Positions 1 to 64,000 of a stretch of DNA of 64,000 nucleotides are shown here, one piece after another. The notes beneath the pieces are model-generated. The model ran no database searches and had not been told where the DNA came from. It worked only from the letters and a program-made list of their open reading frames with translations. A program made the translations under genes and the position numbers. Each line of letters opens with the position of its first letter. Within the stretch, counting starts at the first letter, position 1. The stretch is from Amoebophrya sp. A120 (taxonomy: Eukaryota > Protista > Dinoflagellata): the NCBI GenBank assembly GCA_905178155.1, contig CAJINV010000004.1:6640933-6704932 (forward strand). Reading direction: 5' to 3'.

Positions 1-236
1 ACGTGTGTTGCAGAGCAGGCAAGTGAGGCCGATTGTAAGCCTGTTTGGGGTTACAGCTCGAGCTGCTAAAGTAGCATGAGAAAATCGCTCTTCTTTGCCT
101 AAACAGCATGACAGAGTGGATTTAGGGACCGCCGAAATTTGTCTTGCACCACTTCCAAACTGGGTTCCAACTGGCATCCATTTTATGCATGACAAATTAT
201 TTCAACTTTGTAGATTTCAACTCTGACACATCCATA
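1..236. mobile_element. Introner family C (partial, right end only)
   Basis: Ends ATTTCAACTTTGTAGATTTCAACTCTGACACATCCATA like 45232-45539; left end outside window. Confidence 0.85.
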
Positions 237-2441
237 ACAAAGTTGAGACCTACTTGTCGCTTCGCGTGCAGCTTGCGGATGCGGTCGCGCAGCACCGTCT
301 GCGCGACCTCCCGCCCGGCAGTCTGTACGCGTTTCCGGTGCGCAACTTCCGGGAGCTGGCGACCGCGCACCGGTTCGTGGAGCTCACCTCGGCGGCGAAG
401 GACTCGGTCGGATCGCACATGAACCCGGCCAAGGACGACCACGGCATGCAGGCCTTCGCGTGCTGGTTGACGCGGGCAGCGGAGGGAAAGGGCGGCTGCG
501 TGGTCGAACTGCGGGCCGAGGCCGAGAAGATGGAGGGGTACCTGAAAAACGGGCTGTCGGGGGCGGAACCGACCAAGGACTCGGTGCAGCTGCTCAAACT
601 GATCCACAACACTCTCGGGAAAAGAAGTCCGGTTGGTGCTACTGCTACAACAACTGCGCTACAAGCAAAATCCTCGGCTCCTGTTGCGCTCCTCTCGTCC
701 GAAGAAATCGAAAACGAGACCCCCGCCTTGTGGGCGCGAACCGCGTCGCACTTCTACCAAACGGCCAAGACCACGGACACGGACAAGGTATGCAAGAAAA
801 AAACTACGTGAGTGTAAATCTGTGATGCAGAAAGTGCAAAACTGTGACACTTGTCATGCTGTGTCTGCGTCATACGCTACTTTCATACGTGTTTCCACGT
901 ATAGCTGCGCATGACAGATTTTCCCTGCAATGCAACGCTAATTTGTGATGCTGCTCTTCCTACACAGTTATTCTTACACAGTTTTTTTCCTGGATACAAG
1001 GTGACGTCCCACCAGTACCACAACCTGTACGGCAAGTACCTCCCACAGAAGCTTTCCGATACTGTATTGTGAGGAAAAATCCCCCCTCCCCATATCGAAA
1101 GCGGAATTTGTGTTGCTGTATTTGAGTACACAAATCACATCTGTCTTGCTAGAGAGGACTGCAGACCCATATCAAGCCTGAGCGGAGATGCTTTGACTTA
1201 GGCGCTTAGCATGAGAAGCGTCCGTGATGCTGGCTCACCAGCATGACAAACCGCCTCCATAATGGGACGGAAGCTGCTGCCCTTGTCTTCTTGCAACACA
1301 AACGTGATTTGTGACCTCAAATCAGCAACAACGACGGCTGGCCTACGGATATTAGGTGGAAAACAGGCTCAAATCAGCAACACAAATTTTCGAAAACCTA
1401 CCTCTTCAATATGGGGAGGGGGGATTTTTCCTTGCGATATACTGCCAAAACCGCCAAGCCGCTGTTCGAGATCGGACTCGGGTGCAACATGGGGTACGGG
1501 CCGGGGGCCTCCGCGCAGCTCTGGCAAAAGCTCGGGTGGAAGGACGTGCACTTCATGGAGATGGACCGGGCCTGCCTGGAGAACTGGAAGGAGAAGGTCA
1601 CCCAGGGGGGCTACCAGGTGCACGTCGGCGACCAGGAGGCGAGCGCGGCGCTGGAGGAGGTCAAGGCCAACCTGGACTTCGAGGTGGAGGTGGTTGTGGA
1701 CGACGGCGGGCACTGGAACAAGCAAATTCTCACCTCCTTCTACACCCTGTGGCCGATCGTGCGCAACGGCGGGTTTTACTTCGTCGAGGACTGGGCGGAA
1801 GTTGCCTACTTATCCTGTGCAAAAGTATCGTAATCGTACTAATCGCCGTCTTGCATGACAGATCCAGCAAGTAAGGTAAACCAGCATTACAAATTGCATT
1901 TTTTCTCTTGAAAAAATTTGTCTTGCAATTTATACTAGTGCGATGCTTTTCCTTTTGCATTGCATACTACTACACCGGCTACTACGACGCCCCGAAAAAC
2001 GGCGTCGCGCGGCCGGGCGACGTATCAAATGCAAAAATGTCTGGGTCTGGAAACTTGTGATGCTGCGTTGGGATGAATAGGGAATGCTCTGCAATGCACA
2101 GCCAAGCATGAGAAATATCTGCGCTTCTTTGTGTTGCGCTTTTTGCACGACAAACTACGTTTTTGCATGACAGGCAAAAGGGTCTCTTCTTGGACACGCA
2201 TCGCAAACTTTTTGGTCATCCCAGACAAGCATGACAAATCTCGCAGTCTTCCAGACCCAGACACTTTTGCATTTGATACGACGAGAAACCGGGCACCTTC
2301 CAGTGGGAGATCGGCATGATGCTGCGCCACCTGTTCTGCAAACCGCTGAAGACGCCCTGCTACGGCAACTTTGCCTTCGTCGAGACGCAGTTCAGCCACG
2401 TGCTGTTTCGGAAGGGCGGGGAGGAGACGGAGGGGTTGTGA
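237..2441 (+). CDS. SAM-dependent methyltransferase-like protein (TDK..H.Y / EIGLG / DDGGH type), 5' part outside window; 5 introners
   Basis: Exons <242-788, 1002-1064, 1445-1810, 1972-2022, 2284-2441 join in frame after removing each element plus one TSD. Spliced protein reads TDTDKVTSHQYHNLYGKYL...LFEIGLGCNMGYGPGASAQLW...VHVGDQ...VVVDDGGHWNKQILTSFYTLWPIVRNGGFYFVED, typical of MycE-like class I methyltransferases. TGA at 2439-2441. Confidence 0.8.
789..996. mobile_element. Introner family I
   Basis: TIR TATGCAAGAAAAAAAC/GTTTTTTTCCTGGATA; TSD CAAGG/CAAGG; readable as GT-AG (788-1000). Confidence 0.88.
1065..1439. mobile_element. Introner family B
   Basis: TIR TATTGTGAGGAAAAATCCCCCCTCCCCATAT/ATATGGGGAGGGGGGATTTTTCCTTGCGATA; TSD TACTG/TACTG. 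Confidence 0.9.
1811..1966. mobile_element. Introner family D
   Basis: TIR TATCCTGTGCAAAAGTATCGTA/...TTTTGCATTGCATA; TSD CTACT/CTACT. Confidence 0.88.
2023..2278. mobile_element. Introner family A
   Basis: TIR TATCAAATGCAAAAATGTCTGGGTCTGGAA/TTCCAGACCCAGACACTTTTGCATTTGATA; TSD CGACG/CGACG. Confidence 0.93.
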
Positions 2442-3867
2442 GACGGAAGAGCTTACTTCTGCTTCTGCTGCAGCCTTCGAATCGGATTTTTTACGGGATT
2501 CGGTTGCTGTTCGGACCAGTATCAAATTCTGAGCTTTGAGAACTGCAACTGCCTCACGTTATATCGATTTGACATTTCTAGAACGAGATTGGAGTTTAGA
2601 GTTACGTGATATGTACAATTATCGCCCCCAAAAGTTTTCGCAATTAATGATTTCAAGTAAGAATAAAAGTAGTTTCCGAGAAGTAAATAAAAAAATCAAA
2701 ATGCGCTCTGTGTCTGTTGCTGGAATATCTGATAAAAGTAAACCAAAGAACGAACGCGGAGTCAAGTTAGTGTACAAACGAATTTTGACGTTCTTCTTCT
2801 TGCTCTGTTTACTGCATTGTATCGAAAGATGGAGGTTGTAGTGATAACCCCTGTAAGAGTAACCCCGTACTTGTCGCCCTCTCCCTTTGTCTGACACTAC
2901 AAGCGAAAAGCTAGACCACGGAAGTATGTTGAATCTGTACGCTGACCGTGCTTGCTAGATGAAGACAACGTAGGTAATAGTACTTTGCGATTGCGTTTGC
3001 GACGGCCTCTAACAAGTAAAGGTCTGCAACAACTGTTTCTGTGGCTGAAAATATTTGTCGCCGAGGGAAATTTGTGTCGTGAGAGGAAATAGAATTCAAA
3101 AACGGGAAAAGTCGGTATTGGTCATCACTCAAAGTCTGTATTCGTCAATTCGCAAATTTTTTTGGAACATCATCTCAAGGTTCGGTCGAGTGTATTGTTT
3201 TGGTACTTACAGGAAGCGGATTTTTGTTTTCGTTGCTCGCAAAAAGCAGTTAAGAGTGCTCGGGCCTTTGTTCTCGGTCAACATCTGTGCGAGAGTAAGA
3301 GTCAGCGCAACCGCATGAGGAAGTGCTAAGCTCGGGTTGTAGGCCTCGTCTCCCTGTTGCCAAATAAAGCAAATTTTCGCGATTTCGAGCAGTGCTAGTA
3401 CCCAATGAAAGTATCGCCCCCCAGTTTAGTATAAGTACTTTATCTTTTTTCAATCTACGATACGCGATAGTCTGTTTCTGGTCTTGCGGACAACTCCTTG
3501 TACAGTGAAGTGAGTTGTTTTCCGATAGGTCGGCAGCACAAGGATAAGATGATGCCGGTTATGAATTCATCGTCATGAAGATATTTGCCTGATATTGAAT
3601 CTTGTTGCAGGGAGCCCCTGGTTGACGTTTTGATAAAGTACAACTCATTTGGTAAAATTTAATTTCAAAAACACAAATAGGAGCTCGCTGCTCGCTGCGA
3701 GAAAACCAGCAGATTCGTGTGTAACTAAAGTCTTTTTTTTCATCAACACCTGATTTTGTTCTCTTTGCCCTGTATCTGAGGACCGGACTGTTCCAAACAG
3801 AACACGGGGCGGAAACTAAGGCGATAAAAGTTTTCCTAGACCCCAACTTTCCTCCTCGACGATCAAC

Positions 3868-6059
3868 ATGTCCTCCCCAACAACTCCCATCCCGCCGATG
3901 TTGAAGAGTGTAGCAGCCGGGAGGAGCACTTCCACCTCCTCCCGCAGCCTCCAGGATGCCATGCGAGAACTGTGTGACGCGGTAGCGAGCGAATTCCAGC
4001 TGGAGCCCGCCGCTGTGCGACGTCTCGCTGCCCTGGAGAAGCGGATCTCGAGCAACATGAATTTAGCTGCGCAGGGGGAAAACGGCGAGGACGAGGAGGA
4101 GGAGGAGGAAAATGAAACGAACAAAACCGAGTACGTGTCCGTCACGAACGTGGTCAAACTCCCGGAGGTATCAACTGCAAAAATGTCTGGGTCTGGAAAT
4201 TTGTAATGCTGCGTTGGGAAAAATAGTGAATGCTCTGTAATGCACAGGCAAGCACGAGAAATATCTGCGCTTCTTTGTGTTGCGTTTTTCGCATGACAAA
4301 CTGCGTTTTTGCATGACAGGCAAAAGGGTCTCTTCTTGGACACGCATCACAAACTTTTTGGTCATGCCAGACCAGCATGACAAATCTCAATCAAAATCTT
4401 CCAGACCCAGGCGCTTTTGCATTTGATAGCAGGGCAAGCAGCTGCAGGACCTCACCCTGGACGACCTCGCCAAGGCCATTCAGGACCGACGGGAAGAGCT
4501 TGCCCGGGCGAACAAGCTGCGTGGTGCGACGAGTGAGGACGTGCAGGAGCAAGACCTGCTTGCAGCTGAAGGCACCACTACGGAAGATAGCATGAAGGCC
4601 GTGCCGTTCCTGCTCCGCTTCTGTCTCGGAGAGTTTCACTACGGCCAGCGGGCGACGAAGATGTTGCCGGGGCAAAAGGAAATGCTGGGGCAGATGGGAA
4701 CAAATAACGGTAACCAGGCGAACGAAAATTATACTGGCTATGGCAGCTCAGCCGCTTCATCGCCAAACAACACGCCGATGGGAATAAATACTAGTAGTGG
4801 AGGAACTACAACAGCTGGCGGCGGACAGTTTCCAGGCGGCGGGGCAAAGAACAAAAACTCTACTAATGATAGCTCCTCCCTCAACCCCGACGCAGTCATA
4901 CAGCAGCCCAGTACGAGCCGCGTCACCACAGCCTCAACCTCTGAATTGGAAAAACAGGAATCTACGACGGTGCAGGAGTCGGAGCACTCCGACACCACAG
5001 TATCCACTTCCGCACCCAGCTCTGCAACGTCGACGCTCGGCGGTGCGAATCGTGGTGACAATACCAAGGCAGATGTGAAGACGGTGTTGCAGCAGCAGGT
5101 GAATCATGTTGATCCCGCGCCAGCTACTTCTAACCAAGAAATAAATACCACAGCTACAACAACTTCCTCCCATTCCGACGCGGTGTCCGCGGCTTTTGAC
5201 TGCCTCGCCCGGGAGGCGAAGTTCAGTCACTTGCACCAGGTGGCCGGGTGGGTGGATCTGGACGACAAGAAAATCTGGGATGACTACGTGATCGACACCA
5301 TGCAGGGCAAAGTCCTCCCCGGCGACCGGGTTTTTGAGGCGGGGTGCGGGGTGCTCGCTTTTTTGCGGTCCCTGCAGGAATCCGTGCCCGGGCCGGTTAC
5401 CATCGGTGGAGTGGACGGGGCGAAGAAGACCATCGAGTTGGTCCGCTCGGACTTGGCGCCGGTGGAGGACCGGGTATAAAGATTTATGATATCTTTATGT
5501 GAATAAAAATTTTGGTAACTGCTACGTACTGCACTGACACGACTTCGAATGCAATTTAGATTTGATCAACGCATGACAAACGGCTTCTCGTAACTAAGGG
5601 GGTTCTGCATCACAAAAAACATTCCGCACACACGACAACACATCAAAACTACAGGACAACTTTTCCGTCGGTCTCCTCCCGGATGCGCTGACGCAGTTTG
5701 AAGAAAACTCCTGGGACGTGGTGGTCTGCAACTCGGTGTTTCAGTACCTTGCCGACAAGGACCAGGCCAAGCGCGCGGTGGACAACATGCTCCGGATGGC
5801 CAGGAAGTGGGTCATCATTGCGGATGTACTGGATGCGAAGTACCACGACCAGTCGAACGCCAGGATTGCCCAGATGGAATGGACCAAGGGCGTCCCGGAG
5901 TACCGGTCCTATGAGAAGAAGTGGTGGGAAGACAACTTCGACTACATTGGGTCGGGGAATTTGGTTTCTATTCGCCATGTCGAGTGCCCGCACTACGCGC
6001 GGCGAAAGGAACGGTACGTCGTCTACATCGAGAAAAACGCGCCGGTGCTGGTGGCTTGA
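3868..6059 (+). CDS. Protein with C-terminal class I SAM-dependent methyltransferase domain (~581 aa)
   Basis: Exons 3868-4167, 4433-5473, 5655-6059 (1746 nt). Motifs RVFEAGCGVLAFL, GGVDG, WDVVVCNSVFQYL, WVIIADV. One introner and one GT-AG intron (5474-5654). Start codon is inferred. Confidence 0.78.
4169..4428. mobile_element. Introner family A
   Basis: Family A TIRs; TSD GGAGG/GCAGG; readable as GT-CAG (4168-4432); close copy of 2023-2278. Confidence 0.92.
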
Positions 6060-7880
6060 GGTGGAAATAGGGTTCATCTGGAGAAGTGGGATTTGACGAG
6101 ATCGCCAGTTGACCGTACAACTGGTAACACTCCACTGTTTTGTTCTTTCTGGAACTGTAGACTGAAACGTATAGTTAGATTTCAAAAATTTCCGTTTTTT
6201 TTTTTTGCTCCTACAGCGATCAGTTTTTTGTAAAAATGTGGGTACTCGCAATTCTTTTTTTTTGTCCGCAGCATTGTCTCGTTCTCGCGACAACTGCTCG
6301 AGATTGGTCTACCGTTTTGCGGGCAAGTACTAGGAGGTAGATGTTTCTGTGCAAATTGAAAACTTGTGGTCGCAACAATTCTTTATTTAGACGACTTTCA
6401 GACTCCAGTCTCCAGAAGTTTTAGTCTTACGAGAGGTAGGAAAGTTCTGTTGCCTACAAGAAATTGTCAAAGAAATGATAATGAACAACACGCTATAGCG
6501 TTACACAGATGCGCAGCAAGACTGAGATACATAGATTGATGCCCATGCTAAAAATCCTAGTAGAGCTAATATGGCTACCTGTGAAAAAACTTTGTGTATA
6601 ATGCTCTGCCAACACCAACTCTAAGTCTAACATGATGTTTCGTTTGCGTCCGCCAGACAGGTAAGGATAGGACATAGTTCTCAAAACCCTCTTAGCCATT
6701 TTGCTTTTATTGTAGTCTGCTGCGAGCACCTTGCTATGCTGCGTATAGCATCCGCATTCGCAAAGACTGCGCTACACAGCACGCGAGAGGAAGCAAGTAA
6801 CCCATCGCATATCGTCCATAACATTCTTCTTGTGCACAGAATTTTGTCGCGCATTTTATTTCTGACAAGGTAAAACCTAAACAACATCGCCATTCGTAAC
6901 TACAATCTGTGTGTGTATGATAATGAGAAAGACAGGCGTGTTTGTAGTTGTAGTCACAGCTACTGCAAAATGCTAAGCATGACTGGAAATAGAAGGCATG
7001 GACGCAGCAGTGGCTCTCTGAAAAAATCAAGATCCGCCTACCGAGCGGAATCATGAAAGAAAAATAAGCATACTACTTCAAAGTCTACATCCACAAAAAA
7101 GGCGACGCGAGCTCTACCCTCGCATTGTTTTTTTTCCCCATTTGACAGAAACGAAACACGAACTCATACTCAGACTTACTCCAACATCCCTGGACGAGAT
7201 GCGAGCTTTTTCAAGTTTTTTCTTCCTGACAAAATGAAAATAGACGGAGGTTACCGTAGCTGAGAGTGTCTACAACAACGAACTACCTTACTATCGTCGT
7301 AAAAGTGTTCAATCTGAAGCGTTGAAGTCTGGTGCTCTCTTGCCCGCGGCAGATGTGCACCCGTTGTTTCTTTTGTCTTTCACATGACTATGTCATTTAA
7401 CATTTTCCCGTTCTCACGTCACCGACGAGCAGACAAGATTACCTACTACATGCAGCAGCGCTAGCGTTTATTGGAATCTTATGAAGATCAATTTTGTTTG
7501 AAACGAGATCAAGTGCGGTAGAAGTAGAACATTATATTTTGATTGCTCGTTGTGACGGTTTGGGTTTCCGAAAGAATTCTCACAGCGAAAAAAAACATTT
7601 ATGGGGTCAACGAGAAAACGCTTTTTTTGGAAATGAACCATTAGGGAACGCAGTTGTACAAGGAGAAAAGAACAACGTCTAAAGTTTCCGATAACTCATC
7701 GGTGCTTTGGAGGAAAAACGACGGAATACAAAAATCTGTGTGAATAAGCGAAGGCACGACCTTGGGAAAGAGAAGTTTAAAGTCGAAAGCAACACGAAGT
7801 ACTATCTTCTACGCCAAAAAGAACGACTCTATCTCAATTCTGCCTTTAAGCTCTTTTCCAAAAAGAACATCAAACCAAAA

Positions 7881-9078
7881 ATGGCCGCGACGACCCGTTG
7901 GGAGCAACAGCACGACCGCGACACGGGTCGCGAACCCTGCCCCGACCGCATCGTGGAAGACCTGGGGGGCGCGTTCGGCATGGGTTGCGTTGGCGGGTTT
8001 CTGTGGCACTTCGTCCGCGGGGCGCGGAACTCGCCGAAGGGGGAGCGGCTCGCCGGCGCGCTGTACCACGGGAAGTCGCGGGCGCCCATTCTGGGCGGCA
8101 ACTTCGCGGTGTGGGGTGGCTGTTTCGCGACCTGTGACTGCACCCTGCAGTACATTCGCCGGACCGACGACTCCTGGAACAGCATCATGTCCGGGTTCCT
8201 GACCGGCGGCATCCTCGCGGCCCGCGCGGGCTGGAAGCAGGCGGGCAAGAACGCGGTGGTGGGCGGAGTGATCCTCACCTGCATCGAGGGCGTGTCCGCG
8301 TTGCTGATGCGGTCCTACCAGAAGACCCCCCGGGAACAGGCCCTGGAGATGATCGAGTACGAGAAACAGTACGGACCGCCGCCGGGCACGCCGGGAGCAG
8401 AGGGTGGAGCAGCGGGAGGAGGTACCGGGATGAACATGGCCAGCATGATGTCGGGAATGTTCGGTGGGCAATCCGCCGCGGGGGGAGGTGAAAATAACGC
8501 AGCGGACGGTGGTGGTGAGCAGTCCTGGTTTTCCCAAGCGATCTATCGAATGCAAATATGTATGGGTCTGGAAGAATGCAAACTTCTCATGCATATTTTC
8601 CATGCCCCATGAGATTTGGAATACAGGACCTAGCATGACAGGTTCTGCGACGTCTCTATCATCCCTATCCTGCATGACAGACTGCCTCTAAACTTGTTCA
8701 AAAGAGGACAGCTTTTGGTAGTCATGCAACACAAATTTTTGTACGATCCAGAGAGACGTAGCACGACAAGTTCGTGTCCTCCCAGACCCAGACATATTTG
8801 CAATGCATACGATCAGCGGCGCCTCGTCTTCCAGTTCCAGCGACGGCAACATCAGTACTGGTGATGGAACTACTACCATGATGCCGGCAATGGACAACGG
8901 GATGCAAGCTTCAAGTGGTGCTTCTGCCTCCTCATCTTTCTTCCCCACCGAATCCTCCCTGTCCTTCGAGGGCGGCTTGATTCCAGAAGGGCTGAGCAGC
9001 GCCGGGGCGGCCGCCGCACACGACTCCACGACGTCGTCGAAGCCTTCCGGGTCCTGGTTCCGCTTGCCAAGACGGTGA
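7881..9078 (+). CDS. TIM17: Mitochondrial inner membrane translocase subunit Tim17 with long Gly/Ser-rich C-terminal tail (~308 aa)
   Basis: REPCPDRIVEDLGGAFGMGCVGGFLWHFVRGARNSPKGERL...RAPILGGNFAVWGGCFATCDCTLQYIRRTDDSWNSIMSGFLTGGILAARAG is the Tim17 signature. Exons 7881-8543 and 8815-9078. Confidence 0.93.
8544..8809. mobile_element. Introner family A
   Basis: Family A TIRs; TSD CGATC/CGATC; in Tim17. Confidence 0.92.
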
Positions 9079-10477
9079 TTCTAATGGGGGACAGTTTTGA
9101 GTCAGGGTTTTTTCACCACGTAGCAAAGACACGCTTGTTCGAAAAAGACGACTTTTACCTACATCAACAACGGCGACCGACAAAAGTTCTTGAATCAGCA
9201 GTAATAAATAGAATCGGGGCAGCACAGTGGTCTACTTTTAGACGACAGTAGAAAACGAAAAACTAGCGACATGACGGAACTTTCTCTCGACACCTGAAAC
9301 AAGAAATGCAGTAGAGACCACCATTCTTCGTCCACCTCATCGGAGCTACATTTTCACTTTCACTAAAAACGTACACGGTTCTTCGTGATCACAAACGGAC
9401 GACGGAGACGGCGGATCATCCACGAGGACAATAACTTCAAGTACCGCCCATGCCCAACCAGCTCTTCTCTTCATCTGCTTCGACCTAGCAGGCTTTCTTG
9501 AGTGGCAACAGCAAAAATGAGAATCTTCTGGGGCGCACGACGGCGATTGGTTCTTCATGGGCAGGAGCTAGTGACACACTTCTTTTAAAAGCTCCTGCTC
9601 TACTCCAGAGTAGACGACACATTTGGACGAGTTGCGGCGGAACAGATCTGAAAAAATATCACCTGCTGTTCTTGTTGTATTGCATGCAAAATCTGCATCA
9701 TCTGCTGTCATGACGAAAGAACGAATGACCTCTACTTCTTGTGACCTTCTTTTTTTGTGTGTGTTTTGGGAAAAAATAGAAAATAGAATCGGCCAAAAGG
9801 AAGTGCCCTTCTTTCCTTCAGACCCGAGATGGTGTGGCGACGGGTGCAGGAGTAGTCCTTTCTGCGGCTCGCCTCCAGTGTGGTTTACCTGTTCTTTTGA
9901 GTATCTGTTCTATTGCAGTGGTCGAGAGATGACGAACTACAACTTCTACACGACGCATATTATTCTACTTACTTTCATGGTTCATCTAGTATCTCTATCT
10001 TCACGCTTTGGACACACAATGCAGTTCTTTTCGTCAAGACCAGGTACAATACCATGGACTTTACTTCTTCTCCGGCTTTACGTAGTTGGTAAATGTCATT
10101 TTGACCAAAGCAACATCTCGTAATATTGTCATTGTGACGAAAGAAGTAACAAATGAGAGAGGCACGACCGTGTGTTTGTGTGTGTGTGAGCGGAAGTAAT
10201 AGACCCACGCTGCCGGTGTGGCGGTGTGTGCATTTTGTGTATGTATTCTTCAGACATCACGAACACTATAGTGACAGTCGAGCAGTTTGGACAATCACAA
10301 TATTTTATCTCTTTCGTTTTCCTGTGCGTTGTTCCTGAATTATTTGCAATTCAGTGTAGCAAAGAATCAGTCCTCTGTCAGTTTTATTTCGGGGGTTTTC
10401 CTACTTCCGAGACCGAGTGTTTCCTGTCTGCGTGCAACTCTTCCTATCTGTAAATCGATCCTCATCCTCGTCAAGAT

Positions 10478-13400
10478 ATGGCCACTTCCACACCGAATGT
10501 CAACGCACGGTGTCAGTCGCGCGGCTCCGCATTTGTGACCGGCGCTGCCGGTATTGTAAGGAAAAACCCCCCCTCCCCATGTTTGTGTTGCTGTATTTGA
10601 GTACACAAATCGACTTGTATTGCTCGAAGGCCAAGAGACGCAGTTGCCCCCTCGTTTGTTGGTAATTTGTCATTCTGTTTCCCGTTTCCAGTTGCTTCCT
10701 GTCATGCTGAAGACGCTAGGCTTTCCTACGCCAGCCAGCACTACAGTACGCATCTCTTTCCCCTCTAGCATGACAAAAGGATTTGTGGTCGCAAATCATG
10801 CTACACAAATCTCCGGTTTAGTATGGGGAGGGGGGATTTTTCCTTTTGATAGCCGGCCGTGCGACCCAGATGGTGCCGATGATGACCCGGCCGACGATAT
10901 CATATGTAAAAGCGTTCCCACCCCATAGTCAAGTTGGGAACTTGGCAACACAAATCCAGAAGTTTTGGGAGCCATGCATGACAAGTTGCCGTCCGTATTG
11001 TAGTGCAGGTTAGCAACGGAAACCGCATCACAAATCCATCTGCTCATCCTGTTTTCAGCATTACAAATATCAAAACACGATTCAAAATGCCTCTCTTGGG
11101 TCTGCGCATTACAAATGTTCCTGCAGTCGCAAATCTGCATGACAAGGACAACTCTGGGGTGGGGACGTTTTTACTCAGGATAGACGATGCTGCTGCAGCC
11201 CAGTGGCCACGCTCAAGAAGAGCACGACCGATTGCAAGACATAGCCGAGAGCGAGATCGACGGAATAAACGAGAACGCGGTCGCTTCTTCTAGCGGAGGA
11301 GACAACATGGTCGACGTGTATCATCAAGCACAGCACTCCGCCGGAGGTGTGAATCGAATTCGAAACAGTGTCGTTGAGCAGGTTGGAATCAGTGATTCGG
11401 ACGCCCAGGTGGACGAGAGTTCCAGCGATGAGGACTCTGACGAAGACGACTCTAGCAGTGGCAGCGGGACGTCATCCGACTCGGAAGAGGGGGAAGCTGA
11501 GGAACAGAACGCTAATTGTATCGGCGCAGAAGTAAAAAACCTAAACCTCCATAACCAGCCGGACGACCATGATCAGCACGAAAAAATTTACGAACATATT
11601 CACGCCGGCGCAAACACCCCGGAGCACAACGAGCGGCCCCGGAGCGCCAGTCCGCCGCCGGAGCGGACGCCGTATGGATTGCAAATATGTCTGGGTCTGG
11701 AAGATTCTGGGACTTGTCATGCACATTTTGCACGAGGCGGGATGTCTGTGATGCATGCCCTAGCATCTCAGTTTTTTTGAGGGCTTCTTGATGCCTATGA
11801 CGCATGACAAATACCCTCTCCGCGTAGAAAAAATTACGTTCCCTTTGCTGCTCATGCAATGCAGATTTTTTTGGAATCCCAATGCAGCATCACAAGTTGC
11901 AATCTCCCAGACCTAGACATATTTGCAATCCATACACCGGACTGTCCCACGATTCTCGCGGCCGCTCAAGAGGAGATCGACCGCGAAATGGCGGTATCAA
12001 ATGCAAATATGTCTGGGTCTGGAAAAGCGGAGCTTGTGTTGCGTGTCTACCATTCCTGAAAAATTTGTGTTGCATAACCAGCAAAAGCGTTGCATTTTTG
12101 TCATGCAAAGACGCAGTTTGTCTTTGTCATGCGTGCTACGCATCAGACGGCGTCAAATAAACTTGTCATGCTTGGCTGCACTTGAAAGCACCAGGTTTAT
12201 CCATACTTTAGCATCACAAGTTCTTTCCAGACCCAGACATAGTTGGATTTGATAGGCGGCCGTCGAGCAGGAGGTCGCCGCTCTGGTCGACCAGGAGTTT
12301 CTGATGCGGGAGACGGATATCAAATGTAAAAGTGTCTGGGTCTGGAAGAATGCAACTTGTGATGCTGCATTTGGATTCCAGAAAAATCTGTATTGCATGA
12401 GTACCAAAAGGAATGTAATTGTTGCTACGCGGAGAGGGCATTTGTCATGCGGAATAGGCATCAAGAAGCTCTCAAAAAATCTGTGATGCTAGGGCATGCA
12501 TCACAGACATCAGGGCTCATGCATAACGTGCATGACAAGTGTCAGAATCTTCCAGACCCAGACATTTTTACATTTGATAACGGAGCAGAAACTCGAATCG
12601 CCGCCGGAGCTGCAACCGCAGGTCCTTCTGGAGCCGCAGGTGTTGGGTGAGGGGCTGATGATCTTGGCCGAAAGTGGAACGGCGCAGCAGGACGGTGGAG
12701 GTGGGAACAATATTAAAACTGCGGGTTCTAGTACTACTGCTGCAGGAGACGAGACTAGAGCTAATGGCGCAGCAGGAGCCTCAGCGGCAGCGAACGCTGC
12801 AACGAACCATTTGTCGACGATCATGGAGACCAGCAGGTTATCGCAGTCCGAGAGCGGAACACCGGCTAGCAGCACCGTGAAGGCGCTGGCCGCCCGGTTC
12901 GAGGCCCGAAACCCGCAGACCACCGCCCTGGTGCGCGGACCGTCTTCAACTGCGTCGGGCGTTTCGGCGGCTACGGTGGGTGCGAGTGAGGCAGGGATGA
13001 ACAATAATGCCAGAGGTCCTCCTCGTGGGGCTGCAGCAATTATCCAGCCGCACTCGAAACCGGGAGCCACGATTCCCAATACCAGCGACGTGAGTATGGC
13101 GTTCTCAGCTGTTACATTCTCAAGTCTTACATGAATTTGTGACGCTAGAATGGTAACAGTCAAAGGGGCAAGGTTTCTGCTTTCGCATCACAGCTTTGGC
13201 ACAGATTTCGATGCTGTTTAGCCTCTCGGAGATTTGTCATGCGAAGCAGCTTGATCATCTCGCGGCCTAAGGTAGTCTTGCATGGCAAACTTATGTGACA
13301 GTTGAAAATGTAACATTTGAGAACTCCATAGTGAAGACGCCGGTGGTTCCGCCGCGCACCGTCGGAGGCCGGGCGACCACGCCGGAGGTGAAGGGGCGAA

Positions 13401-16400
13401 AGCCCAGTCCCAGCATTCGCACGCTGACGAACTTCTTTGGTAGAGAGAAGGACTCGCCACTCACGAGCGGCCGCAAGGTGGAGCCGAGTACGAGTGCGGC
13501 AACGGCGCCTGTGGCAGTGCAGGACGAAGAACAGCTGGGGGGAGGTCAGATCGCGACAAGCAGCTTGTCCTTTGAGCAGCGGCATAAAGCCGGAACAAAC
13601 AACTTGGGAGCAGGTGGCGGGGGTGTGAGTCAGCACTCGACTGCTCAGCAAGGTCGGCCGGGGGAGGAGAACCACAACCGCTTACAAGAAGAGCATCAAA
13701 TCAATGGAGCTCCTGCGCCGGCATCAAAGCACCAAGCTGAGATCAACAACGGCACTACTACCGACGGTAGATTTGTTGCTAGGCATGCTGGTCCTTTGTT
13801 AAACAGCCGGCCCGCGAACAACAATCGGACTATGAATTTTCCGAATTTTTTGCTCTCGCCGCGAACTTTCAATCTACCGAACTTCGTTGCGGCAGCAGCC
13901 GCTCCAGGTGGTTGTGCCACATCTACTGCCCCTGTTGTAGCACAAGGAGACGACACGACCAGCGGTTTTCATGCAGGAACGCGACCACACGATCAACCCT
14001 TCCCGCGAAGAACTTCGGCGGCGCCGCGGTCTCAGTCCCAGGGCAATTCGAAGAGCACGAGTGCGCTGCCACCGCCTGTGTTTCCCTCCTTTCTGTTGCA
14101 GCAGCAAGGGCACCAGCATGCACAACTGGGCTTGGCTGCAGGAACAACGTCTGGTGGTTTGTTGAACATGAATTTTGGCTGTAATATGATGCACAAATTT
14201 GGCACCCGAAATAACATGCCTGCAGAGCAACAACCTCCTCCACGCGCTGGTGCTCCAGCGTCGTCGCAAGAACGAGCCGAACAGAGCCAAAACCAGGGCA
14301 GTTTCCAGCTTCGAAAACGATCCTCGTCGTGGTGCAGTGAGCCGCACCCGGAAAGCAGCGGGTCGGAGCCGGTGCAGCAGCCCATCCAGGGGTCCGCGGT
14401 GTTGACGCCGCGGGAACCGCCAGCACAGGAGGCCAGCGTGAACCAGAGTGTGCAAACGCTCTCCCCGCCAGTGGTGGAGCAGCAGCAGCAGAATTTTTCC
14501 AGGAGTAGTACCGGCGCAGCAAGAAATCTTCGCGCCGGAGCAGCCATCGGAGCCGAAAAGGGAAATGATGCTGTCGCAGGAGCTCCCGGCGCCGGCACAG
14601 CAACTCCTCCGCGGGACAACTACGACGCTAGTGTAGGTCCACAAACCGCCTGTGGATCTGGATTCATCAAGAGCAAAAAGCCTCGGAGTCTACAGCCGCC
14701 GCTCCTCGGCGTTGCAACCCCCTTTGCTGCGTTCACATCTACTTCAAGCGGACCATCAGACCACTTTCAGGATGTTGAACACCAAGCGGCAAATAATTCG
14801 ATGACTCAGATGGTGCAGCGAGGACATCAAAACAGGCTGGCTCCGGTTTTCTCCGTACCAGTGCCACCACCAATGTTCTCAACGACCCGGGGCCGCAGTC
14901 CGGGCGCGGGACCAGCACACCGCGGCTTGCTGAATACAGGGAGGTTTTCGTCCGGGCGGAGCAACCGAAAGTATCCGGAGCCACCAGTCCCTGTCCCGAT
15001 TCAGGAAGAAGAACAACCGGTACTGAACAACCACGGCGAGGACACACCACCAGCGGGCAAAGACGCAACTTCCGCTGGAGAAGAGGACGGTGATCGGCAG
15101 CAGAACCACGCTTCGAGCAGTCTTCCCGCCCCGCGGACCTCGGGCACGACGACGTCGCACCAGAAAATTCTAAATCCCGGTACAAGTACCCTGCCGCGGA
15201 CGCTGCAAATGCCCGGAGTGCTTCAGATGCCGTCGCTGTTTGGCGGAACAGCGAATCCGAATGCGAATCTTCCAAATTCGCGGGGGGCTTCCAATCCCGT
15301 GCTACCATCGTTTGTCGGAACTGTTTTCAATAACAGCAAAACGTACCCGACTGCTGGTTTTAACACCATTGGAAAAAATAACACGGGTGAACATCAAGGA
15401 AACAACACGTCATCCAGCTCCTCCTCCAGTTCTTGTTCCAACAGCGCTAGCAGCCGGTCGGAGAGCTGCAGCCGGGCGGCGAGCTCGAACAAAAAAATGG
15501 TGGTGAACGGGAAAATTATGGACACGCCCAGCATCGGAAGCCAGATCGGATCGCAGCAGTCCGGGGACACGGTAACAACCCGATACCGCCAGATACAGGA
15601 AGAAATGGTGCTCAGGAATCCACTGGTACTATGTTACCGATTGTGACGGTCTTGCAGTTGCAACTCAAACTCCTGTCCTATTTGATGTGCACAAGTAGAC
15701 TCATCTAAAAACATCATATCATGTGTTTTTGTTCTTTCATTTCTGCCTGCTTTGCTGCTCAAACAACGACATTTAGAAAACATCTAAGGAATAATTTACA
15801 AATTAGGCTTTCGCGCAGAAGTACGGTGCAAAGGCTGCGCCGGAACCCGCACGCCCGTGGTTCGAGGACAAGTCGCGGGAGAGTTTGCAGTCGCGGCTGC
15901 AGCACCTGGAAGAGGAGCGGCAGGAGCTAGTGACCGCTTTTCTGAATCACAAAGACGAAGGGCCGTTGAAGAAACCGGCAAATGGAATCGGAATGAATCG
16001 TGGCACAGAGCAGGTACGAGTATGCAGATAGGTACATTGATGGCGCCACTCACTGTCTTTTTATACTTAACACTATCGCGTTATTTGTGGTCCTTCTTGA
16101 GAGTCTTCACCATCTTCAGTCGTGGTAGTCAAGCAGAGCCTTAAGAACTCAATCTAACACTCCCCCCCTCGTCCCGCAGGTCGACTCCAGCTCCTCCCCG
16201 GACTTGGAGAGCGGCGGGAACAAGCCTGTGGTCACTCGGGACTGTGTGGAGCGGGCCTTGGAGCTGAATGGGTCGGAGATTATGCGTCTCAAATACGAAC
16301 TGAACCGCCGCGACGTTTCGCAGCCACGAGAGCGCGCGGGCGACGCGGCGGCCGCATCGCCGTTGGAGGCGCAGCCACCCTTCGCCAGCCCGATGGCACC

Positions 16401-19400
16401 AGGTGCGATTTTTTTCTGTTTTCTGCCAACCAAGCTGTTATATGGTATGCTGATTGTACTTGTAGAGAGTGCTGATGTAGTAAGTAGTCAGAGGCGCTCT
16501 GCTTGTCTGTCACCATTGCAGTAGTAGATGCGAACTTCTTATCAATCTATGAAGGTTTCCGCAGCACCATCGAGTCCGACGGCGATGGGGTCCGAAATAT
16601 CCTGAATAAAAACGTCCCCGCCCCTGAGTTGTCTTGCGGATTTGCAATGACAGGAACATTTGTGATGCGCATGCCCATGATTGGCATTTGCTATCGTGTT
16701 TTGGGATTTGTAATGCTGTAAACAGGATAAGCACATGGATTTGTAATCTAATGCGGCTGTGCTTTCCAACCTGCACTACACTACGTACTGCAACTTGTCA
16801 TGCGGGACTGACAAAGCTTCTGGATTTGTGTTGCGAGAGTCCCATCTTGACTCTGGTGTGGGGACGTTTCCGCTCGGGATACGAAAGCCGGTCTTCTGGA
16901 ACACGGATAAAGCTTTTTTGCGGTCGCCGCGCTCACCCTTGGGAGGCCGTATGATTTCATACTTTTCATCACTTGTGATACCAGACAGCACAGAGCTTTC
17001 TGAAAGATCTGATCGACGCTCACGCTCTTCACGAGGTGTATAGTGTTTTGTATTTCGTGCTGCGCACGAGGAGGACTGTGATCCGACGCAATGTGGAGCT
17101 TCGTCGATGCATAAAGAAATTTCCTACACAACGACCCACCCCCCTCACCACAGTGATCTCAACTTCTGCGTCGACGTCTGTCGGCCCATCCACGGTTGTG
17201 ACCCCGTTCGCCCCGTATTGCCTGAACGCGCACCAACACCAGCGCCCTTCCTTCACGCCGATTCCGATTCCTGCGAGCAGCAGCTGCCACATGGCTGGTG
17301 CAACTACATCAAGTGGAATCACCACAGCTGGTGCCCAAAATCAAGCCAGTAGAACAGTTCCCGTAGCAGCACCCCCTTTCATCCACCCACCGCAAGAAGG
17401 GAAGAACGCTGGATTTCTGCAGCAACCTCGGCACCAGCAGGGCGCAGGAGCTGTAGCTACGAGCGTGCGAGGACCACCAGATCGGGGGCTGCAGCGGCAA
17501 CAAAATGAGGAGGAAGTAGTCTACCCGATAAGAGAACAACAAATAAAGCACGATGGCAGGAACGACCTCCCTGTCGGCGCTGGGTATCATCTTCCCGCTC
17601 AGGGAGGAGGTGGAAGTGCATTTATTTCGCAACAGGATGAACGGGCAGAAGCTGCGTACGACTATTCTAGCATGGAGGAGGACGAGGGAGATTTGGCGCT
17701 GGACGAAGAAGAATTTCTTCTCGCGCAAGAAGTAGAGAAACAGCAGTTGTCACCAGCCAGGAAGTTGTACAATCGCCGTCAACATCCGCAGCAGTATGAG
17801 CATAATAAAACACGACCGGCGGGACCTCAGAGCGACGGGCCCCTTGGCTCCCCCTCCGTATCAACTGTAAAAATGTCTGGGTCTGGGAGAATTCATGTTT
17901 GTCATGCTTGTCTGGCATGACTCTTAAATCTGTCATGCACGTTGCCCAAGAGCCGCGTTTTTCTGTCATGCGGAGACGCAGTTTGTCATGCAGAATAGGC
18001 AACACGTACCTGAACACCTACAAGCTCAGAAATTTGTCATGCTGAGCCAGCACTTGTGGCCCCCTCATGCTGCGCCACTCAGCATCACAAGTTTCCAGAC
18101 CCAGACATTTTTGCAGTTCATACTCCGAGGAGGCTAGCAACGACCTGGACGTACCGGCCACGATTCTGAAGAACGCCCTGGAGATACCAAATGCAAAAAT
18201 GTCTGGGTCTGGAAGATTGCGAGATTTGTCATGCTTATCTGGCATGACAAAAAAGTTTGTGATGCGTGTCCAAGAAGATACCCTTTTGCCTGTCATGCAA
18301 AAACGCAGTTTCTCATGCGAAAAACGCAACACAAAGAAGCGCAGATATTTCTCATGCTTGGCTGTGCATTACAGTGCATTCACTATTCCCAACACAGCAT
18401 TACAAGTTTCCAGACCCAGACATTTTTGCATCTGATAGGAGAGCTCCGAAGACGATTCTAGCGAGGTGGCGCTTCTGACGCGACTGCAGAACGGCGAAGA
18501 CCTCGGCCCAGAAGAGGCGGCGAACGGCCGGCAAATCCTGCAGTGGAAGCAAAAATTGGACATATGTCGTCAAGTATGCTGTCGTGCAAAAGTATTTATC
18601 GTCCCTGTGTAAGTTGCTGTCGTGCATGACAAAGTTATACTTTCAACTTTATCCTCCAGGTCCAGCATGACAAATTGCATTTTCATCTTTCTTGGAAAAA
18701 TTTGTCATGCAGTTTGTACTAATGCGGTCATAGTACTTTTGCAACGCATACCAGCAGAGCTGCGACGACGACCGGCAGATGCTGAACGCGTTGACGACCG
18801 ACGAGTTTCAGCAGCAACAATACGTGTGCCAGCTGCAGCAGCAATTGTCAGCCGAGGTGGAGGAAAAGCGGCAACTCCGCCTGGAATTGGAGACCCGCAT
18901 CTCGGCGGAGCGCGAGCGGTCGGCGGTCGAGAAGCGCCGGCTGGTGGGGGAAAAGCGGGCGTTGGAGCGTCGCGTGGCGTGCGAGGATCTGGAAATGCGG
19001 CGCCGGCTTGCGGAAATCGAGTCGCGTCTGATGCAGATGACCGGCGACCGGTCGCGGCTCCAGAACGACAAAAGCACGCTGCGGGCGTCGCTGGCGCGCA
19101 GCCTGCGCAACGTGGAGCAGATCCGGCAGCGGATAGTTTCTCTGTCGCAAATCGAGGGCAAAACGGTGTCGGCATTGCGGTATTTGAAGGAGGAAACACC
19201 GGGGGATTATGTCGAGGGATTAATTTCAACTAGTTGTGGGCAGCAAGAGCAACGAGAAGATGATATGTGGAACAAGTACAATCAGTACAACCCGCATCAA
19301 CATCCAGGCACTTGTGCCAATCAGTACAGCAAGCTGAAGCCGCAAGTTTTTGTCGTCGGTGCAGGAGCTCCCGGAAATAATGGACAAACTCAACACCAAC

Positions 19401-22345
19401 TTCAGCCGGCGGGGGCCAAATACAACCACGCGGCCAAGATAAACAACTACGCTGCACAGCAGCAGCAGCCGCAAATCATTTCTCCCGCGACCATGCCGCC
19501 GTCGACCGTTTTGCCCACGCCGCCGGGGCAGGGCGGCATTTATAATTTCCAACACACGTCGTTGACCACTTCCCCTCTGCCACCGCCGCTCGTCCAGCCG
19601 GTCGTGGTAAAAACCCTGCAGTCGCCGTTGGCAGCTGCTGCCGGGGGGAAAAATAACAATCAAGCTGCTTTTTTTCCCGCACAGGGAGGGGGCACAAGTT
19701 CCGTTCCACGCCTCGGAGTTAGCCCGCAACTGAAGTTCACGCCTGGCTCTACTGCACAGCCTGCGACCACTGCTCGTGCAGTTCCTGGAAAATCAGCATC
19801 ACAAGGTGTTCAACAAGTTCCAAACTTTGTCACCAGTTTGGCGCCCCCCAAAATCGGTGCAGTTCCTGCGGGGAATTTTCCGGAAGAACAAGCCGCATCT
19901 GGTGCAAAGAAGCCGTCCATTGGCGGGCCTGAAGCTCCTGCGACGGAAAGAACATCATCCCAACACCAGCAACCAAAGCTAACGAGCGCGACCTTGGCAA
20001 AACTGCAGCGGAACCATAGCGAAAATTTATTGCAGTATAATGAGGATAATGTTGACACAGCAGGTAGTACACAACAACAACCACGGCTGCTGGTACAGCA
20101 AAATGCGAACAATAATGCACCCCAAGGTTGTTCACCCGGCAATGAACAAGGGCCAAATAGTAATAACTACCCGGCCAACGAAGTGCGGCGGTTTCGTACG
20201 TCCGGGGAAGATATGAAATGCAAAAGTGTCTGGGTCTGGAAACTTGTGATGCTAAAATGTGGATGATGGAAACAGTTCCGAATGCAACACAGCATGGCGA
20301 CTGTTCAGAACGCTTTCTCATGGGAAATCCGCATAAGACACTGCGTTTTTGCGTGTACAACAGAGGCTGCGACTTTTGTTGGCTATGCAATACAGATTTC
20401 CTAGGTATGGAGAGCTAGCATTACAAGTTGCAACCTTCCAGACCCAGACATTTTTGCGTTTGATAGAAGAAGAACTGAGCCAGCTCGACGACGTTCTGGA
20501 GAAGGCAAAGCGGCTACAGGAGAAGGTCCAGCGATCGCAAATGAACAATTCGAGCTTCTTTGAGATCGAGGAGGGAGAGGGCCGCAACATCACTGAAAGT
20601 GAAGCGGTCGGTCGAGGTGCCGCGCTGCTGGGTCAAGAGGAGCAGCAGGACAAGAGGTAGTGTGTAGCTTTATTGTGTAGAACTGAACAGATGAAGAGGA
20701 AGAGCTGATCGTGATCCTGATGCTGATGTGATAAATGTCGAAGCTGTCGTGAGGACGCAAGATTTGCATGGCTGGTCTATCTTCCATGGAAACTGAAAGT
20801 CGGCTTGTTTTCATACTTGGCACAGCAGGTCTGGAAAATGAAGGCAGAACAAGCACCACTTGCACTTGGCACCATCTTCAACAAACTCATTCTTCACCAG
20901 GTTTTTTGAAGAGGAAGAAGGCGAGTTGAGCCGCATCAGTATGGAACAAGAGTTACCACACAGAAAAAAACTGGCAGGTCATATTTGTAATGCAAAATAC
21001 AAATAGACAAAAAAACCTGTATTGCATATCCCAAATAGCATGCTATGAGGCCGCCCATGGCAGATTTTTCTGTGTATTTTGCATTACAAATATGCCCTGC
21101 CAGCTTTTTTCTGTGTGATAAGAATCTATCGTCTTTGACTTTCCCCCGCCGGCGCAGCCGATTTTGGAGTCCGGCTTCCGGAGTTCTGAGCAGATGGACA
21201 ACTATGCGTGCCCTGCCACCGCCGGGCCACGTCCGCTGCGAGAAGAGCACGAAGCAGAGCCCTTGCACCTCCCAGCCATCGCGGTTGGGGTTGCGACGTT
21301 GGAAAATAACAGCGATATTAAAAACGGGCACAAATCATGCGGCGAAGATCAACAAGAACTTCTCAAGGCCCAAGACAATGTAGACGCACAGGAGCCCGGT
21401 CGTGATACTGCTGATGATGATCCCCCGGCCAAGCTGACCAAGTATCCAGGGAAAAAAGATTGTAGGTGAAACTTTCTTGGACGAGTAGCATGACAAATAT
21501 CTTTGTTTCGCATGACAGCAAAAAATTGCGCAGATAGTACGGGAAAACGCCGCTGAATGGACCCTAGAATGCATGCCCAGCATGACAGGCGCAATTAATT
21601 TGCATGTTGCGCATCACAAATTTACACTAACAGCCTTTTTTTCTTGGATACCAAGGTGCGGAAGCGCACGAGCCAGATCGTGAAGAAGGGCCCGCTGTGG
21701 AACATCTCGTGGCAGCAGAACAAGCAGCGAAACAACACCGACAATGGTCTGTCCGCCCGGCCCCGGTTGTCCACGACGTCCCAGGCCCGGAGTGCAAGCC
21801 GGTCGAGGTACGGCGACGACTCAAGCGACGGAAAGTCAGACGATGACTCATCCTCCCCCAGCCCGGCGCTGAAGCGGAAACCGTGGCAGCCGCCGTCCAA
21901 AATCCACCTCGCAGCTGCGAATATTAAGCCTCAAGTCGCTTCGCGGCACGCGCACCTCGACTCTACTTCCGAAGAAGATGAGGAGGCGGACAACCGGGCG
22001 CGGGCGGCGCTGTGGCGCACGTCTTCTGCGAATGCGGCGACCACGAGGAGGGCGGCCGGTGCAGATTATAACAGCAAGAGGGGCGATAGTTCATCACCTA
22101 CAAAAAGTCTGAACAATTTTCAGGGCGGTCGTGGTGGGTTGTTTTCATCGCGAGCAGGTGGAGCTGCCAACAAGATTACCGGGATGAACAAGAAGAACCT
22201 CTCCTCCAGCGCAATCAGCTCCGATTGGAAGTCCACGCCCGAACTGCAAACCCCCGATACGGACGACAGTTTCAAGCTGCGAAGGGGGTTGCGCAGCCAC
22301 AACCTACTGCGCAAATTCAATCGGCAGATCAGCGACAGCTCGTGA
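10478..22345 (+). CDS. Very large low-complexity/coiled-coil protein of unknown function (~2565 aa, 19 exons; 14 introners + 4 GT-AG introns)
   Basis: Exons 10478-10551, 10857-10897, 11188-11672, 11940-11994, 12260-12317, 12585-13094, 13336-15625, 15807-16013, 16180-16402, 16522-16597, 16887-16949, ~17134-17858, 18128-18184, 18443-18573, 18755-20211, 20471-20656, 20901-20953, 21126-21442, 21656-22345 sum to 7698 nt in one frame. GT-AG introns 15626-15806, 16014-16179, 16403-16521, 20657-20900. Coiled-coil at ~18780-19160. The junction at 16950-17133 is uncertain, so this could be two genes. Confidence 0.62.
10552..10851. mobile_element. Introner family B
   Basis: CCCCCCTCCCCAT/ATGGGGAGGGGGG TIRs; TSD GCCGG/GCCGG. 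Confidence 0.9.
10898..11182. mobile_element. Introner family E
   Basis: TIR TATCATATGTAAAAGCGTTCCCACCCCA/TGGGGTGGGGACGTTTTTACTCAGGATA; TSD GACGA/GACGA. Confidence 0.9.
11673..11934. mobile_element. Introner family A
   Basis: Family A TIRs; TSD CGCCG/CACCG. Confidence 0.92.
11995..12254. mobile_element. Introner family A
   Basis: Family A TIRs; TSD GGCGG/GGCGG. Confidence 0.92.
12318..12579. mobile_element. Introner family A
   Basis: Family A TIRs; TSD ACGGA/ACGGA; opposite orientation to 11673-11934. Confidence 0.92.
13095..13330. mobile_element. Introner family G (variant)
   Basis: TIR TATGGCGTTCTCAGCTGTTACATTCTCAA/TTGAAAATGTAACATTTGAGAACTCCATA; TSD GTGAG/GTGAA. Confidence 0.88.
16598..16881. 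mobile_element. Introner family E
   Basis: TIR TATCCTGAATAAAAACGTCCCC/GGGACGTTTCCGCTCGGGATA; TSD CGAAA/CGAAA. Confidence 0.9.
16950..17128. mobile_element. Probable decayed introner / non-canonical intron
   Basis: Starts G-TAT; TIR barely visible; putative TSD GGCCG/CAACG; removal joins flanking frames. Right boundary uncertain. Confidence 0.4.
17859..18122. mobile_element. Introner family A
   Basis: Family A TIRs; TSD CTCCG/CTCCG; reverse-complement relative of 54808-55059. Confidence 0.92.
18185..18437. mobile_element. Introner family A
   Basis: Family A TIRs (starts TAC); TSD GGAGA/GGAGA; reverse-complement relative of 2023-2278. Confidence 0.92.
18575..18750. mobile_element. Introner family D
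   Basis: TGCAAAAGTA/TACTTTTGCA TIR core; eroded TSD TCAAG/CCAGC; readable as GT-CAG (18574-18754). Confidence 0.82.
20212..20465. mobile_element. Introner family A
   Basis: Family A TIRs; TSD GAAGA/GAAGA. Confidence 0.92.
20954..21120. mobile_element. Introner family F
   Basis: TIR TACCACACAGAAAAAAACTGGCAGGTCATATTTGTAATGCAAAATACA/TGTATTTTGCATTACAAATATGCCCTGCCAGCTTTTTTCTGTGTGATA; TSD AGAGT/AGAAT. Confidence 0.9.
21443..21650. mobile_element. Introner family I
   Basis: TIR TATCCAGGGAAAAAAG/CTTTTTTTCTTGGATA; TSD CCAAG/CCAAG. Confidence 0.88.
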
Positions 22346-23825
22346 AAGAAAAAACCTGGATTTCTTCTTGTTGGGGCCGAGTTTGTGTACGCGAAGAAAT
22401 GTACTATGTTGACATGATGATCCATCGGTCAATAGTTCTAAAACTTTCCCAGTTCGGCGTTCTACTCTCAGGATGGAGGGGGCTCGTAGAAGTATAGAAC
22501 AAAGTACATAGTATAGAAGAGTGCGTCAGATTTTTACCAATATTTGAGAAGATTTGCTTTGATTAATTAGTATTAGATTGTGGAAAGCGATATGATCGTA
22601 AAAATCGTCTGATCTATGTTACCACCGGAAAGTAACGAAACACGGGCAGATATTGTAGCGATTGGAATTCGGAATTTGGAATGTTGTAGATTATCGCGAT
22701 TAAGATTGTTGTCAACACGAAGGATTTTATCTTAGGGCCTTGAACTTTTGATGCCTTGCCCGGGCACGGAAAGAAAGAAACTCTGCAGCTGGAATTGATA
22801 TGTGCAAGTATAGAAATTTTTACGACAGCCGAATGTGATTTCTTGCAAGACGAAGTGTAGTTTAGTTTGTGCTGTGGTGCTGATCAGGGAATAAATTCGT
22901 TTGCGGGTTTTTTGAGAACGTAGAATTCGTATGAGTTGTCATCGAGAGTCTAAGTAGCAGAAAGTGAAAGTCGTGTATATGTTTGCAGCGACAATGATCA
23001 AGATTTTTTTAGCGCATTTGCTTTCGAGTATGCTTTTTTTTTGAATTAACAGAGTTGATCCGAAGCCGATGGAAAGGGCTTCGTAAAGCCAATTTTTTAT
23101 CGTGAGTGTGGTGAAAAAATGTATAGGGAAAACGATGTTCAGTACTGTGGCTGCAAGAAGAGTAAGAATGACACTGTATGGATACGCAAATGTGTGAGAT
23201 TTTCGTTTTAGCAGGAATCAAATGACTTTGTAGCGGAATCATGATAAAGCATGCAGTAGATGAGTTCGAGCGTGTTGAAGGACATTGTTGTCGACGAAAT
23301 TAGCACCGACAGAGTGCTGTGTACCATTACACTGAAATGTTGATGTTCCCTCTAGAGATGGAGAATATGAAAATTTGGGTCGTTTGGAGAAAAATAGAAA
23401 AAATATATCCTGATCGCCAGCACTACCAAAGGGGCCGACATGAACGAAGACGAGATGACAGCGATCGAGATCCAATTTGAAAAGTCAAAGACCCGTATGG
23501 TTCCTTCGACAGCTTGTATTTCACAAAATGGACCACAAAAACGCCGTTCAGTAATGTTTTGTTGCTTTGTTTTTTCCCATGAACCCATCCTCAAGCAACC
23601 TTTCATCAGGACCCCATATTTGTAAGTCTCGATTAAATGACCATGAATTTATTTTGCTTAATGTTTAGCGTTTTTTTTCGAAAAAAAAATAGGTCTGCGT
23701 AAGTTTGAAGTTAGTTTGAAATCGCACTGTGTGTCAGTGTGTAGTAAGTAGTTGAACCGAATAGCACCTCGTCTGATAGCAAATCCAATCACTGGTAAGT
23801 ACGACCCTCCAGCACCAGTACACAC

Positions 23826-24917
23826 ATGGAGTATGTAAACCTGAAGCAGGCCCCCCGCGTGGCGGGGGGGCACATGTTGAAGCCGCATCAGAAGCGAATG
23901 GGGGTGTCCGACTCGCTGAAAACGAATGCGATGTGGGAAAAAATCGGGTACGATCCCTACGCGAACCCGGACCATGACGCGAAGGCCAAGGAAATCGCGG
24001 CCGCCCAGCCACGCGGCTACTCGTTGAATTTAGATTACGGACGGGGCAAGGGCGGCCTCAGCGGCGGGAGTCTGGCGGGGAAAAAAGGCGCACCAGGAGG
24101 CGCGGCCGGGGGGAAGGGCGCTGCGCCAGGTATTGGGTGTAATACTGTTTTTTCTACTTCGATCATGAGAACGAGAATTAAGAAATCTGCGACTTAGAAG
24201 CTCATGACCGTGACGAGGGCGGAAGTCATTGCTTCATCTCGTCTTCAGCAGGTTCGACATGGCTATCAGATTGATGTATCGACAGATGAGTAGTTATTGT
24301 TATGTCCACTGTGCACAACGCGAAGCATTGCCATTTCCTACGTTTATTTGTAAGACATCTCATCTTCAGATTCCGGCATGAATGCGCGTGCCGCGCCCAC
24401 CGAGAAGGCGACAGGGATGGAAGAAGTGGTCAAGCTGGCCGGCCTGTCCGCCACGCGAACGCCCGGCGCCTGCACGGTTTGCGGGATGGTCGGGCATCTG
24501 CCGTTTCAGTGCCGAAACACGATAAAGATCGAGGACCCCAGCATCAAGCAGATGGCCCTGCAGAAGCAACTTGCAGCCATGGAGGAAAACATGTCCGATG
24601 ACCCCGATAGTGACGAGGAGCAAAATAACCAGGACAAGATCTTCGGGCAGGAGCCAATACGGAAGCCGACCGCCCTCCTCGGCACGATAGTCCCCGGGCT
24701 GGGGAAGAGGAAGCGAGGCGGCGACAGCGATTCGAAGAACAGCGACAGCGGCAAAAAGAAGAAAAAGAGGCGAAAGGAGAAGTCCAAAAAAAAGAAGAAA
24801 AAAGAAAAAAAGGCGGCAAAAAAGAAGGACGACAAAAAGAAAAAAAAGAAGAACAAAAAAAAGAAAGACAGCAGCAGCGAAAGTAGCTCCTCGTCCTCCG
24901 ACTCAGACTCAGACTAA
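23826..24917 (+). CDS. CXIP4 / SREK1IP1-like zinc-knuckle protein with Lys/Ser-rich tail (~283 aa)
   Basis: N-terminal LKTNAMWEKIGYDPYA resembles the CXIP4 IWQSAIGYDPYA motif; CCHC knuckle GACTVCGMVGHLPFQCRN; poly-Lys and Ser/Asp tail. Exons 23826-24129 and 24370-24917 with one GT-AG intron. Confidence 0.8.
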
Positions 24918-25829
24918 AATTATTAAAACTTCTTCTAGGTGGGCTGCACGGTTCTACTTCTGTAATTGTTACAACCTCCTGTGTACAGGCGAGTGGTCAT
25001 CAATCATCTTGAACAAAGTTGAGTTTTTACAAGTATGAAGCTTTTTTTGGTTCAAAGACAACTTGAAGCAGAAACCTTGTAGTTTGTGGTCTCCCTGTGA
25101 TGCCACGTGACCACGACCACGTCGTGCGCACGAGCCACGCTAAGACCTTCAAAGAACAAACTCCATGAAGAAAATTCATAGCGGCGACAGCGACAAAAAA
25201 GTAAAAAACCGATGATATAAGTAAGTAATTGCGGCTTGTCAGCATCAAGTGGCCTGCAGTTTTGTCCGTAAGACCGGTTTCGCGTTGCGCGGAAGATGTG
25301 CTGTTCCTTCAGTAAAAATCAGCAGGAATCAAGAAGATGCTCAAAGTTGCAGATCATTGTTGGCCCTCGATGGTCTTGGAAAATTTTTGCAGAAGCAACG
25401 CGCCGTCGTATTCTCCAGTCATAACAACGTTTCCAGGTCCAGTCTTCATAACAACGTCGCCTTGCGTTTTTCGGTCACTGTCGCGATCAAGTAGATGCAC
25501 GCAGATCTTGAGGCATGCTCGTTTCGAGTTCCTCTTCCCGTAGCCTTGTTTCGATTTGTGTCGCTCTCGCCGGTCGTACGTCAGTAAGCGACATTTTATA
25601 TTTGGTTTTTCGTTGTTGCGGTTTAAGTACGTTTTAACGCTTAGATTTACTTTTGGTTTTGCTTTTGTTCTTTTCTCGACGCTCGAAAGCCACAAACAGA
25701 AGAGCTCTGTTTCGTTACTGAGAATTGTTGTATGCAGCAGCTTATTCGTGTCCAAAATGTTTTTCGTTTTACCGCAGACTTTCATTTCCTAAAGCCTCGA
25801 GCCGATCAGATCTTGTGTAGCACTCTCTG

Positions 25830-28800
25830 ATGACGGCCAATATGGCGCAAGAGCAACAGACCGCCGATCCAGAGGATACACGAAGAGGACACACTTCCGT
25901 CTCATCTTCCACTGCAGCGCCCTCGCGGCGGAAGAAGTTTGTCACCGGGTTCTTGCCGAATCAAGCTGATGTCGCGGCACACAATTGTCACGAAATTGGC
26001 GCAACCGGCTCTGAGAATTATGCCCCCGCTGTGAAGAATGCCGAGGCAGAAAGCGCTGCACCTCTGTATGCCGACATCCCCTTGGACGGTTTGGAAGGGG
26101 ATGAAGACTTCTGTGCAGCTGAAGATGTTGATTTTGTCGACGAGGGACGCCGCTTAGAAATAGACGGCGATACTAGCGTTGGTACGACAAATCGTGAGGT
26201 CGGCCAACGAGGACTCCGAGGATCTTCAAGCAGCACGAGTCCATCTTCGCCCGAACATCAGGTCCTCGTGACGACCAGTGATAAAGCCGGGCACACGAGG
26301 ACGTCACAGGCGTCGCTACCCTTTCCCACAAGTAGTACTACATCGCGCGGTGGTCCTGGTTCGAGCTCAGCGTCGTCGAAAAATCCTTTCCTCGCAGCCT
26401 CTCGAGCGGAAAACGTGCTCCATGGTACTAGGCGAGAGAGATATAAAAATTACACGACCAGTGTTGGCTCAGGGACAACGGCTCATTCATCTTCCTCAGC
26501 AGCTAACCGACCAGATGAAAAAAGGAGGAACAAGAAACGGAAAAAAATCACCGGCGAGCGTCTCGCCACCGCGCTGTTTCAGTGTTCCTTCGGGCATCAG
26601 CCGTTACTACTGAGAAAGCGCGACTTTCCGCAGGTGCAACTGGGAGTGAACGTGAAGGATGGGTACTACCTGCAGCGGGGAGATCTGGTCGTGCACACGC
26701 ACGCGATCACGGGCGAAGTGTTGCTGGTCGCCGTGTTTTTTGGGTTTCATAATTTTCTCCGCTCGGAGTCGGAGTCGGAAAACAGAGAAGCTGCAGTCGA
26801 CAGCAGCTCATCACCGACGTACGATCATTCCGGAGCAACAACTACGGGGGCAGATGATGGTAGTTGTGCAAGAGGAGCGTCGACATTATCTCCCGCACAG
26901 CATGGTCAATTTCTCATGTTGAATGAGGAGACGGGCGACTTGGTTTGGGCACAGCAAGAGCAAGTGTTGCTTGGCGGAAAAAAGTCTTCAGGAGTCGGCC
27001 CTTCGACCTCATCCTCTGGAGCGGTGGCGTCGGCAAGTTCGTTGTTCATACCTGGAAGTAGAACTGGTTACACCCAGCTTTACAACCAGTCTTTTCACCA
27101 GCTCACCATGTCCCCTGCAAGCCTGGGAAAAAGCGCAACGTGCAGGATCCACCGGGGCTCACCGGCGATCGCGAGCGTGGCGCTCGACTTTCTTCAGGAA
27201 GATCGCGTGTTCGTCAGCTGCCGGGACTTTTTCGAGAGCGTTACCAACGTTGGGGGGAGGGCGGCAAGGTATCTGCCGAACTTACTCGTCGGGTTTGCGC
27301 CCTTTTTCGACCAGTATTTGGCAAAGGTGGCTGCAGTGGTGAGCGGCCGGGGAGACGAGCTTCTGGTGCGAGAGGAGGAGTATAAAAATACGGAGAGGCA
27401 TGGTGTTGATGCTCTTATTTTTCCATCAGAATCAGCCGCGGGACTACGAGTCGGCTCAACTCCCGCTCCGGACCACGGGGATAAGTCGCGTCACAAAGCA
27501 GATGAACTCATCAAGGGGACACAAAATAATGATAATCACGCAGGAGCAGCTTTGGCGGATAATGACCTTGTTCCCTTTTTAGGAACAGTCAATGTACCGT
27601 CGCCAGGAACAATTGTGGGACTCGCACCAACACCAGACTTTTGTCCCATCGCGGTCCAACCCGCAGGACATGCGTGGCTTGGGACGACCGTATGCATTGC
27701 AAAAGCATCCTCGTACTAGTAGCTAGAAATCGCATTACAAATTTCGCCAGCATGAGAAATGGAATTTATCATGCTGTTTTGCCTTGGGATGGAGATTTGT
27801 AATGCATCACTGCGATTGCTACGAGTATGATAATTTTGCACATGATAAACCGCGCAAGTCGACAAGTTACGCGAGGTTCTTCTCAGTCTCCTCACGATGG
27901 ACCGCGACCTGTTTCCCGGCTTTCTCTCCACGCAGCCCTACAACGAGACGCTGCGCGGGTTGGCGCGGTACCTGGGCCGGGCTTTTCGGCCGGAGGATAA
28001 GTGGCGCTGGAAGCGAGGAAGGCAGAATCGTGTGGAAAACGAGCCGACACGGAGAAGAAGGAAGCTGTTGCTCCGCACCCGCCGCCGCCGCGCGCTCACG
28101 CTGCAGGAGCAGCAGCAAACGCGGCTGGGGAGAAACTCGGTGCTGGGAAAAACGTCCCACGTCCGGGTGGATATCTTTCCGCAGCCCAGGCGTATGATAG
28201 GAGCGAACTACCTTCGCTCATAGGCATGGTTGTTATAGTAGGGATTTGTATTTCCATTTCGTTTCTGCATCTTGACCTTGAGAAATACAAATACCAATAC
28301 GCACGATGAGGGAAGATTCTTCTTTTGCGAAGTGATACGCGGGCGCGGCAGCTCACAAGAGTCCGAGCGCGGAGGTGGATCTACTTCCGGAGATAAAATC
28401 GCGGAAGATGATCTTCATGGCAACCCAGCTCCTGTGGAAGATGAAGAAGATGAGGTTGGGGCAGCGTACAAGGCGCAAGACAATTACACAGAGACTTCTT
28501 CAGAATCGTCGAACAGTGACGAGGAAGAGATAGAGTCTGACTTTTTCCTGGACGAAGAGGATGTTATTGATACTGCGGGTCGTGGTGTCAAGCCGCGTGA
28601 GGACAAATCGAAATCCGCATCTTCTGGAACCAGCAGTAGCAGCGCAAGTGATAGGGAAGAGAATCCGTGTCAGAGTCATCAAAATGAGGACCAGTGCGAG
28701 GAAAAACACCAGCAGCTTCCACTCTGGCTGCGGAAACTCATCGGGGACCTCGGGCTCTTTTTTCACGCGTGGTTGCAGAAAGAATTCAAGCCCTTTGCGT

Positions 28801-30227
28801 ACGACACCGACCGGAAGAATTGGTTGCGGACCTGCTGTATGCATTGCAAAAGTATTGTAGTTCTAGTACTACTTCTACTTGCAGTTATGCATGACAAATC
28901 TAAGTTGCTACCTGAACTACCATGACAAATTGAGTTTTTGTTCTTGGGAAAAGTTGTGATGCAATTCATACTAGTACGATGCTTTTTCTATTGCATATGC
29001 TGCAATCTGCTCAATTTGGAGTGCTTCCGCATGTTGGACGCGTTTGAAGAAGATTTTTACGATGTGGAGAAAGCGCTCGAAAAGATCGTCGGCAGTGACA
29101 ATTATAACTGTGCGATCAGTACGTGTACGAGTACTGCTAGTCCTCCCGGTTCCACTCCTTTTGAACCAGCTACGAGGAGAGCTACAACCAGCAATGGCGG
29201 TCGTTATCATGCGGATAGTACAACAAGTTCTAGTACCTGCAAAAATCGCAGTTCAAGCTCGACCTCTCCAAGGGCAACATCTTCGCCGCTTGACATCGGC
29301 AAGAACAAGCAACCAGCCACGACAACAAGAACTCCTCGCGCTTTACAAATCAGCGCGGAGGTGCCGCTCGTCCTCCTCGATTTGCGCAATTTGCTGGTCG
29401 TGGCAGCGTGCATTCTGGATGTGCGGCGCGACGTGGTTTCCCCATCGATAGGCATCTTCGAGTCGGTCGGTGATTTGCTGTATGACGATAGGAAATACCT
29501 AAGCCAAAATCACGACGTTTGCGAGTACCACGCGAGACTGGTGCCGCTTTTGGAGCAAACACCTCTATATGATGCTAGTTTCGAAGATGCGGAACCGGAA
29601 GGAGGACTACAGAGGGAAATCAGAAAATCGCCAACGGATAGTTATACTAGTACGACCACAACGGGGCTGGGGCTGCAGCAGGGGAGCGATCAGAACTACG
29701 TCAAAAAAGAGAATCATCATGCAGAGGAACCTCCACTAGCACTACCACTGCCGGACGTGTCACTCTTAGCCAGCACTCTGATGACGAAAAACCTCAATGA
29801 TTTGGAGCAAGTGGACGTCGAAGGAAGCTACGACCTCGGCTTTGCAGGTGGTTCAACATCTCCGTATCACCACGAAGCCCCACAACTGCTGTTCCACGCT
29901 GCTGGTAGCGGGACGACAACTGCTGCTAGACGGGCTAGAGTCCTATCGTCTGCGAACGCCATCGCCCCGGTTGTGTCGCAAGGTAAGCTCCGCTACCTCC
30001 TCACCAGAACGCGTGCAAGGTTGAAACGAGTGGGAAAGCTTGAGAAGGCGCTGTATGCGCGGTTGAGCGCGCCAGAATACGTGGTGCCAAACGAAAGTTT
30101 GGAAAAAAAAATTACGCACGGATTTTCCCTAGCGCATTTTTATCAGAAGGACGGAATCGACACTAGTGGAACAAAGAACGGCTTCTATGATCGTTCTACT
30201 TCGCAAAACAGAACAAATGGAAAATAA
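25830..30227 (+). CDS. Hypothetical protein (~1306 aa), 3 introners
   Basis: Exons 25830-27690, 27853-28192, 28343-28837, 29003-30227 (3921 nt, in frame). No family motif recognised. Confidence 0.65.
27691..27847. mobile_element. Introner family D
   Basis: TATGCATTGCAAAA/TTTTGCACATGATA; TSD GACCG/AACCG. Confidence 0.85.
28193..28337. mobile_element. Probable decayed introner / non-canonical intron
   Basis: G-TAT...ATA ends retained, TIR and TSD (AGGCG/CGCGG) eroded; removing element plus 5 nt joins ORFs 27897 and 28272 in frame. Confidence 0.55.
28838..28997. mobile_element. Introner family D
   Basis: TATGCATTGCAAAAGTATTGTA/TACGATGCTTTTTCTATTGCATA; TSD TGCTG/TGCTG. Confidence 0.88.
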
Positions 30228-31901
30228 GAATAAGTAACTGAAATCAGGAGCCAATGCAGATTGCTCGAAATTATAATGAATAGTCTCGTCACAAGTTGTG
30301 CCAGGATGGATCTACTGTGATGAAGAGGCAGTGCCACCAAATGACATCAATGTCGCTTGATCGCTCGCGCAGTGCAACAAATGCAATTCAGTTCAAAAGT
30401 TGTGACGCTCACATTGAAGATCGCAAAAGGTGAAATGGTGATTTTTATTGGAACATCCAGAAAGATTGTAAGTGTAACCGTGTCGCCAGCAGATACGTAG
30501 ATAGCTGACGGATGTGAAATGAGATCGGACAATGAATATTAACGAACTGCATCAAGTGAAGAAATGCAGGATCTGTAATGCTCCCGCAGTGGCAATTGCA
30601 AAGCAATTTCGATTCGGTTTGCTGTAGAGTTCCTAGATGAACAACAGGAACAGCTCGGTATATCTATAGAACCGGAACGAAAAATGAACAGAGGTCAAGC
30701 ATTTGGTGCAGCGGCAGCGAGACAATTCGGATCTTTTGACCGAGAATTTTTCGTTCACACACATTACTAGAGCTGTCAGCTGCGTCGATCAGGACAAAAA
30801 GATAAAGTCAGTCACTGCGATTTAGTACACGACCGCAACGAGAGCGAAAGATCTCTGTGTGCAACAAATGAAAGCGTCTCGAAAATAAAAAGACGAGATC
30901 TGACGCTATTTCTGTGGCGAAACCGATCCCATGAAGAAAATTGCGATAATATCAACACAACTTCGCACACTGATAAATAGTATGTAAGGACAACGAATTT
31001 TTGGAGAAAATTGCACGGGCGTCGTCCTCGCGGTTGATAAAGTCAAGATTCTAAACTGATCAAACAGGCTTCGTTCATACGGAGGTTTATTCTGGATTTT
31101 TCGGGCGCTTGTATCATTGTACGGTATAATTATTCCCTGCTTTTTTTAGCTTGGTTTAATATCTGTATTGATACACAATCCAGATTAATACCCCTGTAGA
31201 AGTACAACACGCACTGATTATATCCTGATCACAAACTGTTCTACGGACGAAGCTTCAGTTTCCACGAACTAAACGCGGCCGCTTAAAGAACTTCAACTTT
31301 TAGAAAGTACTATCGCGCGACCCTTCGAAATATTGAGTTACGACGAAGGCGTTGTTGTGTATTCCCAAAAAATAGATCGGACGCTACGAAGGCTCCACAA
31401 CTACGACGTGCATGCAAGAAAAAAGAAGTAGCGAGTTTGTTACCGGAAGTCGTACTAAGAATCTCTACAACTGCAAACCTTTATTCTACTACTTTTGAAT
31501 TACGACGGATAGAGGTTTCCCGCTTCTATCCGCCTCTTTTGCGAAAAATGTCGAAAATGCAATAGCGAATTGCTATTTTTCGACTCGTCTCGAGTGGTGT
31601 AAAAATCTCGTGAAGTTACCTTCTACTTTACATCTTTTTGGATTATTATACAATAAGTTCTTTCTGCTCTACTTTGAGCGCGAAGGCGACTATTGTAGCG
31701 GGCTGTGTGATATCTTCGTCACGAACCTGAAATTATTTCCAGTTTATACACGACAGTACAACTGTTGCAGTGGTTTGAAACAGAGTCAGGGAGCTAACGC
31801 CGCGAAAAAGCAGCAGCTCTTTGTAATACAACAAGAAGAACGACCCGAACCGCGTACACGACCAAAAACCGTGTAACAACCACCGACTCCAGCCCACCAA
31901 C

Positions 31902-34900
31902 ATGGCGTCAGCACCAGCTGCACCGAATACTAACCTGCGAAGCGGCGAAGAGCTCGCCAGGCCTCGCGGGATGACGGGAAGAACGTCGAGCAGTAGGGCG
32001 GGGGACAGAGAGGACAACTACGAGGGGGCGCCGCTACTGGGTGGGAATGAGCTTGACAACTACGAGACAGAGGACAAGAAAGATGAGAACAGAGATGAAG
32101 AGAATCAAGCTCCGACCACAGCACCTGCTCCCCAGCAGGACACCAGCGGCGACTCACTTACGTGGACTTCAATCCTCATCCTATCCGGGTTCGTCGTGGT
32201 GCTGGTGGCCGCCTCCGTTGGGTTAAGAAAAGTGATGAAGGATACCAAAGTTTTGTCCCAGTCCGTCGTACTCGGAGTGGGGTTCTGTGCGTCGGTCACG
32301 TACTTTTTCATCTCCGTTTTGGTTTCCAACAACCCGTATCAAATGTAAAAATGTCTGGAACTTTGCTAGACTTGTCATGCAGGTTTTCCATGACCCATAT
32401 GATCTGTAATGGAGGACCTAGCATGACAGATTCAGTGAGATCACTATCATGCCTGTCCTGCATGACAAACTCCTGCCTCTCAACTTGATCAAAATTGGAC
32501 AGCATTTGGGAATCATGCAACACAGATTTTTGCATGATTCAGATTTAGCATGACAAGTTCTAACCTTCCAGACCCAGACATTTTTGCAGTGCATAACCCG
32601 TTCCGCAGAGACGCGGAAACCGGGCGAGTCCACTTCTGGGAAAACTTGAAGAACGGGCTCGCCACCACCTTGTCCCCGCGGAAAATCTGGGAATTCTTCC
32701 CGTCCGGCGCCTGCTTCGGCATCAGTCAGGCGTTTTTGGTGATGGGGCCGTTGTTTGTCGGACCGGGGTTGAGAAACATGTTTGGGCAGTCCAAGATCCC
32801 GATGAGCATGCTCTTCGCGTGGCTGATTCTCGGGAAGAAGCACACGCTGATGCAGTGGATCATCATTTGCTGCCTCGCGGTTGCCGTCGCGATGTTCGGC
32901 ATTACCCAGAAGGGAGAATTGGACAAGGGCGAGGACGAGGAGGGCAGCAGCGTGAAGCTGCCCTTTGGCTTGATCGTCATTCTGCTCGGGTCCGCCGCCG
33001 CGGTGTTGGGCGGGACGCTGCAGGAGAAGCTGATGAAGAAGGAAAAGGAGGTGTCGATCTTCACCCAGAAGTTCCAAACAGACATCTCGCAAATCTTTAT
33101 CACCATCGGGATGCTCTTCCTGATGCCGTACATCGGATCGTCGCTCGATTTGCTCCAAGAATCCTGCTTCAGCAACGCAAAGCCGGAGAATTTGTACCTC
33201 AGACAGTCGCTGTGGACCTACCGCGGGGTCGTTTTGACCGTGAACGACGGCATGCAGGAGGGCAAGGAGTTTTTCGAAAAGTCGTTGCGGAAGTTTGAGC
33301 AGGACAAGGAGTCCGAGGTGGATTTTTTGCACGACTACTACCAGGCGGAAGCCCTGGAAACGAACCAGAAATTCTGGAACGGGGAATTTTTGAAGGGGGA
33401 CCAGTACCGGAAGAACCCCGGGTTCGAGACCGCGAAATACGACAGTGAGAAAAAGTACGAATCAGGGACGGGGACCATCGGCGCGAGAAGGGCGCTTCCC
33501 CACGTGAAGGCGCTCGAAGAGCTGAAGAAGAAGGTCGGGAAACTCGCCGACCGCGCGGCTAAGTCACCGTACAAGAGAAATCTGCGCATGGTGGCGCCGA
33601 ATGAATGGCAGACGAAAATCGCGATCGGCGGGAAGCTGTCGACCTATACTGAGAAAACAAAAGAGGAAAAGTACGAGATGAAGATGTGGACGGACGAGGA
33701 GATATCTGACGCCAAAGCAGCGAAAGAGCCATTAGCGGATGCGGACGTCCGCGGTGTCTACCACAGGTTAATCATCGACTACCAGGACAACAACAATGCC
33801 AATCCGACCGACATCGTGAACGATTCCTCCGTGCTATCCTGAGTAAAAACGTACCCACACCATAGTCAAGATGGGAAATCGGCTAGACAAATCCACAAGT
33901 TTTGGCTGTTTTGCATGCCAAATTTGGATTCGTATTGTAGTGCTGTTTGAGCTAGCTCAGCAGCATCACAGATCTAGCATACCATGCTGATTGGAGCATG
34001 ACAAATTGCAAAACACGACTAGAAAATGCTTCTCATGAGGCTCCGCATGAGAAACATTTTCAGCATGTAGATTTGCATTACAACTCTGGTGTGGGTACGT
34101 TTTTACTCAGGATACGTCCCGAACCAGAAGAAATACGTTTTCTGCAAGTTCTATGGAACTGTCAGGATCGAAATCGACAAAGTTGAAATGATTTGCCATG
34201 CATAAAATGGATGCCAGTTGTAACCCAGTTTCCAACTGGCGCATGACAAATTTGGGTAGAGCCGAGATCCAGTTTGTCATTCTGTTTGGGTAAGGAGGAT
34301 GCTTTTTGTCATGCTAATTTAGCAGCTCAGTGTCAGTTTCTACTCCTCAAAAGGCTTGCAATCTACTGCCTCTCTCGCCTACTCTGCAAGACAGGCACTT
34401 TGTGGGCTGCATTTTATGCATGAGAAATCATTTCAACTCTGTCGATTTCGATCCTGCCACATCCATAAGTTCAAGCAGTCGGCCAAGGACCGGGTCGACT
34501 CTGTCGAGGAGTTCGAGGATAGCGACAATGCGAATCAGAAGTACCATATGAGGTACTTCCGGCCGCAGGGGTGCTTTGTGAACAAGAAAGTGACCAGCGA
34601 TGCTAGCAAACAAACCGCTTCGGCTGCCGAGTGGCAACTGTACGTGCCGATGAACACGACAAAAAGCGCCGAGGATTTCAAGGTGACCAGCAGGTCCAAC
34701 GGAAAATCGACGGACAGCTCTGATTTCCAGGCACACATCCCGAAAGACGATAGTGTGGTCGGGTTGGACAAACTGAAAGCGATAGTGAGTGGGGAAGTGG
34801 TGGTGGATCCAACGGCAAGCCCGCCACAGAGTGTGACGAAGTTCTTGTGGAAAGAACTGCCTTTCGTGTTGTCTGACAGTTACTTCCACTCGGGTTTTGG

Positions 34901-37172
34901 CAGTGCTAGCGATATTTTCCACACATTCATGGAGAACCTTCTAGTCGAGGAGAAGCTCGAGCCGAATCTGGTGTCGTATCTCGCCCCGTTTGCCATTGAG
35001 CAGAAACTTGTTTTCCCCGAGCCTGACGCGAACGGACCGGAGGGAAGCATATTACCAGCTTCCCTGCACACATCGAGCCTGGATACCATATTACTCGACC
35101 TCCACGTCCGCCAAGGGCCGATCGCGGCCGGAGTCTTATACAGTTCGGCCTTCAACGAACCGAAGAATAGCCAGACCAGCTTTGTCTGCGACGACGTGCG
35201 GTGTGCGGCGGATCTGTGGAACGGCTACGGCTACGCGACCAACAAGGGCGAATCGAGCCCGTTTTTAGACGTATGAGAGTGCACAAGCCCCCCTCCCCCT
35301 CATTTGTGTTGCATGAACAGCAACACAAGCGCTGGCAAAGATGCAGCTTCTGCATGACAAATTCCTAGAGGATTGTAGTGTTGTTTTGGATTCCGGAGTC
35401 TGTCATGCAAACAGTGCTAAGAGGCAAAGGATGTATTTGGAATTTTGCATGACAAATGAGCGGGAGGGGGAGTTGTGCACTTTCATAAGACGGCCCGAAG
35501 GACTACGACAGCGGGCTGTTCTCCGGGTGGACGGGATGGATCGCGCTCGCGGTGGGGTTAACCATGGCGCAATACTTTCTCAACGCCTTGGTCAACAAGT
35601 ACGTGTCCGTCATCTGGAACAAAATCGCCCACACCGTCGGTAATGATGATAAACTCACTATGATAAAGCGATAGTTTTTGTTCTAGTGGATGTTATTGTA
35701 GAAAAAGACAATGGTCCATGACCATGACAGCCTAGATTTTTCTGCTTTCACATTTTTTGTGGGAAGATGCATGGAGCTTGATAGTAGCTCGCTATTACAG
35801 CGCGCCGCCGTTGATGCAAGCATGGAGTGCTTTTGCATGAAGTAGTTTATTGCCTACATCATGTAACATCATGGCACTCGCACTTGGTCGAAATTTCTAT
35901 TGCATCAGATGCTAAAAAAAAGAACAAAGACGCCCCGCATCATCGTCCTGAGAAGAAGTTTAAAGAAAAAAAAATACAGCGACCGTTTTGTCCTTCTGGG
36001 TCGGTGAGATGATCTTCGACAGCGACCCGGAGTCCGATTATAGCACAACGCAGTTGCTGATGCTGGCGCTGCTGTCCGTCCTGGTTTTCAGTTCCATCGT
36101 CCTTTTCCTCCTTTTATGCACTGCAAAAATGTCTGGGTCGGGAAGGTTGGAACTTGTCATGCTAAATCTGAATCACGCAAAAATCTGTGTTGCATGATTC
36201 CCAAATGCTGCCAACTTTTGAGCAAGCTGAGAGGCAGTTTCTCATGCAGGATAGCCATGATAGTGATCTTACGGAATCTGTCATGCTAGGTCCTCCAGTA
36301 CAGATTATATGGGTCATGGAAAACCTGCATGACAAGTCGAGCAAAGTTCCAGACCCAGACACTTTTGCATTTGATACCTTTCCAAGGAGCAGGCGAAGGC
36401 GCAGGCGAAAGCCATGCAGGAGGCCAGGTTATCCAAAGACGCCATCGAACTGAAGGACCACGAGGCACTGGAGGAAGAAATCGAGGAACACGAGTATGAC
36501 TAGCTCAAATCGGTTACCATCTCAAACGTTACAATAGAATCTGGAGTTTGTGTTGGATGATAGGCATGACAGGCTCGCACAGCGTTCCCCCTTTTGCAAT
36601 ACAAATTTCGCCAGATTTTCGTGGGGTTTGGAGCTCCGGAACTTGTCATGCGCAACCCTATGAGAGTTGGCTAGATCATGCTCATCATGCAAGACAAATC
36701 TCGGACTCTATTGTAATGTTTGAGATTGTAACACCTGAGCGGGTTATAACTAGCGGGATAGCATTTACCACGAGGAGGACGGCGACATGGACATGCAAGA
36801 CTTGGAAAAGGTATCAACTGCAAAAATGTCTGGGTCTGGAAGGTTGGAACTTGTGATGCTAACATTGGACCCTAAAAAAATCTGTATTGCATGGCCAGCA
36901 AGAGGAGTCTAGGCTGTGCTACGCGGGGAGGGCGTTTGTCATGCGGAGTAGGCATCAGGAAGCCATCTAAAAATCTGTGATGCTAGCCTGTGCATTACAG
37001 GCATAGTGGGTCATGCAAAACATGCATTTGACAAGTCTCAGAATCTTCCAGACTCAGACATTTTTGCATTTGATTAAAGGGCCTTGCCGCCGTGAACAGC
37101 AGAAGAAAAAGCAGTTACCACCTACCCGGCGGGGGCAGGAATTCCGGGAATGGAGAAGGACTGCAGCGATGA
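31902..37172 (+). CDS. Nucleotide-sugar transporter (SLC35A-like, DMT superfamily) with a ~500-aa soluble insertion (~1014 aa)
   Basis: Exons 31902-32336, 32601-33834, 34120-34151, 34473-35271, 35493-35639, 35980-36114, 36382-36494, 36754-36811, 37081-37172 (3045 nt). Motifs QSKIPMSMLFAWLILGKKHTLMQW, LGGTLQEKLMK, GLFSGW, LVNKYVSVIWNKI parallel SLC35A motifs. 7 introners and GT-AG intron 35640-35979. Confidence 0.75.
32337..32595. mobile_element. Introner family A
   Basis: Family A TIRs (left with small deletion); TSD ACCCG/ACCCG. Confidence 0.92.
33835..34114. mobile_element. Introner family E
   Basis: Perfect 28-bp TIR TATCCTGAGTAAAAACGTACCCACACCA; TSD CGTGC/CGTCC. Confidence 0.93.
34152..34467. 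mobile_element. Introner family C
   Basis: TIR TATGGAACTGTCAGGATCGAAATCGACAAAGTTGAAATGATTT/ATCATTTCAACTCTGTCGATTTCGATCCTGCCACATCCATA; TSD AGTTC/AGTTC. Confidence 0.92.
35272..35487. mobile_element. Introner family H (single copy here)
   Basis: TIR TATGAGAGTGCACAAGCCCCCCTCCC/GGGAGGGGGAGTTGTGCACTTTCATA; TSD AGACG/AGACG. Confidence 0.9.
36115..36376. mobile_element. Introner family A
   Basis: Family A TIRs; TSD CCTTT/CCTTT; inverted near-copy of 32337-32595 in the same gene. Confidence 0.92.
36495..36748. mobile_element. Introner family G
   Basis: TATGACTAGCTCA...ATCTCAAACGTTACAATAGA/TCTATTGTAATGTTTGAGAT...TGAGCGGGTTATA; TSD ACGAG/ACTAG. Confidence 0.9.
36812..37075. mobile_element. Introner family A
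   Basis: Family A TIRs (ends ATT); TSD AAAGG/AAAGG; readable as GT-AG. Confidence 0.92.
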
Positions 37173-38859
37173 TTTAGTTGAAAAATTCGGGGACAACTAC
37201 GAGAAATAATGTTGAACGAGATCACAACTAACCCGATTTGAACCGATTTTGAACACCATGTCTGGAAGAAGTAGTACTTGGCTCGCATAACTGCTACGGT
37301 ACTGCCACTTTCATTTATTTACTACTGTTTTCATCGCAACAACTTTTTCTTTTTATGCAAGTCCACGTCCAGAAGTGCAGTTTTCTGTACCACGACAAGA
37401 GTCGATGTAACACAACAAGCACCTGCAAGATGAATGCAAACATTATCTTCACGGCAATAAAACGAAAACCATTTTCATCACGTCGCGCAAACAACCAAGT
37501 AGACCAGTGCTGCTGCTGTAAAACAAACGACGATAGTCATGCAAACCCAGCATGAGAACAGATACAGAAACCACTCTACGTATCGCAGCAGAAGCACGAG
37601 ACCAGACCACGAAGCTCAGCTGACAGTCCCGCGCATCTGAGACGCTGTGAATCGAACCAATAAATCGACCGTACGAAATGCTATAAGTCCATTAATGTCA
37701 ACGTCAAAGAACAAGAACGCAACACGGGGAACAGAACACAACAAAAAAACACGACTCCCTACTATCACTAGCACTTCTGCAAAACAACAACGAAACTGCA
37801 ACACAAATATTTGGATATACAACTTTACAACAACACGAGGGCCTGAGCCTGACGGTAATGAAAAGCGACAGATTATTTGTTACCGCTAGGCCCGTCATTT
37901 TTATCAAAAACTTCTACAACACAAAACCAGAACTACACTAAGAATCGAAACAAACAACAAATAGAACTACACGCAACTACGCACATGCAAATTTCATATG
38001 GATTTGCGCGAAGAAATTATCACATACACACAACGCACACGCAGCACTTGTATTGCAATTGCATGAAATACCTTTACTAGTGCTACATCTTCGCGTCACA
38101 TTAAAACTGGGCACACGAAAGCTACTAAATGATGGAATCGCTGACGGAGCTACCACTCAAAAGGTACTTGTGGTGCTGGCGGGCCTGCTATCGAGATCCA
38201 ATTATAGACCTTACGTTTTGACGCTGTACTACTGCGATCGTATTAACAGCACAGATGGAGGAGATGTATGGCGCAAAAATAGCGACGGACCTCGCTGTTA
38301 GGCTTGTCCTGACATAAACTATTTTCCAAAGTTTAGGTACCTGTATGATTCATTGTAGCCTTTTCATGCTTGGAATTTCAAATTATGTTTGAGAGGGTCC
38401 GAAGAAAAGTGGCATTTTATGTCTACTTACACAGCCTTGGAGATTGCAATGCCTCCTCCTCTGCGTCTGCGTTACTACGTAATTATATCAGGCTGTGGCC
38501 TTTAACTCGATCAGCGATATGGCCAACTGCAGTTAAAGTTGAAGCGACCACGATGTTTGTAGTAGTCTAGGTTTTCTTGCGCAACACATGGATGCAGACA
38601 TTAAACTTTTTCAAACCTCTTTTCGAAAAAAATTCCAAAAAAATCGAAAAATCGTAACAAAACGCTTGCTTTTATAGCAGGTAGGTACAATGCTCGTTGT
38701 ACGGCAGTTGCCACTATGCTTGGAGGTTGTGTGTTCTGTGAAGATGGCGGTGAAAAAGAAGCGTAGAAAAAAAAACACGGCGGACTTGCTGTTGACGCTT
38801 CGACACAAAAGACAGCTGAGGCTCCGCATTTCTTTTTTCGCTGGGTTTTTTTTGGCCGC

Positions 38860-40160
38860 CCCTGCGAGGATTGTCTCGGGCAATCCTTGGCGCCGCTCGA
38901 CGCCGCCGCACGCTGGCAGAAGACGAAAGCCCCCGCCGCTGCGTGGGCGACCCCCGACCCCCATTGACTCCTCGAAAGCGGAGGCCTTTGCCCGGGCTCC
39001 CATCCATCCTGCCGAGGAATCTGGAGGCCGCATGCGGGGCGTGTGGGTGTGTCTTGATTTGCCCGCGGGTGGAGCAAAAGCGGCAGGCGGCCACTTGCTA
39101 GGCGGAGCCATATGGCAAGAGCTCGGCGCGGCTTTTGGGGGCGCAGTTGTTGGCGAAGGGCGCAGCGCCCAAGCCCGGAGCGCTCCGGGTCCGGCCTGCA
39201 GCAGGCCCGGCCCGGCCCGGCGCCAAAGTCCGGGCGGTCCAGTCAGTGGGGCGGCCGGCCAAACGGGGCAAGCAAGGAAGCGCCCGCCCCGCGCGTTGGC
39301 ACAAGGCGCGCGCGTCATAGCCGCGGACGGTGGCGCGCCTAGTGCCACGCATGCCGCCGTGCCCAACGTCGAGGGAGCGCACTCGCGTCCTGTTTGCGGG
39401 GGATTTGAATGCGCTGCGGTGTGATATCGAAGGCGCCGCCATGACCAAGGCCGATTTTGAAGGCAACCCAACCCTATTCCCTCGGTTGTGGTCCTTCGGC
39501 GCGCGGCGGGCACTTAGGTCAATGTGGCCCCGGGCGGTGTTCCTCTTCATTGCGCAGGGCGCGGGCAAGCCCTTGGGGAGGCGGTGGCGAATTCTTTACC
39601 GAAGCGCGCCCCAGTGGAGTGAGAGTGTGTCAACGCGACCGAGTGCCGTCGCGGTCAGCGACGCCCCCGCCCGGTATGCATGAGCGCCGAGGAGCGCGGC
39701 CCCGGCGGGCCGGCCCGCCGGCCCTATCTATCAGACAGGCACGGGGCCTTTCTTTGGGCCTCCGCGCCGATCGCTCGCCCGGCCGGCCGCGACGTGCCCG
39801 GCCAGGGACCCGCCCTTGCCTGTGTTTTCTCTCAGACAGGCAAGCGTGGCCCGGCCCTTCTTCCTCCAGCCCCCCCCGGCACTGCGCTCGGCTAGGGCAG
39901 CCAGGACCGCAGGCACCCCCGGCGCAGCACGCCCGGGTCGCGCCCGGCCAATTCCCGGGAAGTTGCTCCAACCCCCCCCTTTCACCAAAGGGGCGCCAGC
40001 ATGCATGCAGCCCCTCGGCGCCGGGCGGCCGGATCCCGGCGGCTTTTTCGGCCCGGGGGCGACGCGAGAATCCTTCGTGGAAGTCTGAGTCGTGCCGCCC
40101 GCCCGGGCGCACCCACCCGCGTCAGGCAGTGAATTTGGTATCCATATCTCAGATATGGTC
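38860..40160. other. GC-rich, palindrome-rich intergenic island of unknown nature
   Basis: Abrupt switch from AT-rich intergenic DNA to very GC-rich sequence without a credible protein; several inverted repeats and a short direct repeat. Confidence 0.6.
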
Positions 40161-40877
40161 GCGACGCCTATTTCCTGGCAGAAGGTGCAATCTAGACCAT
40201 GCGTGCATGTTGCTGTCTGTTTGGATTCTGTTGCTCGCTGTTCGAAGACAAGATCTGGAATCCTGGTTCGCGAGGCAGGTGGCTACAAGATCGTTGAGCC
40301 GGTCGTCGGACTCTGCAAGATCGTTGAGCGTCCGCGACAGAAATGTTGAGAAATGTTGTATTGCCTTCCATCAGAAGTTTGTGTCTAACAATGCGCCGCT
40401 GCTGTTGTTGACAATACAAGCTAGCAGGATCTTTGGGGGTGCCGCGTGGACTGAGTTGTGGCCTCTGTTTTTTTTTTTTGACTCCTTTATGGAACGACAA
40501 TGTAAATGTATCAACGAGGACGATCAGGCCCAGCATAAGTTTCGTCCATATTCGAGAAGTCTTCACTACTACATTCGCATTTATGACGAGAGTACAACTC
40601 CAGTAGCAGTACCGTTTGGGTAAATACATTACATCATTTTGCGATCCAGAAGAAGTGCCAGTATATATTCGCGGGAACAAGAAATTCCGGACGAAAAAAT
40701 ACCTACAACTACCCAATCCCTATGTGGTTGTGGTTCTCGCGAACATGGACCGCATGCATAGGTTCGTGTGCGTCTCTGATATTCCTACCTTTCTTAGACA
40801 CAAGCCAACAAACAATTTCTATTTCATTCGCTAGTTGCCAGAAAATTTCCATTCACTCAGCGTATTATTACGACACA

Positions 40878-42717
40878 ATGGCAGAGGAGCAGAAGCAAAC
40901 TAAGCCAGAAGCAGCAAAAGTTCAGCCCGAAGCCGAAGCGACAACCACGGAACAAGAGCAAAAAAAAAGCCCAGAGCTTGTTGAGCCGAAGCCGAAGCAG
41001 CAATGGGTAATCACGCTGACCAATCTGTTGGAGTCCGCGCCGAACGCCGAGGCTCCTGCGCTTGCCGAGCAGCTGAACAAATTGGGTTTCACGGAGGTTA
41101 CTACCAAATCGGTGAAGAATAAAATCAAAAGCGACGCCCTGCGGAAGGTGGCGGAAGCCACCGCGGCGTCCCGCTTGGACAAGTTTGAGCAAATGTTGCA
41201 AAAGTACGCGAAAGCCGACGTGGCGCGGGCGTTTGGGTCCCGTCAGCGGTTCCCGCAGACGGGGCAGTGGACGTGGCCCGAGGATGCGTTCTTGGGCAAT
41301 CCGGTGAAAGACCCGTTCCACCCCGCGTCGCCGTTTAAACACCAGCTCCCGAAGAACTTCCTCGAGGTGTTGTCTCCGGACATGTACAAGTACAAGCAGA
41401 TGACCGGCGAGCACGCGCACTGCAAGCACACCAGCCATCTGATGCAGTACCTGCTCCGCGTGGCGGGCGGAGCGCCGAACGGCATCCGACACGCCATCAG
41501 CGCACCGTACTTTGATCCGAAGAAGAAACAGGTGTTCTACTCTTTTGCCGACCAGTTGGGGAGCAAACCGATTACGATGCCGGCTCAAGTGCGTCAGTCG
41601 TTCGAGCAGCGCGGGTGGAAAGTGTTCAAGGATTTTGTCGCCGATGTCGGTGGGTTTTTCGAAGTAGGAGGTCGGGTGACAGAACAAGAGGAGCAAAAAA
41701 CTACAACTACGCCTTCGGCTGCAGCTTTCACTCCCACGATCGACACACTGATTCTGGACTTGGACACCTTCGGCTACGCTTTCGGCAACAACACCGGGCA
41801 CGGGATGCTGATTTTCAAGCTGAAAGTGAACCAGGAAAAAACGCTGTTTCGCGTCGTACACATATCAAGGGCAAAAATGCCTGGGTCTGGAAGAATGCAA
41901 GTTTGTCATGCTTGTCCCGCATGACTCTTGAATCTGTCATGTATGAGCAGGAAAGCAGCCTCTTACCTGTCATGCAAAAACGCAGTTTGTCATGCGGGAA
42001 GCGAAGACCATAGGAGCTCAGAAACTTGTCATGTGTGGCTGCGTAACGCAGTGCGCCCACCATGCACAAACCAGCATCACCTGTAGTTTCCAGACCCAGA
42101 CACTTTTGCAGATGATGACACAGTTTCGCGCACAAGTTTTCGCTGGACCAGTGGATGTATCAAATGCAAAAATGTTTGGGTCTGGAAGGATGCGAACTTG
42201 TGATGCGTACTTGGATCATCACACAAAAATATGTCATGCTTAGACAGCAAAGGGAGCTCCTTTTCCTGTCGCCGATAGAAGGTGTTTGTCATGCGGATTA
42301 AGCATTGGGAAGCCGTCTCAAAACCTGTGATGCTAGGCCTTGCATGGCACACCTTCTGTGTCAAGCAGACACAGCAGCACAAACGTCAGCAATCTTCCAG
42401 ACCCAGACACTCTTGCAATGTATAGGATGCAGACGAGTGCGTGGCTCACGGTCGCGGAGGCGCAGAAGTACTGGGAGGAGGGGATCAAGCCGTTTGTCTT
42501 TTCCCGCGCGGACGAGAAGGAAAAGGCGAAAGCGGCTTTTTCCGTTCTGTTTCAGGAGTTTGTGGAACCAGAATTCGACACCGTAAGCTGGGACCAGCGC
42601 AAGGGCTTTTCGAACGGGCAGAGCCTCAGCGTCAGCAGGGTCGACGCCGTGGGGTATGAGAAGTTTGTGGAAGACGTGTTACCGCGGTTTTATGACGCGT
42701 TCGCGGGGTTGCAGTAG
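40878..42717 (+). CDS. Hypothetical protein (~435 aa), 2 introners
   Basis: Exons 40878-41862, 42123-42157, 42430-42717 (1308 nt, in frame); GC3-rich codons; no family recognised. Confidence 0.7.
41863..42117. mobile_element. Introner family A
   Basis: Family A TIRs (ends ATG); TSD ACACA/ACACA. Confidence 0.9.
42158..42424. mobile_element. Introner family A
   Basis: Family A TIRs; TSD GGATG/GGATG. Confidence 0.92.
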
Positions 42718-43531
42718 AAGAGGGAAGTCGTACGTTGAGCGGCTTGGATAGGTATTTAGATGATGATGTCCTGCCTCTGAGCAAGTAGAGTGTGACAGGC
42801 GGTTGCACATGACACTTCAAAACGACCGCGAAAAAGATACAACTCTGTGCACCACAACATAAGTATTTTGAATTGAAATTCGAATGCGTCAATTTCTTGA
42901 TATTCCTAAAGGCATGAGCACAACAAGGGTCGTTGTCCATAGTGACCTCGATAGTACATGACAATTCGATTCTTGGTTGCGATCTTCGATATTAACGAAA
43001 GCAGCCTATTGGATTTGGTCAAGCGAAGATGAGAAGCCGAGACGAAAACCTAAACCCGTTCTTTTTTTTCTGAAAAATAAAAATTCATGGCGCAGCACAA
43101 GCGGTCAACTCGTCTCATACGAAGGAACGCGAGGATGCGGGGTCATTCCGCCCTTTTGGATAGTGTTCTTCTACGGTAGCCGGTTCATCACGAGGTGTAC
43201 GTCTGGCTCTCTCCACTTGTTCGGACGCGGGAGTCATTGCTTTCTCGTGTCAAATTAATACTTCCTCGCGCCCTCGGTGCTCCCTCGTAGTAAAGTGCGA
43301 TTCTGTGGTCTGCGGTTACTCTTTCTCTTAAAGCTAAAGATTCCGAAGCCGTGCTAAGAATAAATGTTGTACTAGAATCTTCTGTCGCTAGTTCTTGTTT
43401 TGTATATTGAGTTGATCCTGTTTACTGTTCTTGCGAAGAAATAAGTCTCTTCGTCTCGTTCTCGGTGCAGATATAATTATCATCTCGACTGCTCCAGACA
43501 CCTCAACTTCGTGGAAGACAAGAATGCTCTG

Positions 43532-46500
43532 ATGGCTTATCATTTTTCACCCTTCATCAAGATCTCCAACACTTCTACTAACGTTGTTCTGCTTTTCCTC
43601 CTTCGTCTCCTGTCCTGCGTGTTTTTGATCCTCAGTTGCAACGACCCGCAGACCACCCTCCCCGTGCGCGCCGCCCCCATCTGGGAAGAGGAACAGGGCC
43701 TGGCTTTTCTGTACGCAAACGAGACACACAACCGGCATGAGCTCCTGCGCCGCACTATCGCGGGGAAAAATTCCCCCTCCCCATATCGAAAAGGTACGTC
43801 GCAGACAATTTGTAATGCTGATTTGGGACCACAAATCATCTCTGTCTTGCAAGAAGGCAACTCCACAGGCTCCGCCGCATTATGCAGGCGGTTTGTGATG
43901 CTGTCTGGCCTAGCTATAGCGCACACGTTTCTCATGCTAAGCGCCTAGGTCAAAACCTCTCTACTCAGGTTTGGCGTGGCCCTGCAGTCCTCTTCAGCAA
44001 GACAAATCTGACTTGTGTACGCAAATCCAGCAACACAGACTTCGTCTCGATATGGGGAGGGGGGATTTTTCATTTTGATACGCACGCAGGCGTTGGTCCG
44101 CCAGCAGATGGGCCGGGACCGCAGAATTTACTGGCTCACCGTGGAGCAGCGCTTCGCCCGGCAGCAGCGAAAGCGGGAGTTGCTCCAGCGAATCTACACA
44201 CAGGACTGGAAAAATCGCATTTTTGAGAATGGTCAGGAAGAGAAAGAACAACAGCGTCAGGAGGAGCGAGATAAGTCGCTCCGTTCGCACAGCCATTTAT
44301 CTACAGCTGAAATTGCGGAGCTATACACCGACGCGCCGACCGCTGCCGAGGAGTTTGAGTTTCAGAAAAACGCCTTCCTCGCGCAACACGGGGACATCCA
44401 CGATGGCAGCAGTACGTCTAGCACGACGAGGACTTCATCAGATTCAGCAGCAGGCACGGTGGAACAAGAACGGCCTCATCTTGACAATGCTGCAGCTACT
44501 ACAGGAACGACCAATAGTGCGCCGTCAAAGCTGTCCGCAATGAAGGCGACGCTGGGGCGTGACGAAAGAGATAGTTCTTCTGCCGGCAGCACGTCATCTG
44601 TCGTACTAGCAGAGAGTACCAGAATTCCGGACCACGGAGATGCGACTACAAGCGAGGAGCAGCTCGCGCGCTACGGCGGGGCGAAACGCGCGAGAAGTAC
44701 TTCTGCTGCAAACGGAGCTGCGAATAAAGCCAGTGGGGTACTAGGTCCTACATCAAATACTGCAACTACAGGTACTTCTAACCAGAAACCATTTTCCGGC
44801 ACTACTTCTTCTACTCCTGCAGTAGATCCCGACCAGTACCTCCGGCTCCTCCAACAGCGTCCTCCGGGGCTCGTATGCATTGCAATCATGTCTGGGTCTG
44901 GGAGGCTGGGACTTGTGATGCAGACTCTGGAACACACAAGAATTTGTGTTGCATGAGCGCCAAAAGCTGCCCAAGTACAGAGTTTCGCATGCAAGACAGG
45001 CATCCTGAGGCGTGCTCAAAACCTCTGATGCTTTTGCCTGCATCAGACACCATTTTCGTGATCCGAAATATGCACGACAAATCTCGCAACCCCAGACATA
45101 TTTGCATTTGATAGCTCGTGTCTGGCTACAAGAACGAGCACCGAGTCGAAATCGACGGGCACAAGCTCACCTTTTGCGGGCTGGACCAGCTCTGTCTCGG
45201 CAGCGCCTGCGAGTACGCGGGCGGGAATATCTATGGATGTGTCAGGTTTGAAATCGTCAAAGTTGAAATAGTTTGTCATGCATAAAACGGACACCAGTTA
45301 GGCCTGCAGTTTGTAGTCGGTGCATGACAAATTTTCCCGGTCCTGGAAGCGAGTCTGTCACGCGGTTTAGGGCAAAAGAGCTGCCTTCTGTCATGCTAAC
45401 CAGCAGCCCAATTCTTGACCCTTACCAGCACTAGAATCTGCCTCCCTTGCGCATTCTGCAATAGAGTCAGTCTTTGTGTCGCATTTTATGCATGACAAAC
45501 CATTTCAACTTTGAGGATTTCAATCCTGACACATCCATAATATCACGTCGGACGGGACGGTTTGGGTCGGACAGGACTCGGTATCAAATGCAAAAATGTC
45601 TGGGTCCGGAAGGTAACCAGGTTTGTCATGCATATTTTGCATGACCCATGATGCTTGGAAAGCATGGCCTAGCATCACAGACTTGTGGAGCGCATCCTGA
45701 TGGCTGTCCCGCATGACAAATGCCCTTCCCGCGTAGTACAAAGTGAGGTCCTCTTTCTGGTCATGCAATACAAATGTTTTTAGGATCCGAAGATAGCATC
45801 ACAAGTTGCAACCTTCCAGACCCAGACATTTTTGCATTTGATACTCGGTTGCTTGGTACAACGAAACCTCCTGTGGCCGGTTTTGTAGCTGCAAGTCCAT
45901 TTCGAATCACGTTGAGGAACTAGAAAAAGAGAGACAGAACGACCGCAAGCAGCCGGTCGTGGTCGTAGATTACAGTGGCCACGGGGCTGACGGTCTCTTC
46001 GAGTACCCTTCAACATCTACCTCCGCCGACGAAATAAACTCAGACCAAATAAACCTCCGCCGCCTGATCACCAAGGAGCAAAACTTGCAATCCGAGAACA
46101 CGTGGCGGATTGCGCACAAAACCGACGGGTGCGGCGGCACGATCATCCCGACGCGGACGATCTTTCTCAACCGACCGATGATGAGTGGCCACCTCGGCTA
46201 CGGATCCCGGATCAACACCTGGCTCCGGGTCACCAACCTCGCCATCCACGTGGGCCACGGGTTCCAGTTGTCCCAGCACTCCTGTCCGGTGGAGCACCGC
46301 GGCCACCCGCACTGCTTCTTCCTATGAACTGCAGGAGTATCGTATTCGTATTGCAATCATGCATTGCAAATCTTTTTCTTGAGGTAAACCCGCATTACAA
46401 ATTTTCTTTCTCATGCTGAGGAAATTTGTAATGCATTTATACGAGTACGATCGATACTTTTGCAATGCATACTTCCAGCCGGCCAGCAAGTGCGGGCGCC

Positions 46501-49500
46501 AGTTCCGCACCATGAACAGCGACGGGTGGGTATCACACAGAAAAAAGCTAGCAGGGCATATTTGTAATGCAAAAATAAATACACAAAAAATGCATATCCG
46601 AAACAGCATGCTATGGGGCCACCCATAGCAAATTTTTTTGTGTACTTATTTTTGCATTACAAATATGCCCTGTCAGCTTTTTTGTTTTTCTCTGGGATAG
46701 TCGGTCTTCGAACCGGATTACTACGCGGCCTGCCGGTATGGAAGCGTCAGGTTTGAAATCGACAAAGCTGAAATGATTTGTCATGCATAAAATGCAAGGC
46801 ATGAAGCGCCTGTCTTGCCGGGATGGCAAGCGAGGCCGACCGTCAGCCTGTTTAGGGTTTGAAATAGAGCTGCTAAAGTGGCATGACAACAGCAGTCGCT
46901 TGTGCCCAAACAGCATGACAAATTGGATTCCGGTGCTCGGAAAATTTGTCATGCACCGCTTGGAAATTGGGCTTCCAGTTCCAACTGGCATCGATTTTGT
47001 GCATTACAAGTTATTTCAACTTTGACGATTTCAATCCTGACGCTTCCATAGCCGGTTCTTGCTGGGGGAACAAGCCCCGCGGGAGGAGATGGACGTGTGT
47101 TCGCGGGACGAACTGTACATGTACCGGGCGATTGCGCGCCGCGTGTTGAAGGTGCAGCCGGACGTTTTACACGTGATTCTGGAGAAGTACATCTTGTCCT
47201 CGGAAAACCTGAAGCAGTACCGGTTTGTATTACAGTGAAAAGTGCCCCCCACCCCTAAATTGCAGAAATTTGTAATGCGAAGTTTCCAAATGAAAACTTT
47301 TTGCCATGCATGAAAGGAGTGTGAATCTTTCTGATGCAGAATGTAGGCGCGTATCGCATCGCTTGCATGACAAGTGCCGCTCTTGCTGGGGTCTTTTGCA
47401 ATACAAACTTTTGCTATTCACGATTGAAAACCTGTGACGCTGATAGATGCAAGAGGGCGAGTGTTTCATTTGGAAAGGTTTGCAATACAAATGCTCCCAA
47501 GTTCGGGGGTGGAGGCATTTTTCATTGTAATAGTTTGCAGACTTGGTGAACAAGCAGGTGGGACGAGATTTTACTACTGCAACTCAGCAGGATCATCATG
47601 TCGTGGGGCAGCAGAAGCAACATCAGGAGAGTGGTGATAGGATGTTGATGGCCGCCAAGAACGTGGTCGGTGTAGCTGGTCGTGTAGCATCCTCAAGAAC
47701 AGAGGGTGGTACACTTTCTACAACCGCAGAAGTACAAGTGTCCTCGAACTATAACGATTTCCATTCCTGGGTGGGGGTCTTGGAAGAAGCTGGAACTACT
47801 ACCGACGACGCGCACCACGAAGAAGACCCGTCTTTCGTGGTGGACACGAAAAGTAGTAGAACAGGCGGGATTTCATCTACGACAACAGAGCTGCAAGGCG
47901 ATGTTGACCAAATTTTCCAAGACGCCGTGGTGCTGCGTCCGTTCGCCGGGATGCATATTCGATCAACGGACAACGTTGGCCGCTTTCGGCACGGGGTTTG
48001 CCACTACGCCGACAAGCTGGAGCTGATGATGCGATTTTACTCTCCGGATCGAAAGGAAAGGGAGCGGTTGCTGAAGACGCCCGGCGGGTGGCACAACAGC
48101 CTGGAACGGCTGTATGAGGACGGAAGTATAAACTTGCACTTAATTTATTTTTTTGGGCTCTTGTGATGTAGAAAAGAACGAGGAATTCAGACTCGCTTCT
48201 CAGTCTGCATTGACTGACGTCACTTGTTCGGAGTACCGTTAAAAGTAGTTTGATCGATCATGGTCGAAAACTTGAGAAGCTTCTATGAGCTTATGCCAAA
48301 TAATTCTAAAAGTAAATGTTCAAGTAAAACAGTATCTATTTCTCCAGATCTGAACCCGTATTCCATGCACGTGAAGAAGAAGAAGGAGTTCAGCATGACG
48401 GAATTGCTGGAGGGCCGCTACAAGGGCGAATCGGATTACGAAGATTTGCAGCATAAGGAACTGAAGGCGCGTAACAAGGTCGCTTCCGTAATGGACGACA
48501 CCACGTCCGAGGTGGACCGCTTGCGCAATTTGCGCGAATTCCGAAGTACACACAAGGAAAAGACGTTGAACAGGGCTGAGCAGCAAGACGGGGGTGCAGC
48601 ACACGATACTACAACTACAGCCGAGAGAACTTCTGAAGACGAAGTACAAGAAAAACCACCTGAAGCGGAGCAGGAAGAAGAAAACGACGACGAGGAGCTC
48701 GAGGAGAGGGTGTATTTCGACAAGAGTAGCAACTCTACCACAACTTGGCAGCTGCCGACGAAGATCCGGACCGTCTTTGTGGCGACCGACAACTGCACAA
48801 AGCTCGTGGATTTCCAAATATGCTCCAGAAAAAGACCGACAGGTCATATTTGTAATGCAAAAATAAATAGACAAAAAAATCTGTATTGCATGCCCTAAAC
48901 AGGATGCTATGGCCTCGCCCATGACAGATTTTCCTGTGTATTTATTTTTGCATTACAAATATGCCCTGCCTGCTTTTTTCTGTGGGATACCAAAACTGTG
49001 ATGCGTACAAGAGGAACAGATGGACGCTCGCGTCGTTTTGTCGACGGGAAGATGGTCCTCGTGGTGAGCTTTCTGGGGGTCGCGATCAAGAAGATCGTGC
49101 AAGTGATACAACAACTCAAACGAACAGAGGTACGACTAAGGCAGCGGTAATATCCGACAGTGCGGTGTTCTTTCAGGGGCACCAGAACGATCAGGACCGA
49201 CGAGGAGGGCTCCCACCAGAAGTGGCAGGGGAAAATAAAGGACCACACGAGCAGGACCAACATCAGAGCAGTACCAGACCTGCCGAGCAGCAACCGCACA
49301 ACGCCGACAGTACAACTTCTAGTGCGTCGACGGAGTTGGTTGACCAGCTGGTGAGCGGCGAAGTGGATTTATCCGAGGCAGAAAACATCCTATCAAATGC
49401 AAATATGTCTGGGTCTGGAAGAATGCAAGTTTGTCATGCTTGTCTGACATGACTCGAGTAGAGTCTGTGTTGCATAGGCACGAAAAGGCCCTCTTACCTG

Positions 49501-49862
49501 TCATGCAAAAACGCAGTTTGCCGCACGGAATACGAATACGTAAGACATGGCAGCGTGTTGCAGTGCGTATTTGTCTATCATTCACTTTTAGCATTACAAT
49601 ACAAGTTTCCAGACCCAGACATATTTGCAGTTCATACATCCACCACACGGCCAAAATGCTCGCGGAGTCCGAGTGGAGTCACCCGAAGCGCGGGACCGGC
49701 GCGGAAGACCTCTACCGACTCTGGGCGGAGGTGATTCTGCTCACGAAGGCTACTTTTGCGGTCGGCACGTTCTCCAGCAACTTGTCGCGATTGGTGCAGG
49801 TGTTGCGCCAGCAGCCGCAGAACACGATGCTGTCGTTGGACATGAGGTGGAAACCGGGCTGA
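43532..49862 (+). CDS. Alpha-1,6-fucosyltransferase-like protein (FUT8/GT23 family) with N-terminal signal anchor (~1189 aa); 10 introners + 1 GT-AG intron
   Basis: Exons 43532-43755, 44086-44873, 45119-45231, 45545-45581, 45849-46322, 46477-46530, 46705-46736, 47056-47227, 47538-48125, ~48348-48818, 48995-49390, 49642-49862 (3570 nt). Motifs GYGSRINTW, CFFQPASKC, GMHIRSTDN, VFVATDN, EVILLTKATFAVGTFSSNLSRLV match FUT8 motifs (GYGCQ, FRPVSETC, GVHVRRTDK, VYLATDD, LVCTFSSQVCRV). Confidence 0.82.
43756..44080. mobile_element. Introner family B
   Basis: CCCCCTCCCCATATCGA/TCGATATGGGGAGGGGG TIRs; TSD CGCAC/CGCAC; opposite orientation to 1065-1439. Confidence 0.9.
44874..45113. mobile_element. Introner family A
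   Basis: Family A TIRs; TSD GCTCG/GCTCG. Confidence 0.9.
45232..45539. mobile_element. Introner family C
   Basis: TIR TATGGATGTGTCAGGTTTGAAATCGTCAAAGTTGAAAT/ATTTCAACTTTGAGGATTTCAATCCTGACACATCCATA; TSD ATATC/ATATC. Confidence 0.92.
45582..45843. mobile_element. Introner family A
   Basis: Family A TIRs; TSD CTCGG/CTCGG. Confidence 0.92.
46323..46471. mobile_element. Introner family D
   Basis: TATGAACTGCAGGAGTATCG/CGATACTTTTGCAATGCATA; TSD CTTCC/CTTCC; splits the CFF|QPASKC motif. Confidence 0.9.
46531..46699. mobile_element. Introner family F
   Basis: CAGGGCATATTTGTAATGCAAAAATAA/TTATTTTTGCATTACAAATATGCCCTG TIRs; TSD GTGGG/GTCGG. Confidence 0.9.
46737..47050. mobile_element. Introner family C
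   Basis: TIR TATGGAAGCGTCAGG/CCTGACGCTTCCATA; TSD GCCGG/GCCGG. Confidence 0.92.
47228..47532. mobile_element. Introner family J (single copy here)
   Basis: TIR TATTACAGTGAAAAGTGCCCCCCACCCC/GGGGTGGAGGCATTTTTCATTGTAATA; TSD GTTTG/GTTTG. Confidence 0.9.
48819..48989. mobile_element. Introner family F
   Basis: Family F TIRs; TSD CCAAA/CCAAA. Confidence 0.9.
49391..49636. mobile_element. Introner family A
   Basis: Family A TIRs; TSD CATCC/CATCC. Confidence 0.92.
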
Positions 49863-50642
49863 TGACTCTGTCCTGTATTTTTCGGCAAGAACGGCAACAA
49901 CCACGTACGGATCATCTTTAGCGGACGAAGAACATCGCGCGGAGTTGACAAGAAACCTCATCCGTGTTCTTGTAGGAGCGCATAAGCGTGTTGTATTCTA
50001 GAACCACATAAGTTTGAATTTCGAGCCGGCCGTGATAAAAACGGTGTCACGTCGATTCGGCTCCTTTTGATTCAGCTCTAAACTATCTGTGTTTCGCTCC
50101 TCCGTGAAGATGTCCATATTTTTACAAAGAGTTGTCGGTTCCACGTCATCTACATCTGTTTTCATCGTCCTGGAAAAAGTGACCCATTCGTGCGAAGAGA
50201 AGAACAGAGAGGATCGGTTTCGTGCGAAAAAACAAGCTGCCTCGGTATAAGAATAAGAACCACACAGCATGAGCAACATCATTCGATACCGTTCGCGTTC
50301 TTTCCCTCATCGTCCTATGACAACTACTAACTTTTATTTCGTATGTGCGTACTTAGCTTACTCTTGAGATGAAAGAGGAAGAGCGTCCTCGTGAGTTGAC
50401 AATTATTGAACTCTTTTTCTTGCCTTCTGGTTTTCAGGAACTGTGCTACGAGCAGGCATCCCCTTTAAAAGAGCGTAGCACCACGGCACCCTCCTGTTCA
50501 AACAATTGCCCCAACCAAAATCATAGTCGACCTGAAATAATTATGAAATAGTAAAATAAAAAATGTAAGTAGAAGTACTGCGACAGAGACATCCATTCGA
50601 AATCGAATTTTTGTTCCAACTCCAGCACCTAACCACGAATCT

Positions 50643-51743
50643 ATGGCCGCCGTCGCCCGGCTTTCGGAGAAGGTGCTCGGCGTGGGACAGTACCAGCCAC
50701 CCACCGAGCCCTCTGTGAATGCGCTGTACACGAAGCAGTCCAACCTGGCCTACGGCACCACCCGGTGCGAGGTGCAGACCGGCGTGTTTCCGTACCCAAG
50801 AAGGGAACTGGAGCGCAAGAACTACAACGACCCTGAGCACTTCTCGCAGCACAAACTCGACGTCAGCGAGAACAGCGTGGGCGTGGACTTCCCGGGCGTG
50901 AAGCGGGAGCAGTTTTTCATCCTGAAAAACGCCTCCAACGAAAACGACGAGAACAATTTACGGAAGTGCTACCGGCTGCCGCCCGCGCCCCTGCCCCGCA
51001 AGGACATCGTGTACGACGACCCGGGGTTCCCCTCCATCTTCGACGAAATCGATTTCACGAACAGCGACCGACCCGCCTCGGTCCCCGACCACAAGCGGTC
51101 CGACCGCTTTCGGTTCCGCCGCGATATCTTCAACTTCGAGGAGCGCGCGCTCACCGCCACCGGCATGATGCGCGCCAAGGAGCTGCGCGCCGCGGAAAAG
51201 CACCACGCTGCGACCACGTCGAGCATCTTGTCGCGGCCGGTAGAGCAGGTTTTGGAGGAAACCAGGTCGGCGCGGGACGCGCGCCTGAAGAACCTAGAAA
51301 ACCCCGACTTCGTGCGGAACCGCGAGCGGGCGAGGAAGCTCGCGGAATCCCCGAAATCCGTGAAGGGCGACCAGGAGTTCGTGGCGCGCACCTACACCCG
51401 GAAGGACGGGCAGGAGCCGCTTTTTTTCAGCAAGAAGCACCCGACCGGGATCCGGTACCTGCCCGAGCCGCCGCCCGCGATTTCCAGGTACCGCATTTGC
51501 CCGCCGCACCTGATGGCGCGGTTCGACCAGTACGACGCGATGTCGAAGGAGAAAAAGGAGGGGGTGTGGCAGAAGCGACAGCAGAAGGACGACGTGTTTG
51601 CGCGCACCATCATGGGCGCGTCCACCCGGACCGCGATGGAGCGGCGCCTGCTGCGGAGCCGGGAAAGGGCGAGCGGGGCGCTGAAGGAAAAGAGAAAAAC
51701 GCGGGTCTACGCCAGTTTGAGCAAAAGTCTAAACGACGCGTAG
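50643..51743 (+). CDS. Hypothetical protein (366 aa), intronless
   Basis: Uninterrupted ATG-TAG ORF with strong GC3 bias between AT-richer flanks; no family recognised. Confidence 0.75.
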   Translation: MAAVARLSEKVLGVGQYQPPTEPSVNALYTKQSNLAYGTTRCEVQTGVFPYPRRELERKNYNDPEHFSQHKLDVSENSVGVDFPGVKREQFFILKNASNENDENNLRKCYRLPPAPLPRKDIVYDDPGFPSIFDEIDFTNSDRPASVPDHKRSDRFRFRRDIFNFEERALTATGMMRAKELRAAEKHHAATTSSILSRPVEQVLEETRSARDARLKNLENPDFVRNRERARKLAESPKSVKGDQEFVARTYTRKDGQEPLFFSKKHPTGIRYLPEPPPAISRYRICPPHLMARFDQYDAMSKEKKEGVWQKRQQKDDVFARTIMGASTRTAMERRLLRSRERASGALKEKRKTRVYASLSKSLNDA

Positions 51744-52878
51744 ACGAAGAAGTACTTAAGCCGGGGGACGAGGAGGAGGACTCCGTTGAAAAGAATTAGG
51801 GACTCGATTTCTGGAGGACCCCCGAAATTGCGGTACTAAAGAAGGGCAAGAGCGGGGAGCCACTGCGAGACTTCGCACCCTAATAGGCAAGTAAAAACTC
51901 ACTGTCAAATAAGGGAGCGCAGTACTTCCACTTTAGTAAACAGTGCAGCGGCACTTGTAGTCTTACATTACATGGTACATAATTTTTCCATCGTTGCACG
52001 AGGATGAGATGGATCGCAAAATTTTTTCGCACATCACGAAGTCAATTGGGTGAAAGCCAATTTGCTTTCACGGACTGACCACACCGGAGATCATAGCTGG
52101 TTTCTGCCACCGATGTTCTAGATAATTTTTCGCCGTGACTCGTCTTTTACGTGGCTTGTCGTCAGTATTCTAGTCGTAATGCGTGGACGGAGCTTTCGTA
52201 TTCGCTTTCGTTTCGTCTGCATGTAGTGCTGTGATATCAAACAACGGCCACGACCACACAGACGGAGAGGGATGTTGTAGTTGTGCTGCAAGCTGCTACA
52301 AGCGAGAGACAATTTAATTTTCCCTCTGCTCGACACTCGAGGAGGTGGATAGTAGAGTGGACGTGAGAATAGAAAGAAAGGAATTTTTCGTGGTGATTGG
52401 TTCTCGGAGAGGGAGGGGAATAGAACGGAGTGAAAAATAAAATTTGAAAATGTTCGACGTTGTTTTGTTAGTCTTGCTTCAAAAGAGGCGAGGACGCAGT
52501 AAGGCAATTATACTTACATCGTTTACAAGTTCTTTTCGTATTTAATTTGAAAATCAAGATCACAACAGTGGAAGGACTGATTGTCGTCGTCTGTCCATCT
52601 CCACGCATAGTAGTTCTTCTTATTCAACAACAGTGACAGATTATGTAAACCCCATGCCGTTCTTATATATTCTTTTTGTCAATCTGACAGGGTCCTCACG
52701 GTCATCATGATGTTGCAGCCTGTTCAGCTAAAAGCAGAAGTCCACCATTGGCAAGAACGCACTTGGCAGTGGCGGGCCTGAGCAGAAACTCTTCCGTCTA
52801 CAAGTACAGTAGATCTCCTCCACGGTCTGAACAAACGGGCTTCATCTGCAATAAATTGCCTGACAGCCGCTCACGACC

Positions 52879-55800
52879 ATGCTGCCCCCGGTCCGGCACC
52901 GCACCCAGATGGGGGACATTTTGTCCTGGGCTGGCGGACGCGCGGAAAGCCCGTCAAACCCTGCCAACTACAACCCCGCGGCTGCGCCACAAATACTAGC
53001 GCCGATGAACCAGAACCAGCCCCAGGTGGTCGGCATGCCGCCCCAGTTCGCGTTCAACCAGAATAACAATAAACCCAGCTACCCGAACAGCTTCTCCAAC
53101 CCCAATCCCAACCGCGATCTGAATCCACAAAACAACCGACTGCAGCAAATTGTACCCGCCACACAAGGTGCTGGAAATGTGCTGAACAACCGGCAGCAGC
53201 TGCAACCAGTTCCACCACCGAACCCGCCGTCCGGTGGAGGAGGGCCAGACAGAGGTCCAGAGCAGAACAGGAATATTAACTACCCGCAAATCCAGCAAAA
53301 CGCGGACTTTCTCGCTAAGCCCTTTTCCGAGGACAACCAGCAACTAAGCCACGACCTCGCCGTGCAGAACACGGGCCTGCAAAACCAGATCTTCTCGCTG
53401 GAGCGGGTGTGCCGCCTGCTGACCGACCGCGTGACGTTCCTGGAAAACAAAGCGAGTAATATCCTGTGCAAAAGTATCGTACTCGTATTGCAAAGATGCA
53501 TTACAAATCCTTTTCTTAAGGTCAGTCCGCATTACAAATTTTATTTCTCATGCTGAGGAAATTTGTAATGCATTTATACGACGAGTGGGTGCGATACTTT
53601 TGCAGTTCATAAGTAACGTCAGCCAGCAACTCGACGAGCGGGCACGGACAGACGCGGAGATCCTTATGCATTGCAAATATGTCTGGGTCTGGAAGATGGC
53701 AACTTGTAATGCTGTCTCAGGATGCTAAAAAAATTTGTATTGCATGACCAGCAGAAGGAGTCCAGTTTGTGCTACGCGGGGAGGGAATTTCTCATGCGGA
53801 ATATGCGTCGGGAAGCCCTCTGCAAATCTGTGATGCTAGAGCATGCATTACAGGCATCATGGGTCATGCACAATATACATGACAAACCTGGCTGCAATCT
53901 TCCAGACCCAGATGACATGTTTGCATTTGATAATCCTGCGCAAGGTGCAACTACAGGTCCGAGACATTCAGGAAGGGCAGAGTGGCTTCGTCAAAGACGT
54001 GGCTGGTATGCTTATTGTAGTATACCGTCACGCATGACAAAACATCTTTTCTATTTTGAAATAACTATAACTTCTCCAAATCGCAACTTTTCTGTTCGCT
54101 AAAATTTCTGTGATGCGTTTTCTAGTTGTTGTAGGTCTACGTGTACTTGTACGCTAGTTTTCGCAAAAATGCCTACTAGAAGTCTACGTTACAACTTACC
54201 AGTTTCGCGCACAACAACATACAAATAAACCCTACAACAGGGAAGCTCACCCAGCACGAAGAGCAGAACGTGCGATCGGAGAGGGACCAGGCTGCTGTGC
54301 GCGAATCTGTCCGGGGGTTACAGAATGACTTTCGCGATTTCGCCGTGCAGTCTGTCTACCGTCAGCGCCAGGAGACAGAACAGTTGATAAAAAACCAATT
54401 CGCAAAACACCAGTTTCAGGTATGATACTTTGATGTAGAGTAGCTCTTGTAGAAGTGCAGTACTAGAAGTACTTACCGCATGCTACTAACTTCGCAGCTG
54501 TAGTTGTCGTCGATCATATTGAGCAATGAAGGCGACCTCGAAGATCATGGTGCTTTTGGCACTTGCGTTGCCGTGGATGATGAGTTGCATCTTTCGAGAT
54601 GATTTCCATGATCGCCAGGATGCTTACCGCGACAGTCGCGTGTTAAGTACGTTCTACGGTTCAATTCCAATTCTATTCCCAGGAAAACGACGCCCGCGCG
54701 GAGCTGAAGCGGCAGCAAGAGGAGCTCGCGGAGGGTATAAGCCGGGTCAACAACACGCTGGAGGATTTGGACACCAATGCGGCTGCGTTTAAGCAAGACG
54801 CCCGGGCTATCAAATGTAAAAATGTCTGGGTCTGGAAACTTGTGATGCTGGGCGCCGTCTCATGAGGAAGCGACAAATGCTGGCTCAGCATGACAAGTTT
54901 CTGAGCTCCTAGGTGTTGCCTATTCTGCATGACAAACTGCGCTTTTGCATCACAGAAAAACGGAGCTCTTGGGTAACGTGCATGACAGATCTAAGAGTCA
55001 TGCCAGACAAGCATGACAAACATGAATTCTTCCAGACCCAGACATTTTTACAATCCATACGGGCGCGGATCGTGAATCTCGAAAACGCGATTCTCTGCAA
55101 GGAAGGCGATGTCGGGGAGTATCAAATGCAAATATATCTGGGTCTGGACAAATGCAACTTGTGATGCTAGCTTTGGATCCTAAAAGAGTCTGTCTTGCAT
55201 GAGCAGCAAGAGGAGACCATTTTTCGCTACGTGGAGAGGGCGTTTCTCATGCGGAATAGGCATGAAGACGCCCTCAAAAAACCTGTGATGCTGGGGCATG
55301 AATCACAGACATCAAGGGTCATGCAAAAAGGGCATGACAAACCTCGCATCCTTCCAGACCCAGACATATTTGCAATGCATAGGGAGAGCGGCGAGCCGAA
55401 ACTCGGCGGCTTCGCCTTCCGAGAACACGTGGAGCAGTTGCGAGTACTTATTTGTTTTCACAACTAGGGTGCTACATGTACATTTTCATATCCGTTGTAC
55501 ATCGTGATCGTGTTCGTGGCCCTCGTCCTCGTCACGTCGTTGGGTTATTTATCTTTGCAGTCAATCTTCATCTTCTTGCCATGTTCTTGGAGTAGACCTT
55601 GGTCTTGCAATGCAGAGCGATAGACCTCCTCATTGGCCTGGATGTGTGTGGTGGCATATCATTTTTCTACATTGAAATGCTTTATCCCTCAACAACTTTC
55701 CTTCTAGGCTCAAGTCGCGCAAATGGCGAAGGACTTCACAGAGAACGTGATCGAGAACGAAAACGAAAAGAAGATTCGCAATGTATCAAATGGAAAAATC

Positions 55801-58800
55801 TTCCCTCCCCATATCAAAACGAAATTTCTGATGCTGGATTTGGATACACAAATCAAATTTGTATTGCAGTAGAGAAATACACGCAGATCCTGAGCCGAGG
55901 TGGGGGCCTTTTGGTGTAGGCGCCTAACATGGCAGACGGCTACCCTGTAGGCCTTACAGCATTACAAATCGCCTGCATGACGTGGCGGACAGCCTGAGCG
56001 TGCCTTCTTGCAAGACAGACCCGATGCGTGGTCACAAATCAGCAACGCAAGTTTTCGGAAGCATACCTTTTCGATATGGGGAGGGGGGATTTTGCCTTAC
56101 GATGCAACGCCGTGATTCGGGAGTACGAAGAGAAAATTGCGAATCTGAACACGGACCTCTCGCAGCAGAAGCAGGAACTGTTAACCCTGTTCGAGTATCA
56201 AATGTAAAAGTGTCCGGGTCTGGAAGATTTTGAGATTTGTCATGCTTGTCTGGAATGACCAAAAAGTTTTTGACGCGTGTCCAAGAAGAGACCCTTTGTT
56301 CTTTTGCCTGTCATGCAAAAACGCAGTTTGTCATGCGAAAAACGCAACACAACGAAGCGCAGATATTTCTCATGCTTGTCTGTGCATGACATCAGAGCAT
56401 TCACTATTCCTAACGCAGCATTACAAGTTTCCAGACCCAGACATTTTTGCAGTTGATATCGAGCAGCGCCAGGAGGTGATGCAGTCGAAGATAGAGATAT
56501 CCTGTGTAAAAACGTCCCCACGACCCCATAGTCAAGTTGGGAAATCTGCAAGACAAATCGACACGCTTTGGCTATTACGCATGACAGGATTTTTGGCCTC
56601 GTAGCCTAGGCCTGTGTGGCTAGTGCAGTAGCGTCACAGATCTAGCTTATTATGCTGATTCAAGCATCACAAATTCCGAATACACACAGCTAGAAAATGC
56701 TTCGCATGGTGCTCCGCATGAGAAACATTTTCAGCATGCCGATTTGCATGACAACTTCTATGGGGTGGAGACTCGTTTTTACATAGGATAAGAGATGGAA
56801 AAGCACGAGATTCTCGCCAAGCAGGCCGAGATGCGAGAGGAGCTGCAAGGCGTGGACAGTCTGAACGCGGTTTCGATTTCGGACATTGAGTTGAAAACCA
56901 TGAACAACTTGGACCTGTTCAAAAAACGGGAGGAGGCCGAGCGAGACGCCTTGCGCCAGGTCGTGGACTCGAAACTGAATCAGGTGAATTTCTTGTGATG
57001 CGGATTGACGGATTTACAAAAGGAAATTGCACACCAGCGACTACTACTTTAACCTAGCTTCAAGTTCAAACCGCATTTCTTAAATCCACCTTGGTATACT
57101 TGCACAAGAAGAGAAGTCATGGGCTTATGCGAAGAAAGTTGAAATATCCACCACAGGTTGTCGGGCAAATCGCGCGAACAGAGACGCTGCGACAAGACGG
57201 GCTGACGGTCTTGTACGAGAAAATAGACGATTTTCAGAACAAGCAGCTCGAGACTGTGAAGGAAATCCGGGGGGAAGTGCACGAGAACATACGCGACGTC
57301 CAGGTAAGATTTTTTGTGGTGATCTGTAATGCCGAACGTGCATGAGGACACTGTATCTGTAATGCCGAACGTGCATCAGGACACTCTTTTTTCCGCGTTG
57401 TACTCGCCGTGCGCATGGCAAAATTAATAATAAATCGATTGCTCACCCCCTTTTTACCTTCCCGCAAAATCAGACTCTGTTCAAGGACGAGATGCGACAC
57501 CGCATGGAGACGGAGCGAAAAATGACGGAGTCCGTGCGGGAAGTAGTGAAGAACCTGTCCCAGTCGCAGGCCACGGCTTTCGAGCAGCTGTCCGACCGGA
57601 TCCGGTATCAAATGCAAAAATGTCTGGGGCTGGAAGGTTCTGAGACTTGTCATGCAGATTTTGCATGACCCAGGATGTCTGTAATGCGCGCCCTCGCATC
57701 ACAGGTTTTTAGAGGGCTTCCTGATGCCTACTCCGCATGACAAACGCCCTCCCCGCGTAGCACAAACTAGACTCCTCCTGCTGGTCATGCAATACAGATT
57801 TTTTTGGAGTCCAGAGTTAGCATCACAAGCTCCAACCTTCCAGACCCAGACACTTTTGCGATTGATATACGGCTGCTGTCCGAGACGCTGGGCGAGTCCC
57901 GCAAGGAGTCTTCCGAGCGCGCGGAGCGCATGTCGCGGTATGTGGACGAGGTCGTCGCGAAGTGGCGGCTGGACTACGGACGCCAGTGCGAGCTCCACGA
58001 TACGCAGATGCTCCAGCTGGAGGCGAAGCTGAAGGACCTGTTCGAAACGGTGGAACGGACGAGAAACATATCAAATACAAATATGTCTGGGTCCTCTGGA
58101 AGACTGCTGGACTTGTCATGCAGGTTTTCCATGACCCATCTCATTTGCAATGGAGGATCTAGCATGACAGATTCCGCGAGATCCCTATCATGCTTATATA
58201 TAATCCTGCACGAGAAACTGCCTCTCCACTTGATCAACAAAAGTGGACAGCATTTATTTTATGGTAATGATGCAACACAGATTTTTGTATGATTCAGATT
58301 TAGCATGACAAGTTGCAGAGTCCCAGTCCCAGACATATTTGCAATGCATAAAACACGCTGGACGACAAGATTACCAGTTCAAAGAACCACGTGCTGGAAA
58401 AGCAGGACCAGGCGTCGAACCACTGGCAGGAGCAGCTACTCGTGCAGTCGAAGCGGTTCGAGGAGCGGCAGTACAAGCAGGAGCAGTACACGAAGCAGGA
58501 ATTCGACCACATGAAGCAGAAAACGGACCGACAGAATATGACCCGCTCAAACGTTACAATCTCAAACGTTACAGTAGAATATGAAAATGTGCAGTGCAAG
58601 AGTGCATGATCTAGCCTACTCCCACAGGATTGCGCATGACAAGTTCTCGAGTCCCAAACCGCACTAGGATCTGCCGAAATTTGTATTGCATGCAGAAAGT
58701 GGAGGAGCGCTGGCGCTCTGCGAGTCTGTCATGCGCGTCATGCAATACAAAATCCAGATTCTATTGTAACGTTTGAGATTGTAACACCTGACCGGGTTAT

Positions 58801-61800
58801 ACAGAACTCCGAGTTCGACGAGGCGATTGCTGGCGTGCATCGGGCCATCCTGGGGCTGTCGAAGGATAAAAGTCTGATCGGGGCGAACATTGTGGTGCCA
58901 CTACCCTTATCCTGCCGTGCAAAAGGCGTGTCGGAATTCTGGTTTGTTGTTGAAAGAGAACTACAGCGTGACAAACGTGTTATTCGTCCACCGACCGGAT
59001 TCGGCATGACAAAATGTTTGTGTGTTGTTTTTGCTCCTCCGCCTAAATAGAACTAGAAGTTGTCGTTCAAAAATGAAAATCGCTACTAGTAGATAACGAT
59101 ACAACTTTTGCAATGATCCATATCCTTCCTGGGACCAGATGGACAGCGCGCGGAGCCGGCAGAGTTCAGAACTGCCTTACGGGCCAAAGAAGGGACTGCA
59201 ACCCGACGCGCAACTACAACACGGAACCGGGGCGGCCACAAGCGGTGGCGGGGCGCAGCCGAGCTTCATCAAGTCAAATTTTCACATTCCAGCGATCGAC
59301 AGCAGTCCGGCCAGCGAAGATCTTCCGGACAAGGAGCGGGGAGGCAGGGGAGAGCAGCAGCAGTTTGGGCAGTTGCTGTACCCCGGTGGTAGTGGAGCAA
59401 GCGGGACGAACAACAACGCAGGCGGCGGCGTATGCATTGCAAAAGTATCGTACTAGTAAGTGAAATTGCATTACAAATTAGCTCAGCACGATCAGAAATG
59501 CAATTTGTCATGCTGATCCAACTTAACAACTGGAATTGTAATGCATAACTGCAATTAGAAGTACGAGTGCGATACTTTTGCACAGGATACAGTGCGTCAA
59601 GTTCAAATGGATTTGGCGGGGGAGACACGTTGCAGCTCTCGAATACCTATCAAATACAAATATGTCTGGCTCTGGAGAAATGCAAAGTTTGTCATGTATG
59701 TTTCGCATGCCCCAGCCCCAGGAGAATGGCTGCTCAGCATGAGAAGCAATCCTCTCTCAGCGTCATCTCCAAAAATGAAAGGTTTTGCTGCTCACGCATG
59801 ACAGATTTTTGTGTAGCTGAAAAAGAGCATCACAAGTTTATTGCACCTTTTCAGACAACATCCAGGGATATTTGCACTGGATCACACATTTGAAAACTTG
59901 GAAATTCCGCGCGACCAACTGTCCCCGTTTGGGACGGGCGGGAAGAACACGCCGCCGGACGAAGAAGCAGCTGGTGCCGGCGAAGGGAGCAGTAACACTG
60001 CCGACGGTGGATTAAGTGGTGGTCCTCCAGCACCTTCAGCACCAGGTGCCGGGAATAATACGAATTCTGGGACAACGAGCGTGGAAGCGGGAGCGAGTAG
60101 TGGCGGGATGCTGACGCAGAAATCCAGCAGCGCAAATCCAGCGTCGCAGAACAAACAACTGCTCTTAGACCAGGACAGCGACCCGAGTTTGACCGACCTG
60201 AGCCACTACTTGCTATCAACTGCAAATATGTCTGGGTCTGGAAAGACTGGAACTTGGAATGCTGTCTTTCGATTCTAAAAAAATCTGCATTGCATGACCA
60301 GCAAGAGAAGTCGAGTGCGTGCTACGCGGAGAGGGTATTTTTCATGCGGAATAGGCATCAGGAAGCCCTCTCAAGATCTGTGATGCTAGGGCATGCATTA
60401 CAGGCGTCGCGGGTCATGCAAAGTATGCATGACAGACCTGGTAACCTTCCAGACCCAGACATGTTTGCATTTCATACCTGCACGACTTCAACAACAAAAA
60501 CGGGGACCCGCAGCCGCAGAAGAAATCCACCATCGCGCAGGAGGCGGGCGTATCAAATGTAAAAATGTCTGAGTCTGGAAGAATGCGCGATTTGTCATGC
60601 AGCTTTTCCATGACCCATGAGGTCTGGAATGCAGGACTTAGCATGACAGTTTCTGTGCAATCTTTCTCATGCCTATCCTGCATGAGAAACTGCCTCCCGA
60701 CTTGGTCAAAACTGGACGGCTTTTGGCAATCATGCAACACAGATTTTTGCATGCTTCAGATTTAGCATGACAAGTTGCATTCTTCCAGACCCAGACATTT
60801 TTACATTTGATAGGGCGCCTTGGACCGGCCGTTGCGGCCCGAGGACGACGGGAATACGCCAAACAACCGCGAGGATTTTTTAGTGGAGAACGGGGACGGC
60901 ATACTGGACAAAAAGGAGGATCCGCAGGAGGGCGCGCACGAGCGCCAGGCGCAGCTTTCCGGGGACGAGAACGTGATATTATTAAACACTGCGCCTGCAG
61001 CTGCATCCTCACAACATCACCCAGAAATAACCGCACCGGATGGTGACCCTTCTGTGGAGAAAAACAACAGTTTGCAGGTCGTCTCGCTGCCGTCTTCTGG
61101 GTCGTCCGGAGATCATGGGAACACCGCCGCGGGGCAGCAATCCACGTCGCAGATCTTGGAGCAATCCGCCGTGACGGAGCAAGATGTTTCGCTTCTGACG
61201 GTGAAGAGCGCAAACTTGCCGGGTTTCGGGCCTTCCTCCCTCGACGGGCCCATTCTGGAGGGCCAGCACGAGAACGCGCAGCCACTGAGCGCGCGGGCAG
61301 ACGAAAATACAGATTCGGTGGTGGTGGCCGAGCCGGTTGATGTAGAAGTTCTTGGGCAGAAGAACCGAATAGAAGACGTCGCGCAGGCGCCGGAAGCAGC
61401 AGATAATCCTGGTCCAGTAACAATACCACAGCCCGGCGGCGCAAGTAGCAGCTCTGTCGTGCCAGTACTAGGCGAAGATGTTGCAGCCACCAAGACGGTC
61501 GAAGTAGAAGCAGGGGAAAGGAGCGATCCCGCTCCAGCTGCATCAGCGTCCTCAGCCGACGCAGTAAGCAAAGCGGAAGCTGCTGTGCCTTCTAGTACGA
61601 TAGCCAACGGTCTGGCTCAACTTCCACATGAACAAGAAGCGGCGACGACGCCGAAGGAAATTATAGCGCGGGAACAACTACCCGGTGAAGTAGTAGATCC
61701 TGCCGCCAAGACACCCCCGGGCGAAACCGCCTCTCCCGATCTGCAGAACAACAGCCTGCAGGCGACGGACAAGATGCTGCAGCCGTTGATGTCACCCACG

Positions 61801-62904
61801 AACAACGCGGACCTCCAGCCGCACGGCGAGCCCCGCGGCTCCCCCGGCAGTGTGGAGGAAGACCACTTGCAGGAGAGTAACCCACTCGGCGCGCTGATCA
61901 AACCCGGCGCGATCTCGGCCTTGATGCTGGGCAGCGAGAGCGAGGACGCCGTGACATTGAGGGACAACGATTTTTCTCCCTCCTCCCGCGGCAACGGCGG
62001 TGACACGGCCAGGGACGACCCCTTTCCCAACGAAGTAGTGACCACGGGTCCAGGCGGCAATTCCAGCAGCTCCACCGGTGGGGAGGGGCGGCCGCCCGTC
62101 GCGCCCGGCGGGACGAACAAGCAGAGTACAACTTCTTCTGGTGGTGCCGGTGCCCCCCCAGCCCCACCGATGGAACCCGTCGCAGAAGGGACAGACGAGA
62201 AGAGCCAGGGGGAGCCTCCAGCCTCAACATCAGCACCGCCGGAGGAAACAGCGCCGCCGCCACCGGTAGAGGACGGTGTAGTAGTTGCAACGAAAGTAGA
62301 AAGTGAAAATCCTCCGGCGGCAACCGCGCCTGCCGGTCCGCCGGCGGACGGCGAAACAATAGCAGCGGAGGGCAAGAAGCCGTCCAAGGAAGAACCGTCA
62401 CCCGGGGAAAGCAACGCATCACCAGCAGCAGTTGACGCAAAAGCGCCTGACGGATCCGCGAAAAATACGTCGTCTAGTTGTACTGCAGCCCCGACGGGTG
62501 CCGTAAAAGGGAAAGCGGCGGAGGCTGCTCCGGCGGAGGAGCCGAGTGGTGCGAAAACGGAACAGGAACCCAGCAGCAGTACGAGTGCCAAAGTAGACCC
62601 AGCACCTGCTAGCGGCTCCAAGGACCACCAGGGCGCAGCTGCTAGTGCAGGAAAAAAAGACGCTACAGCTGGTGCGAGCAAGAAAGACACAACAGATGCG
62701 GGTGAGAAAACTTCTCCCTCTCCTGCGCCCCCGGGTTCGAGTCCGCCGGATTCCCCGACCTCGTCTTCCTCGGACAACTCTCCCGCGAGCTCGTCTCCGT
62801 CGGGATCGGGGTCCGGATCCTCCGACAGCTCTGAATCAGATTCGTCGCCAGCGTCGAAAAAAACCGGAAGCGAGGAGCCGGCATCCCCGGCGGGGAAGAA
62901 GTAA
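52879..62904 (+). CDS. Large coiled-coil protein with Pro/Gln/Asn-rich N-terminus and Ala/Pro/Ser/Glu-rich C-terminus (~1696 aa, 21 exons; 15 introners + 5 GT-AG introns)
   Basis: Exons 52879-53459, 53617-53664, 53938-54005, 54241-54419, 54683-54807, 55065-55119, 55387-55443, 55708-55783, 56110-56195, 56464-56497, 56796-56983, 57157-57303, 57474-57605, 57873-58068, 58356-58536, 58807-58907, 59128-59430, 59595-59647, 59889-60213, 60482-60550, 60818-62904 sum to 5091 nt in one frame; the central exons are E/Q/K/R/L-rich. Confidence 0.72.
53460..53611. mobile_element. Introner family D
   Basis: TATCCTGTGCAAAAGTATCG/CGATACTTTTGCAGTTCATA; TSD AGTAA/AGTAA; close relative of 46323-46471. Confidence 0.9.
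53665..53932. mobile_element. Introner family A
   Basis: Family A TIRs; TSD ATCCT/ATCCT. Confidence 0.92.
54808..55059. mobile_element. Introner family A
   Basis: Family A TIRs; TSD CGGGC/CGGGC. Confidence 0.92.
55120..55381. mobile_element. Introner family A
   Basis: Family A TIRs; TSD GGGAG/GGGAG. Confidence 0.92.
55784..56104. mobile_element. Introner family B
   Basis: CCCTCCCCATATC/GATATGGGGAGGG TIRs (ends ATG); TSD CAATG/CAACG. Confidence 0.88.
56196..56458. mobile_element. Introner family A
   Basis: Family A TIRs; TSD TCGAG/TCGAG; same subfamily and orientation as 18185-18437. Confidence 0.92.
56498..56790. mobile_element. Introner family E
   Basis: TATCCTGTGTAAAAACG/CGTTTTTACATAGGATA; TSD AGAGA/AGAGA. 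Confidence 0.9.
57322..57385. repeat. Tandem duplication (33-nt period, 2 copies) inside GT-AG intron 57304-57473
   Basis: ATCTGTAATGCCGAACGTGCAT(G/C)AGGACACT at 57322 and 57355. Confidence 0.9.
57606..57867. mobile_element. Introner family A
   Basis: Family A TIRs; TSD TCCGG/TACGG. Confidence 0.92.
58069..58350. mobile_element. Introner family A
   Basis: Family A TIRs; TSD AAACA/AAACA. Confidence 0.9.
58537..58801. mobile_element. Introner family G
   Basis: TATGACCCGCTCAAACGTTACAATCTCAAACGTTACAGTAGAAT/ATTCTATTGTAACGTTTGAGATTGTAACACCTGACCGGGTTATA; TSD CAGAA/CAGAA. Confidence 0.92.
58908..59122. mobile_element. Introner family D-like (degenerate)
   Basis: TATCCTGCCGTGCAAAAG/CTTTTGCAATGATCCATA; TSD ACCCT/TCCTT; removal restores frame. 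Confidence 0.72.
59431..59589. mobile_element. Introner family D
   Basis: TATGCATTGCAAAAGTATCG/CGATACTTTTGCACAGGATA; TSD CGGCG/CAGTG. Confidence 0.88.
59648..59883. mobile_element. Introner family A (degenerate right end)
   Basis: Left family A TIR; right end ATATTTGCACTGGATC; TSD ATACC/ACACA; removal restores frame. Confidence 0.78.
60214..60476. mobile_element. Introner family A
   Basis: Family A TIRs; TSD CTTGC/CCTGC. Confidence 0.92.
60551..60812. mobile_element. Introner family A
   Basis: Family A TIRs; TSD GGGCG/GGGCG. Confidence 0.92.
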
Positions 62905-63801
62905 GGGCGGTGGTGGAGGTGCTCTGTAGGTGGTGAAACCCTGGGTCAATTAGTAGAACCAGGTTAAAACTAAAGATTGTTGATTCGATAATATGCTTAG
63001 GCACAAATAAACACCGTAAAATAGTACTACAATCCTAATTCATTGCAGTTCTTCCTCGATTGAGGTCGACAAACACACAACGAAAAAGGTTAAACTTGAT
63101 GATGCGTTATTTCTGGTATTTATTTTCACTTCCTGGATTTGGATTCTGCATTTGCTTTACACTCAACGAAACGTAAAAATGGTGAGTCCTGTGATATCAG
63201 ATAGTCCCAATAAGATGAAAAACGGACGCGCAGTCTCAGTCACGTTTTGGGAACAAATTTCACGAAGTCCGAGGTACACAAGACTTGTTATCGCGCTAAG
63301 TTAAAGTTTGCACTGGAACATCTGAAGGTATACGCACTGTTTTTTATGACTTACATCAGATCGAGATCGACGGGGACGTGCTGTTACAGAGGCTTGGTCT
63401 GAAGCGAAATAAACAAGGGACAGCGGATTCGGATTTCTCAGTGCAGATTGCAAGAACTCCTTCGTACAACTATGAAGCCTTGCTGCATACTTACAGGAGA
63501 TAAGTTCAGGCGACACCGCCCTCAGAGTCTACTTATCTGTTCTGCAGCATGGTCTTCTATTGATTGTTGAGATCTCCGCCTGAGACGAGGAGCCATTTGG
63601 AGAGAAAGAGCCACCACAGTCTTGTAAAAGTGCAGTCCAATAAATATAGATAATGTGAGAGACGGGAGGACCCGACCAAAACAAAGAGAAGACGAAGAGG
63701 TGAACGAGAAGAGTATAGAAGAATGACATGATCAATCAACACGACAGCACAAAAATTAATAGATATCAGCACGTACAACTGCGTAGAAGAAGCTAAGCAA
63801 G

Positions 63802-64000
63802 ATGCGTCTGCGCGGCAATTACATTGCTTCGCAGGTCGTCGTTGCTGCGATCCTGCTCAGCTGTACAACTACGGCCAAAGCGCTTTCTCCGGTAGTAGGG
63901 GAAGAAGAGTATGCGGATGAGCCAGTACTATCTGCGGTTCGTGGTGGCGCCCCCGCCAAGAAGCGGGGGGGGGGTCGGGGGACCTCCTCTTCCATGATGG
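63802..64000 (+). CDS. 5' end of a probable secreted protein (runs off window)
   Basis: ATG 63802 opens MRLRGNYIASQVVVAAILLSCTTTAKA-LSPVVGEEEYADE..., a signal-peptide-like start with no stop before the window end. Confidence 0.5.
   Translation, partial: MRLRGNYIASQVVVAAILLSCTTTAKALSPVVGEEEYADEPVLSAVRGGAPAKKRGGGRGTSSSMM

What the first reader, a model, noticed from the sequence alone, without database searches (positions are those of the whole stretch)
1..60812. About 58 TIR/TSD-bearing mini-transposons behaving as non-canonical introns (introner invasion)
Seen: 58 insertions of 145-375 nt, in about 10 TIR families (A 26, D 8, B 4, C 4, E 4, F 3, G 3, I 2, H 1, J 1, plus 2 decayed), nearly all TAT...ATA and flanked by a 5-bp direct repeat. 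All interrupt + strand coding sequence. Deleting the element plus exactly one repeat copy restores the frame at every junction, including within conserved motifs (FUT8-like CFF|QPASKC at 46323; methyltransferase TDK|VTSHQY at 789). Established: introners are known, and inverted-repeat non-canonical introns have been reported in Amoebophrya, with the excision mechanism unresolved to my knowledge. Inference: these are non-autonomous DNA transposons precisely removed from pre-mRNA, which makes exon insertion nearly neutral.
Basis: partly seen in the sequence, partly recalled or inferred. Interest (0 to 1): 0.95.

Follow-up and report, generated by a model that had tools for sequence, protein, structure and literature searches.

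The report
Known Amoebophrya introners, likely branch adenosine
These are the already published mini-transposon introns of the plankton parasite Amoebophrya A120, which transcript assemblies lack exactly although most carry no normal splice signals; the added detail is a likely single cut position and two preferentially conserved bases that would act as a minimal splice signal for a relaxed spliceosome.

Summary
Observation confirmed: 55 complete TAT...ATA elements plus one cut by the window start, 149-375 nt, 40 of 55 with an exact 5-bp repeat, all in + strand coding DNA. Two database proteins match the window and are named Amoebophrya sp. A120, so these are the introner elements published by Farhat et al. 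2021. Transcript-like contigs of one sample skip element+5 nt at 10 of 10 elements laid, none at GT-AG; 33 of 55 junctions have RNA or protein support. Imperfect repeats leave one common cut: 1 nt before TAT, 4 nt after ATA. This scan found the phenomenon and this cut before on other A120 DNA. Not found in my searches: the symmetric ends decay asymmetrically along the transcript. Intron +2 U changed 0 times against 10 for its mirror; the A at -7 changed once against 12 for its mirror (p 0.003, post hoc, weaker with noisier strand calls). Best model: a U1-less spliceosome guided by the end hairpin, branching at -7 A. Known system; the lariat prediction is testable.

The parts
1..236 (.). 3' part of an element of family E, cut by the window start
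   Evidence: self-BLAST; sequence
789..996 (.). element family I, repeat CAAGG; GT-AG at inferred cut
1065..1439 (.). element family B, repeat TACTG
1811..1966 (.). element family D, repeat CTACT
2023..2278 (.). element family A, repeat CGACG
4169..4428 (.). element family A, GGAGG/GCAGG; GT-AG at inferred cut
5474..5654 (+). inferred GT-AG intron with two copies of the element motif; possible old element
   Evidence: no RNA check
8544..8809 (.). element family A, CGATC, in a Tim17-family gene
10552..10851 (.). element family B, GCCGG
   Evidence: junction in P0003
10898..11182 (.). element family C, GACGA
11673..11934 (.). element family A, CGCCG/CACCG
11995..12254 (.). element family A, GGCGG
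12318..12579 (.). element family A, ACGGA
13095..13330 (.). element without BLAST partner, GTGAG/GTGAA; database protein excludes a cut at the element edge
16598..16881 (.). element family C, CGAAA
17859..18122 (.). element family A, CTCCG
18185..18437 (.). element family A, GGAGA; starts TAC
18575..18750 (.). element family D, TCAAG/CCAGC; GT-AG at inferred cut; protein excludes a cut at the element edge
20212..20465 (.). element family A, GAAGA
20954..21120 (.). element family F, AGAGT/AGAAT; starts TAC
21443..21650 (.). element family I, CCAAG
27691..27847 (.). element family D, GACCG/AACCG
28838..28997 (.). element family D, TGCTG
32337..32595 (.). element family A, ACCCG, nucleotide-sugar-transporter-like gene
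33835..34114 (.). element family C, CGTGC/CGTCC
34152..34467 (.). element family E, AGTTC
35272..35487 (.). single element, AGACG
36115..36376 (.). element family A, CCTTT
36495..36748 (.). element family G, ACGAG/ACTAG
36812..37075 (.). element family A, AAAGG; ends ATT; GT-AG at inferred cut
41863..42117 (.). element family A, ACACA; ends ATG
42158..42424 (.). element family A, GGATG
43756..44080 (.). element family B, CGCAC
   Evidence: P0001 reproduced
44874..45113 (.). element family A, GCTCG
45232..45539 (.). element family E, ATATC
45582..45843 (.). element family A, CTCGG
46323..46471 (.). element family D, CTTCC (CFF|QPASKC junction)
46531..46699 (.). element family F, GTGGG/GTCGG
46737..47050 (.). 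element family E, GCCGG
47228..47532 (.). single element, GTTTG
48819..48989 (.). element family F, CCAAA
49391..49636 (.). element family A, CATCC
53460..53611 (.). element family D, AGTAA
53665..53932 (.). element family A, ATCCT
54006..54240 (+). inferred GT-AG intron with two copies of the element motif; possible old element
   Evidence: no RNA check
54808..55059 (.). element family A, CGGGC
55120..55381 (.). element family A, GGGAG
55784..56104 (.). element family B, CAATG/CAACG; skipped 326 nt; 4-5 left repeat bases kept; GT..AC
56196..56458 (.). element family A, TCGAG; skipped 268 nt
56498..56790 (.). element family C, AGAGA; skipped 298 nt
56984..57156 (+). GT-AG intron with one element motif, skipped in the same contig
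57304..57473 (+). GT-AG intron with two element motifs, skipped in the same contig
57606..57867 (.). element family A, TCCGG/TACGG; skipped 267 nt; 2-5 left bases kept
58069..58350 (.). element family A, AAACA; skipped 287 nt
58537..58801 (.). element family G, CAGAA; skipped 270 nt
58908..59122 (.). decayed element with D-like ends, ACCCT/TCCTT; skipped 220 nt; 4-5 left bases kept; TT..CT
59431..59589 (.). element family D, CGGCG/CAGTG; skipped 164 nt; 4-5 left bases kept; GT..GT
59648..59883 (.). decayed family A element, ATACC/ACACA, ends ATC; skipped 241 nt; 2-4 left bases kept; CT..AC
60214..60476 (.). element family A, CTTGC/CCTGC; skipped 268 nt; opposite orientation to 57606
60551..60812 (.). 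element family A, GGGCG

Best explanation
The inserts are the published introner elements of Amoebophrya sp. A120: short inverted-repeat elements with a 5-bp flanking repeat, likely non-autonomous DNA transposons, that are missing (element plus 5 nt) from transcript-like contigs and are likely removed from pre-mRNA by a relaxed spliceosome. Shown: both orientations are removed, without GT-AG at the 10 junctions read. Inferred: the cut is always 1 nt before TAT and 4 nt after ATA, so the intron reads N-UAU...AUA-NNNN. The predicted end hairpin would bring the ends together in place of U1 (reported undetected in this strain). The U at +2 would be the remnant of the 5' splice site and the first A of the closing AUA, 7 nt before the 3' cut, would be the branch point. 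Because TAT...ATA is palindromic it would supply both bases in either orientation, and because one repeat copy leaves with the intron the protein is restored. The internal motif GCATnA[C/G]A, facing inward 33-46 nt from both ends in unrelated families, likely binds a shared, unidentified transposase.
For: Identity: exon 48994-49389 is 100% identical to an A120 protein that is reproduced at 1189 of 1189 residues after removing 10 elements+5 nt and one GT-AG intron; Farhat section 11 gives A120 IR families as TAT + 7 variable + at least 3 A, with 3-5 nt direct repeats. RNA: 10 of 10 elements in 55690-60545 skipped at element+5 in one contig in runs X3 and X5, together with 2 GT-AG introns; 7 more fit by contig spacing (149 and 258 nt). 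Register: three junctions need at least 4 left repeat bases, one needs at most 4; the database protein P0003 excludes 5 at 13095 and 18575; GT-AG is possible only in this register, 4 of 55; all nine predominant A120 non-canonical motifs in Farhat Table S4 have T second. Asymmetry: codon-oriented set, +2 U changed 0 vs mirror 8, -7 A changed 0 vs mirror 11; after review of all 24 variant elements, 0 vs 10 (p 0.002) and 1 vs 12 (p 0.003). Folding: z below -2 in 54 of 55, ends paired in 47 of 55. Motif: 197 copies against 3.4 in shuffles, in 55 of 55. Nearly all spliceosome proteins and U2, U4, U5, U6 are reported for A120.
Against: No lariat or other intermediate was seen; contigs cannot show one. 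All RNA evidence is one sample whose RNA status is the tool's guess; only one RNA junction excludes a cut at the element edge, and the two protein junctions rest on an annotation. One element (L110) has G at -7, one (L055) cannot be oriented; counted against, p is 0.013. With noisier strand calls the -7 asymmetry is 4 vs 2 and 6 vs 1, not significant. The test is post hoc. The bases before the -7 A show no shift toward a U2-pairing branch sequence, and that A lies inside the predicted stem. The +2 asymmetry also fits plain pairing (A-to-G keeps a U-G pair). No excess of G-U over A-C pairs (42 vs 30, p 0.19) and no sense-strand folding advantage, so selection on the RNA hairpin is not shown. 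No transposase found in the window or in 128 loci; Farhat found none in A120.
Confidence: 0.6

Rival explanations
1. Same elements and same cut, but removed without the spliceosome: a structure-guided nuclease and ligase cut at fixed distances from the hairpin, as proposed for euglenid nonconventional introns.
For: Strong end pairing; +1 base free (AT 78, GT 76, CT 69, TT 42 of 265); acceptor dinucleotide nearly free; U1 reported undetected; euglenid introns pair +4..+6 with -8..-6 and leave as circles (PMC11282704 passages).
Against: The only register that fits all junctions is the one giving GT-AG where the repeat allows it; +2 U and -7 A are conserved by strand, and U-to-C at +4, which breaks the stem, is tolerated while A-to-G at -7, which keeps a U-G pair, is rare; a slight AG excess at the 3' end (21 vs mirror 9, p 0.04).
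Confidence: 0.22
2. Spliceosomal removal, but with the ends marked by a protein (a transposase or its domesticated RNA-binding part) on the GCATnA[C/G]A motif or the TIR, and with the -7 A read by that protein, not used as branch point.
For: The motif is in 55 of 55 elements at fixed distances from the ends and in 4 of 13 GT-AG introns, all 4 with A at -7 against 2 of the other 9 (p 0.02); no evidence of selection on RNA pairing.
Against: The motif is arranged symmetrically, as DNA-binding sites of a transposase would be; 58908 has one copy, far from the end, and is still removed. No such protein was identified.
Confidence: 0.14
3. The elements are not introns: the genes are broken, or the elements are cut out of DNA, or nearby GT-AG sites are used.
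For: Two RNA runs of 2026 with the same species label barely lay on the stretch (34 and 4 reads), so no raw junction read was seen; 1797 joints were not shown, so rare DNA excision is not excluded.
Against: DNA-like run X1 has contigs that run from unique flanks into the elements with 0 differences; X3 and X5 lack both canonical introns and elements in one contig, at non-GT-AG ends; long reading frames and database proteins are restored.
Confidence: 0.02

Closest known systems
Introner elements (IEs) among the non-canonical introns of Amoebophrya sp. A120 (Farhat et al. 2021, PMC7789003; seen: abstract, passages, sections 11, 12, 16, supplement legends and Tables S4-S6; figures not seen)
   Same: Same organism by protein identity; IR starting TAT + 7 variable bases + A run; 3-5 nt direct repeats over the boundaries; about 240-260 nt; many families; hairpins; RNA-supported; no transposase inside.
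   Different: Nothing in kind. The paper calls splice sites variable relative to the hairpin and the border unknown (Fig. 3 legend) and has no mention of a branch point, lariat or subterminal motif in its main text; here one register, a strand-asymmetric +2 U / -7 A pattern and a shared internal motif are described.
A120 introner families classed as TIR DNA transposons (Gozashti et al. 2025, PMC12130899; seen: passages, supplement legends, 21 of 58 A120 rows of a dataset; files 13-14 not searched)
   Same: TIR elements of 150-340 nt in A120 genes with mostly non-canonical ends; 58 families listed.
   Different: Their rows give mixed splice ends and TSD lengths of 2-5; I could not map my families to theirs. 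Their family 38 has an ORF with Copia/Gypsy homology, a possible mobiliser not tested here.
Micromonas and Aureococcus introners (MITE-derived; PMC11282704 and PMC9860276, passages)
   Same: Non-autonomous TIR elements with TSD that become introns on insertion and favour genes.
   Different: Those carry or co-opt canonical splice sites; here 51 of 55 have no GT-AG in any register inside the repeat.
Euglenid nonconventional introns (PMC11282704, passages)
   Same: TIR-based stem joining the ends, TSD-like repeats, non-canonical junctions.
   Different: Stem at +4..+6 / -8..-6 and circular, non-lariat products there; here the stem starts at +2 / -5 and products are unknown.
Fixed-distance branch points of Entamoeba invadens, diplomonads, parabasalids and some yeasts (10.1101/2022.06.08.495308, passages)
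   Same: A branch A at a set short distance (-8 in E. invadens) from the 3' splice site.
   Different: Those keep GT-AG and a full AYURAY motif; here only a single A is conserved and its role is inferred.

Membership tests
Amoebophrya A120 introner elements | located in the A120 genome | tested here: met
   window exons match proteins named A120 at 99-100%
Amoebophrya A120 introner elements | IR starting TAT, 7 variable bases, then 3 or more A | tested here: met
   end matrix against Farhat section 11
Amoebophrya A120 introner elements | 3-5 nt direct repeat over the exon/intron boundary | tested here: met
   5 bp, exact in 40 of 55; cut falls inside it
Amoebophrya A120 introner elements | repeated families | tested here: met
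   BLAST clusters; about 310-356 further elements in 128 loci of another assembly
Amoebophrya A120 introner elements | absent from transcripts at non-GT-AG ends | tested here: met
   10 of 10 laid, one sample
Non-autonomous TIR DNA transposon (MITE) | TIR, TSD of constant length, short, no ORF, either orientation | tested here: met
Non-autonomous TIR DNA transposon (MITE) | cognate autonomous element or transposase | tested here: inconclusive
   none in the window or 128 loci, which is a small sample; no genome held
Non-autonomous TIR DNA transposon (MITE) | empty orthologous site with a single 5-mer in a relative's DNA | not testable with these tools
   no locus overlaps the window; a distant homologue is collinear in protein across two junctions only
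Canonical U2 GT-AG intron | GT...AG ends | tested here: not met
   4 of 55 at best; 0 of the 10 RNA-read element junctions
Spliceosomal intron (mechanism) | lariat with a branch adenosine | not testable with these tools
   only indirect: -7 A conserved by strand, one exception
Euglenid-type nonconventional intron | stem at +4..+6/-8..-6 with CAG/CTG; circular non-lariat product | tested here: not met
   stem geometry and end sequence differ; the product was not testable

The most novel reading that the evidence does not exclude
Amoebophrya A120 runs a spliceosome whose sequence demand has shrunk to one U at +2 and one branch A at -7, both supplied in either orientation by the palindromic TAT...ATA transposon end and placed by the end hairpin, so that any insertion of these elements is at once a frame-restoring intron with free donor and acceptor bases.
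Probability: 0.45. Interest if true: 0.78.

Novelty: already known. Interest (0 to 1): 0.45.

Why it matters
The elements and their non-canonical splicing are in print for this genome, so the finding is not a discovery. How they are removed is open (PMC7789003, PMC11282704). A fixed cut and a candidate branch adenosine turn that question into one experiment: look for lariats branched 7 nt before the 3' cut. If present, this would be a spliceosome that needs neither G at +1 nor AG, which bears on how transposons found introns in bulk.

Tried and rejected
No whole genome is held. No RNA holder was on record; X3-X6 are guessed RNA. Raw RNA runs X9, X10 hardly lay on the stretch: uninformative; X4 and X6 did not cover the gene laid. 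The DNA-like run swamped the joint table. G excess at intron +1 in the window (29 of 55, p 0.0007) did not replicate in the loci (76 of 288, mirror 83): rejected. G-U versus A-C test and sense versus antisense folding: no signal. Mutations in imperfect repeats show no clear drift to GT or AG in the loci. 'FUT8-like': no Pfam or PDB support. Rfam: 0 matches in the window. Three viral 18-mer matches are chance-level, with no element around them. A 2459-nt candidate long element in L032 is not one: element homology only at one end, ORF without Pfam family. L020 dropped from the asymmetry count (both ends changed, likely a false call); 46 of 311 elements were left unoriented. Literature: 5 searches; 'Amoebophrya' + 'branch point' gave one preprint, on Entamoeba. 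Roy et al. 2023 (Curr Biol) was not seen, and the figures of Farhat 2021 (Fig. 3, S19-S25) could not be viewed; either may show the register or the motif.

Full report
Observation. A scan for inverted ends flanked by 5-bp direct repeats, self-BLAST and an end matrix gave 55 complete elements and one cut by the window start. They are 149-375 nt, 44% GC; 49 of 55 read TAT...ATA; 40 of 55 have an exact 5-bp repeat. A strict rule finds 37 in the window and none in 30 shuffles. All lie in + strand genes, none in about 16.5 kb that I judge intergenic (P 2.5e-10 if uniform); gene-biased insertion is a known introner trait (PMC9860276 passages). Removing element+5 nt gives far longer open frames than +3, +4, +6 or +7.

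Identity. The exon 48994-49389 is identical to part of a protein named Amoebophrya sp. A120. Removing ten elements+5 nt and one GT-AG intron reproduces all 1189 residues. A second A120 protein of 2547 aa contains all 13 element junctions of 10478-22342. Farhat et al. 2021 (PMC7789003) describe this system: over 60% non-canonical introns, A120 inverted repeats that start TAT, then seven variable bases and a run of A, 3-5 nt direct repeats, 29,850 repeated introns, U1 undetected, no transposase. Gozashti et al. 2025 class most of the A120 family rows that I saw as TIR DNA elements. The finding is therefore known. Earlier notes of this scan report the same on at least eight other A120 pieces, several with the same fixed cut, and two with a shared motif; I read them after my own tests and do not count them as support.

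RNA. Eleven runs were listed, none on record as RNA among the holders. On 41500-61400, run X1 behaved as DNA, with contigs crossing from unique flanks into elements without differences; run X3 gave one contig whose piece spacings (149 and 258 nt) equal removal of seven elements+5 nt. The raw RNA runs X9 and X10 hardly lay there. On 55690-60545, X3 and X5 each gave one contig that skips 10 of 10 elements at exactly element+5 nt and two GT-AG introns; X4 and X6 did not cover the gene; all four are one sample. With the proteins, 33 of 55 junctions have support. Copies in opposite orientations (57606 and 60214; 45232 and 46737; 46323 and 59431) are all removed.

The cut. Where the two repeat copies differ, the transcript shows which bases stay. 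55784, 58908 and 59431 need at least four left bases; 59648 allows at most four; 57606 and 60214 need at least two. P0003 excludes five at 13095 and 18575, though that rests on an annotation. One register fits all: the intron is N-TAT...ATA-NNNN, with ends such as GT..AC, TT..CT, GT..GT and CT..AC. That a single register holds everywhere is an inference. Farhat's Table S4 already implies it, since all nine predominant A120 motifs have T second, although the text calls the border variable or unknown.

A strand asymmetry. An exact search for a family A end gave 128 loci (388 kb) from one other assembly, none overlapping the window. With a detector that does not penalise single changes in TAT (42 of 42 calls correct in the window; strand right in 39 of 42), 265 of 311 elements could be oriented. 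The base at +1 is free (AT 78, GT 76, CT 69, TT 42), so the G excess in the window did not replicate. A transposase constraint would be symmetric, but the ends are not: pooled with the window, +2 U changed 0 times against 8 for its mirror, and the A at -7 changed 0 times against 11 for its mirror. Two cruder strand calls kept the direction but lost significance (4 vs 2 and 6 vs 1 at -7). Reviewing all 24 variant elements among 325 gave 0 vs 10 at +2 (one likely false call dropped) and 1 vs 12 at -7, with L110 a real exception and L055 unresolved; p is 0.002 and 0.003, or 0.013 with L055 counted against. Position 2 of the TIR is symmetric (2 vs 3). The -7 pattern runs against plain hairpin selection: stem-breaking changes at +4 are tolerated while the wobble-keeping A-to-G at -7 is rare. 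The test is post hoc and the numbers are small. I found no mention of it in the main text of Farhat, in a paper search or in earlier notes.

Structure and motif. 54 of 55 elements fold better than shuffles (median z -7.6) and 47 of 55 pair their ends in register, as any TIR element would; G-U excess and sense-strand advantage are not significant. The motif GCATnA[C/G]A, defined from these elements, occurs 197 times against 3.4 in shuffles, in all 55, mostly facing inward at 33-46 nt from the ends in unrelated families. This fits binding sites of one shared transposase (inference). It also occurs in 4 of 13 GT-AG introns, all four with A at -7 against 2 of the other 9 (p 0.02), which suggests old elements that became canonical. 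No autonomous element was found.

Mechanism. Shown: presence in DNA, absence from transcript-like contigs with one repeat copy, both orientations, non-GT-AG ends. Inferred: transposition with a 5-bp duplication; a single register; removal by the U2-type spliceosome, reported nearly complete except U1, with the hairpin joining the ends, +2 U as donor remnant and -7 A as branch point (0.6). Fixed short branch distances are known in Entamoeba invadens and others. Against: the A sits in the predicted stem, its context lacks a U2-pairing motif, and one exception exists. Rivals: a euglenid-like non-spliceosomal route (0.22), protein-marked ends (0.14), not introns (0.02).

Verdict. The value lies in the fixed cut, partly implicit in print and noted before in this scan, and in the branch-adenosine prediction, which one lariat experiment can settle. 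Interest 0.45.

Noticed in passing
window 38850-40130: A 71% GC island inside a 3.7-kb stretch without a clear gene (other intergenic DNA 43% GC); no Rfam match. Unexplained.
   Followed up: partly
window 5474-5654, 54006-54240, 56984-57156, 57304-57473: GT-AG introns that carry the elements' internal motif and A at -7; possibly old elements turned canonical.
   Followed up: partly
window 18575-18750 and 13095-13330: At these imperfect repeats the intronic copies differ from the exonic bases toward G at +1 (both) and AG at the 3' end (18575); no such trend in the larger set of loci.
   Followed up: partly
whole window: All genes found lie on the + strand and cumulative GC skew rises steadily, in line with the co-oriented gene blocks reported for Amoebophrya.
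   Followed up: no
window 7881-9075, 31902-37207, 1444-1809, 5598-6056: Pfam names: Tim17 family, nucleotide-sugar/UAA transporter, two methyltransferase domains.
   Followed up: yes
L110 355-616 (minus strand): Family A element ending GTA, the one exception to the conserved -7 A, in what looks like a conserved gene (likeness to a TRAPP subunit is recalled, not confirmed).
   Followed up: partly
window 57305-57380: A short tandem duplication of about 33 nt inside a GT-AG intron, each copy with the element motif.
   Followed up: no
L018 1088-1591: A 504-nt element call, about twice the usual length; may be nested or compound.
   Followed up: no
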